A stretch of DNA of 64,000 bases, taken from positions 285,370 through 349,369 of the IMG/VR virus record IMGVR_UViG_3300034104_005687; one strand, given 5' to 3'. Of the stretch, positions 1 through 64,000 are shown piece by piece. The first letter of the stretch is position 1, and every line of letters starts with the position of its first letter. The translations under genes and the position numbers were made by a program. Below the pieces are notes generated by a model that had not been told where the DNA came from, did no database searches, and saw nothing but the letters and a program-made list of their open reading frames with translations.

Positions 1-1
1 C

Positions 2-793
2 GAGCAAGGTGTGGCGGAAGGCGTTCCTCAACCTGGTAAATCATCTGGCAAACCTATATCCTGGATTGATCCTACCAAAGTTGTAACAGAATATCTAACG
101 CTAGATGAGATATTCAAGTCAGTATCAGGCATACCATACTATAACAATGTTGTAACAGATAGAGATAATAAAGACTTTACTTGGGGAGTAACTAAAAGAG
201 TAATTCAATATGCAAAAGAATTAGTCATACGACCCGATGCCTATAAAAACTGGCCTCCTATAATAGTTTTAGATGGCAAATTACAAGACGGGGCACATCG
301 CATATCCACTATATACTTGATGCAACAAAGAGTTCAGCCAAATAACCCAATTTGGAAAAACGCTAAACTAAAAGTAGAATTTGGTACATCAGATAATGTA
401 AAGCAAGGTGTGGCGGAAGGCAACGATGATATCTGGGGACCGCAAGGAAACTTTGCTGGAGATATCAAAATAGATGTTGGCACAGCAAGCATGAAAAAAA
501 TACAAGCTGGTGATACTGTAAAGTATTTTGGAGAAACAGCACAAGTAATTGAACTAGATCCAGACAAAAACTATGCTCGAATCTCAGCCAATGGCAAGAC
601 TCTGAATGTGCGTTTATCTGACTTAAAACAGTTAGGTCGAGGTGTAGGCGAAAACCAAGGTTGGGCTGCTACCTTTACCAACGAAGACGACTACATAGAA
701 GAAAAGTGGAGCAGCAAGTACAAAAACAGCATCAACTGTGCTGCACCACGAGGATTCAGTCAACGTGCTCACTGTGCTGGCCGCAAAAAATAA
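2..793 (+). CDS. 3' part of a modular (probably virion-internal) polyprotein: ParB/Srx-like cassette, KOW/SH3-like module, basic Cys-containing tail; open at window edge
   Basis: Frame open from position 2; PPIIV..DGAHR ParB-like motif; modules delimited by QGVAEG, QGVAEG, RGVGEN. Confidence 0.75.
   Translation, partial: EQGVAEGVPQPGKSSGKPISWIDPTKVVTEYLTLDEIFKSVSGIPYYNNVVTDRDNKDFTWGVTKRVIQYAKELVIRPDAYKNWPPIIVLDGKLQDGAHRISTIYLMQQRVQPNNPIWKNAKLKVEFGTSDNVKQGVAEGNDDIWGPQGNFAGDIKIDVGTASMKKIQAGDTVKYFGETAQVIELDPDKNYARISANGKTLNVRLSDLKQLGRGVGENQGWAATFTNEDDYIEEKWSSKYKNSINCAAPRGFSQRAHCAGRKK
3..21 (+). repeat. 19-bp repeat AGCAAGGTGTGGCGGAAGG copy 1
   Basis: Exact match to 402-420, 8621-8639, 8975-8993. 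Confidence 0.97.
402..420 (+). repeat. 19-bp repeat copy 2
   Basis: Exact copy 399 bp (133 codons) after copy 1. Confidence 0.97.
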
Positions 794-876
794 TTGATTT
801 TTGTTTCAAAACCACTAGAAAAATTTTGTCAGGCCGTGTATAATCTGTAAATATTAGCACATTTTACGGAGATACC

Positions 877-1779
877 ATGGCAGACATTCAACCCACAACC
901 ACCCCACCTAGCAACACTGATCCCGCTCAAGTACAGATTCAAGTTGATCTAGATTACTTGCGCACTACTCGTGTTCATATCTGCATGCCATGCTACGGCG
1001 GCATGATGACTGAACAAACATTCATGAGCTTTATCAAATGGGGCAATACTTGTCGCCAATTGGGCATTGACTGGACTGTGGAAACCATGACCAATGAAAG
1101 CTTAATCAGTCGTGCACGAAACACACTCACAGCCAAGTTCTTGAACACACCCGAAAGCACTCACTTGATGTTTATCGACGCAGACATTGGCTGGGAACCC
1201 TGGCACCTGTTGGTCATGATCAATGCTCGCAAAGACGTGATCGGCGGCTTGTACCCCATGAAGAGTTTGCCTGTGAAATGGTGCGTCAACGGCATCCCGG
1301 GCAAAGAAGAAGGCACACCCGAACAACCACACTTGGTAGAAGTCAGCAAAACTGGCACAGGTTTCTTGTTGATCAAGCGCGATGTGTTTGAAAAGCTGAA
1401 TCAGCACCCTGCTACTCGTCCGTTCAACAACGACATTGGCTTGCCCGAAGAACTCAATCCTTACATGAAAACCTACTTTGACACAGCAGTGCGTGAAAAT
1501 CGTTACTACTCCGAAGACTGGACATTCTGTGAAAACTGGCGTGATCTAGGCGGGGAAGTGTACGTGGACAAACGTGTGCTGTTGCGTCACGTGGGCACCT
1601 ATGTGTTTGACGGTCAAACACAAGACAAACTGTATCAGGACCTTGCTGCTCTGGTCAAAGGTCCCACACATCAGATTCCTAGCCAGTTGCCGCCTGCGGC
1701 TACAGAGGCTGCACCTGCTGCAGAGCCTGAAGTGTTTGCATCTAGCCAAACCCCCGAAACAACTTCTACAGCTCCGTAA
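877..1779 (+). CDS. GT-A fold glycosyltransferase-like protein
   Basis: ARN..T..FL, FIDADIGW (DxD), GTGFLLIKR, SEDWTFC; GGAG RBS. Confidence 0.7.
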   Translation: MADIQPTTTPPSNTDPAQVQIQVDLDYLRTTRVHICMPCYGGMMTEQTFMSFIKWGNTCRQLGIDWTVETMTNESLISRARNTLTAKFLNTPESTHLMFIDADIGWEPWHLLVMINARKDVIGGLYPMKSLPVKWCVNGIPGKEEGTPEQPHLVEVSKTGTGFLLIKRDVFEKLNQHPATRPFNNDIGLPEELNPYMKTYFDTAVRENRYYSEDWTFCENWRDLGGEVYVDKRVLLRHVGTYVFDGQTQDKLYQDLAALVKGPTHQIPSQLPPAATEAAPAAEPEVFASSQTPETTSTAP

Positions 1780-1782
1780 CGG

Positions 1783-1788
1783 TAAATA
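1783..1788 (+). promoter_or_regulatory. T4-like late promoter core TAAATA (representative of many copies)
   Basis: TAAATA/TAAGTA recurs 4-8 nt before many ATGs, e.g. 8084, 15420, 31254, 40321, 57252. Confidence 0.65.
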
Positions 1789-1793
1789 CACTC

Positions 1794-4700
1794 ATGAACC
1801 TCCATGAGTTAGATTCCTACAACCTTGCAGATGCAGTAAAATTCCACAATCGCCTTAACCCGCGGTTGTGGGACAAAACTGAACATCTGTTGCCCGAAGT
1901 ACACAACAAACTGCTGGAAATAGCAGCCGATTTTCAAGAATTTTTGGGTGTGCCTGATCTAGACGTAGTGGATGTCACAGTGTCAGGATCCAATGCAGCC
2001 TACAGTTATACCCCACACAGTGACATTGACCTGCATCTTGTGGTGCAAATGCCAGAGCAAAACAGCGAAGTATTTCAAGAACTTTTCAACGCCAAAAAAT
2101 ATCAGTACAACGATGAACACGACATACGCATAGGGGGTGCTGATGTTGAACTCTATGTTCAACCTGCGGATCAAAAACATCATAGTCTAGGAATCTACAG
2201 TGTCAAAAACAATGACTGGGTCCAGGTACCACGCAGACGCAAAATAGAACTAGACGACCAGTGCGTGGCTCATAAAACTGAAGATCTGGCAGCCAGGATT
2301 GATCAAGCTGTGGCATCCGGCAGCGAAGAAACCATGCAGCGTTTGTGGGACAAAATTAAGACCATGCGTCAGACTGGGCTAGAGCAAGCCGGCGAGTTTG
2401 GCTGCGATAACTTGGTATTCAAAATGCTGCGTCGTTCTGGACACATCGAACGTTTAACGCAAGCCAAGACACAGGCTCATGATCGTGAGCTCAGTCTCAC
2501 AGAAAAGAAAAAACGCAAGAAGGCCAAAAAGAAATTTACCTATGGTGCGTTTGGTGGCTGGTTCTATCCAGGCTACAACTTTGGCGCAGGCGAAACCGGT
2601 GATGCTGGTGGCGGAGACGGCGGTGGAGAAAGTGTACGCGAAGTTGATTCAGGCATTGCACAAGGCAGCGCCATTGGTGACGCTGGTGCACAAAGCACAT
2701 GGGACGGGGTAAGTCCTGACACTGACGAATATCTCAGTGAAGAAGCCGAAGCCGAAAGCATTGTGCGTGATTTCATTAGAGACACTGCTCGCCGACTGAA
2801 CATTCAGAAACTACCGCGTGTGCGACTACACAATGATGACAGCTGGAGCGAAAATGCCGGCAGCTTTGGCAGATACGTACCTGAAACACACGAACTACAT
2901 GTGAACATGGCCGATCGCCACATCATGGACATATTGCGTACCACTGCACACGAATTGGCACATTGTAGACAGCACGAACTGTCGCCGTTGCCTGCTGATG
3001 CTGGCAACACTGGCAGTCGTTGGGAAAATCAAGCACATGCCACAGCTGGTGTGATCATGCGTGATTATGCTGATGCACATCCAGAAATGTTTGACAAATC
3101 TGCTGTAACTGAAAGCTCAGGTTACATTCCCACTGACGCAGAAAAGAACGATCCACGCTTTGTGATGGCCTTGAGTCCAGATGTTCGTCCAGGCGCAACA
3201 GGCAAGAATGCCAACAAGATGGCGTTGAGGACCAATGCACAAGGTCAGCCACAATTGGCCAAGACCAATGGCCTAGTAGAAAGCCTGCGTCGAGAGTTTG
3301 CTCTCCTAGAGGATGAATTTCTAGGCGAAATCAAAATGACCAGCAAGAATCTGCGAGCTGAAGCCGCCAAGACTGGTGCTATAGCTGGCATGGAATTTGA
3401 AATGATTGTGCCCAACACTGAAGGCAACGATGACGGTGACTTGGAACCCGACTATGACGCAGACCAACGCTGCCGTAGCATAGATGATGCTGTGGAGTTT
3501 TTCTATGACGGCGACTACAATGGCCGTAGAGATGTTGAAAACCTACGTGCAAGAATGAACAACGATTTCCAGGAATGGCGTGATGATAAAATTGGCAATG
3601 ATTGGGATACGGATGGGGATGATTATGTGCGTGAGTGGGTTGCCAACAATGTAGACGAATCAGAATGGAACAACAATGAAGATGATCCTGAAGCTTCGCG
3701 TGAAGAAAAATTAGACAACTTTGCTGCTAATGTTTACAATGATCCCGGCAGTAATTACCATCAACAAGCATTTGATGAGTTCCGAGAAGAAAATCAAGAC
3801 TCATATGACGAAAGTGACTGGTTAGACGCTGAAGACCTAGATCGCATGAGCGGTGTTGAAAACGCCTATGATATTTCTTGGCCGCACTGGACCAGCGGTG
3901 GCGGCGGTGGCGAAGCCAGTATTGAAGATGTAGCACAAGAGTTTGAAAATGCCATAGGCCGTGACGTTCGAGCCAGTGGCAGCTATCATTCAGGACGAGT
4001 ACAAAGACCCAGCCCTACACAACAACACTATGTGGTCGAGCCCGATGGCAGTTTGGAGCCGGATGATACCAATGATCAAGGCCTGGAGTTTGTAAGTCCG
4101 CCCCTGCCCATTGACGATATACTAAGTGACTTGAACAAAGTCAAGGCCTGGGCCAAAGAATATGGCTGCTATACCAACGACTCAACAGGCTTGCACATCA
4201 ACATCTCAGTGCCCAACTACAGCAGAGAAAACTTGGACTTTGTAAAGTTAGCATTGTTAATGGGCGACGAGTATATCCTGGACTTGTTTGGTCGTGTTGG
4301 CAATACCTACGCTAAGTCAGCCATGAAGCTGGTCAAGGAAAAAGTACGTGAAAATCCAGATGCAGCAAAACAGTTGCTGGACAAGATGAAGGGTAACTTG
4401 GATGCACTTGCTACCAAGGCCATCCACTCAGGTATTACCAGCAAGTACACCAGCATCAACACCAAGGACGGACACATTGAATTCCGCTCACCTGGTGGTG
4501 ACTGGCTGGATGACAACTTTGACAAGATTGAAAACACCCTGTTACGATTCACAGTGGCCATGAGTGCGGCACTGAATCCGGATGCTTATCGTCAAGAGTA
4601 TCAAAAGAAACTTTACAAATTGTTGACTGCGGACCAAAAGGATTCAGACACAATCAAGTATTTTGCACAATATGCTGCTGGTGAGCTACCCAAGGCTGCC

Positions 4701-6020
4701 TTGCGTAGTTTTGTTAAGCAAGCACAACTAGAGCGCAAGGTAAAACGCGGCGAAACAATCAATCAAAAAATGTGGTGGAGCGTTACCAATCCCCCGCAAA
4801 GTTCTGCCGGTATAGAAGTTGTTGCTACCTCTAAAGAAGAAGCCATTGCCCAAGCCCTGGGACCAGATGGCTATCCTGGCTGGGCCAACACACGACAATC
4901 AGTTGTGGCCAAGCCTTTGCGTCCATTTGAAGACACCAGTTTGGACAAACCTTTTGTATGGAAAGTTCAAGGCACTGATTCTCCATATCAAAGACAAGGT
5001 ATAGAAGTTGTTGCTTTTAGTGAGCTCGAAGCAATGCAAAAAGCCAGACGACGATGGAATTTAAACATAGGTACAACCCCAGAACAAGAATTCTTTAGAA
5101 CCAACCGTTGGATTGCTACCACTGTTCGTCCTGCTGAAGAACCTGAACAAGATCAAGACAGTGCAACAACTGGCAACTGGGGAGCTTATGTAACGGTGCT
5201 TGATCGGTTTGCAGAATTCAACGACCAAGGTACCACCCGTACTAGGAGATTCAGAGACCAGGCAGCAGCTGAGTCCTGGATACAGAATTATAATATAAGG
5301 TACCCTAGAAATGATCTTGAATTGACTGCTCGAGAGCTTGAACCTTCTGAACAAGCGCCGCAGTCTGGCCGTGCTGCCACAAGCCCAACAGGACAGTGGA
5401 AAATGGTTGATGGTTTAAATCGTGAAGTATATCGTTTCCGTCCTGCAGAGAATACTAGAGCCAAAGCCAATGAGTTAGCCTCACTATGGGCACGGGAAAA
5501 CAACTTTGATGGCAATTATCAAGTTGAACCTGCGGAAGATACTGCACAAACAGATACGAACCCACTAACACCAACAGGCTCTGGACCCTGGGAAGTAGCC
5601 AGCAGAAGCAACAATCAAGTTTATTACAACCCACCAAGCAGTAATCCTATTGAAGCAGAGTCACAATCAAGAACGTGGTTAAGACAAAACGATCACAACG
5701 AATCAGACTTTGAAGTACGAACTCGAGAAGGTGTTGGTGGCACAGACACAGCACAAGGTGGTATCATTGATATTGAACCAGATATATCACAATACAATGC
5801 ACCACAAACACTGACCCGCCCTGGGCAAGATCAGCAGGTGTTTACAGGCCAATGGAAAGTAACACTCGATGGCGAAGAGATTCATCGCTTTGGCGGCATT
5901 GGTAACAATCAAATGGATGCAAATCGTGTTGGCCGTGAATGGGCACGTAATCAAATACGTCAAGGATTATTATATCCTGCGGGCGATATCGAAGTCTTTC
6001 CAGTAATGGGAAATGCCTAA
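1794..6020 (+). CDS. Polyvalent protein: Pol-beta-type nucleotidyltransferase + HExxH metallopeptidase-like domain + amidoligase + C-terminal repeats
   Basis: GSNAAY..SDIDLHL; HELAH; GMEFE..EPDGSL..GLEFVSPP..TGLHINIS..IEFRSPG. Confidence 0.8.
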   Translation: MNLHELDSYNLADAVKFHNRLNPRLWDKTEHLLPEVHNKLLEIAADFQEFLGVPDLDVVDVTVSGSNAAYSYTPHSDIDLHLVVQMPEQNSEVFQELFNAKKYQYNDEHDIRIGGADVELYVQPADQKHHSLGIYSVKNNDWVQVPRRRKIELDDQCVAHKTEDLAARIDQAVASGSEETMQRLWDKIKTMRQTGLEQAGEFGCDNLVFKMLRRSGHIERLTQAKTQAHDRELSLTEKKKRKKAKKKFTYGAFGGWFYPGYNFGAGETGDAGGGDGGGESVREVDSGIAQGSAIGDAGAQSTWDGVSPDTDEYLSEEAEAESIVRDFIRDTARRLNIQKLPRVRLHNDDSWSENAGSFGRYVPETHELHVNMADRHIMDILRTTAHELAHCRQHELSPLPADAGNTGSRWENQAHATAGVIMRDYADAHPEMFDKSAVTESSGYIPTDAEKNDPRFVMALSPDVRPGATGKNANKMALRTNAQGQPQLAKTNGLVESLRREFALLEDEFLGEIKMTSKNLRAEAAKTGAIAGMEFEMIVPNTEGNDDGDLEPDYDADQRCRSIDDAVEFFYDGDYNGRRDVENLRARMNNDFQEWRDDKIGNDWDTDGDDYVREWVANNVDESEWNNNEDDPEASREEKLDNFAANVYNDPGSNYHQQAFDEFREENQDSYDESDWLDAEDLDRMSGVENAYDISWPHWTSGGGGGEASIEDVAQEFENAIGRDVRASGSYHSGRVQRPSPTQQHYVVEPDGSLEPDDTNDQGLEFVSPPLPIDDILSDLNKVKAWAKEYGCYTNDSTGLHINISVPNYSRENLDFVKLALLMGDEYILDLFGRVGNTYAKSAMKLVKEKVRENPDAAKQLLDKMKGNLDALATKAIHSGITSKYTSINTKDGHIEFRSPGGDWLDDNFDKIENTLLRFTVAMSAALNPDAYRQEYQKKLYKLLTADQKDSDTIKYFAQYAAGELPKAALRSFVKQAQLERKVKRGETINQKMWWSVTNPPQSSAGIEVVATSKEEAIAQALGPDGYPGWANTRQSVVAKPLRPFEDTSLDKPFVWKVQGTDSPYQRQGIEVVAFSELEAMQKARRRWNLNIGTTPEQEFFRTNRWIATTVRPAEEPEQDQDSATTGNWGAYVTVLDRFAEFNDQGTTRTRRFRDQAAAESWIQNYNIRYPRNDLELTARELEPSEQAPQSGRAATSPTGQWKMVDGLNREVYRFRPAENTRAKANELASLWARENNFDGNYQVEPAEDTAQTDTNPLTPTGSGPWEVASRSNNQVYYNPPSSNPIEAESQSRTWLRQNDHNESDFEVRTREGVGGTDTAQGGIIDIEPDISQYNAPQTLTRPGQDQQVFTGQWKVTLDGEEIHRFGGIGNNQMDANRVGREWARNQIRQGLLYPAGDIEVFPVMGNA

Positions 6021-6562
6021 TGCGAGCTAATGAGTTTGTTGTTGAAGCACACGTTCCACCTATACGTGATCAGATTCGTGCTGACGTGAAAAAGAATGGT
6101 CCTGGTGAATATTTTGTGCGTGTAACTGCTGTAGACCAACTGGGATTTAGTGCCAGGCAAAAGTTTGGTCGATCGCCCGACATGGATGATCCCAACTTTG
6201 ATGTAGACTACATTGGTGCAGGCCGAGGACGTCCTGCACTTTGGTTCTACCCAGTTAACGAATATCTCAAAAACAAAGACTTGTACGCAACAGAAAATCC
6301 TTATGTTTGGCTAGTTAAACTAAAAGACACAGCTTGGCTACAACCTGCTCGTCGTGGTGATTCAGGTGTGGCTAATCCGCCGCAGGGTAAACAACGTGTG
6401 GGTATTATGCGTATGAGTAATCCTCCGGCTGCTATATTCTTCCAGCCAGGATTTGATGTTGTAGGACGTTACTATGACTATGCAGGACAACACAAGCGTC
6501 ACGGCGAAGTCAAGGGTCGTCCTGATCCTAGCTGGTTTGATCGTGTTAGAGGTCAATCATGA
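6020..6562 (+). CDS. Hypothetical protein with capsid-targeting-like N-terminus MRANEFVVE
   Basis: TAATG coupling; N-terminal motif shared with neighbours. Confidence 0.75.
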   Translation: MRANEFVVEAHVPPIRDQIRADVKKNGPGEYFVRVTAVDQLGFSARQKFGRSPDMDDPNFDVDYIGAGRGRPALWFYPVNEYLKNKDLYATENPYVWLVKLKDTAWLQPARRGDSGVANPPQGKQRVGIMRMSNPPAAIFFQPGFDVVGRYYDYAGQHKRHGEVKGRPDPSWFDRVRGQS

Positions 6563-7041
6563 GAGCACAAGAGTTTGTAGGCGAAAAAGTTTCTCCAGAA
6601 ACTGCACAAGACGGTTTTCTTGATCAGCAGCTGGTCAACAACGGAGAATGGACAATCAAAGCCACGGGCGATACACGACGCTATGGTGACACAGTTGCCA
6701 ATGTGTTGCATGTAAAGGTGTTTGATACCAACACCAATGAAGAACTGGCCTGGGTCGATTTTCTTGTAAAAACTCGTAGAGAAGATGGAGAGCGATACAT
6801 GGAGTCAGCATACACTTATGTAAATCCTCGATACCGCGGCAAGGGACTGGCCAAGTTAATGTATCAGTATGCCAATAGCTTGGGCAACGACATTCAACCA
6901 AGTCAAATGCAAACTGACATGGGCAAAGGTATGTGGAAAGGACTCAACAAGGCTGTGAAACAACCTCCTTTGCTGCCTACTGTGTCTGTGCCCGAGAAAC
7001 CGCCCAGTGTGTGGCAGCGTTTGCGAAAGGCCGTGGTATGA
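6559..7041 (+). CDS. GNAT acetyltransferase, N-terminus MRAQEFVGE
   Basis: YVNPRYRGKGLAKLMY acetyl-CoA motif A; ATGA overlap. Confidence 0.8.
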   Translation: MRAQEFVGEKVSPETAQDGFLDQQLVNNGEWTIKATGDTRRYGDTVANVLHVKVFDTNTNEELAWVDFLVKTRREDGERYMESAYTYVNPRYRGKGLAKLMYQYANSLGNDIQPSQMQTDMGKGMWKGLNKAVKQPPLLPTVSVPEKPPSVWQRLRKAVV

Positions 7042-7586
7042 GAGCAAATGAATTTACACAACCACGGGCTGCTGGCTGTATAATAGTAGCTGAGGACACA
7101 GGTCGTTGGTGTTTACAGCAACGCAGTGACACAGTGAGTGATCCTGGCCTGTGGTCAACCTGGGGTGGCGGCTGTGAACTAGGAGAAACACTGGAACAAT
7201 GTGTGCGTAGAGAGCTGGCAGAAGAAGGTGGATATGTAGGCCCACTCCAGTTGGAACCACTCAGCAGCAACAGTCAGTATGCCACCTTTATTGGTCGTGT
7301 GCCACATGAATTTGAACCCAAAATCAATCGTGAATCAAAAGACTGGTGCTGGTGTGAGTCAGATCAACTGCCTGAACCCATGCATCCAGGACTTGCACAA
7401 GCGTTGAGTGAAAACTTTGCTGACGGCAAAGTAAAAGGAAAAAGCAGACCTGGGCGTGTAAAACGTGCAGGTGCCAGCTGCAATGGAAGTGTAACAGATC
7501 TAAGAGCAAGAGCCAAACGTGCATCAGGAGAAAGAGCCCGTATGTACCACTGGTGTGCCAACATGAAATCAGGACGTAAAAAATAA
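7038..7586 (+). CDS. NUDIX hydrolase with basic Cys-containing C-terminal module, N-terminus MRANEF
   Basis: Nudix box GGGCELGETLEQCVRRELAEEGG; start moved to the ATGA overlap at 7038. Confidence 0.85.
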   Translation: MRANEFTQPRAAGCIIVAEDTGRWCLQQRSDTVSDPGLWSTWGGGCELGETLEQCVRRELAEEGGYVGPLQLEPLSSNSQYATFIGRVPHEFEPKINRESKDWCWCESDQLPEPMHPGLAQALSENFADGKVKGKSRPGRVKRAGASCNGSVTDLRARAKRASGERARMYHWCANMKSGRKK

Positions 7587-7624
7587 GAGGCGGTCTCCTG
7601 TAACTTAAACTTATTTCAAAAACA

Positions 7625-8075
7625 AACAGCACAAGGTTGGCGGGCCGAATATAATACCGCTGGTGAATCCGCTCTGATGTGTGGCGGTAGCCAATTCTGT
7701 CCGCTGTTAACAGGCTTCTGTTCTCTACCCCTGTGCCGCAGGGATGCCCAGAGAAAACGTCTGCCCTGTGGCAGTAGCGTTAGAACAGTCGTACGGGTTG
7801 AGCGTAGCGCAAGCTAGCTTATTGTCAGATACTGTCATAGATCCAATTGACACCGAGGGATCTTTAAAAGTCGTAGCAGGTAGGGTAAGGTACAGAGCCC
7901 AGAACAGTAGACAACACAAATACCTGCTGTCATAAGTGTGGCTGAGCAACTCAGCGAATGTCTTGGCGCCCTGTTTCAGGGTGTCGTATGGCGTCACAAT
8001 CTAGCGAAATATCTCTTGTGTATTTGTATAAACAAAGCGAGCTGACAAGCGAAGCTTAGGATTGCGTAGCAATCC
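7625..8075 (+). ncRNA. Putative large structured non-coding element (RNA or ssDNA)
   Basis: About 510-bp gap in a gene-dense region with many nested inverted repeats; strand uncertain. Confidence 0.5.
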
Positions 8076-8097
8076 GATCAGACTAAATACAAATACT

Positions 8098-9228
8098 ATG
8101 CTATTCAACGAACTCTTTAACTCTAGCCCTGAACCCCTTGCTGAGGGTGTATTGGATAACCCTGGGCAAGAACACAGCCCGGTTGCGTCTGCTATTATTC
8201 GTCGTATCTTGCTACAGCGTACAGACTTATTGAGCAAGTACGGTCCTGAGCGAGTGGGTGCAGCAGTTGACGATGTTGCTGACTTTGTGGGTGACACGGA
8301 CGAAATTGGCAGTAGCGATGTATCCGGTTGGGTTCGCCAAGTTGAACAGATGTTGGGCAACATGACAGAAGCTGGATACAAGCGTGATGCGTATCAAAGA
8401 GATTACGACAATAGTGTTGCAGGCATGAGCAAACGTGACTCTTACGCCTACAGTCAAGACGGTGGTGGCAACGATGAACGCCACGATCTAGATCCCACTG
8501 AGTGGTACATTGTCAAAGATGGCAAAATGTTCAAAGCAACTGTGTATCCTACCCAAGTACAGTCAGCAATGTCACAGGGCTTTAGTCCCAGCAGAGAAGA
8601 AGCCAAAGCCAGAGCTGACCAGCAAGGTGTGGCGGAAGGCTCAGATTTTTTTGCAGGTAGCAAATTTGCCGACGAAGATGGCAATACATTTAGTGTAGAA
8701 AAAATAATAGCCTTTGCCAAAAAAAATCCAAAATATTTTCATAAAGATTTTCCATTATCAAAAATAAAACATGATCTTTCATGGTGGCAAGGAAATAAAG
8801 AAAGAATGATGAATGCTGATACAAGTTTTCCACTGTTAGTAATTCAAAATGATGATGGACATCTTGGTGTTGCTGATGGGCTTAATCGCATGAAAAAAGC
8901 AGTTGATGTTGAGAAGAAAACAACTATTGATGTTTATCTAGTTCCAAAAAAAGATATTATGAAGTTCTCTGAAAAGCAAGGTGTGGCGGAAGGTGATATC
9001 GGTCAGTTAGAAAAAGATATTGCTGCTGCACCAGTTGAGCCTATTGCCAACATGGAAGGCTCCAACGAAAAGATTGGCAATATGGATGCTGATGCGTTTG
9101 ATTCTGCCATGGCACGCCTTAAAAAGCTAGCAGGTGCAGGGCCAATGAAAACTGTGTGGGATCCTACCAAACGTGTTTACCGCAACATGCCCACAGCAGT
9201 TCAACCTCCTCAACAGCCCAAAAAATGA
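8098..9228 (+). CDS. Modular polyprotein with repeat-flanked ParB/Srx-like cassette
   Basis: ATG follows TAAATA at 8084; modules separated by LAE/MTE/VAE/NME; PLLV..DGLNR motif. Confidence 0.8.
   Translation: MLFNELFNSSPEPLAEGVLDNPGQEHSPVASAIIRRILLQRTDLLSKYGPERVGAAVDDVADFVGDTDEIGSSDVSGWVRQVEQMLGNMTEAGYKRDAYQRDYDNSVAGMSKRDSYAYSQDGGGNDERHDLDPTEWYIVKDGKMFKATVYPTQVQSAMSQGFSPSREEAKARADQQGVAEGSDFFAGSKFADEDGNTFSVEKIIAFAKKNPKYFHKDFPLSKIKHDLSWWQGNKERMMNADTSFPLLVIQNDDGHLGVADGLNRMKKAVDVEKKTTIDVYLVPKKDIMKFSEKQGVAEGDIGQLEKDIAAAPVEPIANMEGSNEKIGNMDADAFDSAMARLKKLAGAGPMKTVWDPTKRVYRNMPTAVQPPQQPKK
8621..8639 (+). repeat. 19-bp repeat copy 3
   Basis: Exact copy. Confidence 0.97.
8975..8993 (+). repeat. 19-bp repeat copy 4
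   Basis: Exact copy 354 bp (118 codons) after copy 3. Confidence 0.97.
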
Positions 9229-9491
9229 GAGCCAGCGAGTTCATTGGCACCGTTGCCAAACGTAATGCTCGCGTAGGCTCCAGACATCAACGTGGGCACA
9301 CTCCGCTGCCCAGATATCGTTACAGCAATGATCAAAAATTGGATGAACTCAGTTTCCTGGGTTCTGAATGCACCAAGGACTGTTCAGGACATCGTGCTGG
9401 CTACGACTGGTACAAGAAACGTGGCTATGAACCAGCCAGCTGGAGCAACAGCTTCAACCGTGGTGCTGCCTTGGCTGCTGCTGGCAAATAA
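9225..9491 (+). CDS. Small basic protein, N-terminus MRASEF, with CTKDCSGHRAGY module
   Basis: ATGA overlap; shared N-terminal motif. Confidence 0.7.
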   Translation: MRASEFIGTVAKRNARVGSRHQRGHTPLPRYRYSNDQKLDELSFLGSECTKDCSGHRAGYDWYKKRGYEPASWSNSFNRGAALAAAGK

Positions 9492-9524
9492 CAACTCACA
9501 ATCACAGCTAGCATACATACGTGC

Positions 9525-10364
9525 ATGATTGATATTTGCACTGTTGTATTCCAACAAGAAATTCCTGTGCTGAAATTACAGGCTCAAAGCATAGATTTGT
9601 ACTGCCACGACATTGGCGTAAACTGCATTTATGTTGTGGTCAACGATCACGACTCAGTTGTGCAACTGATTGATCCTGCATGGTGGGGCAGTATGAGCCA
9701 TTTGGTTCGAGTCATACCCAGATCTGTGTTTTCAACTGACTTTGTGGACAATGGATGGGTCAGTCAGCAAGTACTCAAACTACTGGTGCCCGCCATGAGC
9801 TACAATCAGTGTACCATGGTATTGGATGCCAAAACTGTATTTGTTCAACCTGTGACATTGTCACAACTGTTTGATTCCACAGGCAAGATTGCCACAGGAA
9901 CCCTGGAGCTGTATCCAGTGTTTGATGCTGCTAGACAAATTGTCAATGCCACATACAACATTGACCTACAGCATCAAATTGGACCCGGCGGCGTGCCGTT
10001 TGTGTTCAACAACAACACAGTGAGAATGATGATTGCAGATACCACTGCACTGACTCAGCAGAACTTCCCTGAATGGTTTCAATCGCAAGGCATGCTCACA
10101 GAGTTTGTGCTGTATTCTGGTTATGTGCAATACCGACATGGTTCATTGACCAGTTTGTACACTACAGATCAACCATCAATACGGCCGGTAAACATGTGTC
10201 ACAGTGAGGTTGCATTAGCGGATCGTATACTAGATCATATGCAGCAGGCCACCACAGTGAGCATACACCGAAACGCCTGGCCGCAGCTCACTGTGAGTCA
10301 GCAACAACAGTATCGTGATTTGCTGATCGACAAAGGAATTACTCAAGCATGGGCACTAAAATAA
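9525..10364 (+). CDS. Glycosyltransferase-like protein (DUF6492-like)
   Basis: GWVSQQVLKL, VLDAK, TEFVLY; paralog of 12729-13745. Confidence 0.6.
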   Translation: MIDICTVVFQQEIPVLKLQAQSIDLYCHDIGVNCIYVVVNDHDSVVQLIDPAWWGSMSHLVRVIPRSVFSTDFVDNGWVSQQVLKLLVPAMSYNQCTMVLDAKTVFVQPVTLSQLFDSTGKIATGTLELYPVFDAARQIVNATYNIDLQHQIGPGGVPFVFNNNTVRMMIADTTALTQQNFPEWFQSQGMLTEFVLYSGYVQYRHGSLTSLYTTDQPSIRPVNMCHSEVALADRILDHMQQATTVSIHRNAWPQLTVSQQQQYRDLLIDKGITQAWALK

Positions 10365-10873
10365 ACGCACTGTGCATGGTTGCACACCCTGATGACTGTG
10401 TGATTTTTGCCTATAGTTATATTCACAATCATCCAGAAATGAATTGGACCATTGGATACCTGACCTATACTGAACAAGACCCACGAGGTGCAGAGCTTGC
10501 TGCTTTTTGGCGCCGCCGAGGTATTGATACTGTGTTCTTGGGATTTGAAGATCATTGGCACGACAATGAACAAAAACAATTCACTAGATGGACAGAGGAA
10601 CGTGCCGAACGAGCCTGTTGGGAGTTGGCAAAGAATTTTGATCTGGTGTTGACACATGATGAATTTGGCGACTACGGACACATACATCATGTGTTGGTAC
10701 ACAATTCAGTGCAATGGCATCCGCGTCTGGTCACATTTGCGCCACCAGGCCAAGGTACCACATACACTGTGCCTGCAGGTACATACAACCTCAATGAGTT
10801 GCCCATGCACGGTGAAATTGTGCAAGGCTTTCATCACAGTGAACACCGCAACAGTTACAAGGAAACAAAATGA
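10349..10873 (+). CDS. PIG-L/LmbE-family deacetylase
   Basis: VAHPDD and THDEFGDYGHIHH motifs. Confidence 0.8.
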   Translation: MGTKINALCMVAHPDDCVIFAYSYIHNHPEMNWTIGYLTYTEQDPRGAELAAFWRRRGIDTVFLGFEDHWHDNEQKQFTRWTEERAERACWELAKNFDLVLTHDEFGDYGHIHHVLVHNSVQWHPRLVTFAPPGQGTTYTVPAGTYNLNELPMHGEIVQGFHHSEHRNSYKETK

Positions 10874-11682
10874 AATTAATGGTAGCAGGATGTAGTTATT
10901 CAGCAGTGAGTCAGCGCATGCCTGGCACCAGCTGGAGTGAGTTGCTGGCTCAACAACTAGGCTGGGACCTGACGAATCTAGCACGACAGGGTTGCAGCAA
11001 CGGGGGCATACGTGTGCAGATTGATGAAATACTGAGGCAACGTCCTGACTTTGCTGTGATCACTCCCACGTTCTGGGACAGAATGGAAATACCAGCTTCG
11101 GCAGCACCATTTGATTGGAAAAAAAGCACAGGTGGATGGAATCCAGAAATACAGCGTCACTTGCAAGATCGCACATTAAAAAATGGCTATAATCGTGACG
11201 ATGGCATCAACAACGTCAACTACGGCAACAACAACTACAACATGATCTGCGAGACTATCTACACCTTAGCAGAAAACTTTGATCATCCTTATCGTTCAGG
11301 GCTGATCAGCAAAACATCTCAGACTGCTGTACGACACTACATAGATGGTATATATGATTCAGAATGGAAACGGCAACAAGACGAATGGATTGTTAAGTCG
11401 GGCATTTTTGAACTGCATCATGCTGGCATTGACTTTTTGTTTGTGCCTGTGTTGTTGTGGCCCTTTGATCCTGCGTTGGGGGCAACTCAATGGCGCAAAT
11501 CAATCAGTACTGCTGTGCCTGACCGCAACGTGATGTTTGACGAACGAGAATCAATATTGCCGTTGTGTGGCAACAATCCGTTTGAAGGAGAAGATCCTGG
11601 TTACCATTCGGGTGCCCGGGGCCAACAACTCATTGCTGACAACTACTATCGCAGAATCACACAAGATTTTGGATTAGCGTAA
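10870..11682 (+). CDS. SGNH-hydrolase-like protein
   Basis: AGCSYS, NLARQGCSN, C-terminal DPGYH. Confidence 0.55.
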   Translation: MKLMVAGCSYSAVSQRMPGTSWSELLAQQLGWDLTNLARQGCSNGGIRVQIDEILRQRPDFAVITPTFWDRMEIPASAAPFDWKKSTGGWNPEIQRHLQDRTLKNGYNRDDGINNVNYGNNNYNMICETIYTLAENFDHPYRSGLISKTSQTAVRHYIDGIYDSEWKRQQDEWIVKSGIFELHHAGIDFLFVPVLLWPFDPALGATQWRKSISTAVPDRNVMFDERESILPLCGNNPFEGEDPGYHSGARGQQLIADNYYRRITQDFGLA

Positions 11683-12732
11683 ATGTGGCTCAATCATGCG
11701 CTGCATTTCGGAGTATTTTTCTTGACGAAACTCATATAGCCTGTGATGATTGTGGTCCAGGATGGATCGAGCTTGCAGTAGTATTTTCTGATGGTCTTGT
11801 TGACTCAACCATTTTACTTGCTCAAATGCAGCTTGCCAACGATCAATGTCACGTTCAATGCTGTCATAGCTTTCGTCCAGTATGGAATCAAAAGTCTTGA
11901 ATCCAAAGGATCGAAGTTTTTTCAACCAGTGTGCTACGCCAAAGTGCACAAACAGTCTACGAGCATGTAGGCATTTGCCAATCTTTTCTGCCATGAGATA
12001 GCAGTCTCCAGATCCCAGTGTTTCTACCAAGATGCTGTAGTATGTGCGATTGTATATTTCCCAGGGTTCGATGCTGCTGATAGAGTTGTCAAGATGTTCT
12101 CTTACCTCCCATGCAGGATCTAGATTTGGACTCACATAAGGCCACACAATTTTTTGATCAGGAAATTGTTGTTGTACTTTGTCAGTGGTTTCGGTGATGT
12201 TGCCACCTACAAAAATGTCTCGGTAGGTAGCAATACTGTGATTCAGCAGTCCTGATTTTTCAAGACTCAGCATCACATAGTCTCGATGTTCTCTGCGTGT
12301 GCCACACAAACAGTCAAACAAATAAGGACGTGACAGTGGAAAATCATCACGTGGTGGGTTCCACTGTAGGAAAGTAAAACTCCACCATGGACGATACACT
12401 GTACGATGAGTCAAAGTTTCAGAAGCATACAGTCCTGCTACACTCAACAGCCAGTTGTTGGCATCGGTGGTATCAATCCAGTTGATCAACTCTGTCTGCG
12501 ATCTAAACTCAATATCAGTAAACAACACCAGGTCAAACTGACTCAATTGTAGATTTTCAAATTCTGGTTTGTAAGAAAATTCTGTGGGTCGATTAAAGTA
12601 CACTGGCAATACTGCAATCTTGGTAGGCTGTGCCAGTGCAGTGGCTAGATCCACTATCTGTGGATAATCAAAACCCCAATCTATGGCTTGGTAGCCCGGG
12701 CTATAAATTTTGAGTTGCGAGAAATCTGTCAT
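11674..12732 (-). CDS. Putative GT-B-like phage protein (ET..EK..GF.TF..DESYD family)
   Basis: Motif shared with 27532, 39352 and 42995 ORFs. Confidence 0.6.
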   Translation of the reverse strand: MTDFSQLKIYSPGYQAIDWGFDYPQIVDLATALAQPTKIAVLPVYFNRPTEFSYKPEFENLQLSQFDLVLFTDIEFRSQTELINWIDTTDANNWLLSVAGLYASETLTHRTVYRPWWSFTFLQWNPPRDDFPLSRPYLFDCLCGTRREHRDYVMLSLEKSGLLNHSIATYRDIFVGGNITETTDKVQQQFPDQKIVWPYVSPNLDPAWEVREHLDNSISSIEPWEIYNRTYYSILVETLGSGDCYLMAEKIGKCLHARRLFVHFGVAHWLKKLRSFGFKTFDSILDESYDSIERDIDRWQAAFEQVKWLSQQDHQKILLQARSILDHNHHRLYEFRQEKYSEMQRMIEPHLR

Positions 12733-13745
12733 GGTTTCCAGGCCTTGTAAGTGTTACCAAACTTTTGAGTTAGGTGTTGGTCGTCTGCAGCACTGCGTCC
12801 TAACCAATGTTGATCAGGCTGTCCAGGGCATATTTCTTCCATAATTGAAGTCTTGATCACACCCGTAGCTTCAGAAAGCCTTTGCCGTATCTGATCCATC
12901 CACTGATCAAAGTTCTCAATTTCTTTTTTATCCCAATCAAATCGCACACTGCGGTTAAGATCGGGCACAGCATCACAGATTGCTGTGTGATAGTCAGGAT
13001 CAAACCCGCCAATCTTGGTCATATCATCATACATGTACCTGTGCTGTGGCTCTGTAGAGATCTCTCTGCGACTCATGGTCCAGTTGCCCAGTAATTCGTA
13101 CTCAGACAACCAGCGTATGAGTTCACCTTTGCCCCAGGGTGGCACAGTGGCTTCTCCTGGACAGTTGTCCACAATGGCGTCTAACCATTTGATGTGATGA
13201 CGTTGTTCCAGGAACAGTCGTAGATCAGTGATGTCTTGTTTGAGTACAGGCACATATTCAGAAATAAAGCAGTGAGGTGTTTGTCTTTCAATTCCCAAAG
13301 CGTTTTTGATAGTTTCGTAGTAACCCCAGCTGTGTCGTTGATTTTCCAGTACCATGTAATTCAACTTGCCGTTCTTGAACGGTTCATAATCGCGAATCAA
13401 GATACAGTCAGGGTCGTTCATGACCATGAGATCATAATCTAGGTAATCCAAAAAAGCCATCTTGATGGCCTGTTGTCGCAGCCACCAACCCCGATAGTCA
13501 TCTTCAAACACCCAGTTGTTGACTTCGGGATACAGTCTGTAGATTTCTGAGTCGGGCGCATAATCAAAGTTAGTGGTATCAATGCCGTATTTTTCAAATA
13601 CGGGCCATAGTTCTTCTTTGGGCACAGGACTGGCAATACAGGTTCTGTCTACACCAATCAGGTGCCGGCTAAACTCTGATTGCAACGCCATCACAGCGTG
13701 CGGCACACGATAACGTGCAAGGTATACAATTTTTGCTGATGTCAT
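12729..13745 (-). CDS. Glycosyltransferase-like protein (DUF6492-like)
   Basis: GWWLRQQAIK, DPD, SEYELLG. Confidence 0.6.
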   Translation of the reverse strand: MTSAKIVYLARYRVPHAVMALQSEFSRHLIGVDRTCIASPVPKEELWPVFEKYGIDTTNFDYAPDSEIYRLYPEVNNWVFEDDYRGWWLRQQAIKMAFLDYLDYDLMVMNDPDCILIRDYEPFKNGKLNYMVLENQRHSWGYYETIKNALGIERQTPHCFISEYVPVLKQDITDLRLFLEQRHHIKWLDAIVDNCPGEATVPPWGKGELIRWLSEYELLGNWTMSRREISTEPQHRYMYDDMTKIGGFDPDYHTAICDAVPDLNRSVRFDWDKKEIENFDQWMDQIRQRLSEATGVIKTSIMEEICPGQPDQHWLGRSAADDQHLTQKFGNTYKAWKP

Positions 13746-14341
13746 AATATTTCTTTGAATTGATCACGATGCCACAACGACATGTTGTTGGCATCACAGT
13801 CTGTGACCTGATCCAGCGGGACAGGAAAGTTCCAGGGTGGCAACTGCCAGTTGACACCAGATGATGGAAAATGTTCTGCAGAGTATTCAATATCAACGTT
13901 TTGACCAATGTATGTTTGGTGTGTGATAAGAATCCAAGGAACACTGCTGTTGTACCAGTTGAGCCATAATTGACGACAATCATGATTGTTGAGATGTATA
14001 GCAACATCTCTCACAAACAGCAAATCAACTTTGGGTATGGGATCTGTGGTCACATCGTGTAACACAACATCAAGCTCAGGATGGCGATGCCAAGCATCTG
14101 CAACCATGGCCAAACTGATATCGCCCCCTTGGTACTGCACAAACTGTCCCACTCTCTTCATCCAATTGCAGTCGTTACACCCAGCATCAAAAATACTGGA
14201 TATATTATGTTTCTTAAAAAGTTCAATAATGTTGTCACGTAAGCGTTGTGTACCGGGCACACTACTGGCCCCTGTTAAATTGCCAGCAGTATGAGTTGGT
14301 GAATACAACTTTGAAAATATTTTTTGTAAGGTTAGATTCAT
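13742..14341 (-). CDS. Class I SAM-dependent methyltransferase
   Basis: IFDAGCND, GGDIS, DLLFVRDVAIHL. Confidence 0.75.
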   Translation of the reverse strand: MNLTLQKIFSKLYSPTHTAGNLTGASSVPGTQRLRDNIIELFKKHNISSIFDAGCNDCNWMKRVGQFVQYQGGDISLAMVADAWHRHPELDVVLHDVTTDPIPKVDLLFVRDVAIHLNNHDCRQLWLNWYNSSVPWILITHQTYIGQNVDIEYSAEHFPSSGVNWQLPPWNFPVPLDQVTDCDANNMSLWHRDQFKEIL

Positions 14342-15390
14342 ATCTTGTTGCAGGTTTTAACGCACTGGTATGTTCTACCTTGTGCTATGCTATTTAATTG
14401 CCATGTTTGTTCCACACGATCAAACCATTCAAGACATTGAGTCAATGGATATTCCAGTGCGTTGTTTTGATGTATCAGCGTGGCCAGTTCTTGATTACCA
14501 GGATGATTCATTTGTCCCGGATAGAATCCCAAAAAGCAACAAGGGTACACAGATCCGTTGGCGGCCACATAGATTTCTCGGTTGCGTTTGTGAATACACT
14601 GTATGTCAAGATCGGGCGTGTCCTTGGCTTCTTTGACAGTTTTGGAATCGTACCAAGTAACATGATTTTCTAACAAGGGTTTGATATCTCTAGGAGTCCC
14701 GTTGAATCCAGGATCGTTACCAATTTGATGACTAAACTCTCCAGTGCGTGTAAATGCAGGGCCGTTGTCTCTGCCGTCGTATATGTTTTCAAACTTGGCA
14801 AACCCAAGCTGTTGTGCCATGTTTCTACAGGCCTGTTCTTGATGACGATTATGTTCAAATGGAACAAATCTCCATACTGCACGACCGCCTGCTTGGATAA
14901 AGGCAGAGGCATGTTCAATGATTCTATGCCAGTCAGTGTCTTGACGATATAAAGAATGAGTATCTGCTAGTCCGTCAATTGCCCAACCAATTTCTACTCC
15001 TGACATAGCCAATCGAGCCCACCATTCAGAGTTGCGCACACTGCCATTGGTATTGATTGCCACAGGCACGCCGTGGTCAACTAGATACTTGACTATTTCT
15101 GCGCCGTCTCGCGCTGATCCAAAATCCCCAAGATTACCGTTGAAAGAAAATCCGTGCGAGAATCCATATGACACAGGAACACGCCCGTTGACAGGAGGAT
15201 CAGGCTGCATGATACTGGCCAATATTTCAGGAGTAAAAATTTGTTGAAATTGAACTAAGTTGAGTTCACACACAGGATAACCTGAATTAAAATCCATGCC
15301 TCTATAGTTGCGCATGCACATAGGACAACGAGCATTGCATCTTGTGGTTAACTCAACGTGGACTCTACGTATCTGATTTAGTTTTAACAT
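14338..15390 (-). CDS. Radical SAM protein with SPASM/twitch domain
   Basis: CNARCPMC, NTNG, GSVYPCC. Confidence 0.9.
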   Translation of the reverse strand: MLKLNQIRRVHVELTTRCNARCPMCMRNYRGMDFNSGYPVCELNLVQFQQIFTPEILASIMQPDPPVNGRVPVSYGFSHGFSFNGNLGDFGSARDGAEIVKYLVDHGVPVAINTNGSVRNSEWWARLAMSGVEIGWAIDGLADTHSLYRQDTDWHRIIEHASAFIQAGGRAVWRFVPFEHNRHQEQACRNMAQQLGFAKFENIYDGRDNGPAFTRTGEFSHQIGNDPGFNGTPRDIKPLLENHVTWYDSKTVKEAKDTPDLDIQCIHKRNREIYVAANGSVYPCCFLGFYPGQMNHPGNQELATLIHQNNALEYPLTQCLEWFDRVEQTWQLNSIAQGRTYQCVKTCNKI

Positions 15391-15397
15391 TGTAGAA

Positions 15398-15425
15398 TAT
15401 TTATAGGCGTAGTTTTTGATAAATA
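15398..15425. promoter_or_regulatory. Divergent late promoters (TATAAATA minus, TAAATA plus)
   Basis: tatttata 15398-15405 and taaata 15420-15425 between divergent ATGs. Confidence 0.65.
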
Positions 15426-15430
15426 TTCTT

Positions 15431-15727
15431 ATGAAAAGTCAGTTTGTCAAATTGGTGTTCGATGTATACTGTCGTTGGAGTGACACTCCTCCACGATATC
15501 GTTGCTATGTTGAAGACGAGTTGTTTGCTGAACGAACATGGACATGGCAAGGTGTTCATCTTGAAGAAGCATTTCAGATACAGGCACCGCCGGGTCGATA
15601 CAAAATAAGATATGAGTTGTTGGATACTGAAAAAGCAGAACTGCGTCTGCGCAACGGCAGAGTAGAAGTGGGATCAGCTGTGTTGCACAAAGGTGATGTG
15701 TTGGAGATAATCAATGAAAATGCGTGA
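15431..15727 (+). CDS. Hypothetical protein
   Basis: ATG 5 nt after TAAATA. Confidence 0.7.
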   Translation: MKSQFVKLVFDVYCRWSDTPPRYRCYVEDELFAERTWTWQGVHLEEAFQIQAPPGRYKIRYELLDTEKAELRLRNGRVEVGSAVLHKGDVLEIINENA

Positions 15728-15911
15728 AATTATGGAAACGGCCAGTGGTGGTGCCAGTGCAGGTGTTACATCAGCTGGCAGTATGGCTCCGGCTATAGGC
15801 AACATGGGCATGTTGTCAAGAACAGGCTCAGGCCTACTGACAGGTAAATATACATCAGAGCCGACGCCTAACACGCCGGCCAAATACAAAAGGAAAAAAC
15901 GTGCTAGTTGA
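15714..15911 (+). CDS. Small protein with targeting-like N-terminus MKMREIME
   Basis: GGAG RBS; Gly/Ala-rich with basic tail. Confidence 0.65.
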   Translation: MKMREIMETASGGASAGVTSAGSMAPAIGNMGMLSRTGSGLLTGKYTSEPTPNTPAKYKRKKRAS

Positions 15912-16344
15912 TGATTTAAAAACACTGTTGGCCACCCAATATGCTTATGTGCTCAAGGCACAGTTGTTTCATTGGAACGTTGAAGGCCCAGACTTTGCCC
16001 AACTACACAAATTTTTTGGCAAGATATACGAAGAAGTGTACGAAAATTCTATAGATCAAACCGCAGAATTTATTCGCATACTTGACGACTACACCCCAGG
16101 CAGCTTTGAACGTTTTGCTGAACTCAGTTTGATTCCTGGTCAAACCAAAATCCCGCGTGCTCGACTCATGATTGAAGAACTGTTCAATGACTCAGAGCAA
16201 TTGATTGCATTGTTGAATCAGTGTTTTGATGTGTCTGAAGCCGAAGATCAACAAGGCATTTGTGATTTCCTTGCTGGTCGTATTGATGCCATGGGCAAGC
16301 ACCGTTGGATGCTGAGAAGTTTCTTGAAAGACCAACGAGCATGA
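15901..16344 (+). CDS. dps: Dps/ferritin-like protein
   Basis: HWNVEGPDFAQLHKFF, D..AE.IR, K..WML. Confidence 0.9.
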   Translation: MLVDDLKTLLATQYAYVLKAQLFHWNVEGPDFAQLHKFFGKIYEEVYENSIDQTAEFIRILDDYTPGSFERFAELSLIPGQTKIPRARLMIEELFNDSEQLIALLNQCFDVSEAEDQQGICDFLAGRIDAMGKHRWMLRSFLKDQRA

Positions 16345-17090
16345 CCGTAGATATTCGCACCATATTGCAACGCATTACAGCCATTGAAGAAGGTGCAACC
16401 ACACCAGCTGTGGTCAAGCACGGGCTAAATCCTCAACAGAAGTCAGTGCCGCAGTTGCCTGCATTGTTCAAGCCTAGATCTATCAAAGCATTGGGTGCAA
16501 AGACTGATCCGCAGCATCCCATGAAAGGGTATGCTGTGGGTGCAGATGAAAGTGCAGAGTCCAAGAAGTCTGCCTTGGAAGAAGCCATGGCCCAGGTAGA
16601 AGAAGACATGCTGAGCAAAGTCAAAGCTGATCTCAACAGCTACCTAGACAGATTAGAAAACAAATTGGCCGGTGATGATGGCCAGCGCGACAAAGGCACA
16701 CCTGACTTGGATCGTCTAGAAAAGAAAACTCGCATCGACCGAGACCTAATAGACAAGGCTGTGAATGCTATTGAAAAAGGCCAGGCTGAAAGCGACCAAG
16801 CAGTTGCAGAAGATCCCACACAACAAGACTCTATGTCTGCGGCGCCACCTGTGCCTGTTGAAGATCCTGTGTTGCCTGAATCAGCAGGTCCTGTGTTCAC
16901 AGTGGAAATGAGTGACGGATCATGTTTAGAATGTTGGGGCGACGAAGGACGCGGTTTTGAAGTACGCAGACAAGGTCGTTCTATGCCTAGTCGTTTCCCC
17001 AAAGTTGATCATGCTAAGATGGCCATGGACCTGTTTAGGAATCAGTGGGAACGACAAGACCGTGGGCAGGATTACATAGAGGAACACTGA
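16341..17090 (+). CDS. Hypothetical acidic protein, possibly head-internal
   Basis: ATGA overlap; several hydrophobic-x-E junctions. Confidence 0.7.
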   Translation: MTVDIRTILQRITAIEEGATTPAVVKHGLNPQQKSVPQLPALFKPRSIKALGAKTDPQHPMKGYAVGADESAESKKSALEEAMAQVEEDMLSKVKADLNSYLDRLENKLAGDDGQRDKGTPDLDRLEKKTRIDRDLIDKAVNAIEKGQAESDQAVAEDPTQQDSMSAAPPVPVEDPVLPESAGPVFTVEMSDGSCLECWGDEGRGFEVRRQGRSMPSRFPKVDHAKMAMDLFRNQWERQDRGQDYIEEH

Positions 17091-17127
17091 AATACTGCCG
17101 ATGAAATATCAGTAGCAAACAAGAACA

Positions 17128-17210
17128 CCCTTAGGACCGCACTTGTTGCGAGGGCGCCCGGCTGCTGGGCGTGGTAATCCGATTCGCTACCGGAACCCAC
17201 TAAGTGAGCA
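17128..17210 (+). ncRNA. Putative structured RNA with pseudoknot
   Basis: Three stacked hairpins; loop TTCGCT complementary to downstream AGTGAG. Confidence 0.4.
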
Positions 17211-17228
17211 AATACCCTCAACAGAGGC

Positions 17229-17257
17229 TTGACTTCGGCCGCTGTTTCATTTATACT
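17229..17257 (+). promoter_or_regulatory. Sigma70-type promoter
   Basis: TTGACT-17-TATACT. Confidence 0.75.
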
Positions 17258-17280
17258 AGTGTTTTAAACAGGAGTATTGT

Positions 17281-17541
17281 ATGGAACAAAAAACATTCAA
17301 CGGTGAACAAAAGATCAAACTGATTCAAATCATCAACGAAGGTATGCAGGTCACTCAAGAAATTGAAACTCTAACCGGCGGCCTCAATGACACCATCAAG
17401 GCTGTGGCCGAAGAACTGGAAATCAAACCAGGTGTACTGAAAAAAGCCATCAAGCTGGCACACAAGGCCGAATTTGGCAAAGCCAAACAAGACCACGAAC
17501 TGCTGGAAACAATTTTAGAAACTGTTGGCAAGACCTTATAA
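17281..17541 (+). CDS. T4 DsbA/GapR-like dsDNA-binding protein
   Basis: 86-aa helical protein with IK.VAEELEIKP.VLKKAIKL pattern; AGGAG RBS. Confidence 0.6.
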   Translation: MEQKTFNGEQKIKLIQIINEGMQVTQEIETLTGGLNDTIKAVAEELEIKPGVLKKAIKLAHKAEFGKAKQDHELLETILETVGKTL

Positions 17542-17613
17542 ATATCTGTTTCAACAGCGAGTCGCTACCGTAAGCAGCATGAATCACGGCCTTCCGGCCA
17601 TAAACGGAGAACA

Positions 17614-20280
17614 ATGAGTTATATTGACGCACTATTTGATCGTGAGCACGATCGCATTCATGTTGTAGAACGCCGCGATGGCATTCGCAAATATCAAGAG
17701 TACCCTGCAAATTACGTTTTTTACTACGACGATGCTCGTGGCAAATTTCGCAGTATCTACGGCAATCCAGTTTCAAGATTCAGTTCCAAAAACAACAAAG
17801 AATTTCGCAAAGAAGTGCGACAGCACAGCCACAAGCAGTTGTATGAAAGCGATATCAACCCAATCTTTCGTTGTCTAGAAGACAACTACAAGGGTCAAGA
17901 TGGTCCCAAGCTACAAACAGCATTTTTTGACATTGAAGTAGCATTTGACAAAGAGCGTGGGTTTTCACCTACCACAGATCCTTTCAATCCTATCACAGCA
18001 ATATCAGTGTACCTGGACTGGCTGGATCAACTGATTACTATGGCAGTGCCGCCGCGAGGGTTGAGTTGGGAAACTGCACAGGAACTGGTAGCAGAGTTTG
18101 ACAACACATTTTTGTTTGAACGTGAAGAAGACATGATCAAGATGTTTCTTGACATCATCGATGATGCTGATGTGTTGAGTGGTTGGAACTCCGAGGGCTA
18201 TGATATACCTTACACAGTAAACCGTACCACACGGGTGCTCAGCAAGGATGACACTCGCAAGTTTTGCTTGTGGGGACAGTTGCCCAAAAAACGCATGTTT
18301 GAACGTTTTGGTGCAGAGAACGAAACATACGACTTGATTGGTCGAGTGCATATGGACTATATGCAACTGTATCGCAAGTACACTTACGAAGAACGTCACA
18401 GTTATAGCCTAGATGCCATTGCTGAATACGAACTAGGCGAACGCAAGACACAGTTCGAAGGCACACTGGATCAGTTGTATAATCAACACTTCAAGAAGTT
18501 TATTGAATACAACCGTCAGGACACTGCACTGATCGGCAGACTGGACAAGAAGCTGAAGTTCTTGGATCTGGCCAACGTGTTGGCACATGAAAACACTGTG
18601 CTGTTGCAGACCACCATGGGTGCTGTGGCAGTGACTGAGCAAGCTATTATTATCGAAGCCCACGAACGTGGAGTTGTTGTTCCTAACCGCAAAGAAAGAC
18701 TCGCAGATGAAGACACACAAGCCGCAGGTGCCTATGTTGCTTACCCCAAAAAAGGCATCCATGAATACATTGGCAGTATTGACATCAACTCGCTCTATCC
18801 CTCGGCTATTCGTGCGCTCAACATGGGGCCAGAAACCATTGTTGGTCAACTCAGACCCACGGCAACTGATAAATTGATTCGTGACAACATGTCTCAAGGG
18901 CAAAGCTTTGCTGCTGCCTGGGAAGGCTTGTTTGCCAGCATAGAGTATACTGCTGTGATGGAACAGAATCGCGGCAGCGAAATCACCATTGACTGGCAAG
19001 ATGGCACAGAAAGCACACACTCAGGTGCTGAAATTTGGCACATGATTTTTGATTCTAACCAGCCCTGGATCATGAGCGCCAATGGCACTATTTTCACTTA
19101 TGAACGTGAAGCAGTGATTCCAGGCCTGCTGAAACGTTGGTATGCTGAACGCAAACAAATGCAGGCCAAACTCAAAGAGTGCATTGACTCAGGAGACAAA
19201 GCTGCCGAAGAGTATTGGGACAAGCGTCAATTGGTCAAGAAGATTAACTTGAACAGCTTGTATGGTGCTATTTTGAATCCAGGATGTAGATTCTTTGACA
19301 AACGTATTGGACAGAGTACCACACTCACAGGCCGTAGTATTGCTAAACACATGGATGCGTATGTCAACGAATGTATCACAGGCAAATATGATCATGTGGG
19401 CGAGACCATCATCTATGGCGACACAGATTCGTGTTATTTCTCGGCCTGGCCAGTGTTGCAGAAGTCTGTGGAAGCTGGCGAAATGGAATGGAACAAAGAA
19501 ATTTGCATTCAGCTGTATGATTCAATTGCTGATCAAGTCAACGAAAGCTTTCCTGGATTTATGGAGCAAGCATTTCATTGTCCCAGGGAAATGGGTTCAG
19601 TGATCAAGGGCGGTCGAGAAGTTGTGGCATCAAAAGGACTGTTTATTACCAAAAAGCGATATGCTGTGATGATTGTGGACAAAGAAGGCAAACGTCAAGA
19701 CATCAATGGCAAGCCGGGCAAGGTCAAAGCCATGGGGCTGGATCTAAAACGCAGCGATACTCCCAAAGTGATTCAAGACTTCTTGAGTGATGTATTGCAC
19801 GATGTGCTAACAGATGCCACACGCGATGCTGTGGTTGAAAAAATACGCACATTCAAATATGTGTTTTCAGAACGTCCAGCCTGGGAAAAAGGTTCACCCA
19901 AGCGTGTCAACAATTTGACCAAGTATGGTGCTGCCGAGGCTGCGCAAGGCAAAGCCAATATGCCAGGACATGTGCGAGCAGCACTGAACTGGAACACACT
20001 GCGTCGCATGAACAGCGACAACTATTCAATGCAGATTGTGGATGGCATGAAAACCATTGTGTGCAAGTTAAAGTCGAATGCATTGGGCTGGACATCAATT
20101 GGTTATCCCACTGACGAGCAGAGACTGCCCGCCTGGTTCACAGAATTGCCTTTTGATGACGGGCTCATGGAAGCCACTGTGGTTGACGGCAAAGTTGACA
20201 ACTTGTTGGGTGTGTTGGACTGGGACTTGGCAGCAGCCACCAACACTGAAAACACATTTACCTCACTGTTTAGCTTCTAA
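17614..20280 (+). CDS. Family B DNA polymerase (gp43-like)
   Basis: FFDIEV exo I, DINSLYPS, KINLNSLYG, YGDTDS, KKRYA. Confidence 0.97.
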   Translation: MSYIDALFDREHDRIHVVERRDGIRKYQEYPANYVFYYDDARGKFRSIYGNPVSRFSSKNNKEFRKEVRQHSHKQLYESDINPIFRCLEDNYKGQDGPKLQTAFFDIEVAFDKERGFSPTTDPFNPITAISVYLDWLDQLITMAVPPRGLSWETAQELVAEFDNTFLFEREEDMIKMFLDIIDDADVLSGWNSEGYDIPYTVNRTTRVLSKDDTRKFCLWGQLPKKRMFERFGAENETYDLIGRVHMDYMQLYRKYTYEERHSYSLDAIAEYELGERKTQFEGTLDQLYNQHFKKFIEYNRQDTALIGRLDKKLKFLDLANVLAHENTVLLQTTMGAVAVTEQAIIIEAHERGVVVPNRKERLADEDTQAAGAYVAYPKKGIHEYIGSIDINSLYPSAIRALNMGPETIVGQLRPTATDKLIRDNMSQGQSFAAAWEGLFASIEYTAVMEQNRGSEITIDWQDGTESTHSGAEIWHMIFDSNQPWIMSANGTIFTYEREAVIPGLLKRWYAERKQMQAKLKECIDSGDKAAEEYWDKRQLVKKINLNSLYGAILNPGCRFFDKRIGQSTTLTGRSIAKHMDAYVNECITGKYDHVGETIIYGDTDSCYFSAWPVLQKSVEAGEMEWNKEICIQLYDSIADQVNESFPGFMEQAFHCPREMGSVIKGGREVVASKGLFITKKRYAVMIVDKEGKRQDINGKPGKVKAMGLDLKRSDTPKVIQDFLSDVLHDVLTDATRDAVVEKIRTFKYVFSERPAWEKGSPKRVNNLTKYGAAEAAQGKANMPGHVRAALNWNTLRRMNSDNYSMQIVDGMKTIVCKLKSNALGWTSIGYPTDEQRLPAWFTELPFDDGLMEATVVDGKVDNLLGVLDWDLAAATNTENTFTSLFSF

Positions 20281-21221
20281 TGAAACTGAGTGATTTGGTT
20301 GCCTATAGAAACTTGTTGGAAGAATATTCCCTGGCGGATATTCACCAACAGTCTCGCGGTCAGCTCAATGCTGTGATGCATCAAGTGGTCAACCATGGAC
20401 TACAATTCAAACAGTTCAGCAGGGAACTGGGGCAGGATGCTGCCGCAATTGATTCAGCATTTGTCAAATTTGGTACCACTATCAACGACATCAAACAACA
20501 CCTAGATGTGTTGATTGAGCAACAATATCCCGACATGCTTAGAGAAAGCCTGCGTTGGTTTGAACACGAAAGCATATACGAGGCCACTGACTATGTGCTG
20601 AATCGCAAACTGCATCTTGATCCAGCTAGTCAGGAATTGTTGTTGGGTCGAGTATTGAGATACACTGATTGGCGATTGCCTGGGTTGTGTTTTAGACCTG
20701 GATTAGAAAAATGGGTAGAACACTTGGTACCCTTGGATCCGTTGTATCTGGTAGACCACAACACTGAGTTATTGGCACCAGCAGTGGCAGGGTTTCACGA
20801 GCAGTATCAGCGCAGACTGAGATTGTATACCATTAATGATTGCAACAACAATCAGGCTATTTTATCACAACTACCCAACAATCAATTTGGTTATGTGTTT
20901 GCCTACAACTGGTTCAATTTCAAACCATTGCAGGTAATCGAGCAGTACCTACGTGAACTGTGGCACAAGGTACGACCTGGCGGTACAGTGTTGATGACAT
21001 TCAATGACTGCGATTATGCACATGGTGTTGCACTAGCCGAACGCAATTTTATGTGCTTTACCCCGGGCACACGCATCATGAAGGCTGCCGAAACAGTGGG
21101 GTTTGACACCCTGGATCGACATCGCGGGCTAGGTGATGTAGCCTGGTTAGAATTCCAAAAGCCCGGAAAAATTTACAGCCTGCGCGGCGGCCAAACATTG
21201 GCCAAAATAATTGAGAAATAA
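20280..21221 (+). CDS. Methyltransferase-fold protein
   Basis: KVRPGGTVLMTF motif; translationally coupled to polymerase. Confidence 0.55.
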   Translation: MKLSDLVAYRNLLEEYSLADIHQQSRGQLNAVMHQVVNHGLQFKQFSRELGQDAAAIDSAFVKFGTTINDIKQHLDVLIEQQYPDMLRESLRWFEHESIYEATDYVLNRKLHLDPASQELLLGRVLRYTDWRLPGLCFRPGLEKWVEHLVPLDPLYLVDHNTELLAPAVAGFHEQYQRRLRLYTINDCNNNQAILSQLPNNQFGYVFAYNWFNFKPLQVIEQYLRELWHKVRPGGTVLMTFNDCDYAHGVALAERNFMCFTPGTRIMKAAETVGFDTLDRHRGLGDVAWLEFQKPGKIYSLRGGQTLAKIIEK

Positions 21222-21232
21222 TATCAATTTAG

Positions 21233-21261
21233 TTGAAAAATCTAAATATATCCTGTATAAT
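21233..21261 (+). promoter_or_regulatory. Sigma70-type promoter with embedded TAAATA
   Basis: TTGAAA-17-TATAAT. Confidence 0.7.
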
Positions 21262-21278
21262 TGTTTAAAGGAGAAATC

Positions 21279-22001
21279 ATGAGAGACCATTTGTTAGACC
21301 TAGTACAACACAGCATTGACCTTGGCTGTATCGACATGTTGAAAATTGAGGGCACTGAGACCGAGACCAAAATCATTGGTGTAGGCAATGATCAAAGTGT
21401 GGTGATTGATGGTGTATTCCATCATCCAATTGCTGAGTTTGTGGGATCGTTTGGCATGCCTAATCTGCCCAAACTCAAAACTATTTTGAATCTTGATGAG
21501 TACAAACAAGATGCCAACTTGACCATGAGCCGCAACAACAGCGGTGATCTTGACGGCATTGAATTTGCCAACAAGTCTGGAGACTTTCGCAACACCTATC
21601 GATTCATGGTAGCAAATGTTGTGGCCAGCAAAGTGCCCACACCTAAGTTCCGTGGAGCCAACTGGCACGTTGAATTCCAGCCAGCCGCTGCCAACATTCA
21701 ACGCCTGAAATGGCAAATGAGTGCCAATGCTGAAGAACCCAACTTTCAAACCAAAGTTGAAAACGGCGATTTGAAGTTCAGCTTTGGTGCAGCGGCCACA
21801 CACGCTGGCAACTTTGTGTTTCAATCAGCAGTGACAGGAACACTCAAACGCAGTTGGAATTATCCTGCCGCACAGATTGCCAGCATTTTAGGCAGCAGTG
21901 GCGACAAAACCATGAAACTCAGTGACGATGGTGCTATGCAGATCACTGTGGATTCAGGACTGGCTGTTTACAACTACATCATCCCTGCTCAGACCAAGTA
22001 A
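21279..22001 (+). CDS. Sliding clamp (gp45/PCNA-like)
   Basis: 240 aa, FGMPNLPKLKTIL and YNYIIPA clamp-like patterns, near polymerase; AAGGAG RBS. Confidence 0.7.
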   Translation: MRDHLLDLVQHSIDLGCIDMLKIEGTETETKIIGVGNDQSVVIDGVFHHPIAEFVGSFGMPNLPKLKTILNLDEYKQDANLTMSRNNSGDLDGIEFANKSGDFRNTYRFMVANVVASKVPTPKFRGANWHVEFQPAAANIQRLKWQMSANAEEPNFQTKVENGDLKFSFGAAATHAGNFVFQSAVTGTLKRSWNYPAAQIASILGSSGDKTMKLSDDGAMQITVDSGLAVYNYIIPAQTK

Positions 22002-23635
22002 TGACTGATTCTATTGTTCAAGACAATCTCACAGCCAAGCAGTCAGACTATGCTGTGTTTTTACCAGCTATCTCAGGCTTCTATGCTACCTTTGTAGGAA
22101 AACAAAGGAACGAGCACTATGTGGATCCTGCACGTTTCCCTGCTGGGCTCACAGACATGGAACAGATGAATTGGCTCAACAGCCAAAAAGCCTTGTTTCC
22201 GTATCGTTGGAGTCTGTATTCTGGTGGGCATGCCAACTTGGACTTGAACAAGCAGGACTGGTCAGAGGACATGGTTCGCAACCGAGAGCCCGGCACGTTC
22301 ATCCTAGGCGACTCAGGTGGATTTCAAATTGCCAAAGGCCTGTGGGAAGGCGATTGGAAAGCCAACTCGGGTTGTCCAAAAGCACAAAAGAAACGTGAGT
22401 TGATTCTAAACTGGCTAGACACAGTGGCTGACTACGGAATGATTCTTGATATTCCAACTTGGGTCATTCACGACAAGAAAGCATCAGAAGCCTGTCAGAT
22501 TACCACATTGCAAGAAGCCGTGGATGCCACCAAGTTCAACAACGAATACTTCATGCGTCACCGCAAGGGTGTAAAGAATGGTGGTGCCAAGTTCTTGAAC
22601 GTGTTGCAGGGAGACAACCACACCAGTGCGGATGCATGGTACGAGACCATGAAGGAATATTGTGATCCTGCAAAATATCCAGACACACATTTTGATGGGT
22701 GGTCAATGGGTGGTCAGAACATGTGCGATGTTCATTTGGTGTTGCGACGACTGGTGGCTTTGCGATACGACAACTTGCTGCAACAGGGAGTACATGACTG
22801 GATGCACTTCTTGGGCACATCAAAACTAGAGTGGGCGGTGTTGCTCACTGTTATTCAGAGAGCTGTGAGAAAATATGTCAACCCTGCTTTTACTATCTCT
22901 TTTGATTGTGCTAGTCCATTCCTTGCAACGGCGAACGGGCAAGTCTATTTTGAAAACGTTTTTGAGCACGATTCTAAGTGGTCGTACAGAATGGCGCCGT
23001 CGGCAGACGACAAAAAGTACTCAACAGACACCCGCAAGTGGTCAGACGGAGTAGTACAAGACGGTGTCTATCCACGTTGGGAAGACTCACCAATCAGCAA
23101 CATGCTGAAGATGAAAGACATCTGTATCTACAAGCCAGGTGTGCCCAAAGCAGGTGTTGTTATCACAGAAGAAAACTTCCGTGATCCAGAAATGTATGAT
23201 GTATTGCCTGATGTCAACAAGAACAGCAAGTGGGGTAAGACATCCTGGGACAGTTTCAGTTATGCCTTGCTGATGGGTCACAACGTTTGGATGCATTTGA
23301 CTGCGGTGCAAGAAGCCAACCGACGCTTTGATGCTGGTGAACATCCTGCTATGATGCAACGTTCGGGAGGTGATTACGCCAAGTTTGCGGACATTGTAGA
23401 AGCTATCTTTGCAGCACCAGACCGTGACAGTGCAGAAGCCATAATTGAACACTATGACACATACTGGATGGAGATTGTGGGCACACGCGGATTCAAAGGC
23501 AAAAAGACCAAAAACGCACGTACACAGTTCAACGCATTGTTCAGTTTGGACGAACCCGAGGTTGCACAATCCAATGACGACAGTGTACAATTAGACAACA
23601 ACAAACTCGATCAACTAGAGCAGGATCAACAATGA
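22001..23635 (+). CDS. dpdA: TGT-fold guanine transglycosylase, DpdA-like
   Basis: DSGGFQ, LDIP, NVLQG, HFLG, SFDCAS; folE/queD/queE nearby. Confidence 0.75.
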   Translation: MTDSIVQDNLTAKQSDYAVFLPAISGFYATFVGKQRNEHYVDPARFPAGLTDMEQMNWLNSQKALFPYRWSLYSGGHANLDLNKQDWSEDMVRNREPGTFILGDSGGFQIAKGLWEGDWKANSGCPKAQKKRELILNWLDTVADYGMILDIPTWVIHDKKASEACQITTLQEAVDATKFNNEYFMRHRKGVKNGGAKFLNVLQGDNHTSADAWYETMKEYCDPAKYPDTHFDGWSMGGQNMCDVHLVLRRLVALRYDNLLQQGVHDWMHFLGTSKLEWAVLLTVIQRAVRKYVNPAFTISFDCASPFLATANGQVYFENVFEHDSKWSYRMAPSADDKKYSTDTRKWSDGVVQDGVYPRWEDSPISNMLKMKDICIYKPGVPKAGVVITEENFRDPEMYDVLPDVNKNSKWGKTSWDSFSYALLMGHNVWMHLTAVQEANRRFDAGEHPAMMQRSGGDYAKFADIVEAIFAAPDRDSAEAIIEHYDTYWMEIVGTRGFKGKKTKNARTQFNALFSLDEPEVAQSNDDSVQLDNNKLDQLEQDQQ

Positions 23636-24129
23636 ATCGCAAAGGACACGACCATGTGAATTTTTTCACTGGTACAGAAGTAGAAAAAACTCCTGCATTT
23701 GGCAAACAAACACTGTTTGTGGTAGGTGTGCAAAGTGTCGAAAGTGTTGCACTGAATTTACAAGGCTGCGAACATATCTTTTTTGGAGCCAATCACAGCT
23801 TTGATCCCAAAGACAATCTAGAGTGGGCACGTTGGGAAGGCATGATCGGATACTTTCTTGAGCGTGGTTATTTGTGCAGTTTGGATATTCCCACAAGTGC
23901 TGTAGAGCAATTCAATGACTCGGGCTTGTGCGAATATCGCAACTTTGTGCCACAGATTCGTGTGAGCATTCCGTATATTAAATTGTGGAACTACAACACC
24001 ATGATCAAGATTGACGACAACGATTTTGACGCAACCAATCCCGGCGTATGGACGCACAGCTTGCACAGCCTAATGTCAAAGCGAACGTTCACAGACTGGG
24101 ATCAATACAACAAGGACCAACCTATATGA
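23632..24129 (+). CDS. Hypothetical protein
   Basis: Coupled ORF in operon. Confidence 0.75.
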   Translation: MNRKGHDHVNFFTGTEVEKTPAFGKQTLFVVGVQSVESVALNLQGCEHIFFGANHSFDPKDNLEWARWEGMIGYFLERGYLCSLDIPTSAVEQFNDSGLCEYRNFVPQIRVSIPYIKLWNYNTMIKIDDNDFDATNPGVWTHSLHSLMSKRTFTDWDQYNKDQPI

Positions 24130-24569
24130 ATCAACAACAAAGAGAAACAGTAGAACGCATTATGACTGCGGCAGAGCGTAAAATTTGGATCACGTTTCGC
24201 AAGGAAGGCATTCACTGCTATCCTGCAGCCGCAACTGATCCTGCACTGGCCACAGGCGACGAGTATGATGTGAGCTTTCTTGGCACACCACACCGTCACA
24301 TCTTTCACTTTCGTGTTTGGATCGACGTGATTCACAATGATCGAGACATTGAGTTCATCCAGTTCAAACGCTGGTTAGAGAATCTTTACAGAGACAGTAT
24401 TCTACAGTTGGATTACAAGAGCTGTGAAATGATGGCAGATGATCTATATCTACAGATTGCTGCAAAGTATCCAGATCGTGCGGTCTGGATTGAGGTTGCC
24501 GAAGATGGTGAAAACGGCGCCCTTATAAAGTACGAAACTTACCGCCCTCAACTCAGTGTTAACATTTAA
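24126..24569 (+). CDS. dpdL: QueD-like T-fold protein, DpdL-like (candidate CDG decarboxylase)
   Basis: LGTPHRHIF matches LxxxHRHxF; SCEMMA; EDGENGA. Confidence 0.65.
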   Translation: MNQQQRETVERIMTAAERKIWITFRKEGIHCYPAAATDPALATGDEYDVSFLGTPHRHIFHFRVWIDVIHNDRDIEFIQFKRWLENLYRDSILQLDYKSCEMMADDLYLQIAAKYPDRAVWIEVAEDGENGALIKYETYRPQLSVNI

Positions 24570-24578
24570 GGAAGTATC

Positions 24579-24806
24579 ATGGCCAAGCCTACATTCAAAC
24601 CCAACCAGCGCCTGACTGAGATCTTTGAAGATCTCGAAGTGTTCTTGGAATTCTGCCAAGACTACGGGTATCGTTACAACGAGAGCGATCTCTACAACTT
24701 CAAAAGCTATGCTTGGCAACAGTTTACCAAGTACAGCACCGGCAAGAACGCCAAGAACATGTGGTGGGAAGATGCACGCCGCTTTGCAGGATACCGCCCA
24801 GCATGA
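24579..24806 (+). CDS. Hypothetical protein
   Basis: AAGGA RBS, 75 aa. Confidence 0.7.
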   Translation: MAKPTFKPNQRLTEIFEDLEVFLEFCQDYGYRYNESDLYNFKSYAWQQFTKYSTGKNAKNMWWEDARRFAGYRPA

Positions 24807-26017
24807 GAAAGCTGTTCTACATGGGCTTGGAGAGCTACGAAGCCCGTTACACACTACAGCTCACAGAGTGGAACCGGCGTGTTTTTGAACGCCGTGGCTT
24901 AGACGTTGTGTATGTACCCGGCAACACCATTGACAACACACAGGCCATCTCAGTGGGTCAAGTGTTGGATGCACATGGTCGCAGTTACTTTGCCATGAGC
25001 CAGATGATGAATTTGGTTCAGATGATGAAGAACGGTGATGTCACAGGTGACGATGTGATCTACTTTGAAGACATGTTCCAGCCAGGCTTTGAAAGTCTTG
25101 GCTATATCATGAATCAGATTCCACGTGAACAATGTCCCAAAATCTATGTGCGTTGTTTGGCACAGGCCATTGACCCTGATGACTTTGTGCATGTATGGGG
25201 TATGGCAAAGTGGATGAACTTGTATGAACAAATGGTCAATGAAATGGTGGCTTTCTCGGGGGGTGCAGTATTGGCTACCAATGAGGAAATGGTCGCGCAC
25301 ATGCGCATTGCTGGATGGACTGCTCCAATCTACAACATTTCTGGTCTTGCATTTGGAAAGGCGGAAGTACTGGAGCGGATCGGTGGACTGGAAAAAATCC
25401 AACCGTTTAATCAGCGTTCCCGGAGGGTGGGTTTCGCAGCAAGGTTTGACCAAGAAAAGCAACCTGGCTTCTTTATGGATCTCATTGAAATGTATGGCGA
25501 GCTTACCACGGAGCCATGTGAGTTTGCAATTTACAGTGGCGGACCTTTGCGATCCAACAATCCAGAGTATGTTGAACGTGCCCGCCGTATGGAGGCAGAA
25601 GGCAAACTCCAGATCTATGACAACATAAGCAAGAACGAATACTATGCTCACCTTAACAATACTCGTGTGCTGTTTAATTGTGCTCTACAAGACTGGGTCT
25701 CTAACACAGTTTCCGAGGCTGACACTCTTGGCTGCAATGTTCTTTATCCTGCCTATCGCAGTTTCCCCGAAACTTTTGCAAACGATCCAAACAGGCTTTA
25801 TGTCCCTTGGAGTATAGACGATGCCTACCACAAAATGCAACTACTCTTACGAGAACCGCATCACAACATGGGACTTATTAGCGATTGGAACAATGCCACT
25901 GTGGATCGTGTTGTTGATATCGTTACTGGCATGGGTGAGCAGTGGAATCGAGCGGGCAATCGCTATCGTGACCATGCTGCTCACGAAAAATATCAAGTTG
26001 TAAAGATTGAATCATGA
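24803..26017 (+). CDS. GT-B (GT4-like) glycosyltransferase
   Basis: ARFDQEKQP, EADTLGC..LYP. Confidence 0.75.
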   Translation: MRKLFYMGLESYEARYTLQLTEWNRRVFERRGLDVVYVPGNTIDNTQAISVGQVLDAHGRSYFAMSQMMNLVQMMKNGDVTGDDVIYFEDMFQPGFESLGYIMNQIPREQCPKIYVRCLAQAIDPDDFVHVWGMAKWMNLYEQMVNEMVAFSGGAVLATNEEMVAHMRIAGWTAPIYNISGLAFGKAEVLERIGGLEKIQPFNQRSRRVGFAARFDQEKQPGFFMDLIEMYGELTTEPCEFAIYSGGPLRSNNPEYVERARRMEAEGKLQIYDNISKNEYYAHLNNTRVLFNCALQDWVSNTVSEADTLGCNVLYPAYRSFPETFANDPNRLYVPWSIDDAYHKMQLLLREPHHNMGLISDWNNATVDRVVDIVTGMGEQWNRAGNRYRDHAAHEKYQVVKIES

Positions 26018-26958
26018 ATGTTGTAGTAACAGGCGCTGCTGGCTATATTGGCGGCCAAGTGGCATTGCAGTTGCAAGATGCAGGCCACTCTGTAACAGGC
26101 ATTGACCGCAGACCTTTGCCACAACACCTTCGAGGTATAATGAAGTTTGTGCAAGCAGACTTTGACAGCGACGAGTCCTATAAATTGTTGTTGGATGTGC
26201 AGCCCAATGCTATTGTACATTGTGCCGGTACTAGCCTGGTTGGGCCCAGCATTAAAAAACCTTCAGATTACTACAACAACAATGTGGCCAAGACCCTGCA
26301 CCTGCTTAATTTTATAACACAGGCTTTGCCTCGAACTAGATTTATTTTTAGTTCAAGCGCAGCAGTATACGGTGAACCTATTATGACACCATGTCACGAA
26401 GTTGATCCTTTGCAACCTATCAGTCCCTACGGTCAAAGCAAATTGATGACAGAAATGATCTTGGAGAGCTATCATTGTGCTTATGGGCTGGACTATGTGG
26501 CATTCCGCTACTTCAATGCCTGCGGTGCCGACAGCCAAGCTAGGCATGGACAAGAGACAGGTGCCACGCACATCATTGCCAGGGTGCTGGAAAGCATTAG
26601 AGATCAACAAGATTTTGTGCTCAACGGCATTGACTATGCCACCCCCGACGGAACCTGTGTGCGTGACTATGTGCATGTGGAAGACATTGCTAGAGCACAT
26701 GTCATGGCATTGGATCAGACAGTTCCTGCTGGAGTATACAATCTTGGATCCAACACAGGAACCAGCAACAGAGAAATTATTGACACAGCACAACAGGTCA
26801 CTGGCAGTGCTGTGGTAATTCAAGTAGGCAAAAAGCGAGCAGGCGATCCTCCTGTGCTCACAGCCAGCGCCGCTAAGTTTGAATTGGTTGTAGGTAATTG
26901 GAAACAACACAGCTTGACTGACATGATTCGTCATGCATGGGCCTGGTACAATGTTTGA
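26014..26958 (+). CDS. galE: UDP-glucose 4-epimerase
   Basis: GAAGYIG, FSSSAAVYG, YGQSK, RYFNACG, RDYVHV. Confidence 0.92.
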   Translation: MNVVVTGAAGYIGGQVALQLQDAGHSVTGIDRRPLPQHLRGIMKFVQADFDSDESYKLLLDVQPNAIVHCAGTSLVGPSIKKPSDYYNNNVAKTLHLLNFITQALPRTRFIFSSSAAVYGEPIMTPCHEVDPLQPISPYGQSKLMTEMILESYHCAYGLDYVAFRYFNACGADSQARHGQETGATHIIARVLESIRDQQDFVLNGIDYATPDGTCVRDYVHVEDIARAHVMALDQTVPAGVYNLGSNTGTSNREIIDTAQQVTGSAVVIQVGKKRAGDPPVLTASAAKFELVVGNWKQHSLTDMIRHAWAWYNV

Positions 26959-27535
26959 TAAGATCTTAAAATTTGAACAAGAGTTGGCCGAGTTTACCGG
27001 CGCACCTTATGCCATCATGACCGACTGTTGCACACATGCTATCGAACTGTGCTTGCGACATGACCGGGTGCGTGAAGTGGTGATGACTCCATATACCTAT
27101 CTCAGCATACCTATGACCATGCACAAGTTGGGCATCAAGTATTACTACAAAGAAGAAGAATGGACGGGCGAATATCGTTTTCACGGTACTAGAATCTGGG
27201 ACTCAGCACGAAGACTTGAAAAAGATATGTATCGTGCTGGATCAATGCAGTGCTTGAGTTTTGGATACACCAAGCCCTTGCACATAGGTCGTGGTGGCGC
27301 TATCTTGTTGGACGATTTAGCCGCATACAAAACTATAATTCGTCAACGCTACGATGGTCGAGATCTTGATATCTCGCCCTGGCAAACTCAAAAAACATTT
27401 CATGTGGGCTATCACTACAAACCCACGCCCGAAGAAGCAGAAATTGGCAGTGCGTTGTTGGTAGGTCTGCGGGAAAGCAAACCCAACCCTGTGCCAGTAC
27501 TTTACCCTGACTTACGCAATATAACTATTGTATGA
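26951..27535 (+). CDS. DegT/DnrJ-like sugar aminotransferase (short)
   Basis: CTHAIEL, DSA, SFGYTKPL..GRGG. Confidence 0.75.
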   Translation: MFDKILKFEQELAEFTGAPYAIMTDCCTHAIELCLRHDRVREVVMTPYTYLSIPMTMHKLGIKYYYKEEEWTGEYRFHGTRIWDSARRLEKDMYRAGSMQCLSFGYTKPLHIGRGGAILLDDLAAYKTIIRQRYDGRDLDISPWQTQKTFHVGYHYKPTPEEAEIGSALLVGLRESKPNPVPVLYPDLRNITIV

Positions 27536-28548
27536 ATTGTATACGTCGACAACATTCAGGGTTGCTGCATTATGGTGCATTGCATCTTGCCCCAGGTCAT
27601 ATTGACACTGTGGAACAAGTTGAATCTATAGTGCTCAGAGATCTCAATGACAGTGGTCTAACCATTGATGATTTAAAATCCAATACTTTGTTGTTGGACT
27701 TTAGGTGCGAAGGACAATGTGACAAACTTGTCAAGAATATAATCACATATTTTCGCAGTGTTCCAGTGATGGATATAGCCGTGATATTCAATGCCAAGGT
27801 CAATGTTGATGAGTTAGATTATCTCGCAGTGTCAGATCCCGAAACTCTGGTAGATCATCAACAATGGTTTACTTTGCTAAAACAACATGCATTGATTCAG
27901 GACACAGACTGTGACTTTTTGTGTCTAATGCGTAGACCCAGTCATACCAGGGCAAAACTGGCCAGTCGACTTTTAAAAGAAGTTGGTAGTTTAAGAATCA
28001 GTTTTGGATCTATGTACCAGTCGCCGGGTTGGCTTGTTGACTATCAACATTATTTTTCTGACCACTCATTGCCGTTGTTGTTGGATGGTATAACTGTTAG
28101 AGATCACCGCAAACTGGAGTATCAAGTTGACAGTGCACTATTTAGAAAGTGTGCTGTAAATATCATTGTTGAAAGTTCCAGTCAGACAGGTACAGATAGT
28201 TGGCACAGTATTTTTGTCACAGAAAAAACGTTCAAGGCTTTTGGAATGCTGCAATTGCCAATTTGGTGGGCAGTACCCGGAGTGGTAGACTGTGTGCGAA
28301 ACATGGGATTTGATGTGTTTGACGACATAATTGATCACAGTTACGACCAAGAACACAATGAAGATCTAAGATTTGAAATGTTGATCAAACAGATCAAACA
28401 GTTGGAATCTAAAAATCTTGCACAACTCAGAACTGAATTGATGCCTCGCCTCATAGCCAATTGGGAAACACTTGATCATAAATGCAATGCTAATTTTGGG
28501 CAATTTCGACGCATATTAAAAGATTTAAATCTTGACACTGCAATCTAA
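27532..28548 (+). CDS. Putative GT-B-like phage protein (ET..EK family)
   Basis: FVTEKTFK, GFDVFDDIIDHSYD. Confidence 0.6.
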   Translation: MNCIRRQHSGLLHYGALHLAPGHIDTVEQVESIVLRDLNDSGLTIDDLKSNTLLLDFRCEGQCDKLVKNIITYFRSVPVMDIAVIFNAKVNVDELDYLAVSDPETLVDHQQWFTLLKQHALIQDTDCDFLCLMRRPSHTRAKLASRLLKEVGSLRISFGSMYQSPGWLVDYQHYFSDHSLPLLLDGITVRDHRKLEYQVDSALFRKCAVNIIVESSSQTGTDSWHSIFVTEKTFKAFGMLQLPIWWAVPGVVDCVRNMGFDVFDDIIDHSYDQEHNEDLRFEMLIKQIKQLESKNLAQLRTELMPRLIANWETLDHKCNANFGQFRRILKDLNLDTAI

Positions 28549-28560
28549 ATACATTACAAT
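28532..28560 (+). promoter_or_regulatory. Sigma70-type promoter
   Basis: TTGACA-17-TACAAT. Confidence 0.75.
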
Positions 28561-28599
28561 AGCACAAAGACATCCACGTCATTAACTCGGAGAACTGAA

Positions 28600-29421
28600 T
28601 TGACAAAAAACTTTATCCCGCATCCAATCATCCATGCGGATTCAAAAAACAAATTTATACCCAAAAATTACAACATTCCGCTTGAAGAAACAGGCCTAGA
28701 TGCAATGGCAGGCGATGGTGGATACCGAGAAGAAAAGTATCTTGGAAATTACCTTCGTGCAAAGATGAAGCGTGACGGCAAAAGATTTTGGGCAGGTGAC
28801 AACATCAGTGAGTATGTTAACGAACAAGACAAAGAGCAACTGATCGACGAAGCCACAGAAGCATTTGAACTAGTGCTTGACCGTTTGCTGATTGATCGAG
28901 AAACAGATCCCAACTCAAAAGGCACAGCAAGACGACTGGCCAAAATGTACTTTAACGAAATCATGGAAGGTAGATATGAGCCAGAACCAGACGCAACCGC
29001 TTTTCCCAATGACTCAGCGGATCGATATGAAGGAATGCTTGTGGTGCGCAGTGAGCTTCGCAGTATGTGCAGTCATCACCACCAACCTGTCAGTGGCGTT
29101 GCTTATATCGGGATTATTGCCGCTCAAAAGCTCATTGGTCTTAGCAAGTACACTCGTATTGCTCAGTGGTGTGCTCGTCGTGGCACACTACAGGAAGAAC
29201 TTTGTAATGACATTGCCCGCGAGATTTGCAGGGCCACCGATTCAGAAAGCGTAGCAGTATACATTCAGGCCACACACGGTTGCTGTGAGAATCGCGGCAT
29301 TATGGCTCACAGTAGCCTCACACAAACCACAGTACTAAGAGGCGCCTTCAAACAAGACCAAAGTGTCAAGAAGGAATTCTTTGACAACATCAAACTACAA
29401 CAGGACTTTGCACCACGATGA
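28600..29421 (+). CDS. folE: GTP cyclohydrolase I
   Basis: SMCSHHHQP, IGLSK, LQE, HGC..RG. Confidence 0.93.
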   Translation: MTKNFIPHPIIHADSKNKFIPKNYNIPLEETGLDAMAGDGGYREEKYLGNYLRAKMKRDGKRFWAGDNISEYVNEQDKEQLIDEATEAFELVLDRLLIDRETDPNSKGTARRLAKMYFNEIMEGRYEPEPDATAFPNDSADRYEGMLVVRSELRSMCSHHHQPVSGVAYIGIIAAQKLIGLSKYTRIAQWCARRGTLQEELCNDIAREICRATDSESVAVYIQATHGCCENRGIMAHSSLTQTTVLRGAFKQDQSVKKEFFDNIKLQQDFAPR

Positions 29422-29813
29422 CCGATCTTGAACAAGCACAAGCTGCGGGAATCGCCCCGTGGGATTTAAAAGTTGTCGACCTTAGTGATTTTCATGTGAC
29501 TGTGTTTGAAGATCGATATCCTGTTGCTGTTGGGCATCTACTGTTTGTACCCAACTACAACACTCCTACAGTGATAGTAGATGCGTTTGAATCTGCGTTG
29601 GCTCAGGGTAATCGTATGGTGGCCGCGAGCAAATGCGATGCATTTAACATTGGAATCAACATGGGATCAGCAGCAGGTCAGACTGTGATGTATCCGCATG
29701 TGCACTTGATTCCGCGACGCACCGGAGACTGTGCCGACCCTGTGGGCGGAGTGCGTGGCGTAATTACTGGGCAAGCCAACTACAAGCAATCAGGCTATCG
29801 TCAACCTGGATAA
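29418..29813 (+). CDS. HIT family hydrolase
   Basis: GHLLFVP, AGQTVMYPHVHLIPR. Confidence 0.9.
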   Translation: MTDLEQAQAAGIAPWDLKVVDLSDFHVTVFEDRYPVAVGHLLFVPNYNTPTVIVDAFESALAQGNRMVAASKCDAFNIGINMGSAAGQTVMYPHVHLIPRRTGDCADPVGGVRGVITGQANYKQSGYRQPG

Positions 29814-29823
29814 GTACTATCTC

Positions 29824-29862
29824 AGCGGCCTTTCCGGCATTCATCCCGCTATACAAACTCTG
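29824..29862 (+). promoter_or_regulatory. preQ1-I-like riboswitch candidate upstream of queD
   Basis: AGCGG/CCGCT stem, loop ending CATC, A-rich tail ATACAAACT. Confidence 0.4.
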
Positions 29863-29896
29863 CAGGCCTATGCTATAATATACATAGGAGAACACA

Positions 29897-30421
29897 ATGG
29901 CAAAATATCTTTCAACAAAAACTTACGGCAACGACCGCGGACTTTCATGCTGTTTTAGACAGTGGCGCAGTGCTCACAGTCACTGTAGTCTACTGCACGG
30001 ATACTCAATCGGAATCAAGTTGGTGTTTGAATCGGAAACACTAGATGATCGAAACTGGGTCATGGACTTTGGTGGACTCAAGGCATTCAAAGAGTGGAGT
30101 GAATGGCAATTTGATCATACCACTGTGATTGGTCATGATGATCCTCATCTGGCAAAGTTCAAAGAACTGGCTAAGTTGGGCAAGCAGGCAGAAGGCGGTG
30201 TACTAGATCTACGTATTGTAGAAGCAGTAGGTTGCGAAAAGTTTGCCGAACTAGCTTATCGTACAATGGCAGAAATTCTAGAAGCATATCAGCAAGGACA
30301 GGGTTGGACACACCCAGATGGTCGTGTGTTTGAAGCACGTTATCCTGTGGGCGCAGGTGTTAGATTGCGCAGTGTGGAAGTGTTTGAACATGCTGGTAAC
30401 TCAGCAACCTACGAAGGGTGA
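29897..30421 (+). CDS. queD: 6-carboxytetrahydropterin synthase
   Basis: CSLLHGY, VMDFG, FDH, EH..NSATY. Confidence 0.88.
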   Translation: MAKYLSTKTYGNDRGLSCCFRQWRSAHSHCSLLHGYSIGIKLVFESETLDDRNWVMDFGGLKAFKEWSEWQFDHTTVIGHDDPHLAKFKELAKLGKQAEGGVLDLRIVEAVGCEKFAELAYRTMAEILEAYQQGQGWTHPDGRVFEARYPVGAGVRLRSVEVFEHAGNSATYEG

Positions 30422-31260
30422 ACATGAAACCTAAATTTGACATAGCCCTTCTACTGCCCACTCGTGGGCGTACTGAAGCATTGATCACCAGTGTGAAAAG
30501 TGTGTTTGAATTGGCAGACATTCCTGATCGCTTACAGATGCTGTTTGCGTTTGATCGAGATGACGAAATTGGTAAAAAGTTTTTCCAAGATGAAATCCAA
30601 CCTTGGCTGGACGAGAAGAAGTATCACTATACAGCCATGTTGTTTGATACCATGGGCTATGTTGGTCTGCATCGTTACAACAACAAACTGGCAGAAAAAA
30701 CAGACGCCCGGTGGTTGGTAATCTGGAACGATGATGCTATCATGGAAACTCAGGGATGGGATACGGAAATCATGAAGCATCAAGGTGATTTCAAACTGCT
30801 GGCATTTCATACACACAATGATCATCCCTACAGCATCTTTCCTATTTTGCCACGAGAGTGGTACGAATTGCTGGGATATATTAGTCCGCATCCCACACAA
30901 GATGGCTGGCTCAGTCAACAGGCATACATGCTAGACATATGGGAGCGTATTCCTGTGTGGGTCACGCACGATCGACACGATCTTACTGGAAACAATCTCG
31001 ACGAAACTTATAAGAATCGTGTGATGTACGAGGGAAAACCCAATGATCCTCGAGATTTCCACAGTGTGGAACAACTGAGCCTACGTCATCAAGACTGCTT
31101 CAAACTTGCTGCGCATCTTAAACAGAACTACAACAAAGACATGACATTTTTTGAAAACGTATTCAAAGGCACACAAGATCCTTGGGAAAAATTAGCACAG
31201 AACGATGTCAATCAACAGATGGTGCAATTTGACAATCCGCACAAACATTTTAGTAAATAA
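30418..31260 (+). CDS. GT2-like glycosyltransferase
   Basis: LLPTRGR, WNDD. Confidence 0.7.
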   Translation: MNMKPKFDIALLLPTRGRTEALITSVKSVFELADIPDRLQMLFAFDRDDEIGKKFFQDEIQPWLDEKKYHYTAMLFDTMGYVGLHRYNNKLAEKTDARWLVIWNDDAIMETQGWDTEIMKHQGDFKLLAFHTHNDHPYSIFPILPREWYELLGYISPHPTQDGWLSQQAYMLDIWERIPVWVTHDRHDLTGNNLDETYKNRVMYEGKPNDPRDFHSVEQLSLRHQDCFKLAAHLKQNYNKDMTFFENVFKGTQDPWEKLAQNDVNQQMVQFDNPHKHFSK

Positions 31261-31263
31261 CGG

Positions 31264-33261
31264 ATGAAAACAAAAATTGCATGGGTTCAACCCAATTTCC
31301 AACAAGGTCCCAAAGAATTCAACGCATACTACCTACCTTATTCAGCAGGTGTAGTATGGAGTTACAGCCTTCATGATTCTGCCATACGCGATCAGTTCGA
31401 AGTTACCGAGTGGATATGGCGTAGAGAAGCCATTGAGGAAACAGCACAGCGTCTAGCAAAAAATGACATTATAGCATCCAGTGTATATGTATGGAATCAT
31501 CGTTATAACTATGCCCTGTGCAAACGAATAAAAGAAATCAATCCCAACGTGTTGATTGTGATCGGCGGGCCCGAGCCAGCAATCACAGACCCTAAATTGT
31601 TTCTTGACAATCCTTGGATGGACCTGGTAGTGTGCTACGAAGGCGAAATAACTTTCAAGCGTTTGCTACAACATTATCATAACAAAGACTGGGAGTCAGT
31701 GCCGGGCTTGTTGATCAACCAGAACGGCGAAGCAGTAAAAACCCAAGACTCTGAACGTATTGAGGAACTAGGAGATGTTCCTAGTCCGTACCTGGCCGGA
31801 ATTTTTGATGACTTGATAGCTAAACATCCTGAGATCACTTGGCAAGGTACACTGGAAACCAATCGTGGTTGTCCATATGCTTGTACATTCTGTGACTGGG
31901 GCAGTTTGACCTATAACAAAGTCAAAAAGTTTGGCCTGGAGCGTGTGTACGCTGAATTAGAGTGGATGGCACGACGCAACTTTGACTGGATCTCAATCAC
32001 CGACGCCAACTTTGGTATGTTTCCCGAGCGCGATGGTTTGATTGCCGACAAGATCATTGAGTGCCAAGAAAAATACGGATCACCACGTACATTCTCTGTG
32101 GCCTGGGCCAAGAATCAAAAGAAAGAAGTAATTGACATTGTCAAAAAGTTGCTGGACAGCAAAGGCTTCAATCAAGGACTTACACTGAGTGTGCAAAGTC
32201 TTGACTTGGATGTATTAGAAAACATCCGACGCAAAAACATGGAAATGAACAAGCTAGAAGAAGTATTCAGCTTGTGTGACCAACGCAACATTCCTGCCTA
32301 TACAGAATTGATCCTTGGGTTGCCTGGGGAGACCATGGAGACTTGGAAGAAAAACTTTTATGCCTTGTATGATCTAAATCAGCACACTGGCATCACTGTT
32401 TTCCAGGCGCAGTTGTTGGAGAATGCTGAAATGAACTTGCTGCAAAAAAAGCTGTTCAAGATCACTAGCCAACCAGTCACTGACTATTTTGCCGGCAGCT
32501 ACAGTGTAGAACACATTGAAGAAAGCATTGACGTAATCACTGGCACCAAAGATATGCCTACTCCAGTCATGCTGGATGCACAAATTTTTAGTTGGTTTCA
32601 GACTACATTTCACATCAATGGGTTTGCTACCTTGATTGCTAGATTTGTAAACAAGCATCTGGGCATCAGCTACAACGACTACTACGAAGATCTGTTTGCA
32701 TACTGCAAATCAAATGCGTGGATTGCCAAAGAAGAGGCTGAAGCTAGGCAGTATTTTGGAAACTGGATGACCACTGGAAAAATTGATCACCCCAAAATTG
32801 GTGTTGAGATACATGGCTGGAACATTATTCATCGTACCAGCATGAACATGCACAGCGAAAACAAAACTGATGAATTGTATGATTTCATTGAAACATTTTT
32901 GCAAAGATACAATTTGCCACAGGATCTGATTGACAGTGTGATGAAACTGCAACGTTCGTACTATATCAAGTACGATGCTCGAAATCACTATCCAATGGTG
33001 TTGGAACTAGACTACAATATTTGGGATTTTCTCAGCTTTGACCAGCCATTGACCAAGGCCAAAACTCAATACAAATTGGATTTTCCTGAAGACAAAACCA
33101 TGAGTTTCAACAGATTTCTAGAGTTGTTTTATTTTGCTCGTCGTCGAAACTTTGGCAAAGCCACTGTGGACCTTGTGGGCACAACAAGTACCAAGGGAGC
33201 ACAACGTGGTGCAGGCGCAGCAAAAGCACAAGGATCATTCTCAATCAAACAACTGTCATGA
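31264..33261 (+). CDS. B12-binding radical SAM protein
   Basis: IVIGGPE, EGE, RGCPYACTFC, DANFG. Confidence 0.9.
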   Translation: MKTKIAWVQPNFQQGPKEFNAYYLPYSAGVVWSYSLHDSAIRDQFEVTEWIWRREAIEETAQRLAKNDIIASSVYVWNHRYNYALCKRIKEINPNVLIVIGGPEPAITDPKLFLDNPWMDLVVCYEGEITFKRLLQHYHNKDWESVPGLLINQNGEAVKTQDSERIEELGDVPSPYLAGIFDDLIAKHPEITWQGTLETNRGCPYACTFCDWGSLTYNKVKKFGLERVYAELEWMARRNFDWISITDANFGMFPERDGLIADKIIECQEKYGSPRTFSVAWAKNQKKEVIDIVKKLLDSKGFNQGLTLSVQSLDLDVLENIRRKNMEMNKLEEVFSLCDQRNIPAYTELILGLPGETMETWKKNFYALYDLNQHTGITVFQAQLLENAEMNLLQKKLFKITSQPVTDYFAGSYSVEHIEESIDVITGTKDMPTPVMLDAQIFSWFQTTFHINGFATLIARFVNKHLGISYNDYYEDLFAYCKSNAWIAKEEAEARQYFGNWMTTGKIDHPKIGVEIHGWNIIHRTSMNMHSENKTDELYDFIETFLQRYNLPQDLIDSVMKLQRSYYIKYDARNHYPMVLELDYNIWDFLSFDQPLTKAKTQYKLDFPEDKTMSFNRFLELFYFARRRNFGKATVDLVGTTSTKGAQRGAGAAKAQGSFSIKQLS

Positions 33262-33959
33262 CACGACTGTTTACATTTGGATGTAGCTACACTAACTATC
33301 GGTGGAGCACGTGGGCAGACTGCCTTGCCCCAGAATTTGATTACTTTGAGAACTGGGGTCAAGGCGGTGGCGGCAATCATTACATATACAACAGCGTAAT
33401 GGAGGCTGATCAGCGTCATTGTTTTGGTGCAGGCGACACTGTAATTGTATGCTGGTCTACTTTTATGAGAGACGATAGATATGTACAAGGTCGTTGGCAT
33501 ACTCTAGGTGGTATGTTTACTACTCCAATATATCAATCCGAATACTTGAAATCTCATGTAGATGAGCGAGGGTATGTTATACGTGACCTTGCGTTTATTA
33601 AAGGTGTAAAATCATTGTTAGAAACTAAACCTAATCTAACATGGAAATTTCTTAGTCTAGCCAATCTCAAGCTGGGCACTAGGTGCGAGACGGCGCCTGG
33701 CGAACCCAAAGATGTGATGGAAGTGTATGCAAATGTGCTAGATACAATATTGCCCAGCTACCAGGAAACAATATTTAAAAACGGATGGAAACAGGCAGAA
33801 GATCCTCACCCATCTCCCGAAGAACACTTAGCCTATCTGGATACAGTTTTGCCAGGCTGGGTGACAAAACAATCTACTCGTGTTAAAATGTGCGAAGAGA
33901 GTATCAATCTAAATAAAAATCCCCGCAAGCCGGGACTAGCAAAGGTAAAAAGACTATGA
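33258..33959 (+). CDS. SGNH-like hypothetical protein
   Basis: FGCSYT, NWGQGGGGN, DPHP. Confidence 0.55.
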   Translation: MTRLFTFGCSYTNYRWSTWADCLAPEFDYFENWGQGGGGNHYIYNSVMEADQRHCFGAGDTVIVCWSTFMRDDRYVQGRWHTLGGMFTTPIYQSEYLKSHVDERGYVIRDLAFIKGVKSLLETKPNLTWKFLSLANLKLGTRCETAPGEPKDVMEVYANVLDTILPSYQETIFKNGWKQAEDPHPSPEEHLAYLDTVLPGWVTKQSTRVKMCEESINLNKNPRKPGLAKVKRL

Positions 33960-34801
33960 AATTCAAAGTTAGTGAATTATTTTATTCAGCGCAGGGCGAA
34001 GGTCGCTATGTGGGAGTGCCCAGTGTGTTCCTTCGCATGTTTGGCTGCAACTTTACCTGTTCGGGATTTGGCTGCAAGCCTGGAGAAAAAAGCACCGAAG
34101 CAGATGAGGTAGCAAAAACTGTTGAACTGTACAAAACGTTTGAAGAACTACCCTTGGTGAACACTGGCTGCGACAGCTATGCCAGCTGGCATCCTGCGTT
34201 CAAGCACTTGAGCCCAACATATACTGCCGAAGAACTTGTGGACAAAATGGCAGCGATATTGCCCAATGGAGTGTGGCAACAACCCAATGGCAATCCTGTG
34301 CACTTGGTAATCACGGGTGGTGAACCCTTGCTGGGTTGGCAACGTGCTTATCCAGAACTGCTGGACCTGTTGCACGAACGTGGTCTGCGCCACATCACAT
34401 TTGAAACCAATGGTACCCAAGAACTTGGTGCAGAATTCAAACAGTACTTGTTGAATTGGTTTGGTGAGATTACATTTAGTGTAAGTCCAAAGTTGAGTGT
34501 GAGTGGCGAAAGCTGGGATGATGCCATCAAGCCTGATATTGTGTGGGACTACGAAACATACGGCATCACCTACATGAAGTTTGTGGTAGAAAAGATTGCA
34601 GACTTTGATGAACTGGATCGTGCAGTACATCAGTATCGACTGCGTGGGTTTGCTGGTCCTGTGTTTGTGATGCCCGTGGGCGGGGTAGTCAGTGTGTACG
34701 ATGGCAACCGTATCAATGTTGCTGACGAAGCACTGCGTCGAGGTTACTGGTACAGTCCAAGATTGCATGTGGATCTTTGGGGCAATGGTTGGGGGAAATA
34801 A
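33956..34801 (+). CDS. queE: 7-carboxy-7-deazaguanine synthase
   Basis: FYSAQGEG, FLRMFGCNFTC, TGGEP, ETNGT, SPK. Confidence 0.92.
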   Translation: MKFKVSELFYSAQGEGRYVGVPSVFLRMFGCNFTCSGFGCKPGEKSTEADEVAKTVELYKTFEELPLVNTGCDSYASWHPAFKHLSPTYTAEELVDKMAAILPNGVWQQPNGNPVHLVITGGEPLLGWQRAYPELLDLLHERGLRHITFETNGTQELGAEFKQYLLNWFGEITFSVSPKLSVSGESWDDAIKPDIVWDYETYGITYMKFVVEKIADFDELDRAVHQYRLRGFAGPVFVMPVGGVVSVYDGNRINVADEALRRGYWYSPRLHVDLWGNGWGK

Positions 34802-35224
34802 ATGTTTGATCAAATCAAAGCATTGTTTGGTGCAAACGCCAACGTAAATCCTAAACCCACTGTACTAAAGCCTGAGCCGCCGCCTGCTCCGCCCAAGAAA
34901 AAAGCACCTGAAAAGTCAGCCAAAGAATTGGCCACCGAAAGTGGCGAACCTTATGTGGCCGTGCTCAGCATGGATGTAGACCCAGACAATCTGCACCAAG
35001 GCGCATTTGAACTAGACTGGAATGACATCTTTGTGGCTCGTCTGGTCAAGGCCGGCTACATGATGAAACCCACAGATACCGATGCTGACATTGTGGATCG
35101 CTGGTTCCAGAATGTGTGTCGTCATGTTGTGATGGAAACTTGGGAACAAGAACAAGCCATCAAACAATCGGGTATCTATGTACAAACCAAACCTCTAGGC
35201 AACGGCAGGAGCGAAGTGTCATGA
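34802..35224 (+). CDS. Hypothetical protein
   Basis: Abutting ORF in operon. Confidence 0.7.
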   Translation: MFDQIKALFGANANVNPKPTVLKPEPPPAPPKKKAPEKSAKELATESGEPYVAVLSMDVDPDNLHQGAFELDWNDIFVARLVKAGYMMKPTDTDADIVDRWFQNVCRHVVMETWEQEQAIKQSGIYVQTKPLGNGRSEVS

Positions 35225-35697
35225 TTTTTAACCACATCAAAGAACTCAAATCCCAAGGCAAAAAAATTGGCATTACATTCAGCACCTTTGACATGTTGCA
35301 TGCTGGACACATTGCCATGCTGAGCGAAGCTCGAAATTATTGTGATTACCTTATTGCCGGACTTCAAACTGATCCCACTACTGATCGTCCTGACACCAAA
35401 AACAAACCAATTCAAAGTGTAGTCGAACGTCAGATACAGCTGGCCGCTTGTCGTTACGTAGATGAAGTTGTTGTTTATCAAACAGAACAAGATCTTGTTG
35501 ACTTACTGTTGATCTTACCAGTGGACGTTCGTATCCTTGGGGTAGAATACGAAGGCAAAGACTTCAGTGGCCAACACGAATGTTACATGCGAAACATTGA
35601 AATTGTGTTTAACGGCCGAGATCATTCATTTAGTAGCAGTAGTTTGCGCAAGCGAGTTGTTGCCGCAGAAATAGAAAAAGAACTAATCAAAAAATGA
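35221..35697 (+). CDS. Cytidylyltransferase (TagD/RfaE-like)
   Basis: FDMLHAGH (HxGH), YVDEV, SSSSLR. Confidence 0.88.
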   Translation: MIFNHIKELKSQGKKIGITFSTFDMLHAGHIAMLSEARNYCDYLIAGLQTDPTTDRPDTKNKPIQSVVERQIQLAACRYVDEVVVYQTEQDLVDLLLILPVDVRILGVEYEGKDFSGQHECYMRNIEIVFNGRDHSFSSSSLRKRVVAAEIEKELIKK

Positions 35698-36464
35698 TAT
35701 TGTATGTCAACGGCGATAGCCATGCCGCGGCTGCTGAAGCTGTGGTTCCACATGCCTGGGCACAAGACGACGGGCTTCTTTGGGGCATGGGCCAGAAACC
35801 GCATCCCGCCAACGTTCGTGCCAGTTTTGGCTGCGAACTTGCCAATCACTTGTTTGCTATACTAGATCTAGATGCCCAAGCAGGTGGAAGTAACGCCCGT
35901 ATTATGCGCACCACCAGAGATTGGATCAAACGTAATCATGCTGATTTAGATAACACGTTTATGTTGATACAGTGGAGCACCTGGGAACGAGAAGAATGGT
36001 TTTATGACAACGAGTGGTGGCAAGTAAACGCATCCGGTATTGATCATGTGCCTCCGGAACTGGAACAACGTTACAAACAGTTTGTGGTTGATATAGACTG
36101 GCCTGCATGTACTCGAAAAGCACATGAAGAAATCTGGCAGTTTCATTGTGAGTTAGATCAACAAGGTATTAGACATTTGTTTTTTAATGCCAACAGTCAT
36201 TTTGCTATGCCAGTACTAAATGATCAAAATCTTCAAGAACCAGTTATTTTACCACAAGATCAAAAACCATGGGGCGCCAGCTATATTGGCCCATATGACC
36301 CTCAACTGACCTACAACAGTGTGCTAAAAAACAACGGATTTGACTATAAAAATCCTGCAAGTTATCATTTTGGTGCGGATGCCCATTGCTTTTGGGGCGA
36401 ATATCTGTTACAATACATCAAGACCAATCAACTCTTAAGGCCTGATGAAATACCTACTTATTGA
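35694..36464 (+). CDS. SGNH-like hypothetical protein
   Basis: NGDSH, GGSN, YHFG. Confidence 0.55.
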   Translation: MILYVNGDSHAAAAEAVVPHAWAQDDGLLWGMGQKPHPANVRASFGCELANHLFAILDLDAQAGGSNARIMRTTRDWIKRNHADLDNTFMLIQWSTWEREEWFYDNEWWQVNASGIDHVPPELEQRYKQFVVDIDWPACTRKAHEEIWQFHCELDQQGIRHLFFNANSHFAMPVLNDQNLQEPVILPQDQKPWGASYIGPYDPQLTYNSVLKNNGFDYKNPASYHFGADAHCFWGEYLLQYIKTNQLLRPDEIPTY

Positions 36465-37503
36465 TACCAGCAACATGTTCTTTCGTGCTCGTCATCAAGC
36501 ACACAGAGCAGCAGACACTTGGACCAAGCTGGGCTTTGCATTGCACTTGACCATCATGAGCGCCAACAAAGTAGCACGTGATTTAGGTGCAGACCATGTG
36601 GTATTTGCACTAGAAGGGCGTAGCTGGCGCAAAGATTACTACAAGCCCTACAAGGCCAATCGTGCTGTGGCCCGTGGTGACATGAGCGAAACAGAAGCAG
36701 AAGAAGACAAGCTGTTCTGGGAAACCTATGATGAGCTGACTAAATACTTGTCTACAAAAACCAATTGCAGTGTGATTCGTTGCGCAACAGCCGAAGCGGA
36801 TGATGTGATTGCACGTTGGATAGCTTTACACCCCCAAGATGAACACACTATCGTAAGCACAGATTCTGACTTTGTTCAGCTGGTGGCCCCCAATGTGCGT
36901 CTCTACAACGGCGTCAATGATCACTTGTTTACTGTGGATGGTGTAGCTGATGGCAAAGGTAAAAAATTGGCATTCACTGTTGAAAGCAACTCAAAGATCA
37001 AAGTTGGCAAACCCAATGCCGACTTTGTGCCTCCTGTGGACTATCACAAGTGGGCACTGTTCTTGAAATGTGTTCGCGGCGATCCCGGCGACAATGTGTT
37101 CTCGGCATATCCCGGTGCTCCGGTTAAAGGCACAAAGAATCGTGTGGGCATCACAGAAGCATTTGAAGATCGTGGCCGTCGGGGCTATGCCTGGAACAAC
37201 ATGATGTTGCAACGTTGGGTCGACCACGAAGAGGCCGAACACCGAGTACTGGACGATTATGAACGCAACGTGACCTTGATCGATCTTACCGCACAGCCAC
37301 AGGCCATCAAAGACACAGTAGACACAGCTATCCGCGAACAAGTCAGCCACAGAGACGTGGGCATGGTAGGTGCTCACTTTTTAAAGTTCTGTGGTCGATA
37401 CGAACTGACCAAACTCAGCGACCATGCAGATGCAGTGGGTCGCTGGTTGAACAACACATACAAAGGAGCGTTAGATGATACTAGCCAAACCGGTAATAGC
37501 TAA
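36445..37503 (+). CDS. rnh: T4-type RNase H / 5'-3' flap exonuclease
   Basis: LIDTSN, YKANR, EADD, STDSD, GDPGDN. Confidence 0.9.
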   Translation: MKYLLIDTSNMFFRARHQAHRAADTWTKLGFALHLTIMSANKVARDLGADHVVFALEGRSWRKDYYKPYKANRAVARGDMSETEAEEDKLFWETYDELTKYLSTKTNCSVIRCATAEADDVIARWIALHPQDEHTIVSTDSDFVQLVAPNVRLYNGVNDHLFTVDGVADGKGKKLAFTVESNSKIKVGKPNADFVPPVDYHKWALFLKCVRGDPGDNVFSAYPGAPVKGTKNRVGITEAFEDRGRRGYAWNNMMLQRWVDHEEAEHRVLDDYERNVTLIDLTAQPQAIKDTVDTAIREQVSHRDVGMVGAHFLKFCGRYELTKLSDHADAVGRWLNNTYKGALDDTSQTGNS

Positions 37504-37921
37504 TCGTTATTGGATACTGAAAAAAGACGATCAAAAAGTAGGCATCGTTGAAGCAGTAGACGACGGATACGACATCAAACTAGAAGACAAAAAACTCAAC
37601 TACAAAACTATTCCCATGATCAGTCGTAGGGAAAATATTTTGTTTGAGAATCCGATCAAGCCCGCCGAGATACCCAAAAACATTGTACACGGATTTGAAG
37701 TTGCAGGCCGTGTGCATAATCCACTGTGGGACGTCAAACATCGATTGCCGCTGTTTACACGAGATACCAAAAGCAAATCGTGGTACGCCGCCGGATGGTA
37801 TATGGTCAAACAGCACCGCGCTTGGCGAGTTGTACAAAATCCCAAACTTATTACCTTGCAACGTTATGCGTATCAAGGTCCGTTCCATACTCGAGAAGAA
37901 GCAAATGAATCCATTTCGTGA
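37475..37921 (+). CDS. Hypothetical protein
   Basis: AAGGAG RBS. Confidence 0.7.
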   Translation: MILAKPVIANRYWILKKDDQKVGIVEAVDDGYDIKLEDKKLNYKTIPMISRRENILFENPIKPAEIPKNIVHGFEVAGRVHNPLWDVKHRLPLFTRDTKSKSWYAAGWYMVKQHRAWRVVQNPKLITLQRYAYQGPFHTREEANESIS

Positions 37922-38267
37922 CCAAGAAAAATTTATGCGAGCTTGTGATCAAAGCGTAGATCAGTTCAATGAAAAACAATACTTAATGTATGTCAAACTT
38001 ATCAACGAAGAACATCAAGAATTGTTAGAAGCCACGTTGTCAGAAGATCGAGTAGAACAATTAGATGCGTTGATTGATATATTAGTTGTTACCATTGGAG
38101 CAATACATAGCTTTGGAGCAGATGCCGAGGGTGCCTGGAAAGAAGTTATGCGAACTAACTTTGCCAAGATTGACAAAGAGACGGGCAAGGTTCGCAAGCG
38201 TGAAGATGGCAAAGTTCTCAAGCCAGTGGGCTGGACACCGCCCAATCTTAAACCTTTTGTGAAATGA
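37905..38267 (+). CDS. All-alpha NTP pyrophosphohydrolase (MazG/PRA-PH-like)
   Basis: EEHQEL, DALIDI, N.AK, DGKVLKP. Confidence 0.8.
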   Translation: MNPFRDQEKFMRACDQSVDQFNEKQYLMYVKLINEEHQELLEATLSEDRVEQLDALIDILVVTIGAIHSFGADAEGAWKEVMRTNFAKIDKETGKVRKREDGKVLKPVGWTPPNLKPFVK

Positions 38268-38431
38268 ACAACATGAAACTGATCAACGACCAGTACAATG
38301 ACTGGTGGGTATGGGTAGAAGATCACAACGAAGATCTGGTACTCAGCCCGCATTTTGACTACGAAGAAGATGCTGTTCAGTGGCGTGATAGAATGATCAA
38401 AGAGGTACACAATGTCAAAAATAATGGTTGA
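38264..38431 (+). CDS. Small hypothetical protein (55 aa, absent from ORF track)
   Basis: ATGA overlap; MNNMKLINDQYNDWWVWVED... Confidence 0.55.
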   Translation: MNNMKLINDQYNDWWVWVEDHNEDLVLSPHFDYEEDAVQWRDRMIKEVHNVKNNG

Positions 38432-38464
38432 CATCGATATTGCACCCTACATGGAGTTCAAACA

Positions 38465-38686
38465 ATGAGCCTGCACATACATAGATTTGTTGATGCTGTC
38501 AAAGCTGCCGAGTCTCGTGGTCAACGAGACCTACAAATGACCTTGCGAGACGCCAAAGACCTGCATGCTGACATTACCAAGCTGTTGATTACCCTGGAAC
38601 AGATGCGCAAATTGCCCGAATCAGGCACGGCCGCAGACGATGTTATAACGGTTGAGCTCACTGGCGGAACATTTAAAAACCCCTAG
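38465..38686 (+). CDS. Hypothetical protein
   Basis: GGAG RBS. Confidence 0.7.
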   Translation: MSLHIHRFVDAVKAAESRGQRDLQMTLRDAKDLHADITKLLITLEQMRKLPESGTAADDVITVELTGGTFKNP

Positions 38687-38716
38687 TTATTGACATAAAT
38701 AACAGTGGAGTTTGCA

Positions 38717-39016
38717 ATGTCAAGACCTAAACCACAAGTACTCATAGAACACACTCACCGACAAACCTACAAGACCGAACAAGTGTTGGCATCTGAAGGA
38801 GTGTGGGCAGTGTTTTATGATGGGCAGCCTATCAACCTTAAAACGTTTAATATACTGACACAATATCCAGGACCCAAGTATAAAAAAGTCAGCTTTTCAA
38901 ATCCTGGACATGCCAAGAACTTGGCCAAAAAACTCAACATACAGTTCAAGTCAGACAAATTCACAGTGGTGTTGTTGACACAAGGGGCGCAAGTGTACCC
39001 CAATGAACAGAAGTGA
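38717..39016 (+). CDS. Hypothetical protein (MSRPKP...)
   Basis: TAAATA and GGAG upstream. Confidence 0.7.
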   Translation: MSRPKPQVLIEHTHRQTYKTEQVLASEGVWAVFYDGQPINLKTFNILTQYPGPKYKKVSFSNPGHAKNLAKKLNIQFKSDKFTVVLLTQGAQVYPNEQK

Positions 39017-39368
39017 TTTTACTCAACAGTGCTGGCAGCAATTGCCAGAAGCCGTACGTCAAACCCGCACCCTAGATCAAACCACTGTGGACTGGTGGCA
39101 TGATGCCAGAGAAGACGGAGGATGGCGACTCAGTTGGGCTGGCTTGGTTGATCTCACAGACTTGCTGAATCAGGAATCCTGGGACTTTGAATTTGTGAAT
39201 CAAGATATACAGCCCTGGGCCTTGCTGAAGTTGAAAAAACATCTTGTTGTGCCCTACTACATTGTGCAAAATCGCAAGCATACCAAAATCACCGTACTAG
39301 ACAGCAAACATGCCATGATGATTGGGTTGTATGGTCAGGTAGAGAACTGGGTCAAGTCGTTGTGCTGA
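39003..39368 (+). CDS. Hypothetical protein
   Basis: Overlapping operon ORF. Confidence 0.65.
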   Translation: MNRSDFTQQCWQQLPEAVRQTRTLDQTTVDWWHDAREDGGWRLSWAGLVDLTDLLNQESWDFEFVNQDIQPWALLKLKKHLVVPYYIVQNRKHTKITVLDSKHAMMIGLYGQVENWVKSLC

Positions 39369-40308
39369 ACAGTTGACTCGCTCGCTGAACAAAATTGGTT
39401 CTGTACCAATCTGTTAAATTGTTCAACACATAATGACTTTGATCTGCTAAACGTTGCTGCAGATGATCAATGGGTATTTTGCCCATTATGAGATCTTGAT
39501 TTCGCAACAGTGCTTGTTCCACACGTTGGTCGTTGGGCAAAAAGTCGTAGGATGTGTCTACCACGTCGTCGAACACATCTAGCCCCATGTCTTTGCAATC
39601 AGCCACAATGCCCGCAGATCCTATGATGATGGGAATCTGTCCAGCTGCCATTGCAAACAGAGTTTTCTCACATACCAATCCTGGCACATGGTCGTACACA
39701 GTTTCAGTCACAATGTTCACTGCGGCTGACCCATATATTGGCAACAATCTCACAAAGTTTTCATCGTTCTCAGTTCCGCGATAGGTATCGTATGCCCACT
39801 GAGGCAATTTTATTTCGGTGCCGTAACTGAGCCAACCGTTGGGCCATGCCTGCAATATGTCCGCTGCTCGTCTACGATGAGCACACATTCTGCCGTTTAG
39901 GCACTGCCATGCATAGGTACGAGATTGATTCAGTGCAGGCTCACATTCATGCCACCGTGCAGCCAATCTTGCCATTTCTCTGCAGTTGTGATTGCTGTAT
40001 TCAATCAGCTTGATAGGACCATGATAAACTTTTTCCAATCCATGATGCATGTGAGTTACCAAAATTTGATCAGAGTTGCTGCCATAGAATTGTTCTAACC
40101 GCTCTAGCTCTACAATTTTGCCTTGATCAAATGTTACAAAATCTTGAAAGTGCATCACCAGCACAGTCTTTGGCCCAAACTCAACTGTGGGCAATTTAAG
40201 AGGCCATCCCGATCGAGCATTGTAAGGTGGGTCGTATGCATTCCAAACACCGTGTACATCCAGTCCTAGGTTGCTGAGTGTGTGTTGAAAAAATTCAGTA
40301 TATTCCAT
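39352..40308 (-). CDS. Putative GT-B-like phage protein (ET..EK family)
   Basis: NIVTET, CEKT, GLDVFDDVVDTSYD. Confidence 0.6.
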   Translation of the reverse strand: MEYTEFFQHTLSNLGLDVHGVWNAYDPPYNARSGWPLKLPTVEFGPKTVLVMHFQDFVTFDQGKIVELERLEQFYGSNSDQILVTHMHHGLEKVYHGPIKLIEYSNHNCREMARLAARWHECEPALNQSRTYAWQCLNGRMCAHRRRAADILQAWPNGWLSYGTEIKLPQWAYDTYRGTENDENFVRLLPIYGSAAVNIVTETVYDHVPGLVCEKTLFAMAAGQIPIIIGSAGIVADCKDMGLDVFDDVVDTSYDFLPNDQRVEQALLRNQDLIMGKIPIDHLQQRLADQSHYVLNNLTDWYRTNFVQRASQLFSTTT

Positions 40309-40331
40309 GATTGTATTTACTAAGTAGTTGC

Positions 40332-41036
40332 ATGGAATACTGGAATAATCCCTTGCACACTGTCAGGGTGCGCGACTACAAATATGATCCTGTGATCAGC
40401 AGTTTTCACAATGGACGTCATTGTTTGTTTTGGAATCCTGCCAGCAAGTTCGACAACATTGTTACCAATCAACGGCTAGACGATTTGATCAAGTGGGCCA
40501 ACGAATGGTTAGAGACAGATGGTGTGGATGGGTTCGAAAAAGAGGCACGCAACCATTACGATATAGCAAACTTAACCAAACTCAATATGTGGGTCAATGA
40601 CATTCGGCAGCAAGGTATTGTAAAACCTTGGCTGTTGCAAGATCAAGGCAATGGAACGTTTGTGGCAGGCACTGGTGACAGCCGACTTCGCTGCCTGGAA
40701 GTTATGCCTGAAATTGCCACAGTGCCAACGTTTGTGTCTACCACAACGGATCGTGCACATCTTTACGCAGACTTAGAACCAGTAACTGATTTTGCACACT
40801 TTGCTAAATTATGCAAAGCCGAGCCCGAAGTGGAGTTTATTTTCCGTCTCACTGAACCAACTGCACCGTATGGCATGTACTGGTATGAATACACCACCAA
40901 CCGAACTCGGGCAGTCACTCCTGGTCAAGATCAAGCAGTATGTATGTTTTTGAATTATGCACGTTCAGTGCCAAATTTTCGAGTCAGCAGGGACTGGTTT
41001 ACCAAGCCAATTGTGTGGACCAATTACACACTGTAG
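40332..41036 (+). CDS. Hypothetical protein (weak ParB-like motif)
   Basis: GIVKPWLL..GDSR; TAAGTA upstream. Confidence 0.65.
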   Translation: MEYWNNPLHTVRVRDYKYDPVISSFHNGRHCLFWNPASKFDNIVTNQRLDDLIKWANEWLETDGVDGFEKEARNHYDIANLTKLNMWVNDIRQQGIVKPWLLQDQGNGTFVAGTGDSRLRCLEVMPEIATVPTFVSTTTDRAHLYADLEPVTDFAHFAKLCKAEPEVEFIFRLTEPTAPYGMYWYEYTTNRTRAVTPGQDQAVCMFLNYARSVPNFRVSRDWFTKPIVWTNYTL

Positions 41037-41578
41037 GTCCAGTAGTTGATTTGCAATGCACGCCTTACACAATCAAACGTGGTTTTGGGGTAACTGTGCC
41101 AGGTATCAGTGCTGGGCACAAAAAACATACATCTGTTGTCCCGCGCTTCTACCACATGATCGTCTCCGATAGTGGTGCCAGGCCATAAGTGCTCGTGGTC
41201 GGTGTACACCAAAGCAGTAAGACGTTTTTCCAACAGATCGTGATGACGTTCCAGCTCAAACTCGCCAATGTCACTGATTACTTCTATGCGCGGAAACAGT
41301 CCTGAATAGCGTTGTTTGGTGTAGTGTTCAAAGTACTGTTGAGTGGCACCGTTGTGCATATCACGCCACAGTGCATGCAGATGCGGATATTGGTGCTGTA
41401 CGTCATCGTCAATGAACAGTCGACCCTGTCCTACTCTTTTGCCCGCAGTGTTCTGATGACGCTGATGAGGTATAGACTTTACCTCAGCCAGTGTTTGTTC
41501 GTTCAAAAAGTTATCAGCAATCCAGTGCTGCCACGGCTCACGATGCTGCTGTGTAATTACTAAATGTCTGTTGTACAA
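41024..41578 (-). CDS. 2OG-Fe(II) oxygenase; start uncertain
   Basis: HHD..LVY..WH..R pattern. Confidence 0.7.
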   Translation of the reverse strand: MYNRHLVITQQHREPWQHWIADNFLNEQTLAEVKSIPHQRHQNTAGKRVGQGRLFIDDDVQHQYPHLHALWRDMHNGATQQYFEHYTKQRYSGLFPRIEVISDIGEFELERHHDLLEKRLTALVYTDHEHLWPGTTIGDDHVVEARDNRCMFFVPSTDTWHSYPKTTFDCVRRALQINYWTYSV

Positions 41579-42995
41579 TTTGTTTCCAATCTTGATATCT
41601 GTCGCCAGAGGGCACAATATTTACGTCAAGCCATGGCAAGCTGTCGTTGGCGTGACCAGCGAACCCCTGTTTGGGCTGAACTGGTTTGTTTATTTTGCGT
41701 TCAAAAAAAGTTCTCAGCAACTGTTTGGGTTGTGCACCCACTCGCAAATGCCACGGCAAGTTCAATGCAAAAGTCATCACAGACTTCAACAAAAACGGAT
41801 TGCGTGTTTCGCGCCCCCATTGTCCGCCCAGTCGGTCCAGTCCGGGTGCATCCACTCCTACGACCTGGTACCAGTAGTCCATCAGCAGTGTTGCAGGCCT
41901 GGGATCGCCGTGATATCGATCCAAACAACGATGCCACAACTGATCGTGATCGTGCTGACTGTAAGGACTGTTACTGCCCAATACATCATAGGTCAGATTC
42001 TGATACAGGTCGTAGCCCCCAAACAATTCATCGGCACCTAGGCCAGTGAATATCACGCGGGTTGCAGCATGTTTGGCTATCAACCATTTGCCCACATAAC
42101 TCCAGGTCTGTGCCGGCATCTTGGTCTGCACTGTGAGATTTTGATAGTGCTGTGCCCATTGTTCAGGGTCTACTTGAATTTTCTTGCAGGTCAATTGGTC
42201 CACAATGGGATCTTTGCCCGTGACATCTATTGCCAACAGTTCAAGATTGGCAATGTATTTGGCAATCAGTTCGCTGTCGATGCCGCCACTGTAGCTCAGG
42301 GTAGCTGGTTGCTCGGGACGAGTGATAGAACATGCTGCGGTCCACACACGATTAAATTCTTCAACGGCTTGGTCCAGGGTCAGTTGCTGCGGTTCAGTGA
42401 TCCAATCAAACACACTGTCCAACTGCTGATCAGGTTTGCCGTCTCGATACAAGCGACCAGGTTCACAGCGAACAATACCTGTCCAAGGTGTCTGACCAAT
42501 CATGGTCCAGCACTTGTTGGCATAAGGCAGTGTAGACCGTGCACAATCAACATAGTGCAGTATGGCAGCAACTTCGCTGGCCACAATCAAGATGTTGTCG
42601 TCCTGATAGTGATACAAACAGCGTTCACCTTGTGGATCACTGGCATACAGCACAGTATCAAAGTTGGTGTATGCCCAAGCCCACGGACCTTCAAAGTAAC
42701 GAATTTTTCTCAGGTCCGACGTCACTGCATGATGCATTGCTTCAGTATCTGAACTGTAGTTGCCAAACCATTTGTAGTTGTAGATTTCACCGTTGTAGCT
42801 CAAAAAATCCTGATGAGGTCTTTGATAGTAGTCATCAGTGCCAGTGATACGCAACACAGTCTGAGCAATAAACGTGTTGCCTTGATGTTGATACCTTGTA
42901 AAATCAGGGCCGCGTGGTTGTAGAATTTTTGTTGCCTGTAGATGTTGTTCCAGAGGTATGGCACTGGTACTACGAACATACAGCACTCCGCACAT
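41538..42995 (-). CDS. Asparagine synthase-like amidotransferase
   Basis: MCG N-terminus, RGPD, NGEIYN, SGGIDS, GADELFGGY. Confidence 0.88.
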   Translation of the reverse strand: MCGVLYVRSTSAIPLEQHLQATKILQPRGPDFTRYQHQGNTFIAQTVLRITGTDDYYQRPHQDFLSYNGEIYNYKWFGNYSSDTEAMHHAVTSDLRKIRYFEGPWAWAYTNFDTVLYASDPQGERCLYHYQDDNILIVASEVAAILHYVDCARSTLPYANKCWTMIGQTPWTGIVRCEPGRLYRDGKPDQQLDSVFDWITEPQQLTLDQAVEEFNRVWTAACSITRPEQPATLSYSGGIDSELIAKYIANLELLAIDVTGKDPIVDQLTCKKIQVDPEQWAQHYQNLTVQTKMPAQTWSYVGKWLIAKHAATRVIFTGLGADELFGGYDLYQNLTYDVLGSNSPYSQHDHDQLWHRCLDRYHGDPRPATLLMDYWYQVVGVDAPGLDRLGGQWGRETRNPFLLKSVMTFALNLPWHLRVGAQPKQLLRTFFERKINKPVQPKQGFAGHANDSLPWLDVNIVPSGDRYQDWKQIVQQTFSNYTAAS

Positions 42996-44056
42996 CAGGC
43001 TATCCGTTGTACTACGCTGGGCCACCATGCAGCAAAATCTGCAGGCCAACTCGATTGCATGCGGGTCAGCACAGATTGATTTGTTGCAGCGGCCTGTGCG
43101 GCACGTTCAGACACAGTGCTGATATCCATGTGTTCAATTGCGTCAGCACCCTCAAACAAGAAGTCCACCATTTTGTCGCCATAGGCCGCAGTTTTATTTT
43201 CAAACATGCCGTCATACCGGTGTTGTACCACATCACTCATGGTGTCAAATCCCATGCTGTTGAGATATGCCACAGTGTGGCGACCACAATAAACCATCCA
43301 GGGCACAGGCAAGCACAAGGCTCTAAACGTTTTTTCGCTTAAGGCCACTGTGGTATCGCTGCTGTAGGTTTCCATAACCACGTTTAAATGTGCTTGAGTA
43401 TGACACTGCTCATGTGTAAGTGTGTGATTGCGAAACGGAACGTTGGGCAACACTCTATGGTATGTGCTATCATACACATCTTGAAATGTTTGTTCCAACT
43501 GTTGAAATTGACGTTGAAAATTTTGCTGCAGGCCTTCGGTGCTGCTGTTGTCACCGTCCCAGCTCCAGCAATTGAAATTCACATAGTCCAGATTGTGTGC
43601 ATTGGGCATGTACTGACAGCGCAGTTGCAGTTCCAAAAACAGCAACAGTCGTTTGGCATCCAATCTGTTGACACTGAAGTTAAAACGTCGATCAGGCTGC
43701 CAGGCAGCATGGTCGGGTCGATGTGCATAGATGCCAAAGAAGCTGTCGGGCAGTTGACACACTTGATATTGTGTGGGCACGTTAACACGATTGTCTGTGA
43801 TTACCACAGTGTGTCGATCAAACAAGTAAGGCAGAGTTTTTGAATAGTCCTCGGCACAGGTGCTGAAATCATCTACCAAACACACAACCACTGTTTGATG
43901 CCCGCGTTGCCAAACTTTATTGTTGGGATTGATACTTTGATATCCCAGTGTAGTTAAATTACTGCGAAAAAAATCCAACAATGTATTTTCATGCCAGATG
44001 CAATTGCTTTTTTTAAAGATTTCGTTTTCGTAAATTGCGTGATATAGGTCAACCAT
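42995..44056 (-). CDS. Putative GT-B-like phage protein (ET..EK family)
   Basis: NVVMET, SEKTFR, GFDTM; TAAGTA upstream. Confidence 0.6.
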   Translation of the reverse strand: MVDLYHAIYENEIFKKSNCIWHENTLLDFFRSNLTTLGYQSINPNNKVWQRGHQTVVVCLVDDFSTCAEDYSKTLPYLFDRHTVVITDNRVNVPTQYQVCQLPDSFFGIYAHRPDHAAWQPDRRFNFSVNRLDAKRLLLFLELQLRCQYMPNAHNLDYVNFNCWSWDGDNSSTEGLQQNFQRQFQQLEQTFQDVYDSTYHRVLPNVPFRNHTLTHEQCHTQAHLNVVMETYSSDTTVALSEKTFRALCLPVPWMVYCGRHTVAYLNSMGFDTMSDVVQHRYDGMFENKTAAYGDKMVDFLFEGADAIEHMDISTVSERAAQAAATNQSVLTRMQSSWPADFAAWWPSVVQRIA

Positions 44057-44175
44057 GCTGTTACTTATAAACAACACTTTTAGTGGGTCAAATATCCCAA
44101 ATTGTTGTGTAAAAACAACACTTTTTGCCCTAAAAAGTAATGCTTTTGTAGTACTATTTTTCATGTGCAAAACGG

Positions 44176-44204
44176 TTGACCAAAAATTGCCAATTTGCTA
44201 TAAT
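44176..44204 (+). promoter_or_regulatory. Sigma70-type promoter
   Basis: TTGACC-17-TATAAT, 6 nt before ATG. Confidence 0.75.
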
Positions 44205-44210
44205 ATACAC

Positions 44211-44549
44211 ATGAACACAAAAACAGTAGCCCGTAAAAAGCGTACCGATCGCACTCATATCATTTACATGATTGAGTCGGGCACAGACTTCTATATTGGC
44301 GTTACTGCCAAGACAGAAAGCACTGTTAAGAAAAGTGTGATTACTCGTTGCCGCAAGCACTTCTATCGTATGCGTTCTGAAGACAAGGGCTGGATGCTGT
44401 ACGACACCATGCGTGAGCGTGGTGTGGAAGAGTTCACTGTGCGAGTGGTCACTGTGGTTCGAGGCAAGAGCGAGGCTCACCGCACGGAACGTACCCTGAT
44501 CCGTGAATTGAAGCCAAATTTAAACACTGACACAAGAGGAGTTTTGTAA
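44211..44549 (+). CDS. Small GIY-YIG nuclease-like protein
   Basis: IIY..FYIG.T, R..H, E..LI....P.LN. Confidence 0.75.
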   Translation: MNTKTVARKKRTDRTHIIYMIESGTDFYIGVTAKTESTVKKSVITRCRKHFYRMRSEDKGWMLYDTMRERGVEEFTVRVVTVVRGKSEAHRTERTLIRELKPNLNTDTRGVL

Positions 44550-44692
44550 TGCGTGGTTATAATGTTCGAGTATTTCTCAGCGAAAGCCGTTGGACTGATA
44601 CTGTTATCTATGCCGACACTTGGTTCAATGCTCAGAGCCTGGGTCAAGGTCAAAGCCCTATCTCCAAGGCTGTTTTTCTCAGCGAAGCCTGA
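44549..44692 (+). CDS. Small hypothetical protein (47 aa)
   Basis: GAGGAG RBS, TAATG coupling. Confidence 0.6.
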   Translation: MRGYNVRVFLSESRWTDTVIYADTWFNAQSLGQGQSPISKAVFLSEA

Positions 44693-44704
44693 TCAGTAGC
44701 GGTC

Positions 44705-45070
44705 ATGAACGAAACGCTGTGGTTGATCCTGGCATTGGTGACCAAACACTTTGTGGTGGACTTTCCACTGCAGACACAATATCAGTGGAGCAACAAAGGT
44801 ACCTACGGACACCCGGGTGGCATGTTGCATGCGTCACTGCACGGCCTTGGTACATATCTAAGTTTTGCATGGTACGCACCCATGGCCGCGGTTTATTTGT
44901 GTTTAGCCGACACAGTGATTCACTATCACATTGACTGGGCCAAAATGAAACTGAACCGGTGGTTTGGCTGGGCTCCTAACACACACGACCAGTTCTGGTG
45001 GTTGTTGGGACTGGATCAATACCTGCATGTTTTGACCTATATTGTTTTTGTTGCCACAGTGGTTGTATGA
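44705..45070 (+). CDS. DUF3307-like membrane protein
   Basis: HFVVDFPLQ, HYHIDWAK, DQYLH. Confidence 0.75.
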   Translation: MNETLWLILALVTKHFVVDFPLQTQYQWSNKGTYGHPGGMLHASLHGLGTYLSFAWYAPMAAVYLCLADTVIHYHIDWAKMKLNRWFGWAPNTHDQFWWLLGLDQYLHVLTYIVFVATVVV

Positions 45071-45138
45071 ACACAAATTATCAGGCGCAGAAGGCACCAT
45101 GTGCTTGCTGAAAAAAATTGTGGCTAAGTAATCATACA

Positions 45139-47088
45139 ATGGATACACCACGCAAGATAATACCAATACAAACTATACAAGCGCCAAACCCCGAACCACA
45201 AAGTTTAAACCTAGATCCACATGTGGTTCTAGCAGAGATGTACATGGCGGAGAACCGTCCGCGACTTGAAAGTCGTAAACAAAAGAATCTAACAGAAGTT
45301 GTGCAATACACTGATGCCACACGCAAAAATCGTGTGGCCTTGATAGTTGCTCCGGAATGGACGCAATTGGCGCCACCATATGGTATTGCTAGAATGAGTG
45401 CGTTGTCCAAACACGGCGGCTGGCCTACCCGTGTATGGGACATAAACATTCTTACCAAACATGAGGCCGGAGTGCCCGAACTATGGACCGCATACGAAGA
45501 CTGGAAATGGACCGACCCCAACTACAGTAAAAATGTACATCCTGTTATTGAGCCCACTTTGCTCAAGTACATGGCCCAGGTAGTTGAGTGGGGACCTACT
45601 GTTATTGGATTTAGTACATGGTATACCAACGATACTTGTACCATGTGGATGGCCCGAGAATTTAGACGTCTTATACCCGGTGTTAAGATCATCATAGGCG
45701 GTGCCAATGCCACACAGCTAAAAGTCAGCGACCCCGCAGTGGCAGACCATGTGGTGTCAGGCGAAGGCGAACTATGGTTTGTTCGTATACTTGAAAACTT
45801 AGAAAATCCCACAGAAGAAATTCCGCATATTTGCATACAAAGCAAAGACCAAAGAGTAGATCTTGATTCAATGCCTCCGGCTGATTACACAGACATAAAC
45901 ATTAGTTTGTACGACAGCAAAGGCATCAGTTGTGAGTTCAGTCGTGGATGTATTGCCAACTGTGTTTACTGCAACGAAACAGTTTTCTGGAGGTTTAGGG
46001 CCAGGCAGGCAAGTCGTGTACTAGAAGAAATTGAAATAGTATATCGACAACAAAAGATTCAATCTGTATGGTTTATTGATAGCTTGCTCAACGGTAACCT
46101 GCGTGAACTAGAAGCATTTGCGTTAGGACTGATCGACAGGAACATTCGTGTCAATTGGAATGGGTACAGCCGCATCGACGGCAAAATGGACAGAGATTTT
46201 TGGCGGATGTTGAAGCGGTCAGGAGCCAGTGGTTTTGCATTTGGGGTCGAGTCTGGATCACAAAAAGTGCTAAACTTGATGAAGAAGAACTGCAAGACTG
46301 AATGGATTGAACAAAATTTCAAGGATCTTGCTGGGGTTGGTATGACCAATAACTTTGCCACATGGTTTACAGGATTCCCTGGAGAAGAACTAACAGACGT
46401 GGCACAGACATTAACAATGATGTGGCGCTTGCGAGTATCCGGCATGGGCGGGCTGAGTTCGGGAACCTGCGGCCTAGGTCACGGAACACCGTTGGATCTT
46501 GAACGTGGACAATTTGGTGTTGGACAAGACTGGTGCTACGGCTGGGCAACTACTGATGGCAAGAACACTGGCTTCAATAGATTTGTACGGTGGAAGACCA
46601 CAAACATCTTGATAGAACATTTTAGATTGCATAATGTGCCGGATTGGCTGAGTCCAGTGAAGCAGTATCCTACTCTAGAGAATCATTATAGCTTGGAGTA
46701 CGATCCCGCAAACTGGCAAGATCCTATTCCCTGGGAAAAGGATTTTGACTACTACATAATCAAAGAAGATATCAATCCTGTTGCCAACCACTTGGTCAAT
46801 GAGATATGGCCTTTGTTGCGTGTTTTATGGCTAGCAATGGGCCCGTTTAAACTTCATTTAGAGTTTGATCCAGATCGGGATCTGACGGAGTTTGGATATC
46901 TGCGTTATCCAAGAGGCGGTGAACATAGATTGTGGGCACAGTATGATTTTGACATTGCAGCCGACGGCCAATGGAATGCTGATTTTGATATCAAAATGCA
47001 GGGCGAGCCATGGAACGGCAAAGATGTTGATTTTCACCTAGAATGGAAACACTCAGATACCTGGTCCAGGCCTGTCGAACAAGGTTGA
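45139..47088 (+). CDS. B12-binding radical SAM protein
   Basis: PPYG, IIGGANAT, GEGE, RGCIANCVYC, GVESGS. Confidence 0.9.
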   Translation: MDTPRKIIPIQTIQAPNPEPQSLNLDPHVVLAEMYMAENRPRLESRKQKNLTEVVQYTDATRKNRVALIVAPEWTQLAPPYGIARMSALSKHGGWPTRVWDINILTKHEAGVPELWTAYEDWKWTDPNYSKNVHPVIEPTLLKYMAQVVEWGPTVIGFSTWYTNDTCTMWMAREFRRLIPGVKIIIGGANATQLKVSDPAVADHVVSGEGELWFVRILENLENPTEEIPHICIQSKDQRVDLDSMPPADYTDINISLYDSKGISCEFSRGCIANCVYCNETVFWRFRARQASRVLEEIEIVYRQQKIQSVWFIDSLLNGNLRELEAFALGLIDRNIRVNWNGYSRIDGKMDRDFWRMLKRSGASGFAFGVESGSQKVLNLMKKNCKTEWIEQNFKDLAGVGMTNNFATWFTGFPGEELTDVAQTLTMMWRLRVSGMGGLSSGTCGLGHGTPLDLERGQFGVGQDWCYGWATTDGKNTGFNRFVRWKTTNILIEHFRLHNVPDWLSPVKQYPTLENHYSLEYDPANWQDPIPWEKDFDYYIIKEDINPVANHLVNEIWPLLRVLWLAMGPFKLHLEFDPDRDLTEFGYLRYPRGGEHRLWAQYDFDIAADGQWNADFDIKMQGEPWNGKDVDFHLEWKHSDTWSRPVEQG

Positions 47089-47134
47089 CACTATCTGGCA
47101 TAGTTGCTATAATAATTTATCACTAAAGACACAT

Positions 47135-47548
47135 ATGGAATTCTTACCTGTACTTGAACTAATTGATCGACTGTGCATTGCCAGAGTCAAACACGAACGC
47201 ACCAAAGGTGCCAACCAGGACGAATTGGACTGGTACGAAGACAAATACCGTCAGCTGATATTGACTCTCGACCATGATCAACGTGGTACCTTGGATCACA
47301 ATATCTCAGAGATCACTGTGATACATAACCGTATCTGGGATCTAGAATGGCAATTGAAATCTGGCGTAGAGCACTTGTTGACCATGGACGAAATTGGACG
47401 CAGGGCCATTGCTATCCGTGACTGGAACAACCGGCGCATTACCTACAAGAACTCCATTGCTGAACTGTTTGGCCTAAAGATGCGTGAAATCAAAACGGAC
47501 CACCTAAGCGATCCTGAGCAGTTGTTTAAAACTGTTGACACTAAATAA
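47135..47548 (+). CDS. Hypothetical protein
   Basis: Follows TTGACA-17-TATAAT at 47085-47113. Confidence 0.7.
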   Translation: MEFLPVLELIDRLCIARVKHERTKGANQDELDWYEDKYRQLILTLDHDQRGTLDHNISEITVIHNRIWDLEWQLKSGVEHLLTMDEIGRRAIAIRDWNNRRITYKNSIAELFGLKMREIKTDHLSDPEQLFKTVDTK

Positions 47549-47571
47549 AAACCCTGTTACAATGGGGTTAT

Positions 47572-47646
47572 GGGGCTATAGCTTAATGGTAAAGCAGTGA
47601 ACTCATAATTCATTGAGTCTAGGTTCAATTCCTAGTGGCCCTACCA
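47572..47646 (+). tRNA. tRNA-Ile2/Met (CAT)
   Basis: Cloverleaf with CCA; promoter TTGACA-17-TACAAT at 47535-47563. Confidence 0.88.
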
Positions 47647-47652
47647 TTTTTA

Positions 47653-47727
47653 CTGGGGTTCGTATAATGGATAATACACGGGTCTTCTAAGCCCTTTATA
47701 GAGGTTCGATTCCTCTACCCCGGACCA
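47653..47727 (+). tRNA. tRNA-Arg (TCT)
   Basis: Cloverleaf, GGTTCGATTCC, CCA. Confidence 0.88.
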
Positions 47728-47734
47728 CATAGTC

Positions 47735-47783
47735 ATTGATGTTTTCTATGGTCATCATAAAAACAATTTCAGGCAAAAATTAT
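47735..47783 (+). promoter_or_regulatory. OxyR-like operator upstream of ahpC
   Basis: ATTG-N7-CTAT-N7-ATAA just upstream of TTGATT-17-TACACT. Confidence 0.45.
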
Positions 47784-47868
47784 GATTTTTCTTGATTTCA
47801 TTGCTATATACTATTACACTAAACACTCAGTACAAACACTGAGATACTTTTTAACCTAAGGAAATTTT

Positions 47869-48408
47869 ATGAAAACAGTTGGCGACAAAATTGAATCTTT
47901 TACCGTTACCGGTGTCAAACCAGGGCAACCCGATAATGCATTTTTTGACATCACAGCAACCAGCTTTCACGGCAAGTGGAAGGTTATTGTGTACTATCCC
48001 AAGGACTTTACATTTGTTTGTCCTACAGAAATCGTGGCATATGACAAGTTGGCTCAGGATTTCGAAGATCGTGACGCAGTGCTGCTCACAGGATCAACAG
48101 ACAATGAGTTCTGCAAAGTGGCATGGCAAACAGCTCACGCTGATTTGAAACAAATCAAGCACTACCAGTTTGCTGACACACAGCGCGGCGAGAATAGTTT
48201 GATCGAACAGTTGGGTGTGTTCTACGCTCCAGCAGGTGCCGCACTTCGCGCAACATTCATTGTTGACCCGGAAAACGTTATCCAACACGTAACTGTGAAC
48301 AATTTGAACGTTGGTCGTAGCCCCGAAGAAACATTGCGTATTCTTGACGCATTGCAAACTGGCGAACTGTGTGCCTGCAATCGCACCGTTGGTGGTGAGA
48401 CACTGTAA
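47869..48408 (+). CDS. ahpC: Peroxiredoxin AhpC
   Basis: YPKDFTFVCPTE, GR...E.LR, GELC. Confidence 0.95.
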   Translation: MKTVGDKIESFTVTGVKPGQPDNAFFDITATSFHGKWKVIVYYPKDFTFVCPTEIVAYDKLAQDFEDRDAVLLTGSTDNEFCKVAWQTAHADLKQIKHYQFADTQRGENSLIEQLGVFYAPAGAALRATFIVDPENVIQHVTVNNLNVGRSPEETLRILDALQTGELCACNRTVGGETL

Positions 48409-48584
48409 TGTTCAAGCTTCAACGAGGTATTGATACATTACGACAACCTGATCGCAATCCCAGATGTTATGAAATGACAGAACAGGAACGATCGGATCGC
48501 GTTCGTGAATGGAATAATCGCAATGTTTGGAACACTCCAGAACTTGCCGATGAAGATGAATTAAATTTCTACCAAGGAGCATGA
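48408..48584 (+). CDS. Small hypothetical protein (58 aa)
   Basis: Coupled at both ends (TAATG and ATGA). Confidence 0.55.
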   Translation: MFKLQRGIDTLRQPDRNPRCYEMTEQERSDRVREWNNRNVWNTPELADEDELNFYQGA

Positions 48585-49276
48585 CTATGTTAGAAACAAC
48601 TTATGAAAGCGGAACATCGTATCGTTCTGCCAGTGAAATCAACTCAGCAATGGGTCGTGTGTATGGACACATGAGTCTTGCTGTACTTGTATCAATGTTT
48701 GTGAGTTACTTTGTGGGCACCAGTCCAGAGTTGCTGGCATTCTTTTTTACAGGCTGGACGAAGTGGATTGTGATCTTTTCACCACTGGTGGCAATTTTTG
48801 GTGTTGCAATGGTACTAGCCAATAACCCAAGTAAAAGTGTAGCACAGTTATGCTTGCATGGCTTTGCGGCCTTGATGGGCTTGAGCTTTGCCACAATCTT
48901 TGCTGTGTTCACCATGGGCAGTATTGTGTCAGCATTCATGGGTGCGGCCATCCTGTTTGGTGTAATGAGTGTATATGGTTACTTTACCAAACAAAGTTTA
49001 GATAGTGTTGGTAAGTTTATGTTTGTGGGACTGATTGCTATCATCATTGCCAGCATTGTGAACATCTTTATTGGATCAACTGTGATGCAGATGGTGATTA
49101 GTGCTTTGGCAATTATTATCTTCCTTGGATTGACTGCTTATGACACACAAAAGATCCGTGAAGAACTCAGCATGGAAACCAGTGACAGCGCAGAAGTCCG
49201 TGGTGCATTGACACTATACATGGACTTCATTAACTTGTTTATTAACCTGTTACAACTGTTTGGTGATAGAAAATAA
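48581..49276 (+). CDS. Bax inhibitor-1/YccA family membrane protein
   Basis: About 7 hydrophobic segments, AYDTQKI, ALTLYMDFINLF. Confidence 0.92.
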   Translation: MTMLETTYESGTSYRSASEINSAMGRVYGHMSLAVLVSMFVSYFVGTSPELLAFFFTGWTKWIVIFSPLVAIFGVAMVLANNPSKSVAQLCLHGFAALMGLSFATIFAVFTMGSIVSAFMGAAILFGVMSVYGYFTKQSLDSVGKFMFVGLIAIIIASIVNIFIGSTVMQMVISALAIIIFLGLTAYDTQKIREELSMETSDSAEVRGALTLYMDFINLFINLLQLFGDRK

Positions 49277-49908
49277 TGAGTTATATTGTAGGATCGTTAC
49301 CGCCTGTCAAATGTTTTGTCAAACGAGAGTTTCTCTATAACTTTGAAAAGGGTCACGGAGAATTAGAACCTGCAATATGGGTCAGTCTCAAAGCCCTACG
49401 TGGACAAGTGTTTCGTATTGAATCATTACTGCCCAACTACGGAGCACTCTACGACAAACTACCTATTCATGCTTATGTGTGGCAAGAAGACTACTCGGGC
49501 AATTTGCCCGTAGATACACTACAGCTTTGGGACTGCATGGGTTATCGCTTTACTATCATTGAAAAAATAGGCCTGCGTAATCTAGGTGTTAAGTTTCTGG
49601 GCAAAGATCGGGAATGGCATCACGGAACCTATTTGTTTACAGTGGATTTTTGTGCTGACGGCATGGATGTAGACACAGGCTTTACTGAGGTCGCGGAAGA
49701 ACACAAATCGTTTAATTTTATTCGACTGGAAAACGGTCAGTTTGCCTGCCAACCCAACAATCGATGCTTGTGGTACGATCAAAGTTTGATTTCTGGCAAT
49801 GTTAAGTTTCCAGATTTCAAAGCCGCACAGACCATATTCACAGTGGATGGCACACGCAAGTGGTCAGCAGGAGATGATTGGTTTTATTCAATTGAGGAAA
49901 GAAAATGA
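49276..49908 (+). CDS. Hypothetical protein
   Basis: Coupled ORF. Confidence 0.75.
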   Translation: MSYIVGSLPPVKCFVKREFLYNFEKGHGELEPAIWVSLKALRGQVFRIESLLPNYGALYDKLPIHAYVWQEDYSGNLPVDTLQLWDCMGYRFTIIEKIGLRNLGVKFLGKDREWHHGTYLFTVDFCADGMDVDTGFTEVAEEHKSFNFIRLENGQFACQPNNRCLWYDQSLISGNVKFPDFKAAQTIFTVDGTRKWSAGDDWFYSIEERK

Positions 49909-50411
49909 GTTTTATTGAAACAGTAAAAGGCGCATTGCCAGACTATGCCAAAGACACCAAGTTGAATCTTGATGCTGTGCTACTGCGTAGTACTTTAGAT
50001 GCAGATGTGGCCCTGGGCTGTGCTGTGGCTGCACTGGCTGCAACTGGCAACGGAAAGGTACTGGCTGTGTTGTTGGCAGATGCTCCTGAGTTTGCCGACA
50101 GTGCAATGACAGCCGCAAGCATTATGGCTCAGAACAATACCTGGTATCCTTACATTGAAATGGCAGAAGATCCTGCATTAAAAGGGTTGCCGGCACAGTT
50201 GCGTATGAACGCTATTGCCAGCCACGGTGGCACAACCAAGGCCAACTTTGAAGCATTCAGTTTGGCAGCCAGCATTGTGGGCAAGTGCCATTTCTGTGTA
50301 AAAGCACACTATGACACCTTGAAGACAGAAGGCTACACAGTGGAACAACTTCGTGACATTGGACGTATTGCCAGTGTTATGAATGCCGTGGCCAAGGTTC
50401 TCAACAGCTGA
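49905..50411 (+). CDS. ahpD: Alkyl hydroperoxide reductase AhpD
   Basis: LPDYAKD.KLNL, CHFCVKAH. Confidence 0.92.
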   Translation: MSFIETVKGALPDYAKDTKLNLDAVLLRSTLDADVALGCAVAALAATGNGKVLAVLLADAPEFADSAMTAASIMAQNNTWYPYIEMAEDPALKGLPAQLRMNAIASHGGTTKANFEAFSLAASIVGKCHFCVKAHYDTLKTEGYTVEQLRDIGRIASVMNAVAKVLNS

Positions 50412-50487
50412 TCAAACAGGTTGACTGCTCTACTCAAAGTCCTGTATAATGTGCATACAGGACTTTTTTACGATGTAAATAAACAAC

Positions 50488-50571
50488 GCGACTGTGGTGG
50501 AATGGTATACACAGCAGACTTAAAATCTGCCGCCTACGGGATTGAGGGTTCAAGTCCCTCCAGTCGTACCA
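50488..50571 (+). tRNA. tRNA-Leu (TAA)
   Basis: Type II cloverleaf, CCA. Confidence 0.9.
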
Positions 50572-50582
50572 ACTTGGTATTC

Positions 50583-51149
50583 ATGATGATTAGTTCAAGC
50601 CCCTCCCGTAATACCTTTCAAAAAGAAAAGTATATCGAACGCTGTAAGGAACAAGGCAAAGTGCCCAACAAAGCATATATCAAAATGTACGAACAACACA
50701 ACATTGATAAGTTAGAACGAGAAGAAAATCCAGAATGGCAAAAGAACAATATGGAGTTTGATCTCCGTAGTACCGATTGGATTCTAGCCAAAGTTCGTGC
50801 GTCCGAAGCCTACGCACAGAATCTTTATGCTGCCATGTGCAACCGCGAATTTCAAAAGAATGAAGTATGGCCCTTGTTGAAAAATCAAACCTGGGGTGCC
50901 AGTTGGCGATATGCCGGCGGCATTATCGCCGACATGCGTGGCGAGGGAGACTACATAGACTGGTACTGTTCGGGCATTCAAGGCGGAGTCTCGGAAGCAG
51001 AACTGGCAGAAATGACTGCAGAGCAGCAGGAACGACACCACTGGTATGAAAAAAACTTTGTACCCGAAGGCGTGGTCACTGACGAGATTCGTGCAGACCT
51101 GTTGAAGTTGGGATGGCTAGTAGTGGATGAAAAACAAGACCTTGCGTAA
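50583..51149 (+). CDS. Hypothetical protein
   Basis: Start placed after tRNA-Leu. Confidence 0.7.
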   Translation: MMISSSPSRNTFQKEKYIERCKEQGKVPNKAYIKMYEQHNIDKLEREENPEWQKNNMEFDLRSTDWILAKVRASEAYAQNLYAAMCNREFQKNEVWPLLKNQTWGASWRYAGGIIADMRGEGDYIDWYCSGIQGGVSEAELAEMTAEQQERHHWYEKNFVPEGVVTDEIRADLLKLGWLVVDEKQDLA

Positions 51150-51242
51150 TTTTACATAAATATTGTTACCATCTGCTCAGATGTGTTATTTTTATTCATC
51201 AGAATAAAATTCATTAACCAAACAAAATTTTCAAGGATATCA

Positions 51243-52151
51243 ATGAAAAAAATTATTTCAGCATTGGCCATTGCTTTGGCATGTTTTTCAGCATCGGCTA
51301 CTCCTACCGCACCGCAAACTGTACAACTAGTTTGGCCTTTTGCTGTTGGGGGTATGGGAGCGATGACCCGAAGTCTTATGGATATTGCCAATCAACAACA
51401 AAGCACATATCAATTTGTGTTTACTCATAAACCAGGTGCCGGCAGCACAGTTGCTGCCAACTATGTGTTGTCTTCAACGTCGTTGACAGTGTTTGCAAAC
51501 TCTGATGGAATGTACACCAGACCACTGATGTACAACGAAAGTCACGATCCGGCTCAATTCCAATTGGTGAGTGCAACGTGCACAAACATTCCATTGGCAA
51601 TCTACAGCCGTCGATACGCATCTGTGGACAACTTAAAAAACAAAGATGTCAGCGTGGGTATTATCCCCGGAACTGCAACTCAATTGTTCACACGCTTGCT
51701 GTCGGCCAACAATCCTGATTTAAAATTCACCGACGTGCCATACAAAGGTATTCCTGAATCAACTGTTGATGTGTTGGGCGGACATGTTGACGCCAATGTT
51801 GCCTTTCTTGGCAAAACAGGCTCTGCGCTGGCTTCAGGAGACGTATCACTTCTTGGTATTTCAGGAACTCGTAGTTTTCCTGGTGCGCCCACTTTTGCAA
51901 GTTTAAAAGTAAAAGGTGTTGAACAATTGACCAATGGTTACTATATCTTTGTTCCACGAACTGTTGATGCAAAAATAGCACAAGACCTCAATAGAATATT
52001 CAACAATGCTGCCAATTCAGATGCTTTCAAAGAAATTTGCACAGGAGAACGCGGGACTGTAGAGTCTGTGACATTTGGACAAACAGAAAAAATGCATCAA
52101 TCCAACATACAGCAATGGACTCGATTCACCCGCGGTATTGCAAAACAGTAA
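51243..52151 (+). CDS. Bug/TctC substrate-binding protein
   Basis: Signal peptide, WPFAVGG, KPGAG, VPYKG..DVLGGHVD. Confidence 0.85.
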   Translation: MKKIISALAIALACFSASATPTAPQTVQLVWPFAVGGMGAMTRSLMDIANQQQSTYQFVFTHKPGAGSTVAANYVLSSTSLTVFANSDGMYTRPLMYNESHDPAQFQLVSATCTNIPLAIYSRRYASVDNLKNKDVSVGIIPGTATQLFTRLLSANNPDLKFTDVPYKGIPESTVDVLGGHVDANVAFLGKTGSALASGDVSLLGISGTRSFPGAPTFASLKVKGVEQLTNGYYIFVPRTVDAKIAQDLNRIFNNAANSDAFKEICTGERGTVESVTFGQTEKMHQSNIQQWTRFTRGIAKQ

Positions 52152-52205
52152 TTTTGGATAGTTACAGAACTCACCAACAAAAGTACATTTTTATGAATTA
52201 TTTGT

Positions 52206-53477
52206 ATGTACCCACCAGCAGATAAAAATCGTTATGGATACTACACTGTTGGTGATTTCAAAACTTACAGCAAACTGGAAGCCATAGAACTCAGCGGAAA
52301 AATCAAACAACCTCTACAATGGAGATTCAACCAGCCCAAATTTGAGCAGTTTGACTGGACGCACGAACCTCCGGGTAGTTTGGAATTTTGGTACAAACAA
52401 CGGGCACAGCAGCTGAGAGAACAATATGATTATATTGTTATATGGTATTCTGGCGGCGCTGACAGTCACAATGTTCTTATGAGTTTTGTGAGAAACAATA
52501 TTTTTGTCGACGAGATTGCACAATACCACAATCTCAACGGTGACAAAGGCAACAAAAATACATATCTCAACGAAGAAGTATTTGCCACCTCCGCTCCTAT
52601 CACTCAGGATCTAATTGCAAACAATCCACTGTATCGTCATACCAAACACAGATTGGTAGATCTGTCAGACATACAAATGAAGATTCTTAAAGAAGACAGC
52701 AACAAATGGGACTATGTTTACAAAGTAGGAACCCATCCAAGCCCCAATGCACTGGCCAGAAGCTATCTTCGAGAAGTTATACCTGATTATGTTTCTTTAA
52801 TTGAACAAGGCAAACGTGTTTGTTTTTTGTTTGGCGCCGAAAAACCACTGGTACAATATCACAACGCTGATTGGTACGTGGCATTTCAGGACATGCTGGA
52901 CAATGCAGTGAGCCCAAGAACACAGATGTTGAATAGAGCATGGGAACATGACGAACTGTTTTACTGGAGCGATACCATGCCTCAATTGGCTGCAAAACAA
53001 GCTCATGTAGTAAAACGTTTTTTAAGTGGGCTCTCCCCAGAATTAGTTGACAATGTGCATGTTTCTTCTTACAATAAGTTATATGACGAATATGGCAGGA
53101 AAAAAGTAAATTCCTGGTGTGCCAATATTGACGTGAGCGGAATCAAATATCAATTGTTGCCCGATGGCCTTCATCGTTTGATCTACCCTGACTGGAATCC
53201 AATGTCTGTTGTTGCCAATAAGCCTCCGAGTACTTTGTATACTCCAAGAGATACCTGGATGTTTAACTCTGCAGCCCCCGATATTGGACAAAAATACTAT
53301 CATCACGGGTTATTGCATTTGCGACAGTTGGTCAAAAAGGCAGCCCCAGAATATTGGTGGGAATTCAAATATGATCCCGAATCAGGCATGCCATATGTTG
53401 GTGGATTAACGGCATGCTACAATAGGTACTGTCTGACGCCGAAATCAGGAATTGCCCAACCCACAACAATCAAATGA
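52206..53477 (+). CDS. PP-loop (adenine nucleotide alpha hydrolase-like) protein
   Basis: YSGGADS. Confidence 0.7.
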   Translation: MYPPADKNRYGYYTVGDFKTYSKLEAIELSGKIKQPLQWRFNQPKFEQFDWTHEPPGSLEFWYKQRAQQLREQYDYIVIWYSGGADSHNVLMSFVRNNIFVDEIAQYHNLNGDKGNKNTYLNEEVFATSAPITQDLIANNPLYRHTKHRLVDLSDIQMKILKEDSNKWDYVYKVGTHPSPNALARSYLREVIPDYVSLIEQGKRVCFLFGAEKPLVQYHNADWYVAFQDMLDNAVSPRTQMLNRAWEHDELFYWSDTMPQLAAKQAHVVKRFLSGLSPELVDNVHVSSYNKLYDEYGRKKVNSWCANIDVSGIKYQLLPDGLHRLIYPDWNPMSVVANKPPSTLYTPRDTWMFNSAAPDIGQKYYHHGLLHLRQLVKKAAPEYWWEFKYDPESGMPYVGGLTACYNRYCLTPKSGIAQPTTIK

Positions 53478-54703
53478 ACCATTACAATACTCAATTTTTT
53501 GATGTAACGCTGGAACAAAATTTCAAGTTAGGATATTATCAAGTTGGCAATCAAATTTATGTCAGCAAAGTCCAAGCCTTGATGGAAGCCACCAAAACCA
53601 ACCAGTTTCCACATTGGAATTTCAACAACGAAGTTTTTTCCAAACAGGCCTGGACTGCGGAGCCTGAAGTCAATATAAGAGAACTGTATAGACTGCGAGC
53701 TCAGCAACTGCGTGACAAGTATGACTACATCAGAATTGAATGCAGCGGCGGCGGAGACAGCACACAGGTAGTCTACAATTTTTTGCTCAACAACATTCAT
53801 GTTGACGAAATTTTGGTTCGATATCCCAAGGCCGGCGAACACAACATCAAAAAAGACCCCTTCAACTTCAGAGTAGAAAATCATCTCAGTGAATATGAAT
53901 ATGCTGCTCGACCACTGTTGAACTGGGTCAAAACAAATTTTCCCAAAGTAAAAATCACTGTCCATGACTACAGTGAAGACATGTTGAACGACACAGACCG
54001 TGACGAATCTTGGGTGTATGCTGCCAAGGACTTTTTGCAACCAGCACACGTGACCAAGTTCACCACATATCATACCATGGATCAACGAACCCTGGTGGAC
54101 CAAGGCAAAAAGATTTGCATATTGTACGGTATTGACAAACCCAAAATTTGCCACAAAGACGGCAAATGGTATTTGTATTTTATAGATTTTCAAGCCAACT
54201 ATGCCAATTCGGATGTTGGAGAATACAACAATATCACCAATGAATATTTTTTCTGGACTCCAGATTTCCCTGAGATACTGTTGAAGCAAGCACACATCAT
54301 TGTGAAATGGTTTAATCAACCAGCCAACCGTCATTTACAGTATCTGGCCAGATGGCCTAATCACAGTAATTTACAACGCACAGCATACGAAGCCTGTGTC
54401 AAACCCCTGATTTATGTAGATTACGATCCTGCCACTTTTCAGGTAGCCAAGCCTATTACTAATTTTTACAGTGAAATGGACCATTGGTTCTATACCAATT
54501 TCAAGGATCACAAACTGTACAGTAGTTGGAAAGCAGGCATTGACTTTGTTGAACGCACCATAGACAACAAATATTTCAACAAAGAATTCGGACGCAATAT
54601 CGGATTTATTGGATTCTTGAGTCCCTTCTACTATATCAGAGACGTAGAGCACGGCCAGGATCAACACATCAAGTTAGCAACAAATAACTTTGACAGATTT
54701 TGA
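53474..54703 (+). CDS. PP-loop protein, paralog of preceding gene
   Basis: RAQQLR..YD, SGGGDS, KQAH shared. Confidence 0.7.
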   Translation: MNHYNTQFFDVTLEQNFKLGYYQVGNQIYVSKVQALMEATKTNQFPHWNFNNEVFSKQAWTAEPEVNIRELYRLRAQQLRDKYDYIRIECSGGGDSTQVVYNFLLNNIHVDEILVRYPKAGEHNIKKDPFNFRVENHLSEYEYAARPLLNWVKTNFPKVKITVHDYSEDMLNDTDRDESWVYAAKDFLQPAHVTKFTTYHTMDQRTLVDQGKKICILYGIDKPKICHKDGKWYLYFIDFQANYANSDVGEYNNITNEYFFWTPDFPEILLKQAHIIVKWFNQPANRHLQYLARWPNHSNLQRTAYEACVKPLIYVDYDPATFQVAKPITNFYSEMDHWFYTNFKDHKLYSSWKAGIDFVERTIDNKYFNKEFGRNIGFIGFLSPFYYIRDVEHGQDQHIKLATNNFDRF

Positions 54704-54889
54704 CTCACTAAGTACAAAGCAACGCCGCACTGCCGACGTCGGACAACATATTGACGCTTGAGGTACAAAAACCTCTTTACTGCTGTGATACATGCAGAAC
54801 GCCAATTCCCGTAAGTAGAAAATCTACCAGCCAAACATCATTGACAAATTCACACAGAATTTGTATAATTTTACATTGGAGAAACAAAC

Positions 54890-55798
54890 ATGAAAAAACT
54901 TTTAACTGCTGTGGTTCTGTCCATGGCCGCACTGAGTGCAAATGCCAAAGAAACCATTCAAATCATCTATGGGTTTGGAGCCGGTGACAACAGCACCAAC
55001 TATGCTCGCAACATGGCCGCAGAAGCCAACAAAATTCAAAACAAATACAATTTTGTGTTTGACGTCAAGTCCGGCGGCGGACAAGTCGTGGCCTTTAACT
55101 ATGTGAAAAATACGTCAGGTGCAATTTTTATGACATCGGGTGCATATTGGCTGCGACCCAATTTCTATCCCACAGCAAGTTATGATGTCAACGAATTTCG
55201 CACCATCATGACACAATGCAGTGTGCCGTTTGCTGTGGCATCCAAGAAGCATGCCAACTGGGCCAGTGTGCCCAAAAATCAGCCAATTACCATTGCCACC
55301 TCGGGGCTGGGAGTGGTCAGTCATTTGACAGCATTGCAAATTCAAAAGATATATCCCAACTCCACTATTGTGCCATACAAGAGCACTTCCGAAGCATTGG
55401 TTGCCACAATGTCAGGACAAGTTGATCTTGTAGTGGGTTTTGTAGGCGACATCGAAAAATACACACAAGAAGGATTTGCTGGAAAACTAACTACCTTGGG
55501 CACCACCGGTCCCAAGTTTGTGGGCAACTATCCTAACTTGACCAGTCAGGGATTCCCTGCACCGCTGGCCAAGATGAATACTCCCTACAACTTGATGGTG
55601 CCACGATCTTTTCCTGAAGACAAAGCCAAAGAAATTCGTGAAATCTTGTTGTCGGTGGAAAACAAAAAATCAGTACGTGATGCATATGCACTGGACCATT
55701 GCCAGCCTTTCCAAGTACCTGCAAAGGATCTTGGCACCTGGTGGAACGAGCAAAATCAATACTGGTCTGGTTTGACTGTTGGCGTCAAGATTGATTAA
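54890..55798 (+). CDS. Bug/TctC substrate-binding protein
   Basis: Signal peptide, VPYKS..SGQVD. Confidence 0.8.
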   Translation: MKKLLTAVVLSMAALSANAKETIQIIYGFGAGDNSTNYARNMAAEANKIQNKYNFVFDVKSGGGQVVAFNYVKNTSGAIFMTSGAYWLRPNFYPTASYDVNEFRTIMTQCSVPFAVASKKHANWASVPKNQPITIATSGLGVVSHLTALQIQKIYPNSTIVPYKSTSEALVATMSGQVDLVVGFVGDIEKYTQEGFAGKLTTLGTTGPKFVGNYPNLTSQGFPAPLAKMNTPYNLMVPRSFPEDKAKEIREILLSVENKKSVRDAYALDHCQPFQVPAKDLGTWWNEQNQYWSGLTVGVKID

Positions 55799-55808
55799 AT
55801 AAAAGTTA

Positions 55809-56176
55809 TTGCTGTATGAAGCAAAGAGAAAAGTGTCTTGGACGGGGGTGCGAATCCCCCCAGGTCCACCAATAAGGATGATTATGAACGTTACACAAAC
55901 ATTAAAAGTTACAGGCTATCTAGTAGGTGCATACATTGCTTACAAGTTAGGTCTTGAAGTGTGGTGTGTTGTTTATGGACTGCTTTATTGATGGGCCTGA
56001 CCTAGATTCGACAGGGCAACAAGTAAATTAGTGGACAGCTCGGCAATGTGAAAGCCGTTAGGGTTGGGAGAACTCGGCCGTAGAAGCAAAAAAAGTAACC
56101 GCAAACGACTCACAGTTCGCATTGGCAGCTTGAACAAGGCTACCTAGGGTAAGACATACCTCGTAACAGAAACTCC
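55809..56176 (+). ncRNA. ssrA: Circularly permuted two-piece tmRNA, tag ANDSQFALAA; outer ends approximate
   Basis: T-arm + CAGGTCCACCA (ends 55871) precedes GGGCCTGA..GATTCGAC (55993); G3-U70 pair; tag 56101-56133. Confidence 0.9.
55884..55991 (+). CDS. 35-aa hydrophobic ORF inside the tmRNA intervening segment
   Basis: AAGGA RBS; fills the spacer almost exactly. Confidence 0.45.
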   Translation: MNVTQTLKVTGYLVGAYIAYKLGLEVWCVVYGLLY

Positions 56177-56203
56177 AAAAAGGCGTCAAAATACGCCTTT
56201 TTT
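56177..56203 (+). terminator. Intrinsic terminator
   Basis: AAAAGGCGT..ACGCCTTTTTT. Confidence 0.8.
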
Positions 56204-56278
56204 GTTGACTTAGTTAGTAAAACCACTATATACTTGTCTATGGTCGACTTTGATCATACTTTCTAAAGGAAAAATCTA

Positions 56279-57160
56279 ATGAAGAAAATTTTAGTTACAG
56301 CCGCTTTGTTGGCTACTTGTGCTCTGGCTTCTGCACAAACTACTGTGTACGGTCGGATGAACGCCACAGTTGACAACACCAAAACAGGTGCCAGCACTGT
56401 CAACAGCATCGCCAACGATATCAGCCACATTGGCTTTCGTGTACAAGAAAATATCGGCAAGGGCTTGACAGCTCGTGCTGTGATCGAAACTGGCATTAAC
56501 AGCCAAGATCCCACCGGTGGTACAGACACACAGCTGGGCAATCGCCACAGCACTGTGGGTCTTGTTGCCAAAGCAGGTAGCCTGGACCTAGGACGTAGAA
56601 CTCACGGCATCTTTACCACTGCTGCCGACAATGATTCTTTTGGCGCACTGTACGGCAGTATTGCTGGTGATGTACACAATCTACGTGGCAATCGACTCAG
56701 CAACGGCGTGTTTGCTCGTGTTACTGCTTTTCCCGGTGTAGCATTGGGTGCTGACCGTACTCATACTGCTGCCGGTCAAGAAGTCACTGTATACAGTGCC
56801 GGCGCCAAGTTTGGCATTGTCAACACCAGTGTTGCTCAATTTGATCAAGGTGCCGAAAAGAGCACAATGCTTGGCGCCAATGCCAAGTTTGGTGCAACCA
56901 CTGTGTTTTACAGCCACAGTGACAATCAAGGCGTTGTTGCCAACAAAGGCAACTTGGTTGGCGCTGCTCAAAAAGTAGGTGCTTACACCCTCAAGGCCAG
57001 CTATGGCAAGACCAACGCCGATGTTGAAGCCTACAATGTTGGTGCTGAGTATGCACTCAGCAAACGTACTGATCTCTTGGTCAGCTATCGCAACGTTGAC
57101 AAAACAGGTTCTGTCAACGACGTCAAACAGGTTGGCGTAGGCGTTACACATCGCTTCTGA
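56279..57160 (+). CDS. Gram-negative general porin
   Basis: Signal peptide, TVYG, GAEYALSKRT, terminal HRF. Confidence 0.9.
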   Translation: MKKILVTAALLATCALASAQTTVYGRMNATVDNTKTGASTVNSIANDISHIGFRVQENIGKGLTARAVIETGINSQDPTGGTDTQLGNRHSTVGLVAKAGSLDLGRRTHGIFTTAADNDSFGALYGSIAGDVHNLRGNRLSNGVFARVTAFPGVALGADRTHTAAGQEVTVYSAGAKFGIVNTSVAQFDQGAEKSTMLGANAKFGATTVFYSHSDNQGVVANKGNLVGAAQKVGAYTLKASYGKTNADVEAYNVGAEYALSKRTDLLVSYRNVDKTGSVNDVKQVGVGVTHRF

Positions 57161-57178
57161 TTTCAGTAGTGTACTAAC

Positions 57179-57206
57179 AAAACCCGCCGAGGCGGGTTTT
57201 CTTTTT
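57179..57206 (+). terminator. Intrinsic terminator
   Basis: AAAACCCGCC-GA-GGCGGGTTTT. Confidence 0.85.
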
Positions 57207-57222
57207 GATTAAATTGTCGGGT

Positions 57223-57240
57223 CTGTAACAAAATTGTAAC
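57223..57240 (+). promoter_or_regulatory. Pho box
   Basis: CTGTAAC-AAAA-TTGTAAC, 11-bp period. Confidence 0.7.
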
Positions 57241-57261
57241 AGTCTTCGTCTTAAATAATAG

Positions 57262-58143
57262 ATGAAGACATATCGCTCAATCTTTGTCAGTGATGTCCAT
57301 CTTGGAACCAAAGATTGTCAAGCCGATCGTCTCAATAACTTTCTCAAACACAACACCTGTGACACACTGTATCTAGTAGGCGATATTATCGATGCCTGGA
57401 AGATACAACAAAACAAATGGCGCTGGAAACAAAGCCATACCAACGTGGTACGCAGAGTACTGGGTCATGCCAAGCGCGGAACCCGTGTAGTATTCATAGC
57501 AGGCAATCACGATGAATTCCTTAGGCCCATGATACCTTATGGTTTCAGTTTTGGTTTAATAGAAATACACAATCAAACGGAACACATAGGCGCAGATGGT
57601 AAGCACTACTTAGTTGTTCACGGTGACTTGTTTGACGGCATCACCCGCCTAGCACCATGGATAGCATTCTTAGGAGATAAAGCATATGATGTTGTTCTTG
57701 CACTCAACAATAAATTTAATTGGATTCGTCGTCGCATGGGTTTTGGGTACTTTAGCCTTAGCCGGTATCTTAAGTACAAAGTTAAAAAAGCAGTAGACTT
57801 TGTGTTCAAGTTTGAAGAGAATTTAGCCAACTACTGCAAAAAGCGTGGCTTTGATGGAGTCATCTGCGGACACATACATCACGCAGAAATAAAAGAAATC
57901 AACGGTGTCGCATACATGAATGATGGCGACTGGGTTGAATCGTGTACAGCACTTGTAGAACATCACGATGGCCGTTGGGAAATCGTAACTTGGACCAAGG
58001 AGAGCGACCATGTGGATACTGATAATACTGGCAGTGCATCTAAACAATCCAAAAGACATTCCAGGACGGGTAATGATAGAATTTCCTACCCTCCAGGACT
58101 GCGAGCGAGCTCGGTCAACAATGACCAGTTGGCTAAAATTTGA
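57262..58143 (+). CDS. plcP: PlcP-like metallophosphoesterase (LpxH-related phospholipase C)
   Basis: SDVHLG, LVGDIID, GNHD, HGD, GHIH, NDGDWVES; Pho box and downstream GT. Confidence 0.7.
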   Translation: MKTYRSIFVSDVHLGTKDCQADRLNNFLKHNTCDTLYLVGDIIDAWKIQQNKWRWKQSHTNVVRRVLGHAKRGTRVVFIAGNHDEFLRPMIPYGFSFGLIEIHNQTEHIGADGKHYLVVHGDLFDGITRLAPWIAFLGDKAYDVVLALNNKFNWIRRRMGFGYFSLSRYLKYKVKKAVDFVFKFEENLANYCKKRGFDGVICGHIHHAEIKEINGVAYMNDGDWVESCTALVEHHDGRWEIVTWTKESDHVDTDNTGSASKQSKRHSRTGNDRISYPPGLRASSVNNDQLAKI

Positions 58144-58183
58144 TAACTTCAAGGTGGTAGCAGAATGCAAGAAACAACTCTAA
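58010..58183 (+). CDS. 57-aa ORF overlapping the plcP tail
   Basis: AAGGAG RBS; MWILIILAVH... Confidence 0.5.
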   Translation: MWILIILAVHLNNPKDIPGRVMIEFPTLQDCERARSTMTSWLKFDNFKVVAECKKQL

Positions 58184-58884
58184 GCGACACAATTACCATA
58201 GTGGTACCCTGTAAGAATGAGGAGAACTATATTGCACATTTATTAATGCACCTACGCCAGCAGTCAATAGGTCGTACTAGAATTATCATTGCCGACTGTT
58301 CAACAGACCGCACTCGAGAAGTTATAGAAATAATGAAAGGTGAATTGAATGTTGAAATCATTGAGGGCGGGCCTGTTTCTACTGCCAAGAACCGTGGAGC
58401 ACAACTGGTCACCACTCCCTACATCTTGTTCGTTGACGCTGATGTACGTTTCTTCAAAGACACAGTCATCCGTGATGCTGTTGACCTAATAGAGTCTAAA
58501 AACCTAGATCTTATCGGCCTGAATATCAAATGCTATGACAAGGACCTACGAGCAAAGATTGGATTCACTGCATTTAATTTAATCAATCATGCATTAAAAT
58601 ACTTTTCGCCATTTGCTGTAGGAGCGTTCATGCTGACCCGCAGAGATCGTTTTGAAGAGTATGGCGGCTTTCCTGAACAATTTTCCACCAGCGAAGACTT
58701 CTTCTTGTCAAGAAAGTACAATCCTCGAAAGTTCAAAATTGTAAAACATTACTTTGGACAGGATAGTCGTAGATTTAAGAAGATGGGTTATTTTGGGATG
58801 GGCAAATACCTAATAAAGAACTTTGTTAATCGCAACAACCAGGCATATTGGAACCGTTTGGACGGATCCAAATACTGGTCATAA
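58165..58884 (+). CDS. GT2 glycosyltransferase
   Basis: VVPCKNE, STDRT, FVDAD, GGF..SED. Confidence 0.88.
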   Translation: MQETTLSDTITIVVPCKNEENYIAHLLMHLRQQSIGRTRIIIADCSTDRTREVIEIMKGELNVEIIEGGPVSTAKNRGAQLVTTPYILFVDADVRFFKDTVIRDAVDLIESKNLDLIGLNIKCYDKDLRAKIGFTAFNLINHALKYFSPFAVGAFMLTRRDRFEEYGGFPEQFSTSEDFFLSRKYNPRKFKIVKHYFGQDSRRFKKMGYFGMGKYLIKNFVNRNNQAYWNRLDGSKYWS

Positions 58885-58904
58885 TTTTGTAACAAAATTG
58901 TAAT
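58876..58904 (+). promoter_or_regulatory. Pho box with three half-sites
   Basis: TGGTCAT/TTGTAAC/TTGTAAT at 58876, 58887, 58898. Confidence 0.75.
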
Positions 58905-58946
58905 ATTATTCTACTTAAATAATTTTGTCACAACAAGGAGAACCCA

Positions 58947-59951
58947 GTGAACAAACTACTAGCAATTTTATTAGCCGCAGTAACGGTGTCAGCACAAGCT
59001 GCAGACATCACAGGCGCAGGCGCCACTTTCCCGTTCCCAATCTATGCCAAGTGGGCTGAAGCCTACAAGAAAGAAACAGGCATTGGGCTCAACTATCAAT
59101 CAATTGGATCATCGGGCGGCATTAGACAAATCAATTCCAGGACTGTGACGTTTGGCGCAACAGACGCACCTGTTAAGGGCGAAGATCTTGACAAGAATGG
59201 TCAAGTGCAGTTTCCGGCCATCATTGGTGGTACTGTGCCTATTGTTAACTTAGATGGTTTCAAGCCAGGCGAACTACGCATCACAGGACCTGTTATGGCT
59301 GAAGTGTTCATGGGCAACATCTCTAAATGGAATGACCCTAAACTAACAGCATTGAATCCAGGTAAGAATTTACCTAACGAACCAATCACAGTGGTTCACC
59401 GCGCTGATGGTTCAGGCACAACATTCAACTGGACTGACTATCTAAGCACAGTCAGCAAAGAGTTCAATGATAAAGTAGGAAAAGGTGCCGCAGTTAAATG
59501 GCCGGCTGCCACTTCAATTGGTGGCAAAGGCAATGAAGGTGTTGCTGCCAACGTCAACAGAGTTAAGGGCAGTATTGGTTATGTAGAGTATGCTTATGTT
59601 AAGAAAAACAACATGACGTTCCTACAACTACAAAACAAGTCAGGAAAGTATGTTAGCCCAGATGACTTAACATTTGCCGCAGCCGCAGATGGCGCCGATT
59701 GGTTCTCAGTACCTGGCATGGGATTAAGCATTGTTGATCAACGTAATCCTAATGCTTGGCCAGTGAGTTCAGCCAGTTTCATCATCATGTACAAGACTCC
59801 TGCTAACAAAGCCAATAGCGATGAAGTGTTAAAGTTCTTTGACTGGGCATTCAAGAACGGCAAGAAAGATGCTGTAGATTTAGACTACGTGCCATTGCCT
59901 GATGCTCTAACAAAGCAGATCCGTGAACGTGTTTGGACTCAGATCAAGTAA
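58947..59951 (+). CDS. pstS: Phosphate ABC transporter substrate-binding protein
   Basis: GAGATFP, YQSIGS, RADGSGTT, GYVEY. Confidence 0.97.
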   Translation: MNKLLAILLAAVTVSAQAADITGAGATFPFPIYAKWAEAYKKETGIGLNYQSIGSSGGIRQINSRTVTFGATDAPVKGEDLDKNGQVQFPAIIGGTVPIVNLDGFKPGELRITGPVMAEVFMGNISKWNDPKLTALNPGKNLPNEPITVVHRADGSGTTFNWTDYLSTVSKEFNDKVGKGAAVKWPAATSIGGKGNEGVAANVNRVKGSIGYVEYAYVKKNNMTFLQLQNKSGKYVSPDDLTFAAAADGADWFSVPGMGLSIVDQRNPNAWPVSSASFIIMYKTPANKANSDEVLKFFDWAFKNGKKDAVDLDYVPLPDALTKQIRERVWTQIK

Positions 59952-59997
59952 ATCGACCACAACGATAGAGTGGCGCTGGAACTCGTAACCAGCATGC

Positions 59998-60023
59998 AAA
60001 AAGGCTACTTTGATAGCCTTTTT
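59998..60023 (+). terminator. Intrinsic terminator
   Basis: AAAAAGGCTA..TAGCCTTTTT. Confidence 0.8.
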
Positions 60024-60025
60024 CT

Positions 60026-60207
60026 TTGACTTTTTTGTTGCAGGCATATATAATGCACTATGATGACAGCAATCGCATTCACCGTGAAAAACATACCGGC
60101 CATTTGTGAGCAGGCCTATGAGCATGATTACCCGCGAGGTCTTTGTCGTTGTAGTTAACAAAAGTACTACATTCTGCAAAGACCCGCACACTAGGCGGGT
60201 TTTTTTA
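60026..60207 (+). promoter_or_regulatory. Attenuator-like unit 1: promoter, 32-aa leader ORF (60060-60158), antiterminator, terminator
   Basis: TTGACT-17-TATAAT; 60138-60146 pairs with 60176-60184, overlapping terminator 60181-60207. Confidence 0.6.
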
Positions 60208-60311
60208 TGGCGGTAGACACAATATTCACAATTTGCTACAATAGAAACAAGTTAGGAAATACAGCAAAGTTTGCAAAGACCCTACAAATTGAAGGGCTTT
60301 TGCAAAACAAG

Positions 60312-60393
60312 TTGACCAGTAAAACACAAGATGTTATACTAGAGACTAGTTAGGAAATAGTAGATCGAGACTGTTTTCAAAGTTCGTTAAAAA
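60312..60393 (+). promoter_or_regulatory. Sigma70 promoter and boxA-like element for tRNA array
   Basis: TTGACC-17-TATACT; GTTCGTTAAAAA at 60382. Confidence 0.55.
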
Positions 60394-60429
60394 ATTCAAG
60401 TTTGTATAGTGTACTCGGGCTTGCTCGGG

Positions 60430-60696
60430 CACTATATGTAAACACATTAAGGTTACCTACACTGTTAGGGGTGAACGAAAAGGCGTTGAAGAAGTACTTC
60501 GGTACACGGCCTTGATACCCATGAAGCAGGAAGCCCGAAATAGATACCTGAGCCTATACCAAAGGCAACGAGCGGTTGAAATAGGGAACAACTTCTGGGA
60601 ATGCGACAGGCTAAACAGTAGGCTGTAATGAGAAAAAATGTAAACTAACAGGTGGTGCTGAGTTTATATCCTCCCTTAATGTTTTTTCATATAGTG
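60430..60696 (+). ncRNA. Stem-closed putative small RNA
   Basis: CACTATATG.AAACACATTAAGG pairs with CCTTAATGTTTTTTCATATAGTG. Confidence 0.5.
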
Positions 60697-60704
60697 ATTT
60701 TTTT

Positions 60705-60780
60705 GGTCTTAAAGTGTTCATGGACGCACGATGGCTTGTCACGCCATAAGAGTGGGGATCGTTACCCCCTAAGACCGCCA
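60705..60780 (+). tRNA. tRNA-Asp (GTC)
   Basis: Cloverleaf, atypical T loop, CCA. Confidence 0.82.
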
Positions 60781-60859
60781 AGTTTTGAGAGCCACATCGC
60801 CCTGATACTTCCCTCGGTAACGAGGCACTAGGTCTTGCAACCGTGGCTCTCCTCTTTTT

Positions 60860-60934
60860 GCTGGGTTCGTCTATCGGTTAGGACACAAGCCTTTCACGTT
60901 TGTAAGACGGGTTCGATTCCCGTACCCAGTACCA
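60860..60934 (+). tRNA. tRNA-Glu (TTC)
   Basis: Cloverleaf, CCA. Confidence 0.9.
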
Positions 60935-60938
60935 TTTT

Positions 60939-61024
60939 GGAGATGTAGGAAAATTGGTAACCCCAGTGGACTGTAAATCCGCCGCCTTACGGCACTACTG
61001 GTTCGACTCCAGTCGTCTCCACCA
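60939..61024 (+). tRNA. tRNA-Tyr (GTA)
   Basis: Type II cloverleaf, CCA. Confidence 0.9.
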
Positions 61025-61231
61025 ATGAACGTTCCGGGTGTCTCCGGATAGTGTGACCCACACGATGAGAAGTTGAGTGACATCAACGGGTGGTAGTCTT
61101 TGAACCCAAAGGCCGCTGGCAATGCGAGAACGGTCCCTGTCGGGAAGCGGGTGGAAGGTACGTGTGATGGGTACGATAGCGTCGTATCTTGATGTACTAC
61201 AATTACCGCCGGGGGATGCAGAGCATTTTTG

Positions 61232-61389
61232 TTTTTATAGTCAAGCATCGATACAGGTATCGTGACAGGACGCTGTCACTATTCGGGCCTAACTGTGCGA
61301 GGAACAGGTCCTGACATAACTGCTATTCGCTTGTCAGTGTTAGCTACATTGTTGACAAATCGGCATCTCTCGGTGCTTGACTATAAAAA
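61232..61389 (+). ncRNA. Stem-closed putative small RNA
   Basis: 20-bp closing stem 61232-61251 / 61370-61389. Confidence 0.5.
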
Positions 61390-61392
61390 TAT

Positions 61393-61470
61393 GTAGGGGT
61401 GGCAGAGTGGTCAAATGCAACGGATTGCAAATCCGTAAAGCCGTGAGTTCAAATCTCACTCCCTACTCCA
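61393..61470 (+). tRNA. tRNA-Cys (GCA)
   Basis: Cloverleaf, U73, CCA. Confidence 0.88.
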
Positions 61471-61557
61471 TTGATAAACACATTCACAGATCCGCCCTGT
61501 TACCTAGGGAGTCAGCGAGTAACCGCTTATGGACTGTTCAAGAGTGTGTTTTTCAAT

Positions 61558-61649
61558 GGGAGTGAGACTTGGTAGTCAGAGAGGTCTTATATACCTTTTA
61601 GCGCCAGATTAGCGTTCTTGAGAGAGTTCGATCCTCTCCACTCCTACCA
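61558..61649 (+). tRNA. Atypical tRNA with TAT anticodon and long variable arm
   Basis: GGGAGTG/CACTCCT acceptor, GAGGT-CTTATAT-ACCTT, T arm, CCA. Confidence 0.65.
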
Positions 61650-61659
61650 TAAATAATGG

Positions 61660-61735
61660 CGCAGTGTGTTAGAAGCGGTATCTGGCAAGGCTCATAACCT
61701 TGAGGTCGGGGGTTCGATTCCCTCCACTGCAACCA
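61660..61735 (+). tRNA. tRNA-fMet-like (CAT)
   Basis: C1xA72 mismatch, CCA. Confidence 0.82.
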
Positions 61736-61793
61736 ATTTGAGTCGTGTGATATAAATATCACACAAGAGCTTCTTGAGGTCAACCTCAAGAAG

Positions 61794-62004
61794 TAAATAA
61801 AGTACAATAGGACTTATGATGCAAACAATCATTCATTCACAGTTAAAATCCGCAATGTGCCCCCAGACACTGGTCTGGTCACGCGGCTTTACATCTGCGA
61901 ATAGTATTCCAGGGTCACCTGGGTCCTTTGAAGGCGAGAAGATTCTAAAAGTCTAACTCGCACAAATTCAAAAGGACCCCGGGACTAAAAACCCCGGGGT
62001 TTTT
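61794..62004 (+). promoter_or_regulatory. Attenuator-like unit 2: 46-aa leader ORF (61816-61956), antiterminator, terminator
   Basis: 61921-61932 pairs with 61967-61979, overlapping terminator 61976-62004. Confidence 0.6.
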
Positions 62005-62186
62005 CTTTTAGTGCAACGGCAACGCGAGCCGGCAACACTCTAAACTGCAAATGGGCGGCCTGTAGGATGGAGCACTTCTTCTAGTGTGAAAAATTACAGC
62101 GTATTAAAGCATTCTTTAAGAACAGGCAGCCTAAGTATTTTAGAGTGCTTTAATACACACATTCCTAAGAGTGTGTTTGAAAATTT

Positions 62187-62261
62187 GGGCTGATAGTGAT
62201 AATGGGAGCACAGTGGCTTTGCAAGCCTCGGGTCGGGGTTCGATCCCCCGTCGGTCCACCA
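62187..62261 (+). tRNA. tRNA-Ala (TGC)
   Basis: G3-U70, CCA. Confidence 0.9.
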
Positions 62262-62266
62262 AATAG

Positions 62267-62340
62267 GTATCCATAGTGTAATGGCAGCATCGCGGTCTCC
62301 AAAACCGTCAGTCTAGGTTCGAGTCCTAGTGGGTACGCCA
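62267..62340 (+). tRNA. tRNA-Trp (CCA)
   Basis: Cloverleaf, CCA. Confidence 0.9.
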
Positions 62341-62348
62341 AGTTTTGT

Positions 62349-62422
62349 TCGGGTATAGTGTAATGGTAACACCACAGACTTTGACTCTGTTATTCTAGGT
62401 TCGAGCCCTAGTACCCGTGCCA
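62349..62422 (+). tRNA. tRNA-Gln (TTG)
   Basis: Cloverleaf, CCA. Confidence 0.9.
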
Positions 62423-62430
62423 GTTTCGTT

Positions 62431-62504
62431 GCTCGGTTAGTTAAATGGTATAACGGACGCTTGATAAGCGTTTATTACAAGTTCAATTCTTGTACTGAGC
62501 ACCA
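62431..62504 (+). tRNA. tRNA-Ile (GAT)
   Basis: Cloverleaf, CCA. Confidence 0.9.
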
Positions 62505-62549
62505 ATTTTTGTAGGCGGTCACAGAGCCGTCTATAAGTAAAAAGTTCAT

Positions 62550-62639
62550 GGTGCGGTCCTATAATGGTATTAGAGCGGATTGCTAATCCGTCGCTCGGTG
62601 AAAGCCGGGTTCTGAGTTCGAGTCTCAGTCGCACCGCCA
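62550..62639 (+). tRNA. tRNA-Ser (GCT)
   Basis: Type II cloverleaf, CCA. Confidence 0.9.
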
Positions 62640-62645
62640 GAATAT

Positions 62646-62721
62646 TCCCCAGTAGCACAGCGGTAGTTGCACTTGACTGTTAATCAAGGTGTCCGTGGTT
62701 CGATCCCACGCTGGGGAGCCA
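62646..62721 (+). tRNA. tRNA-Asn (GTT)
   Basis: Cloverleaf, CCA. Confidence 0.9.
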
Positions 62722-62726
62722 AGTTT

Positions 62727-62800
62727 GCCCTATTAGTATAATGGTATTACACCTGTTTTGTAATCAGGTTACGGCAGTTCGATTCTGTCATGGGGCACCA
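62727..62800 (+). tRNA. tRNA-Thr (TGT)
   Basis: Cloverleaf, CCA. Confidence 0.9.
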
Positions 62801-62807
62801 AAACAAC

Positions 62808-62881
62808 GCGGGATTAGTTTAATGGTCAAACGAAACCTTGCCAAGGTTTAGTCAGGAGTTCGATTCTCCTATCCCGCTCCA
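62808..62881 (+). tRNA. tRNA-Gly (GCC)
   Basis: Cloverleaf, CCA. Confidence 0.9.
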
Positions 62882-62885
62882 TCTT

Positions 62886-62959
62886 GCTCCTATAGTATAA
62901 TGGTAATACACGCCCTTGGTAAGGGCGAGCCGCAAGTTCAATTCTCGCTAGGAGCACCA
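62886..62959 (+). tRNA. tRNA-Thr (GGT)
   Basis: Cloverleaf, CCA. Confidence 0.88.
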
Positions 62960-63014
62960 TTTACAAGTCTACACTCTCCCTTGACGAGCTAGGTCCCTGG
63001 ACTTTTGTTTCACT

Positions 63015-63092
63015 GCGTCTCTAGTTCAACTGGATAGAACACCGGCCTACGAAGCCGTGAGGTTGGGGATTCGAATTCCTCGGGACGCACCA
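63015..63092 (+). tRNA. tRNA-Arg (ACG)
   Basis: Cloverleaf, CCA. Confidence 0.85.
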
Positions 63093-63100
63093 AACAGCAG

Positions 63101-63129
63101 TTGACAACATTCTGTGATTGTTGTATAAT
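63101..63129 (+). promoter_or_regulatory. Consensus sigma70 promoter inside tRNA array
   Basis: TTGACA-17-TATAAT. Confidence 0.85.
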
Positions 63130-63239
63130 AATATTTTTGACACAAAGAGGTAATGACATGAAACGAGGTAAACTCTAGTGTCATCCTAGACCCCGTATGG
63201 TCCTGGATGGCACGATAAAGACAATTCTTTACGATCCAT

Positions 63240-63314
63240 CCCTTCGAGATGTTATGGTAGCATAGCGGACTCTTAATCCGACAAGCGTCAGTTCGACTCT
63301 GACCGGAGGGACCA
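63240..63314 (+). tRNA. tRNA-Lys (CTT)
   Basis: Cloverleaf with A8, CCA. Confidence 0.8.
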
Positions 63315-63317
63315 TAT

Positions 63318-63392
63318 GGGGGTATAACTTAACGGCTAAAGTAGTAGGCTTTTAACCTATTAATCAGAGTTCGATTCTCTGTGCCCCTACCA
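63318..63392 (+). tRNA. tRNA-Lys (TTT)
   Basis: Cloverleaf, CCA. Confidence 0.9.
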
Positions 63393-63474
63393 TATAAAAA
63401 CACATTACAAGCGGTATCGCTTTTCGGCAAAGCCCGTGCCAAAGTAGTCAGTCTAGGATAGTGTGTTTCTATAT

Positions 63475-63549
63475 GGTGTCCATAGTTTAGTGGTAAAACC
63501 GCGGGTTGTGATTCCGCTATCACGAGTTCGATTCTCGTTGGATACCCCA
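63475..63549 (+). tRNA. tRNA-His (GTG)
   Basis: G-1:C73, CCA. Confidence 0.9.
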
Positions 63550-63559
63550 AAATATTTTG

Positions 63560-63634
63560 GGTTGTATGACATAGACGGATGTGTACCGGCTTCATAAGCC
63601 GAGGAGGTTGGATCGATACCAACTACAACCACCA
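63560..63634 (+). tRNA. tRNA-Met (CAT)
   Basis: Cloverleaf, CCA. Confidence 0.82.
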
Positions 63635-63635
63635 A

Positions 63636-63710
63636 GGGCCTTTAGTTCAACGGATAGAATGCCATGCTTCGAACTTGGCGATGTGGGTTCGATTCCTGCA
63701 GGGCCCGCCA
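63636..63710 (+). tRNA. tRNA-Arg (TCG)
   Basis: Cloverleaf, CCA. Confidence 0.88.
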
Positions 63711-63711
63711 G

Positions 63712-63882
63712 TTAGATGTTTTCGATAAAATTCAATGCGTCTTCCATGTTGGTAAAATATCGCATGGTCAGGCGTTCGTTGTAAATATCGTTGACAAAGA
63801 TGTAGCACACAGATGCATCGTGGTTGACGGATAGGTGTATATGAGCCCATCCGTTGGCAGCAAAGAAGTCACGTTGTTGCAT
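63712..63882 (-). CDS. 56-aa hypothetical protein antisense between two tRNAs
   Basis: Minus-strand TAAATA at 63887-63892, 4 nt before ATG; fills the spacer exactly. Confidence 0.55.
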   Translation of the reverse strand: MQQRDFFAANGWAHIHLSVNHDASVCYIFVNDIYNERLTMRYFTNMEDALNFIENI

Positions 63883-63894
63883 CAAGTATTTATT

Positions 63895-63968
63895 GCGGGG
63901 TTCGTATAGTGGTAATACCTTAGCCTTCCAAGCTAAAGCGAGGGGTTCGATTCCCCTACCCCGCTCCA
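63895..63968 (+). tRNA. tRNA-Gly (TCC)
   Basis: Cloverleaf, CCA. Confidence 0.92.
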
Positions 63969-64000
63969 AAGGATTATAACATGATAATTGAAAGCACATC

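Follow-up and report, generated by a model that had tools for sequence, protein, structure and literature searches.

A T4-like N-terminal leader common to unrelated proteins of an uncultivated lake jumbo phage

Results

Gene content of the locus

The window, a stretch of 64,000 nucleotides (positions 285,370 to 349,369 of IMG/VR record IMGVR_UViG_3300034104_005687), derives from the 349,369-bp genome of a giant uncultivated lake-water phage. The phage is present in at least 24 lake-water runs, and its tmRNA is suggestive of a betaproteobacterial host. Between positions 1,794 and 17,090 it encodes a large multidomain protein and a series of further ORFs (Table 1), named here by the position of their first nucleotide. 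Several of the unrelated enzymes have a common nine-residue N-terminus, MRAxEF-I/V-x-E. At 6020, 6559, 7038 and 9225 the start ATG shares nucleotides with the stop codon of the gene before it (TAATG or ATGA). The genes from 9525 to 15390, which encode DUF6492, PIG-L and radical SAM proteins, are unrelated to the leader-bearing set. An Rfam search of the 476-nt gap at 7587-8061 returned no match, and a scan of positions 1-18000 for sigma-70 promoters and terminators gave results not usefully above those for shuffled sequences.

Table 1. Features of the leader locus, with the prohead protease encoded elsewhere in the genome
Feature	Position	Strand	Remarks
1408-aa 'polyvalent'-type protein	1794..6020	+	No N-terminal leader
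Putative internal leader relic LRREFALLEDEFLGE	3285..3329	+	Lies where the two modules of the 1408-aa protein meet; Leu-Leu-Glu and Leu-Gly-Glu sites
180-aa protein	6020..6562	+	Full leader MRANEFVVE (6020-6046), then conserved domain from AHVPPIRDQI
160-aa GNAT-like acetyltransferase	6559..7041	+	Full leader MRAQEFVGE (6559-6585)
182-aa NUDIX hydrolase	7038..7586	+	Putative targeting half only, MRANEF-TQP (7038-7055); no aliphatic-x-Glu site
376-aa protein MLFNELF...	8098..9228	+	No Pfam match; phrog_17560 only
88-aa basic protein, mature pI 9.9	9225..9491	+	Putative targeting half MRASEF-IGT
65-aa basic protein, mature pI 10.7	15714..15911	+	Variant leader MKMREIME (Ile-Met-Glu site)
261-aa protein (249 aa from ATG at residue 13)	16305..17090	+	No leader
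gp21-family prohead protease (Peptidase_S77)	C1:84690-85328		31% identical to T4 gp21

Pfam and PHROG searches divide the 1408-aa protein into a nucleotidyltransferase-like module (residues 1-493) and a second module (507-1404) that contains an Amidoligase_2 domain (709-902). Cyanophages and Maribacter phages have stand-alone nucleotidyltransferase-like proteins with which residues 1-235 align, starting at residue 1, so that the N-terminal MNLHEL is part of a domain and not a leader; it also lies outside the best 30 when all N-termini are scanned with a PSSM. The ORF had been taken for a leader bearer in the initial annotation; what it carries is an internal relic ahead of the amidoligase module. 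The same annotation called a ParB/Srx fold at 16305, for which there was no Pfam, PHROG or PDB sequence match and no named Atlas cluster, the best Atlas score (0.83) being to unnamed viral clusters. PDB sequence searches with the 1408-aa, 180-aa and 261-aa proteins were likewise empty or insignificant.

The leader is conserved as a peptide

All seven N-termini that the initial annotation had likened to the T4 capsid targeting sequence (CTS) were recovered where it had placed them, and five form a set that withstands scrutiny, MNLHEL (1794) and MLFNELF (8098) being at chance level. In a six-frame translation of the whole genome the pattern M[RK]xxEF occurs six times; every match reads MRAxEF and opens an ORF, 88 aa or more in length, at its first ATG. 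Four of these six ORFs (6020, 6559, 7038 and 9225) are in the window, and variants of the leader are found at 15714 in the window and at genome position 275294. Inside proteins RAxEF was encountered just twice at 105,792 internal positions. The PSSM scan separates six N-termini (13.5-22 bits) well from a noise floor of about 2.7 bits. Among the weaker N-termini, 9225 scored 6.9 and 8098, at 1.9, is indistinguishable from noise; the latter protein has a conserved module that resides within larger proteins in relatives, and its listing as a leader bearer was mistaken. As the score at 15714 is just 3.3, its membership rests on the conservation of the motif in orthologues, which begin MKIHEIME and MRIREIME and bear out its inclusion as a looser member. 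The Glu at position 9 is absent from two of the four strict members (7038 and 9225), which have the MRAxEF part only.

The presence of four strict copies within 3.3 kb might reflect coincidence, or a recent duplication of a gene start within the genome that is without function. Against this, M[RK]xxE[FILMV] fits 9 of 363 predicted N-termini compared with an internal rate of 0.2% (p = 7.5e-8), and codon usage differs among the copies (CGA/AGA, GCA/GCT/GCC, GAG/GAA and TTC/TTT). The DNA upstream of the copies is also unrelated, and because of these two features the leader is considered to be conserved as a peptide. The same observations bear on the proposal that the common start is a nucleic-acid feature, either an optimal translation-initiation or downstream-box sequence or a cassette by which recombination relocates gene starts. 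Such a feature would be in keeping with the invariable position of the motif at a start codon, which in many cases overlaps the upstream stop (ATGA or TAATG), and with the evident shuffling of modules among genes. It is difficult to reconcile with freely varying synonymous codons and unrelated upstream DNA, with fixed amino acids at positions 5, 6, 7 and 9 (Ile, Leu or Val at position 7 and Glu at position 9) next to an unconstrained position 8, or with retention of the Glu site in fused proteins far from any start codon (see below), and is regarded as very improbable.

Proteins of the leader set in the window

In the AlphaFold2 model of the 180-aa protein (pLDDT 77.8) the leader is disordered. 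The top Foldseek and VIA matches belong nearly all to the ADP-ribosyltransferase (ART) superfamily and are weak (E at least 0.06, Z 5-6.1, TM at most 0.34); the fold is tentatively predicted to be ART-like. No catalytic motif of the H-Y-E or R-S-E type could be assigned; the sole invariant Glu is Glu9 of the leader, which is retained in 13 of 13 orthologues, fused forms included. This ART-like fold had gone uncalled in the initial annotation, while the GNAT-like and NUDIX proteins that it named among the cargo do bear the leader.

The 160-aa protein matches Pfam GNAT families at 17-19 bits, under the gathering cut-offs; in the ESM Atlas it has 198 features in common with viral GNAT clusters, at a feature score of 0.96, and an orthologue (L075) starts MRAKEFVSE. 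The NUDIX assignment of the 182-aa protein is by a Pfam match of 68.3 bits (cut-off 21.1) that begins at residue 9, and the Nudix box is intact (G-x5-E-x7-RELAEEGG). Its orthologue in L014 starts MRAREFTEP, and its C-terminal tail is a basic Cys-containing module that recurs directly after leaders in two relatives (L120 and L086).

Leader-bearing proteins in uncultured relatives

An exact DNA pattern for MRAxEFITE was found in more than 120 IMG/VR stretches, compared with none for a reversed-order control, and five near-complete genomes of 340-350 kb contain 26 leader matches against one control match. In related uncultured phages the 214 leader proteins compared form at least 35 unrelated clusters, which include GH19 and SLT peptidoglycan hydrolases (lysozymes), NUDIX, GNAT and NT5C proteins, and one tagged family has 2,227 metagenomic homologues. 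Among homologues of the protein encoded at genome position 134629 that were found by similarity of the body, 119 of 120 keep MRA[RKQH][ED]F[IVL]xE. The fold model of this family (pLDDT 84) is extended with two helices, and neither a structural match to it nor an Atlas match was obtained. The abundance of matches over the control, the spread of the leader over unrelated clusters and its retention in homologues contradict an origin by chance or recent duplication, a view that retains almost no probability.

In relatives, modules of the leader set are also fused into larger proteins, and an aliphatic-x-Glu site is kept at the junction. In L006-L009 the 180-aa domain follows a nucleotidyltransferase module, the junction being Val-Glu-Glu or Val-Asn-Glu before AKVP. 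The amidoligase module of the window presents the converse case: residues 507-1404 of the 1408-aa protein are encoded by separate leader-bearing genes in three relatives (L005, L012 and L017), and are fused here. The relic at the junction, LRREFALLEDEFLGE, can be aligned to MRFNEVKKLIESEEDLFE, MRYQEIKIINEDEDLFE and MKYREILEQVITE, the leaders at the N-termini of the stand-alone homologues, just ahead of a common I[NK]M[ST] start, and may serve as an internal cleavage site. A further fusion, L011_6431, places the body of the 9225 protein behind that of the 275294 protein under a single leader; in the present genome these are two genes with a leader each. A fission of one larger protein into the 180-aa and 160-aa genes was also considered and was rejected, as the 160-aa protein has no match in the C-terminal extensions seen in L011 and L015.

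A T4-type head module

The genome encodes a portal, two core proteins, a prohead protease of the S77/gp21 type, a scaffold and a Gp23 capsid protein. Their genes are arranged as in T4: the portal gene is followed by those for a 72-aa and a 286-aa protein, the protease, the scaffold and the capsid protein; profile matches include PF03420 (80.5 bits) and PF07068 (324 bits). The capsid protein is 36-37% identical to its T4 counterpart in two aligned segments, and has Leu-Lys-Glu where T4 gp23 has its cleavage site, Leu-Thr-Glu65. The S77 protease was present in all five of the large leader-bearing contigs tested. The 286-aa core protein begins MNRFEQLIE and the capsid protein MSQELLE; in T4 the N-termini of gp21, gp22 and gp24 read ...QLLIE, ...QLIAE and ...ELLRE, respectively.

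A pair of leader genes, at genome positions 134261 and 134629, is located inside the operon for sheath, tube and neck (head-closure) proteins, and the candidate late-promoter motif TATAAATA lies 33 nt ahead of the sheath ATG of that operon. A gp55-like sigma factor is encoded in the genome. Although copies of TATAAATA are not enriched overall (15 found, about 20 expected), 11 of the 15 are intergenic (p about 1e-9). Around the window cluster there is no exact copy, only copies with one mismatch at 846 and 8027, an exact copy lying 7.7 kb upstream; the motif informs only weakly on the timing of this cluster.

Discussion

A probable targeting and cleavage signal

The comparative data argue that the leader is probably a targeting and cleavage signal of the T4 type for proteins that are packaged in the head and injected. 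In T4, IPI, IPII and IPIII, which are internal proteins, carry the CTS MKTYQEFIAE (Mullaney and Black 1996; reviewed in PMC9026906 and PMC3012670), in which residues 4 and 7 target the protein and residues 8 and 10 direct its processing (PMC9026906). The leader described here likewise has an EF-I/V-x-E core ending in the gp21 site, aliphatic-x-Glu (consensus MRAxEFITE), and is a tag of roughly ten N-terminal residues on otherwise unrelated proteins. An Asp10 mutant of the CTS is loaded yet remains uncut (PMC9026906), and the two-part leader, together with the two 'half' leaders at 7038 and 9225, matches these mutational data. As a positive control, M-x4-E-[FLIM]-x-x-E retrieved ipII and ipIII (MKTYQEFIAE) and alt (MELITELFDE) from the T4 genome (NC_000866). 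The head genes follow the T4 order (gp20/67/68/21/22/23-type), and the cargo, as in T4, is diverse, fast-evolving and in part small and basic. There are also differences. The leader is one residue shorter than the CTS and starts MRAx rather than MKTYQ, nine residues being too few to tell homology from convergence; it belongs to a clade of uncultured lake jumbo phages of about 340-350 kb that is far from the Tevenvirinae; and, unlike in T4, a large part of the cargo is made up of recognisable enzymes, multidomain proteins contain relics of the tag, and the system is known from sequence alone. M-R/K-A-x-E-F-(I/V/L)-x-E is thus likely to be this phage clade's own version of the known T4 mechanism. 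The proposal of a T4-like CTS on unrelated enzymes, put forward in the initial annotation, fits all of the comparative tests that were run, with the membership list corrected as above.

By analogy with T4 we infer core binding, cleavage, packaging and injection in the following order. The MRAxEF half would let a freshly synthesized protein dock on the prohead's scaffolding core, and the aliphatic-x-Glu half would be cut after Glu9 by the gp21-family protease. The mature cargo would then remain in the head with the DNA and enter the host at infection, where it may have a role in host takeover or anti-defence. In the window the labelled cargo would comprise the ART-like protein (6020), the GNAT-like protein (6559), the NUDIX hydrolase (7038) and the small basic proteins (9225 and 15714), with 7038 and 9225, which have the targeting half only, being loaded without trimming.

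An unlikely alternative to prohead targeting, if less so than a nucleic-acid feature, is that the leader is a recognition tag for another target, such as an N-degron for an AAA+ protease of phage or host, a localisation signal or a handle for a phage chaperone, that times or places enzymes in the infected cell. The leader is indeed short, N-terminal, disordered and portable; NUDIX, NT5C and nucleotidyltransferase cargo could equally work in the producing cell; a clear late promoter is lacking for the window cluster; and a candidate ClpP-like gene is suggested by a putative ClpP-like N-terminal motif at genome position 219931. An N-degron, however, provides no reason for an aliphatic-x-Glu site to stay at internal fusion junctions, and a tag for a target other than the prohead leaves unexplained the near identity to the T4 EFIxE core, the similar N-termini of the phage's own head-core and capsid proteins, the leader on GH19 and SLT wall hydrolases and the conserved leader pair in the tail/neck operon.

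Relation to Alt, polyvalent proteins and phiKZ-type propeptides

T4 Alt is an ADP-ribosyltransferase that is loaded into the head via a short N-terminal propeptide and injected with the DNA. The 180-aa protein resembles Alt in having a predicted ART-superfamily-like fold behind a short N-terminal leader; it differs in size (180 versus 682 aa), lacks sequence similarity to Alt, and its fold matches are weak (Z 5-6). Extending the T4-type reading, the leader could, as a tentative and rather doubtful proposal, be the address label for the injected proteome of the clade. Its cargo would be mainly enzymes that act on NAD+ and nucleotides (ART-like, NUDIX and NT5C proteins and, in relatives, NMNAT-like nucleotidyltransferases and HAD-like proteins), and their ready-made delivery would disarm NAD+-depleting or nucleotide-signalling immunity before phage genes are expressed; cleavage at leader-derived sites in the head would divide multidomain proteins into active modules.

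Polyvalent proteins of phages have been proposed to be packaged and processed (Iyer et al. 2017, PMC5512222). The 1408-aa ORF, like these, joins at least two effector-type domains, and its modules are separate or fused differently in relatives (L005-L017). No polyvalent-protein signature domain was detected in it, a weak Kinase-PolyVal match being seen in a relative only. In contrast to polyvalent proteins, processing here would use the prohead protease at leader-derived sites and not an embedded zincin-like peptidase. In phiKZ and SPN3US, which represent another lineage, a diverged gp21-like protease cleaves proteins of the head interior after Glu, and their propeptides, mostly of more than 100 residues and with an S/A/G-x-E site, are thought to direct them to the prohead (PMC5694885); the tag described here is nine residues long and has an aliphatic P3 residue, as in T4.

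Prospects for reading injected proteins from sequence

Injected phage proteins are usually known only through virion proteomics of cultured phages. If the tag works as it does in T4, the injected effectors of a large, abundant and uncultured group could be read from sequence, and the candidates for takeover and anti-defence functions would include ART-like, GNAT-like and NUDIX proteins, enzymes that hydrolyse the cell wall and numerous proteins without an assigned function. The T4 targeting-and-processing signal would then be ancient and retained in distantly related branches of the T4 superfamily, and the 1408-aa protein and its relatives would offer a concrete model for polyvalent proteins that are assembled from tagged modules and cleaved into them again.

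Among cultured phages no homologue was identified when 50,697 phage records were searched, at the DNA and protein level, with the window cluster and with two leader proteins. In the isolates nearest by capsid protein (PA5oct, Vibrio 2.275.O, XaC1 and E. coli A4) the motif is not above the reversed control, and their virion proteomes are for that reason not transferable to this clade. The PA5oct record has virion mass spectrometry notes, and the sole leader match in that phage is an unannotated protein without mass spectrometric detection. The searches for isolated relatives also returned one weak match in a cyanophage.

A leader peptide shared by unrelated genes

The initial annotation had proposed that seven window ORFs begin like the capsid targeting sequence (CTS) of T4, and all seven N-termini are present at their coordinates. 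The leader comprises nine residues, MRAxEF-(I/V/L)-x-E, in which MRAxEF forms a putative targeting half and aliphatic-x-Glu, ending in Glu9, a putative cleavage half. In six frames of the whole genome M[RK]xxEF occurs six times, each time as MRAxEF at an ORF start; the copies outside the window are a tandem pair (genome 134261 and 134629). RAxEF occupies 2 of 105,792 internal positions, and a looser pattern is found at 9 of 363 N-termini, compared with 0.2% of internal positions (p = 7.5e-8). At all four strict window leaders (6020, 6559, 7038 and 9225) the start ATG overlaps the stop codon of the preceding gene. Leader codons vary from copy to copy and the DNA upstream of the copies is unrelated, so it is the peptide that is under selection. 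Starts were scored with a PSSM whose training leaders came from loci retrieved via a protein body, never via the leader (Table). The proposed CTS-like start stands for five of the seven ORFs; it is lost for 8098, rejected as a leader bearer at a noise-level score, and for 1794, whose product can be aligned from residue 1 to stand-alone nucleotidyltransferase-like phage proteins. ORF 16305 was likewise rejected from the leader set, and Pfam, PHROG, PDB sequence and Atlas searches gave no support for its annotation as ParB. The leader is also absent from genes 9525-15390 (DUF6492, PIG-L, radical SAM) and from the Dps-like gene at 15901.

Features of the genome (g) and window (w), with leader PSSM scores
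Feature	Position	PSSM (bits)	Remark
Six N-termini		13.5-22	clear group
N-terminus	g 179793	9.3	intermediate
DUF6321 protein, 336 aa	g 275638-276648	7.5	intermediate; MKINQFVNE, Gln5 variant, candidate leader; directly follows leader gene 275294
N-terminus	w 9225	6.9	intermediate
N-terminus	w 15714	3.3	intermediate
All other N-termini		<=2.7	noise floor
MLFNELF	w 8098	1.9	noise
MNLHEL	w 1794		noise; outside top 30
Adjacent genes, 202 and 488 aa	g 135058-137134		same first 17 residues, MANPPPPYDNITGISRA; a second shared start, distinct from the leader
Non-coding gap, ~476 nt	w 7587-8061		between NUDIX gene and following ORF; TATAAT and TATAAACA; no Rfam match
Two DUF6492, PIG-L deacetylase, radical SAM	w 9525-15390		minus-strand part headed by exact TATAAATA at 15405
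Dps/ferritin-like gene	w 15901-16344		Pfam Ferritin, 66.7 bits
AhpC/TSA peroxiredoxin	w 47869		host-like
CMD/AhpD-like	w 49905		host-like
TctC-type receptor	w 54890		host-like
Permuted tmRNA	w 55779-56224		RF04321, 112 bits; RF01850, 91.6 bits; ARAGORN
Gram-negative porin	w 56279		host-like
LpxH-like metallophosphoesterase	w 57262		host-like
GT2 glycosyltransferase	w 58165		host-like
PstS-like periplasmic binding protein	w 58947		host-like
24 tRNA genes	w 47572-63968		majority in dense array, 60.7-64 kb, contig end

The leader is widespread in related phages. Sixteen IMG/VR loci retrieved via the 180-aa protein (6020) contain many ORFs starting M-[RK]-x-x-E-[FIL]-[ILV]-x-E on differing proteins, nine of them consecutive in one locus. 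The exact MRAxEFITE pattern is present in more than 120 IMG/VR stretches among the matches listed, compared with none for a reversed-order control of the same base content, and five near-complete genomes (340-350 kb) gave 26 matches versus 1 in the control. The 214 distinct leader proteins of the fetched loci fall into 35 unrelated clusters; proteins chosen to represent these clusters include hydrolases of peptidoglycan (GH19 and SLT), NUDIX, GNAT, NT5C nucleotidase and DUF6267. The 134261/134629 pair belongs to the largest cluster, with 2,227 metagenomic homologues, none informatively named; 119 of the 120 best of these, retrieved by body similarity, start with MRA[RKQH][ED]F[IVL]xE, in which position 8 varies.

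Fused and split leader genes

Of the comparisons between phages, gene fusion and fission at the leader are the most informative. The 180-aa domain stands alone behind a leader in most relatives, and in four loci (L006-L009) it is joined in frame downstream of a nucleotidyltransferase module; at this junction MRAxEF is lost and Val-Glu-Glu or Val-Asn-Glu is retained immediately ahead of the conserved AKVP start, Glu9 being invariant in 13/13 sequences of the domain. In the reverse case residues 507-1404 of the 1408-aa ORF (1794) are separate genes in loci L012, L017 and L005, with an initial leader ending ...DLFE or ...VITE and then INMSP. The corresponding junction in the ORF (nt 3285-3329) reads LRREFALLEDEFLGE followed by IKMTS, contains two aliphatic-x-Glu sites and is a relic of the leader. 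L011_6431, an ORF of a related locus, has one leader and two bodies; its counterparts here, genes 275294 and 294594 (window 9225), lie 19 kb apart, each with its own leader. A leader on every separate polypeptide and a cleavage half retained at internal joints fit a targeting-plus-protease site. Neither a translation signal nor an N-degron fits, since each separate polypeptide needs the signal and the cleavage half persists at internal joints.

Comparison with T4

The window is the final 64 kb (285370-349369) of a single virus contig (349,369 bp, 45.7% G+C, CheckV completeness 97%), and the same DNA occurs in metagenomes of lake water from 2020-2024, in at least 24 runs. The prohead protease of the genome is of T4 type (Peptidase_S77, 80.5 bits; S77 is present in 5/5 large leader-bearing contigs examined) and its major capsid protein belongs to the Gp23 family (324 bits). 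Both lie in a head module ordered as in T4: portal, 72-aa protein, acidic 286-aa protein, protease, coiled-coil scaffold and capsid protein. The nearest isolates by capsid protein (62-67% identity), the jumbo phages Vibrio phage 2.275.O, PA5oct, XaC1 and Escherichia phage A4, have no DNA or cargo genes in common with this genome.

In T4 (NC_000866) MKTYQEFIAE starts ipII and ipIII, MELITELFDE starts alt, and gp21, gp22 and gp24 begin MNEPQLLIE, MLKEQLIAE and MAKINELLRE; in the lake phage the 286-aa core protein starts MNRFEQLIE and the capsid protein MSQELLE. T4 gp23 is cleaved after Leu-Thr-Glu65, and the lake-phage capsid protein has Leu-Lys-Glu immediately ahead of the block homologous to mature gp23. 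In the N-termini compared, E-F-I-x-E is common to the cargo consensus MRAxEFITE and the T4 CTS, and the consensus agrees with the gp21 cleavage rule, Leu/Ile-x-Glu. The first ten CTS residues are enough for loading, with residues 4 and 7 targeting and residues 8 and 10 processing, and an Asp10 mutant is loaded uncut (PMC9026906; also PMC3012670, PMC5694885). This split matches the two-part anatomy of the lake-phage leader, and together they predict that the 7038 (MRANEF-TQP) and 9225 (MRASEF-IGT) proteins would be loaded but not trimmed. The likeliest explanation, and a probable one, is that the leader serves, as in T4, for targeting to the capsid and for processing, and marks putative head-packaged, injected proteins. 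This leader type is already known from T4; what is new is its occurrence in an uncultured clade of distant jumbo phages, the wide range of enzymatic cargo and the leader relics within multidomain proteins. In T4 itself gp61.1 (18966-19130, minus strand), a 54-aa hypothetical protein, starts MKTFKEFIKE, very near the IPII/IPIII targeting sequence.

The 134261/134629 pair shares one co-directional, close-packed array with the genes for tail sheath, tail tube and head closure, and this array is preceded by TATAAATA 33 nt ahead of the sheath ATG. Of the 15 copies of this motif, 11 fall between genes (p about 1e-9), and the genome encodes a gp55-like sigma factor (E = 1e-6). For the window leader cluster the motif was found only as one exact copy 7.7 kb upstream, within the gene array that holds the cluster, and as one-mismatch copies at 846 and 8027.

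Putative cargo proteins and neighbouring genes

The AF2 model of the 6020 protein (pLDDT 77.8) has a disordered leader, and Foldseek and an independent VIA search matched it almost exclusively to ADP-ribosyltransferase-superfamily structures, including ParT, the diphtheria toxin catalytic domain, MbcT, RES and PARPs. These matches are weak (E >=0.06, TM <=0.34, Z 5-6.1) and no catalytic motif was assigned; an ART-like fold is somewhat more likely than not. The annotation of 6559 as GNAT agrees with an Atlas score of 0.96, its Pfam match being sub-threshold, while the NUDIX assignment of 7038 is borne out by an intact Nudix box, ahead of a basic, Cys-containing tail. The 9225 and 15714 products are small and basic (mature pI 9.9 and 10.7, respectively). 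Shuffling among the leader proteins involves several small, basic modules that contain Cys, namely KRSINCxNPKGFSQxAHC (weak DUF3008), ...MYHWCANMKSGR and CTKDCSGHRAGY[DN]W, which may bind DNA or metal; they occur in differing combinations behind leaders at genome 131910-133760 and in loci L013, L086 and L120.

The Dps/ferritin-like gene adjoins the small leader protein, an adjacency conserved across many related loci, and the genes of the 9525-15390 block may together modify sugars or DNA. The 488-aa protein, which contains YadA-head repeats, is probably a fibre protein. Seven host-like genes, which may be auxiliary genes or mark an assembly join, span 47869-59951, and the phage-encoded two-piece tmRNA (tag peptide ANDSQFALAA) is of betaproteobacterial type, which hints at a betaproteobacterial host.

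What the first reader, a model, noticed from the sequence alone, without database searches (positions are those of the whole stretch)
22001..34801. 7-deazaguanine DNA modification pathway without QueC, with DpdL-like protein and adjacent sugar enzymes
Seen: TGT-fold gene, folE, queD, queE and a second T-fold protein with LxxxHRHxF; no queC or queF in this window. Known: FolE-QueD-QueE yield CDG, and DpdL-type proteins have been proposed to decarboxylate CDG to 7-deazaguanine in phages. Inference: genomic G is partly replaced by dDG or dCDG. The co-operonic GT-B, GalE and aminotransferase raise the possibility of a further glycosylated base.
Basis: partly seen in the sequence, partly recalled or inferred. 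Interest (0 to 1): 0.65.

Follow-up and report, generated by a model that had tools for sequence, protein, structure and literature searches.

The report
Phage 7-deazaguanine DNA module with glycosyltransferase
A 349-kb freshwater jumbo phage carries a complete QueC-free gene set for replacing guanine in its DNA with a 7-deazaguanine, and the base-swapping enzyme is consistently paired with a sugar-transferring enzyme, so the final base may carry a sugar that has not been described.

Summary
Window 22001-34801 encodes a 544-aa TGT-fold protein, a DpdL homologue with the exact LxxxHRHxF motif, FolE, QueD and QueE. The TGT fold rests on an AF2 model (pLDDT 90.6) whose top 50 Foldseek PDB hits are all tRNA-guanine transglycosylases, and catalytic Asp104 and Asp302 are kept. 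DpdL is 55% identical to ACP17 DpdL and 35% to phiST DpdL.

Pfam searches of the whole 97%-complete genome find no QueC and no QueF. This is the DpdL-type route described by Hutinet et al. 2023, which gives dDG in phage phiST. The backbone is syntenic with Pseudomonas phage PA5oct, whose DNA resists G-site restriction enzymes.

The new part is a GT4-like GT-B glycosyltransferase (24803-26017) and a 165-aa α/β protein (23632-24129). Both travel with this DpdA clade:
- 38/38 and 47/48 well-flanked IMG/VR loci carry the GT.
- So do PA5oct, ACP17, Xanthomonas X1, Burkholderia BCSR5 and Synechococcus BUCT-ZZ01.
- In alphaproteobacterial genome loci the GT lies 50-500 bp from the DpdA-like gene.
- It was not detected in phiST.

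GalE, a 200-aa DegT-like PLP enzyme, HIT, further GT candidates and a B12 radical-SAM methyltransferase are lineage-variable additions. A glycosylated deazaguanine is plausible (about 0.35-0.4) but unproven. Verdict: new variant of a known kind.

The parts
21261..22001 (+). 246-aa protein, homologue of PA5oct gp170 (a virion protein by MS). It lies immediately upstream of DpdA. Backbone neighbour; role in the module unknown.
   Evidence: phrog_12062 1.6e-27. Present upstream of DpdA in 77/80 and 80/80 related loci. PA5oct annotation.
22001..23635 (+). Long-form DpdA-like DNA 7-deazaguanine transglycosylase candidate (TGT fold, 544 aa)
   Evidence: AF2 pLDDT 90.6. Foldseek top 50 all TGT, E about 3e-7. 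The family profile hits only TGT in the PDB, weakly (E 0.24), aligned at DSGG[FY]Q. D104, D302, H269 and S74 are invariant in 83 homologues. 945 cluster representatives at 50% identity. The profile hits PA5oct gp168 at 2e-165, ACP17 gp123 at 2.9e-10 and phiST DpdA3 at 2.6e-4.
23632..24129 (+). 165-aa conserved α/β protein of unknown function ('u165'); its start overlaps the DpdA stop by 4 bp
   Evidence: Present in 38/38 and 36/48 well-flanked loci. Homologues are ACP17 gp122 (4.8e-24), the L092 lineage (1.2e-22) and PA5oct at 252640-253137 (42% identity). AF2 pLDDT 90.7. Only middling structural matches, QueE- or STAS-like, Z about 6. hhalign against QueE was negative.
24123..24569 (+). DpdL homologue (QueD-like T-fold paralogue, proposed CDG decarboxylase). 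The ORF opens at 24048; the start at 24123 is the likely one.
   Evidence: Motif LGTPHRHIF. 55% identical to ACP17 gp125, 57.6% to PA5oct gp166 and 35% to phiST CGPG_00067. phrog_17812 8e-35.
24803..26017 (+). GT4-like GT-B glycosyltransferase candidate, conserved partner of DpdA. The ORF opens at 24713; the ATG at 24803 matches the homologues.
   Evidence: The nearest Atlas clusters carry PF00534, PF13692 and PF20706. PF00534 gives a weak hit at window 25397-25864, E 6e-4. R214, E218, K219, E305 and the N-terminal E10/R15/Y16/T17 are at least 98% conserved in 117 homologues with a median identity of 21%. Homologues next to DpdA or DpdL: PA5oct gp167, ACP17 gp124, X1, BCSR5, BUCT-ZZ01 and L092.
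26014..26958 (+). UDP-glucose 4-epimerase GalE
   Evidence: TIGR01179 292.3 bits, above the 262.3 cut-off. PF01370 2e-55. Found in 27/38 close and 16/48 distant loci.
26933..27535 (+). Minimal (200-aa) DegT/DnrJ/EryC1-like PLP enzyme
   Evidence: PF01041 1.2e-16. The profile hits sugar aminotransferases in the PDB at 2e-8. K114 in SFGxxKP and D90 are invariant. Found in 30/38 close loci and 1/48 distant loci.
27532..28548 (+). 338-aa protein of unknown family. Its invariant E214 and xTEK motif recall GT10-type transferases, but that comparison is from memory and was not tested.
   Evidence: No Pfam, PHROG, NCBIfam, PADLOC or PDB sequence match, either alone or as a profile. 322 homologues, none with a Pfam domain.
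28600..29421 (+). GTP cyclohydrolase I (FolE) with an N-terminal extension of about 70 aa
   Evidence: PF01227 3.1e-39. phrog_2197 1.8e-45. NF006824 2.3e-39.
29418..29813 (+). HIT-family nucleotide hydrolase/transferase
   Evidence: PF01230 3.2e-8. Found in 13/38 and 22/48 related loci.
29897..30421 (+). QueD-like 6-carboxytetrahydropterin synthase (motif CxxxHGY)
   Evidence: PF01242 1.5e-13. phrog_2389 8.4e-33. It is the only PTPS hit in the genome. Alignment.
30418..31260 (+). 280-aa glycosyltransferase candidate; accessory
   Evidence: phrog_14945 'glycosyltransferase' 1.8e-10. Found in 12/80 close loci.
31264..33261 (+). B12-binding radical-SAM enzyme, KedN5-like C-methyltransferase class; accessory
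   Evidence: PF02310 plus PF04055. NF033712 269 bits. CPYACTFC cluster motif. Found in 9/80 close loci.
33258..33959 (+). 233-aa protein of unknown function
   Evidence: No family hit. Found in 1/80 loci.
33956..34801 (+). QueE-like radical-SAM 7-carboxy-7-deazaguanine synthase
   Evidence: phrog_2076 1.5e-52. Five NCBIfam QueE models hit at 1e-11 to 1e-13, all below their cut-offs. 34% identical to the Vibrio 2.275.O QueE and 32% to PA5oct gp162. C31, C35 and C72 are invariant.
35221..35697 (+). Sugar-phosphate nucleotidyltransferase (RfaE domain II / TagD-like); possible accessory
   Evidence: PF01467 3e-12. TIGR02199 6.8e-22.
35694..36464 (+). DUF6071 protein beginning with GDSH; possible accessory
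   Evidence: PF19547 3e-6, 27.5 bits against a cut-off of 27.
37644..38267 (+). MazG-like (PRA-PH) pyrophosphohydrolase. phiST has a MazG-like gene next to its DpdL.
   Evidence: PF01503 5.6e-10. phiST CGPG_00068 annotation.

Best explanation
The locus is a QueC-independent, DpdL-type 7-deazaguanine DNA-modification module of a freshwater, PA5oct-like jumbo phage.

Inferred pathway:
1. FolE turns GTP into dihydroneopterin triphosphate.
2. QueD makes 6-carboxytetrahydropterin.
3. QueE rearranges it to 7-carboxy-7-deazaguanine (CDG).
4. There is no QueC, so the pathway cannot go on to preQ0. The QueD paralogue DpdL is the proposed CDG decarboxylase and would give 7-deazaguanine.
5. The 544-aa TGT-fold DpdA-like enzyme, with its catalytic Asp pair conserved, exchanges guanine in replicated phage DNA for the deazapurine. 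This protects the DNA from G-dependent restriction.

Shown here: the folds, motifs and homologies, the genome-wide absence of QueC and QueF, and conserved synteny.

Inferred: every enzymatic step on DNA.

Beyond the published scheme, the DpdA of this clade works with a conserved GT4-like glycosyltransferase and a 165-aa α/β protein. My preferred reading (about 0.35-0.4) is that the glycosyltransferase adds a sugar to the deazaguanine, either on the free base or in DNA. GalE, the mini-DegT, HIT and the nucleotidyltransferase would supply or tailor the donor in this lineage. The extra GT candidates and the B12 radical-SAM methyltransferase would be strain-level decoration.
For: TGT fold and catalytic residues:
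- AF2 model, Foldseek hits, invariant residues and PDB profile alignment.

DpdL homology and motif:
-, against the definition in PMC10516641.

Biosynthesis genes:
- FolE, QueD and QueE.
- No QueC, QueF or canonical TGT in the 97%-complete genome.
- None of the 160 related IMG/VR loci has a QueC or QueF homologue, while DpdL is in 38/38 and 47/48 well-flanked loci.

Link to DNA modification:
- The backbone is syntenic with PA5oct: pol, gp170, gp168, gp167, gp166, gp162, gp160, exonuclease.
- phiST, which has DpdA3, DpdL and FolE/QueD/QueE, has every G replaced by dDG.

GT partnership:
- A GT homologue lies next to DpdA or DpdL in PA5oct, ACP17, X1, BCSR5, BUCT-ZZ01 and L092, in different gene orders.
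- In alphaproteobacterial genome loci it lies 50-500 bp from the DpdA-like gene.
- Residues that I recall as the donor-binding Arg/Lys/Glu positions of GT4 enzymes are conserved across 117 homologues.

Other support:
- The genome has no thymidylate-synthase-like gene, so there is no hydroxymethyl-pyrimidine acceptor for a DNA glycosyltransferase.
- Chemical precedent: the GT4-type HuiG N-glycosylates the 2-amino group of a 7-deazapurine base (PMC7439116; bioRxiv 2026.04.15.718813).
Against: - There are no chemical data for this phage or for any carrier of the GT-containing module.
- DpdL activity has never been shown. Expressing dpdL with dpdA from phiST and ACP17 gave no dDG in E. coli.
- 7-Deazaguanine has no obvious hydroxyl acceptor.
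- The DpdA-like protein misses Pfam TGT and the PADLOC DpdA models, and it has no conserved Cys cluster where TGT binds zinc.
- The GT fold rests on language-model features, a sub-threshold Pfam hit and motifs, not on a structure.
- Many co-occurring loci share one phage backbone, so they are not independent observations.
- GalE, HIT, the extra GT candidates and the radical-SAM enzyme differ between 94%-identical relatives. That pattern also fits a surface- or virion-glycan function.
- The complex prediction for DpdA with the 165-aa protein gave no verdict.
Confidence: 0.75

Rival explanations
1. The DNA carries plain dDG, as in phiST. The GT4-like protein and the sugar genes do something other than modify DNA, for example glycosylate virion proteins or host envelope glycans. 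Alternatively, the GT-like protein is a non-catalytic or structural helper of DpdA.
For: - phiST reaches 100% dDG with no detectable GT.
- The sugar genes other than the GT-B vary between close relatives.
- The set includes several GT candidates, a nucleotidyltransferase and SGNH-looking proteins, which is typical of glycan clusters.
- A second radical-SAM, methyltransferase and DUF6492 cluster lies nearby at 11674-15390.
Against: - The GT-B stays within 50 bp to 5.5 kb of DpdA across many lineages and gene orders, including bacterial loci that have no other phage sugar genes.
- Its nucleotide-sugar-binding-type residues are conserved at 17-21% overall identity.
- The genome offers no hydroxymethyl-pyrimidine acceptor for a DNA glycosyltransferase.
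Confidence: 0.3
2. DpdA inserts CDG, and the later steps happen on DNA. DpdL, the 165-aa protein and the GT would convert dCDG in situ, for example by decarboxylation or by forming an ester or amide at the carboxylate. The final base would then be a C7-substituted derivative rather than dDG.
For: - Hutinet et al. consider that DpdA3 may insert CDG.
- dCDG occurs in a Sulfolobus virus.
- A carboxylate would give the GT or the PLP enzyme a chemical handle.
- The mini-DegT is conserved in 30/38 close loci.
Against: - dCDG was not detected in phiST.
- The published DpdL model favours action on the free base.
- There is no ATP-grasp or adenylating enzyme here to activate the carboxylate.
Confidence: 0.1
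3. The TGT-fold enzyme acts on tRNA, or the pathway feeds a nucleotide pool or a small molecule. Phage DNA is not modified by base exchange.
For: - The fold is shared with tRNA-guanine transglycosylases.
- BUCT-ZZ01 carries a phosphoribosyltransferase inside its cluster.
- HIT and MazG-like nucleotide enzymes lie in or beside the window's cluster.
Against: - The protein is too diverged from tRNA TGTs to reach Pfam PF01702, and no conserved Cys cluster marks a TGT-type zinc site.
- It sits next to the DNA polymerase and an exonuclease.
- PA5oct, which has the orthologous set, has G-site restriction-resistant DNA.
- Every phage known to carry 7-deazaguanine in its DNA encodes a DpdA-family protein.
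Confidence: 0.05

Closest known systems
Cellulophaga phage phiST dDG system (DpdA3, DpdL, MazG, FolE, QueE, QueD; Hutinet et al., NAR 2023, PMC10516641)
   Same: - FolE, QueD and QueE without QueC.
- A DpdL with LxxxHRHxF, 35% identical.
- A TGT-fold transglycosylase that Pfam misses.
- A MazG-like gene nearby.
- QueD reads CxxxHGY in both.
   Different: - phiST DpdA3 is 259 aa, against 544 aa here, and matches the family profile only at E 2.6e-4.
- phiST has no detectable GT4-like gene or 165-aa protein.
- phiST has none of the sugar or radical-SAM accessory genes.
Pseudomonas jumbo phage PA5oct (Wroclawvirus), gp159-gp170
   Same: - Syntenic backbone: DNA polymerase, gp170, DpdA-like gp168 (36% identity), GT-like gp167, DpdL gp166 (58%), QueE gp162, exonuclease gp159.
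- A homologue of the 165-aa protein lies elsewhere in the genome.
- Its DNA is restriction-resistant at G sites.
   Different: - Within the 25-kb stretch examined, PA5oct has no homologue of GalE, the mini-DegT, HIT, the 338-aa protein, the 280-aa GT candidate or the B12 radical-SAM enzyme.
- Its modified base has not been identified chemically in the papers I could read.
Acidovorax phage ACP17 gp119-gp126 (and Xanthomonas X1, Burkholderia BCSR5, Synechococcus BUCT-ZZ01)
   Same: A contiguous run of QueD, FolE, 165-aa homologue, DpdA, GT-like, DpdL and QueE. The GT-like gene lies next to DpdL in all four phages.
   Different: - Their backbones are unrelated and smaller (156-227 kb).
- Their DpdA is more distant (E 2.9e-10 to the family profile).
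- The gene order differs.
- BUCT-ZZ01 adds a phosphoribosyltransferase.
Huimycin and dapiramicin biosynthesis (HuiG glycosyltransferase)
   Same: A FolE/QueD/QueE-derived 7-deazapurine is combined with a GT4-type glycosyltransferase that puts a sugar on the base's 2-amino group.
   Different: It is a bacterial small-molecule pathway through preQ0 (QueC present) and has no DNA transglycosylase. Sequence relatedness of HuiG to the phage GT was not tested.
T-even phage glucosyl-hydroxymethylcytosine (α- and β-glucosyltransferases)
   Same: GT-B-fold enzymes glycosylate a non-canonical base in phage DNA after replication, using UDP-sugar. This comparison is from my own knowledge.
   Different: The acceptor there is the hydroxyl of 5-hmC, made at the nucleotide level. 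The genome here has no thymidylate-synthase-like hydroxymethylase, and the candidate acceptor is a deazapurine.

Membership tests
DpdA / TGT superfamily (DNA 7-deazaguanine transglycosylase) | TGT-type (β/α)8 barrel fold | tested here: met
   AF2 pLDDT 90.6, pTM 0.91. Foldseek PDB top 50 are all TGT, E 3e-7 to 3e-6, TM (target) about 0.5.
DpdA / TGT superfamily (DNA 7-deazaguanine transglycosylase) | Catalytic aspartates (Z. mobilis TGT Asp102 in DSGGYQ and the nucleophile Asp280 in FDC) and the base-binding Asp156 | tested here: met
   The HMM alignment to 4dy1 places D104 in GDSGGFQ opposite the TGT DSGGYQ aspartate and LD150 opposite the FD aspartate. D104 and D302 (SFDCA) are invariant and D150 is at least 90% conserved in 83 homologues. 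The residue numbering of Z. mobilis TGT is from my own knowledge.
DpdA / TGT superfamily (DNA 7-deazaguanine transglycosylase) | Zinc site CxCxxC...H of TGT | tested here: inconclusive
   No invariant or nearly invariant Cys in the family alignment; only H269 is invariant. The site is probably absent. I do not know whether DpdA3-type enzymes need it.
DpdA / TGT superfamily (DNA 7-deazaguanine transglycosylase) | Match to curated family models (Pfam PF01702, PADLOC Dpd models) | tested here: not met
   No hit at E <= 0.01 for the protein, and none at E <= 1 in the whole genome. phiST DpdA3 and DpdA4 were also found only by HHpred.
DpdA / TGT superfamily (DNA 7-deazaguanine transglycosylase) | Guanine exchange in DNA rather than tRNA | not testable with these tools
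   Only indirect support: genomic association with Que genes in several lineages and restriction-resistant DNA in PA5oct.
DpdA3 subfamily (phiST CGPG_00065, Campylobacter phages) | Sequence relatedness to CGPG_00065 | tested here: inconclusive
   The family profile hits CGPG_00065 at E 2.6e-4, 14.6 bits, over about 90 positions, and ACP17 gp123 at 2.9e-10. The protein is twice as long as phiST DpdA3. It is best described as a long-form clade near DpdA3.
DpdL (proposed CDG decarboxylase) | Signature LxxxHRHxF replacing the CxxxHGH of QueD | tested here: met
   L78-GTP-H82-R-H84-I-F.
DpdL (proposed CDG decarboxylase) | Homology to phiST CGPG_00067 and ACP17 DpdL | tested here: met
   35% identity (2e-9) and 55% identity (9e-38) by tblastn. 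jackhmmer E-values of 1.6e-29 and 4.1e-55.
DpdL (proposed CDG decarboxylase) | Occurs with DpdA, FolE, QueD and QueE and without QueC | tested here: met
   for this genome; for 160 related loci.
DpdL (proposed CDG decarboxylase) | CDG decarboxylase activity | not testable with these tools
   Also unproven in the literature: heterologous expression gave no dDG.
GT-B glycosyltransferase, GT4-like (Glycos_transf_1 clan) | Match to the family model, or a two-Rossmann-domain fold | tested here: inconclusive
   PF00534 gives E 6e-4, 17 bits, below the cut-off, over profile positions 8-161 of 172. Atlas feature neighbours carry PF00534, PF13692 and PF20706. The PDB profile search gave only a 0.54 hit to the GT4 WlaC.
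GT-B glycosyltransferase, GT4-like (Glycos_transf_1 clan) | Donor-binding Arg/Lys at the start of the C-domain and an E-x7-E-type motif | tested here: met
   R214, E218, K219 and E305 are at least 98% conserved in 117 homologues. Distant members read QETLGIxxxE and the window reads QDWVSNTVSE. Assigning these motifs to donor binding is from my own knowledge of GT4 enzymes.
QueE (CDG synthase, radical SAM) | Three cluster cysteines and the QGEG substrate motif | tested here: met
   SAQGEG; C31, C35 and C72 are invariant across five phage QueE proteins. phrog_2076 1.5e-52. The NCBIfam QueE equivalog models hit below their cut-offs.
GalE (UDP-glucose 4-epimerase) | Score above the curated equivalog cut-off; YxxxK | tested here: met
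   TIGR01179 292.3 bits against 262.3. SPYGQSK is present in the sequence.

The most novel reading that the evidence does not exclude
The DpdA-like transglycosylase and its GT4-like partner form a two-enzyme system that puts a glycosylated 7-deazaguanine into DNA, for example an N2- or C7-linked hexose or amino-sugar on dDG. This would be a purine hypermodification with no described counterpart. It would be widespread in freshwater jumbo phages, in several cultured phages (PA5oct, ACP17, X1, BCSR5, BUCT-ZZ01) and in alphaproteobacterial prophage-like loci. It would also explain why dpdA plus dpdL alone gave no product in E. coli.
Probability: 0.35. Interest if true: 0.85.

Novelty: new variant of a known kind. 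Interest (0 to 1): 0.62.

Why it matters
7-Deazaguanines are the only known route by which phages replace guanine, and they blunt restriction enzymes. The DpdL branch is the least understood. Its decarboxylase is unproven, and reconstitution from two genes failed.

This locus, with about 160 related loci, points to two further conserved components: a GT4-like transferase and a 165-aa protein. These are concrete candidates for the missing factors. They also split DpdL systems into a GT-less type (phiST, where dDG has been measured) and a GT-bearing type whose product is unknown.

Several GT-bearing phages are in culture, including the therapy candidate PA5oct, so the question can be tested directly by mass spectrometry and gene deletion. 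A sugar-bearing deazaguanine would be a new DNA base and a new target class for modification-dependent defences.

Tried and rejected
- **Nucleotide search.** megablast of the region against the phage collection found no match.
- **Family scans of the DpdA-like protein.** Pfam, NCBIfam and PADLOC gave nothing. A single-sequence PDB search also gave nothing.
- **QueC candidate.** The hit at genome position 238420 is NadE (PF02540, 1e-48), not QueC.
- **The 165-aa protein.**
  - The Atlas feature search gave only weak Helicase_C-like neighbours, score 0.9 with about 113 shared features.
  - Foldseek against the PDB found nothing at E <= 0.001.
  - VIA-align and the Atlas shape search gave middling QueE- and STAS-like matches, Z about 6 and TM 0.6.
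  - I considered a cluster-less QueE derivative, but hhalign against phage QueE proteins was negative (probability 0.2). That idea stays a lead only.
- **Complex prediction.** DpdA (residues 1-495) with the 165-aa protein gave no verdict (score 0.00). This is neither evidence for nor against binding.
- **The 338-aa protein.** No family was found by single sequence, by profile against the PDB, or by Pfam scans of 36 homologues. The resemblance to GT10 is from memory and untested.
- **Locus searches that failed.**
  - The search for related loci with the single distant proteins P0186 and P0135 found nothing.
  - Alignment A9 had no usable conserved stretch.
- **GT-like and DpdA-like profiles in five other DpdL phages.** Neither was detected in RHph_I1_18, Bakedbeans, Ahp1, D479 or phiST. 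Those calls had no internal positive control, and the DpdA profile did hit phiST weakly in a local search. The absences are therefore provisional.
- **Promoter and terminator scans.** At chance level.
- **Not used or not encountered.** Read laying was not used. No alternative genetic code was needed.

Full report
**Source and setting.** The window is bases 285370-349369 of a single 349,369-bp IMG/VR virus record judged 97% complete. GC content is about 45%. Near-identical sequence is held by lake-water metagenomes from 20 studies. No phage in the INPHARED collection is close at the nucleotide level.

The gene order around the finding is family-B DNA polymerase, two small genes, the cluster, then a 5'-3' exonuclease. 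This order is syntenic with Pseudomonas jumbo phage PA5oct.

**Checking the observation.** From 22001 to 37503 there is an unbroken chain of + strand genes, many with 4-bp overlaps.
- FolE (28600-29421), QueD (29897-30421) and QueE (33956-34801) are recognised by Pfam and PHROGs. QueE keeps the QGEG motif and three invariant cysteines.
- The 'second T-fold protein' is at 24123-24569 and reads L-GTP-HRH-I-F. That is the exact DpdL signature defined by Hutinet et al. (PMC10516641).
- This protein is 55% identical to the ACP17 protein and 35% identical to the phiST protein that those authors named DpdL.

The 'TGT-fold gene' is the 544-aa ORF at 22001-23635.
- No curated model sees it. Pfam PF01702 finds nothing in the whole genome even at E <= 1.
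- It carries GDSGGFQ and SFDCA.
- A profile of 83 homologues finds only tRNA-guanine transglycosylases in the PDB. The match is weak (E 0.24) but aligned at the catalytic motif.
- An AlphaFold2 model (pLDDT 90.6, pTM 0.91) returns TGT structures in all of the top 50 Foldseek rows, E about 3e-7.
- Asp104 and Asp302 are invariant, and Asp150 is conserved in at least 90% of homologues. By my knowledge of Z. mobilis TGT these correspond to Asp102, Asp280 and Asp156. No conserved cysteine cluster marks a zinc site.

QueC and QueF are absent from the whole record. The single weak QueC-like hit is an NAD synthase.

**The family of the transglycosylase.** The exhaustive search found 945 cluster representatives at 50% identity with E <= 1e-3. 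The word search found more than 7,000 relatives, several of them on contigs of 320-365 kb.

The family profile hits:

| Protein | E-value |
|---|---|
| PA5oct gp168 | 2e-165 |
| Vibrio phage 2.275.O NVP2275O_468 | 2e-101 |
| ACP17 gp123 | 2.9e-10 |
| phiST DpdA3 | 2.6e-4 |

(All.) The protein is thus a long-form clade near DpdA3, not a clear member of it.

Members of the clade sit beside different deazaguanine pathways:
- QueC, QueF, a Gat-like amidohydrolase and YhhQ in Vibrio phage 2.275.O.
- QueC in the P0125 lineage.
- DpdL here.

This is the substrate-shifting behaviour already described for DpdA families.

**What the pathway most likely does.** Established knowledge of queuosine precursor synthesis gives GTP to H2NTP (FolE), then to CPH4 (QueD), then to CDG (QueE). 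Without QueC the route stops at CDG.

In phiST the same gene set with DpdL gives complete replacement of dG by 2'-deoxy-7-deazaguanosine and no dCDG. PA5oct has orthologues of DpdA, DpdL and QueE in the same order. Its DNA resists five G-containing restriction sites, and it is restricted by nucleases that sense modified G (PMC12191111).

I therefore hold with about 0.75 confidence that this phage replaces G post-replicatively with a 7-deazaguanine made through DpdL. The decarboxylase step is inferred. It has never been demonstrated, and co-expressing dpdL with dpdA gave no dDG.

**The conserved partners.** Two genes between DpdA and the sugar genes are not lineage noise.

*The GT-B candidate (24803-26017).*
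- Its nearest Atlas clusters are viral Glycos_transf_1 and GT4 families.
- It has a sub-threshold PF00534 hit on its C-terminal half.
- Across 117 homologues with a median identity of 21%, R214, E218, K219 and E305 are nearly invariant, as is an N-terminal E10/R15/Y16/T17 block. I take the first four to be GT4 donor-binding positions.

*The 165-aa protein (23632-24129).* It folds confidently (pLDDT 90.7) into an α/β domain without a convincing known relative.

*Co-occurrence in IMG/VR loci.* Only loci with at least 5 kb downstream of DpdA are counted.

| Set | DpdA relatedness | DpdL | GT | 165-aa protein | QueC or QueF |
|---|---|---|---|---|---|
| Close | 55-100% identity to the window protein | 38/38 | 38/38 | 38/38 | none |
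| Divergent | 27-41% identity to the distant family member P0186 | 47/48 | 47/48 | 36/48 | none |

These loci share a backbone, so they are not independent. The same genes recur, however, on unrelated backbones and in other orders:
- ACP17: 165-aa homologue, DpdA, GT, DpdL, QueE.
- The L092 lineage: DpdL, 165-aa homologue, GT, DpdA.
- Xanthomonas X1: GT, DpdA, DpdL, QueE.
- Burkholderia BCSR5.
- The T4-like cyanophage BUCT-ZZ01, whose GT is 64.5% identical to the window's.
- PA5oct: gp168, gp167, gp166, with the 165-aa homologue 28 kb away.

In a scan of bacterial genomes, 20 loci have a GT homologue. Six of them look like binned phage contigs with the full gene set. In the other fourteen, mostly alphaproteobacterial, the GT lies about 50-500 bp from the DpdA-like gene in eleven (none of which has DpdL) and within about 1.1 kb in the rest.

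Five DpdL phages showed no GT homologue, among them phiST, where plain dDG was measured. Those searches lacked a positive control.

**Interpretation of the partners.** The primary partnership is DpdA with the GT. DpdL systems come in a GT-less form (dDG known) and a GT-bearing form (product unknown). The genome has no thymidylate-synthase-like hydroxymethylase, so it offers no hydroxymethyl-pyrimidine acceptor of the kind T-even phage glucosyltransferases use.

A GT4-type enzyme that N-glycosylates the 2-amino group of a 7-deazapurine is known from huimycin biosynthesis. My own chemical reasoning adds that the electron-rich C7 freed by decarboxylation could accept a C-glycosyl or methyl group.

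I put about 0.35-0.4 on a glycosylated deazaguanine, about 0.3 on plain dDG with the GT doing something else, and smaller weights on in-DNA processing of dCDG or a non-DNA target.

**Accessory genes.**
- GalE passes its equivalog cut-off.
- The 200-aa DegT-like protein keeps the PLP lysine and aspartate and is conserved at that length. It is a real minimal enzyme, not a fragment. It is common in the close set (30/38) and rare in the distant set (1/48).
- HIT, a 280-aa GT candidate, a KedN5-like B12 radical-SAM C-methyltransferase, a 233-aa unknown, an RfaE/TagD-like nucleotidyltransferase and a DUF6071 protein are patchy.
- Relatives whose DpdA is 94% identical swap some of these for other dehydratase- or epimerase-like genes and a different radical-SAM enzyme.

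This variability fits donor-sugar diversification. It equally fits an unrelated glycan function inserted in a permissive region.

**Novelty and verdict.** The core (a DpdL-type, QueC-less deazaguanine module) is known in kind from 2023. A deazaguanine system in PA5oct was noted in 2021 and 2025. I found no paper in the library that describes the GT4-like and 165-aa partners, the split of DpdL systems by GT presence, or the long-form DpdA clade. I rate the finding a new variant of a known kind, with interest 0.62. The decisive experiment, nucleoside mass spectrometry on cultured carriers, is straightforward.

Noticed in passing
window 29897-30421; L008:4778-5254; L009:4478-4972: The QueD proteins of DpdL-bearing phages (this one, ACP17, phiST) read CxxxHGY instead of the canonical CxxxHGH. 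The QueC/QueF-bearing Vibrio phage 2.275.O keeps HGH. DpdL supplies an HRH at the same position, which raises the idea of mixed T-fold oligomers.
   Followed up: no
window 21261-22001: This 246-aa gene is a homologue of PA5oct gp170, which MS detected in virions. It lies directly upstream of the DpdA-like gene in 77/80 and 80/80 related IMG/VR loci, and also in Vibrio phage 2.275.O.
   Followed up: partly
window 11674-15390, minus strand: A second small cluster holds a radical-SAM/SPASM protein (350 aa), a methyltransferase (199 aa), a DUF6492 protein (338 aa) and a 352-aa unknown. It may be another modification or glycan module. In relatives a similar radical-SAM gene is on the + strand.
   Followed up: no
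L175 (Synechococcus phage BUCT-ZZ01) 3584-11043: This T4-like cyanophage carries QueE, a xanthine-guanine phosphoribosyltransferase, QueD, FolE, two unknowns, DpdL and a GT that is 64.5% identical to the window's. The high identity suggests gene transfer among freshwater phages. The phosphoribosyltransferase hints at a possible nucleotide-level branch.
   Followed up: partly
L186-L261 (bacterial genome loci): Many alphaproteobacterial genome loci (Sphingomonas, Rhizobium, Shinella, Azospirillum, roseobacters), some on complete chromosomes, and some Limnohabitans and Polynucleobacter contigs carry a DpdA-like gene of this clade with no Que genes nearby. These are probably prophage-like elements that use host precursors. 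Eleven have the GT homologue beside the DpdA-like gene but no DpdL.
   Followed up: partly
window 37644-38267: A MazG-like (PRA-PH) pyrophosphohydrolase lies just downstream of the exonuclease. phiST has a MazG-like gene directly beside its DpdL.
   Followed up: no
window 17614-20280: The family-B DNA polymerase is a single 888-aa ORF here. In PA5oct the orthologue is split by a homing endonuclease, and in the P0125 lineage an intein-like piece interrupts it.
   Followed up: no
L005:14886-15734 and L006:15296-16144: In relatives whose DpdA is 94% identical, a 282-aa radical-SAM protein unrelated to QueE sits between the GT-B and GalE genes. The window has no gene at that position.
   Followed up: no
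window 15901-16344; genome C1:238294-239160: The phage encodes a ferritin-like protein (PF00210, 2.7e-18) and an NAD synthase NadE (PF02540, 1.3e-48).
   Followed up: no

Follow-up and report, generated by a model that had tools for sequence, protein, structure and literature searches.

Does the short stretch in front of the queD gene of an uncultivated phage carry a preQ1-type riboswitch, or another kind of regulatory RNA? The DNA analyzed here (the window) is a 64-kb stretch that forms the end of a 349-kb IMG/VR virus record estimated to be 97% complete. The window carries a tmRNA gene, which matches both the permuted and the betaproteobacterial tmRNA models, and at least 23 tRNA genes, mostly in one array, so the record belongs to a jumbo phage. 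The locus lies between a HIT-family ORF and a PTPS/QueD-like ORF, with a GTP cyclohydrolase I gene upstream (Table 1). A sequence-only reading had described, after the TAA of the upstream ORF, a 5-bp stem AGCGG/CCGCT enclosing a 17-nt loop and followed by ATACAAACT (29851-59), together with a competing pairing of GGCCT (29827-31) with AGGCC, and had interpreted it as a variant preQ1-I riboswitch that possibly senses another deazapurine such as CDG or DG. All of these letters are present at the positions given, and the observation is confirmed. The interpretation is only partly supported: the stretch is one copy of a strongly conserved, phage-specific RNA pseudoknot that resembles the smallest preQ1 riboswitch but matches no Rfam 15 family.

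Table 1. Positions in the 64-kb window of the queD leader element and of the genes mentioned in the text
Feature	Position	Strand	Sequence	Remarks
GalE	26014-26958
DegT/DnrJ-type aminotransferase ORF	26933-27535			200 aa; best Pfam match covers positions 21-87 of the 360-position profile; may be truncated or split
ORF	27532-28548			No Pfam, NCBIfam or PHROG match and no match in GenBank phages
GTP cyclohydrolase I (FolE)	28600-29421
HIT-family ORF	29418-29813
Stop codon of HIT-family ORF	29811-29813	+	TAA	Element starts 10 nt after it, here inside an operon transcript
Pseudoknot (putative aptamer)	29824-29868	+
P1 5' strand	29824-29828	+	AGCGG	Pairs with 29846-29850
L1	29829-29835	+	CCUUUCC	Length varies among copies
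P2 5' strand	29836-29840	+	GGCAU	Pairs with 29864-29868; 4 of 5 pairs in the window (A29839 with G29865 is a mismatch)
L2	29841-29845	+	UCAUC	Consensus UCAYC; C29842 and A29843 can pair with G29862 and U29861, extending P2
P1 3' strand	29846-29850	+	CCGCU
Embedded sigma70-like promoter (predicted)	29850-29879	+	-35 TATACA (29850-55); TG (29871-72); -10 TATAAT (29874-79)	18-nt spacer; -35 in L3, -10 in the P3 loop
L3	29851-29863	+	AUACAAAC + UCUGC	Consensus NUANANAY UCUGC
P2 3' strand (switching strand)	29864-29868	+	AGGCC	Shared with the RBS-occluding helix
P3 hairpin	29867-29888	+	CCUAUG (29867-72) with CAUAGG (29883-88)	Covers AGG of the Shine-Dalgarno sequence; shares CC 29867-68 with P2
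Shine-Dalgarno sequence	29886-29890	+	AGGAG	6 nt before the ATG
queD (PTPS/QueD-like, 174 aa)	29897-30421	+		Putatively regulated gene; Pfam PTPS 1.5e-13; PHROG 2389 QueD-like 8.4e-33; only PTPS gene in the genome
Glycosyltransferase-like ORF	30418-31260
KedN5-like B12 radical-SAM methyltransferase	31264-33261
ORF	33258-33959			No Pfam, NCBIfam or PHROG match and no match in GenBank phages
QueE-like radical-SAM enzyme	33956-34801			PHROG 2076, 1.5e-52
Cytidylyltransferase-like ORF	35116-35697
tmRNA and tRNA genes	47572-47724, 50488-50568, 55759-56203, 60860-63965

Conservation and distribution of the queD leader element

A 5-bp stem alone would be unremarkable, and conservation upstream of queD homologs, which had been named beforehand as a point on which the reading could fail, is what shows that the element is not due to chance. 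Eighty IMG/VR loci were collected by similarity to the QueD protein alone (78-100% identity), and inspection of the 110 nt before each start codon showed the same layout in about 70 of them: a 5-bp stem NGNGG/CCNCN, a 13-19 nt loop ending in UCAYC, a tail NUANANAY-UCUGC, and a variable block after the tail. A covariance model built later (R1) found exactly one + strand hit in 76 of these 80 loci, just 5' of queD or of a tandem pair of PTPS genes. The tandem arrangement was seen in loci L019 (2496-3525) and L080 (2427-3525); in L080 the two PTPS-family copies are about 46% identical to each other and both keep the CxxxHGY motif. A DNA pattern taken from the invariant part of the element gave at least 120 hits in IMG/VR, and of 80 loci examined, 77 have a QueD homolog directly downstream, many only 30-45% identical to the QueD of the window. 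The same pattern with one base changed gave only 31 stretches, 28 of them chance.

Within the window the core pattern occurs once against 0.10 expected, and model R1 hits once in the whole 349-kb genome. A second model (R2), built from 89 sequences that exclude the whole subtype to which the window belongs, found 29822-29869 as the only hit in the 64 kb (57.2 bits, E 1.7e-11).

Outside these phage contigs the element was hardly found. BLAST of the locus and of the 48-nt putative aptamer against GenBank phages returned no homolog, and model R1, run with filters off on the queD regions of the four cultured phages with the closest QueD proteins (Achromobacter phage Motura, Xanthomonas phage PhiXhv-15, Acinetobacter phage HD01 and Pseudanabaena phage Pan1), found nothing; in three of them queD abuts the gene before it. 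A pattern scan of 185,579 bacterial species genomes gave at least 120 hits, and among the 120 listed only one is a full motif (locus L267, 2509-2555, - strand), on a 5.5-kb contig binned into a Bacteroidetes MAG, the rest being chance matches. This contig could be a hint of the host or a mis-binned phage contig. Sampled 31-mers of the locus occur in lake-water metagenomes from 21 studies. In one of these metagenomes, a minority contig lacks one base in the P2 3' strand (window 29865; depth 38 of 171), giving the shorter form seen in relatives such as L006, and indicating natural microdiversity at the switching strand. The two or three RNA libraries found hold only short contigs of relatives and show no transcript ends or levels. 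A 91-nt contig from a freshwater metatranscriptome library (window 29894-29959) joins the leader tail of a subtype-C relative, from the P2 3' strand through the Shine-Dalgarno sequence, to a queD start; this is a weak hint that the leader of a relative is transcribed, as DNA carry-over cannot be excluded.

Two crossing helices and comparison with known riboswitches

The pairing was analyzed on an alignment of 133 unique copies with gaps only in L1. Three features were included: helix P1; helix P2, with one further pair in many relatives; and two inner pairs, C29842-G29862 and A29843-U29861. In total, 91.2% of cells form standard pairs, against 30-49% when the partners are slid by 1-3 columns, and 277 cells are changed on both sides against 91 in shuffles. 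None of 500 shuffles reached the observed value for four of the five measures. All six P2 pairs and three of the five P1 pairs (A-U/U-A; C-G/A-U/U-A; one G-C/C-G) show changes on both sides, while the two top G-C pairs of P1 are invariant in all 133 copies. Across 133-140 unique copies, P2 pairs 1-5 are 77-93% standard pairs, in a fixed register that was also recovered by an anchor-based count that uses no alignment fitting. There are 51 distinct P2 strand combinations, and 74 G-U cells against 17 A-C cells point to the + strand RNA, that of queD. The inner C-G pair is replaced by U-A in one lineage (loci L006/L030). P1 was predicted independently by RNAalifold. However, the collection filter required P1 complementarity and GG/CC, so the complete pairing of P1 is partly due to selection, although the raw upstream sequences of the protein-defined set show it too. 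The two helices cross each other and form an H-type pseudoknot, with a P1 of 5 bp and a P2 of 5-7 bp plus the two inner pairs. The GGCCT/AGGCC pairing proposed in the sequence-only reading does exist in the window, but relatives do not keep it, as the block at the position of AGGCC pairs with the five loop bases just before UCAUC; the pairing called competing had been assigned to the wrong partner.

The unpaired bases at the P1/P2 junction are nearly invariant. These include C and U at the second and third positions of L1, UCAYC in L2, and ANANAYUCUGC in L3. Part of this invariance was imposed by the search pattern for the loci numbered from L082 onward, but not for the protein-defined set. 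Such a cluster is typical of a small-molecule pocket. The cytosine just 5' of the P1 3' strand (C29845) lies where preQ1-I has its specificity cytosine, and is C in all copies of the protein-defined set. A natural variant with U at this position (R1 42.3 bits) was found in one separate lineage of three identical contigs (L340, 1965-2010, +; L344, 7418-7463, +; L354, 6763-6808, -), behind a TTGACA-17-TATACT promoter and in front of a divergent PTPS gene (28% identity to that of the window), and may have a changed ligand specificity.

Gathering-score scans of the window and of 20 related loci against Rfam 15, and scans at E<=10 on short stretches around the window element and three representative relatives, gave only tRNAs, a tmRNA and chance matches, some of which merely trace the P3 hairpin. 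No match to PreQ1 (RF00522), preQ1-II (RF01054) or preQ1-III (RF02680), or to any other riboswitch, was obtained. Comparison with the features listed in the 2024 review of the preQ1 family (PMC11625349) showed that the element shares with preQ1-I (types I-III) a small H-type pseudoknot, a 5-bp P1 with a G-C top pair, a C immediately 5' of the P1 3' strand, usually preceded by U as in type I, an A-rich stretch after P1, and a position in front of a gene of the queuosine/7-deazaguanine pathway. However, the first base of L1 is not the conserved U that contacts the ligand in preQ1-I (C 43, U 52, A 45 among 140 unique copies), the C and U that follow being invariant instead. In addition, the invariant UCA of L2 and UCUGC of L3 have no preQ1-I counterpart, P2 is longer, and the A-rich L3 does not run directly into the P2 3' strand but is followed by six extra invariant bases (YUCUGC). 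The P2 3' strand is complementary to the Shine-Dalgarno sequence or start codon rather than including Shine-Dalgarno bases, which implies the opposite regulatory sign. The possibility that this is a divergent but true preQ1-I riboswitch, binding preQ1 or preQ0 made by the host and turning queD OFF like all known preQ1 riboswitches, is therefore unlikely, and the lack of detectable QueC, QueF and TGT in these phages (see below) also weighs against it. The preQ1-II and preQ1-III riboswitches are likewise pseudoknotted sensors of a 7-deazaguanine that control translation, and class III also places its RBS-pairing element away from the pocket. They are HLout pseudoknots of about 80-100 nt with four or five helices in front of queT, whereas the element described here is about 45 nt, with two helices and a plain H-type topology.

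Predicted promoters and a putative expression platform

The position of the element in the transcript differs among subtypes. In subtype C, 13 of 16 unique leaders have a TTGAC-17-TATAAT promoter, with the -10 ending 7 nt before P1 in 11 of the 13, and in subtype B, 28 of 57 have a -10 hexamer ending 3-11 nt before P1 (mostly 7-9), against 13% in shuffled controls; 16 of these 28 also have a TTGACA-like -35. In these subtypes the RNA would begin at or next to P1, as in classical riboswitch leaders. The window's subtype (A, 46 unique leaders) follows the stop codon of an upstream gene and has no such promoter, but holds instead the embedded sigma70-like promoter, which in the window has 10 of 12 consensus matches plus the TG. 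Among the 46 leaders, TAnnnT and TG are each kept in 43, and the -35 is TTTACA, TATACA or TCGACA at 17-18 nt. If used, this promoter could yield queD mRNA that lacks the putative aptamer. It is nevertheless very unlikely that the region is only DNA-level punctuation, that is, a promoter with a chance hairpin after the HIT stop codon. A promoter cannot explain the compensatory changes in P1 and P2, the G-U strand bias, or the same element in subtypes B and C, which lack the internal promoter, and P2 covaries within subtype A itself (for example GGUG/CACC and GGCG/CGCC). An intrinsic terminator or RNA-stability hairpin for the HIT gene was also considered, as a G+C-rich stem begins shortly after the stop codon. 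This possibility is remote and the terminator reading was rejected, since there is no U tract, the loop is 17 nt, a terminator scan found nothing on the + strand here, and in most relatives the element follows a promoter and not a gene end.

The block after UCUGC has two possible partners. In subtypes B, C and the remaining leaders outside subtype A, position i of this block pairs with position 7-i counted from the A of AUG, and positions 2-8 pair with positions +5 to -1 in 82% of cells, against 30-42% when shifted. Compensatory changes reach into the second codon, for example AAGUCAUC with GAUGACUU and UGCCAUUG with CAAUGGCA. The P2 5' strand is thus a mimic of the start region: an A to G change in the switching strand is matched by U to C in the loop, and the G stays compatible with the U of AUG as a wobble pair. 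In subtype A, the CC at the end of the P2 3' strand opens the P3 hairpin over the Shine-Dalgarno sequence, whose stem is conserved in 44 of 46 unique leaders, with one compensatory variant, CCUAUA/UAUAGG. P2 and the RBS-occluding helix (P3) therefore exclude each other. Partition-function folding, in which the predicted free state of the window occludes the Shine-Dalgarno sequence, made this sequence and the AUG more open in 108 of 129 leaders and less open in 7 when the putative aptamer was locked. This test is biased by construction, because blocking a strand tends to open whatever it would pair with, and the folding model cannot represent pseudoknots; the covariation of both alternative helices is the stronger argument. 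The minimum-free-energy fold predicted for the window does not contain P1, and the window's own P2 has a mismatch; both points count against the reading that follows.

The most likely explanation, held with moderate confidence, is a translational ON switch. In this view, P3 would form without ligand and queD would not be translated, whereas a bound ligand would lock the pseudoknot, hold the switching strand and free the RBS. This is the logic of translational ON riboswitches such as the add adenine riboswitch, in which a strand needed to close the aptamer is also complementary to the SD/AUG region, although the fold is unrelated (a three-way junction against a pseudoknot). The element also has two general features of riboswitches, a conserved structured RNA with covariation in the 5' leader of a metabolically coherent gene set, and a platform with mutually exclusive pairing. 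Comparative analysis demonstrates the conservation, both helices, the strand, the link to queD and the alternative pairing, while binding of a small molecule, any effect on expression, the direction of the switch and the ligand class are inferred from sequence alone. In subtype C the overlap of P2 and P3 can be as little as one base, so that coaxial stacking, which would give an OFF switch, is not excluded, and the two inner P2 pairs could persist together with P3. Furthermore, ON logic for a biosynthetic gene is unusual if the ligand is the end product of the pathway.

The same competition between P2 and P3 could instead give autoregulation or timing of translation through a protein or other trans factor, such as the PTPS enzyme itself, another phage protein or the ribosome. 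Pseudoknots that control translation by protein binding are well known in phages and in ribosomal-protein operons, and the comparative evidence shows structure and alternative pairing, not the nature of the effector. This alternative is considered unlikely because the element is very small, has about 20 invariant unpaired bases packed at the helix junction, and resembles a known metabolite aptamer fold. It also accompanies PTPS proteins as divergent as 28-45% identity, which argues against co-evolution with one protein surface.

Pathway context and significance

The genome has FolE, one PTPS/QueD and the QueE-like enzyme, but no match to QueC (PF06508) or TGT (PF01702), and no QueF was detected. 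The gene cluster (26014-35697) also holds a glycosyltransferase-like ORF, a KedN5-like B12 radical-SAM methyltransferase, GalE, a DegT fragment and a cytidylyltransferase-like ORF (Table 1). Five large relatives, two of them at least 98% complete, also lack TGT and show only weak partial QueC-family matches, and four of them have FolE and QueE. In 1.17 Mb around 140 motif copies, tblastn found no QueC, TGT/DpdA or QueF, but did find QueE in 37 loci and FolE in 39. Distant DpdA3/DpdA4-type enzymes, described in PMC10516641, could escape these searches. In two of the relatives (G002, 240-258 kb, and G005, 241-271 kb) the QueE-type profile gave 9-11 radical-SAM hits per genome, mostly clustered, which suggests a large family of radical-SAM paralogs in these jumbo phages. 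Given the lack of detectable QueC, QueF and TGT/DpdA, the phage pathway seems to stop at, or branch from, 7-carboxy-7-deazaguanine, so that preQ1 is not the obvious ligand. This fits the earlier suggestion of CDG or DG as ligand, which remains a hypothesis. The invariant C next to P1 and the FolE-QueD-QueE context point to a guanine-like heterocycle, either a 7-deazaguanine (CDG, DG, preQ0/preQ1) or a pterin intermediate (H2NTP, CPH4), and with ON logic a precursor (H2NTP or a guanine compound) is as plausible as a product.

Full-text literature searches found no description of a queD-leader RNA in phages, although many subscription papers lay outside their reach and a prior description cannot be excluded. 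Few riboswitches have been reported in phages, although preQ1 riboswitches of known classes have reportedly been noted in some, for example Streptococcus phage Dp-1, and no class restricted to phages has, to our knowledge, been described. The element is most likely a riboswitch of a new class or a far-diverged relative of preQ1-I. It is possible, although this reading is tentative, that it represents a new class confined to uncultivated phages, many of them lake-water jumbo phages, that senses 7-carboxy-7-deazaguanine, 7-deazaguanine or the pterin intermediates made by FolE and QueD, and switches translation of queD ON. It would then be the first riboswitch class known only from phages and the first activating sensor in the 7-deazapurine pathway. 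A putative aptamer of about 45 nt with this much covariation and a clear gene association is directly testable with a short list of ligands. If it binds a 7-deazapurine or pterin other than preQ1, or activates rather than represses, it widens the known range of the preQ1-like pseudoknot fold and would also give a small ON-type sensor. For phage metabolism, the element marks a widespread phage FolE-QueD-QueE pathway with no detectable QueC or DpdA. Every phage known to carry 7-deazaguanines in its DNA encodes a DpdA (PMC10516641), and these phages may therefore use the pathway differently or hold an unrecognised transglycosylase.
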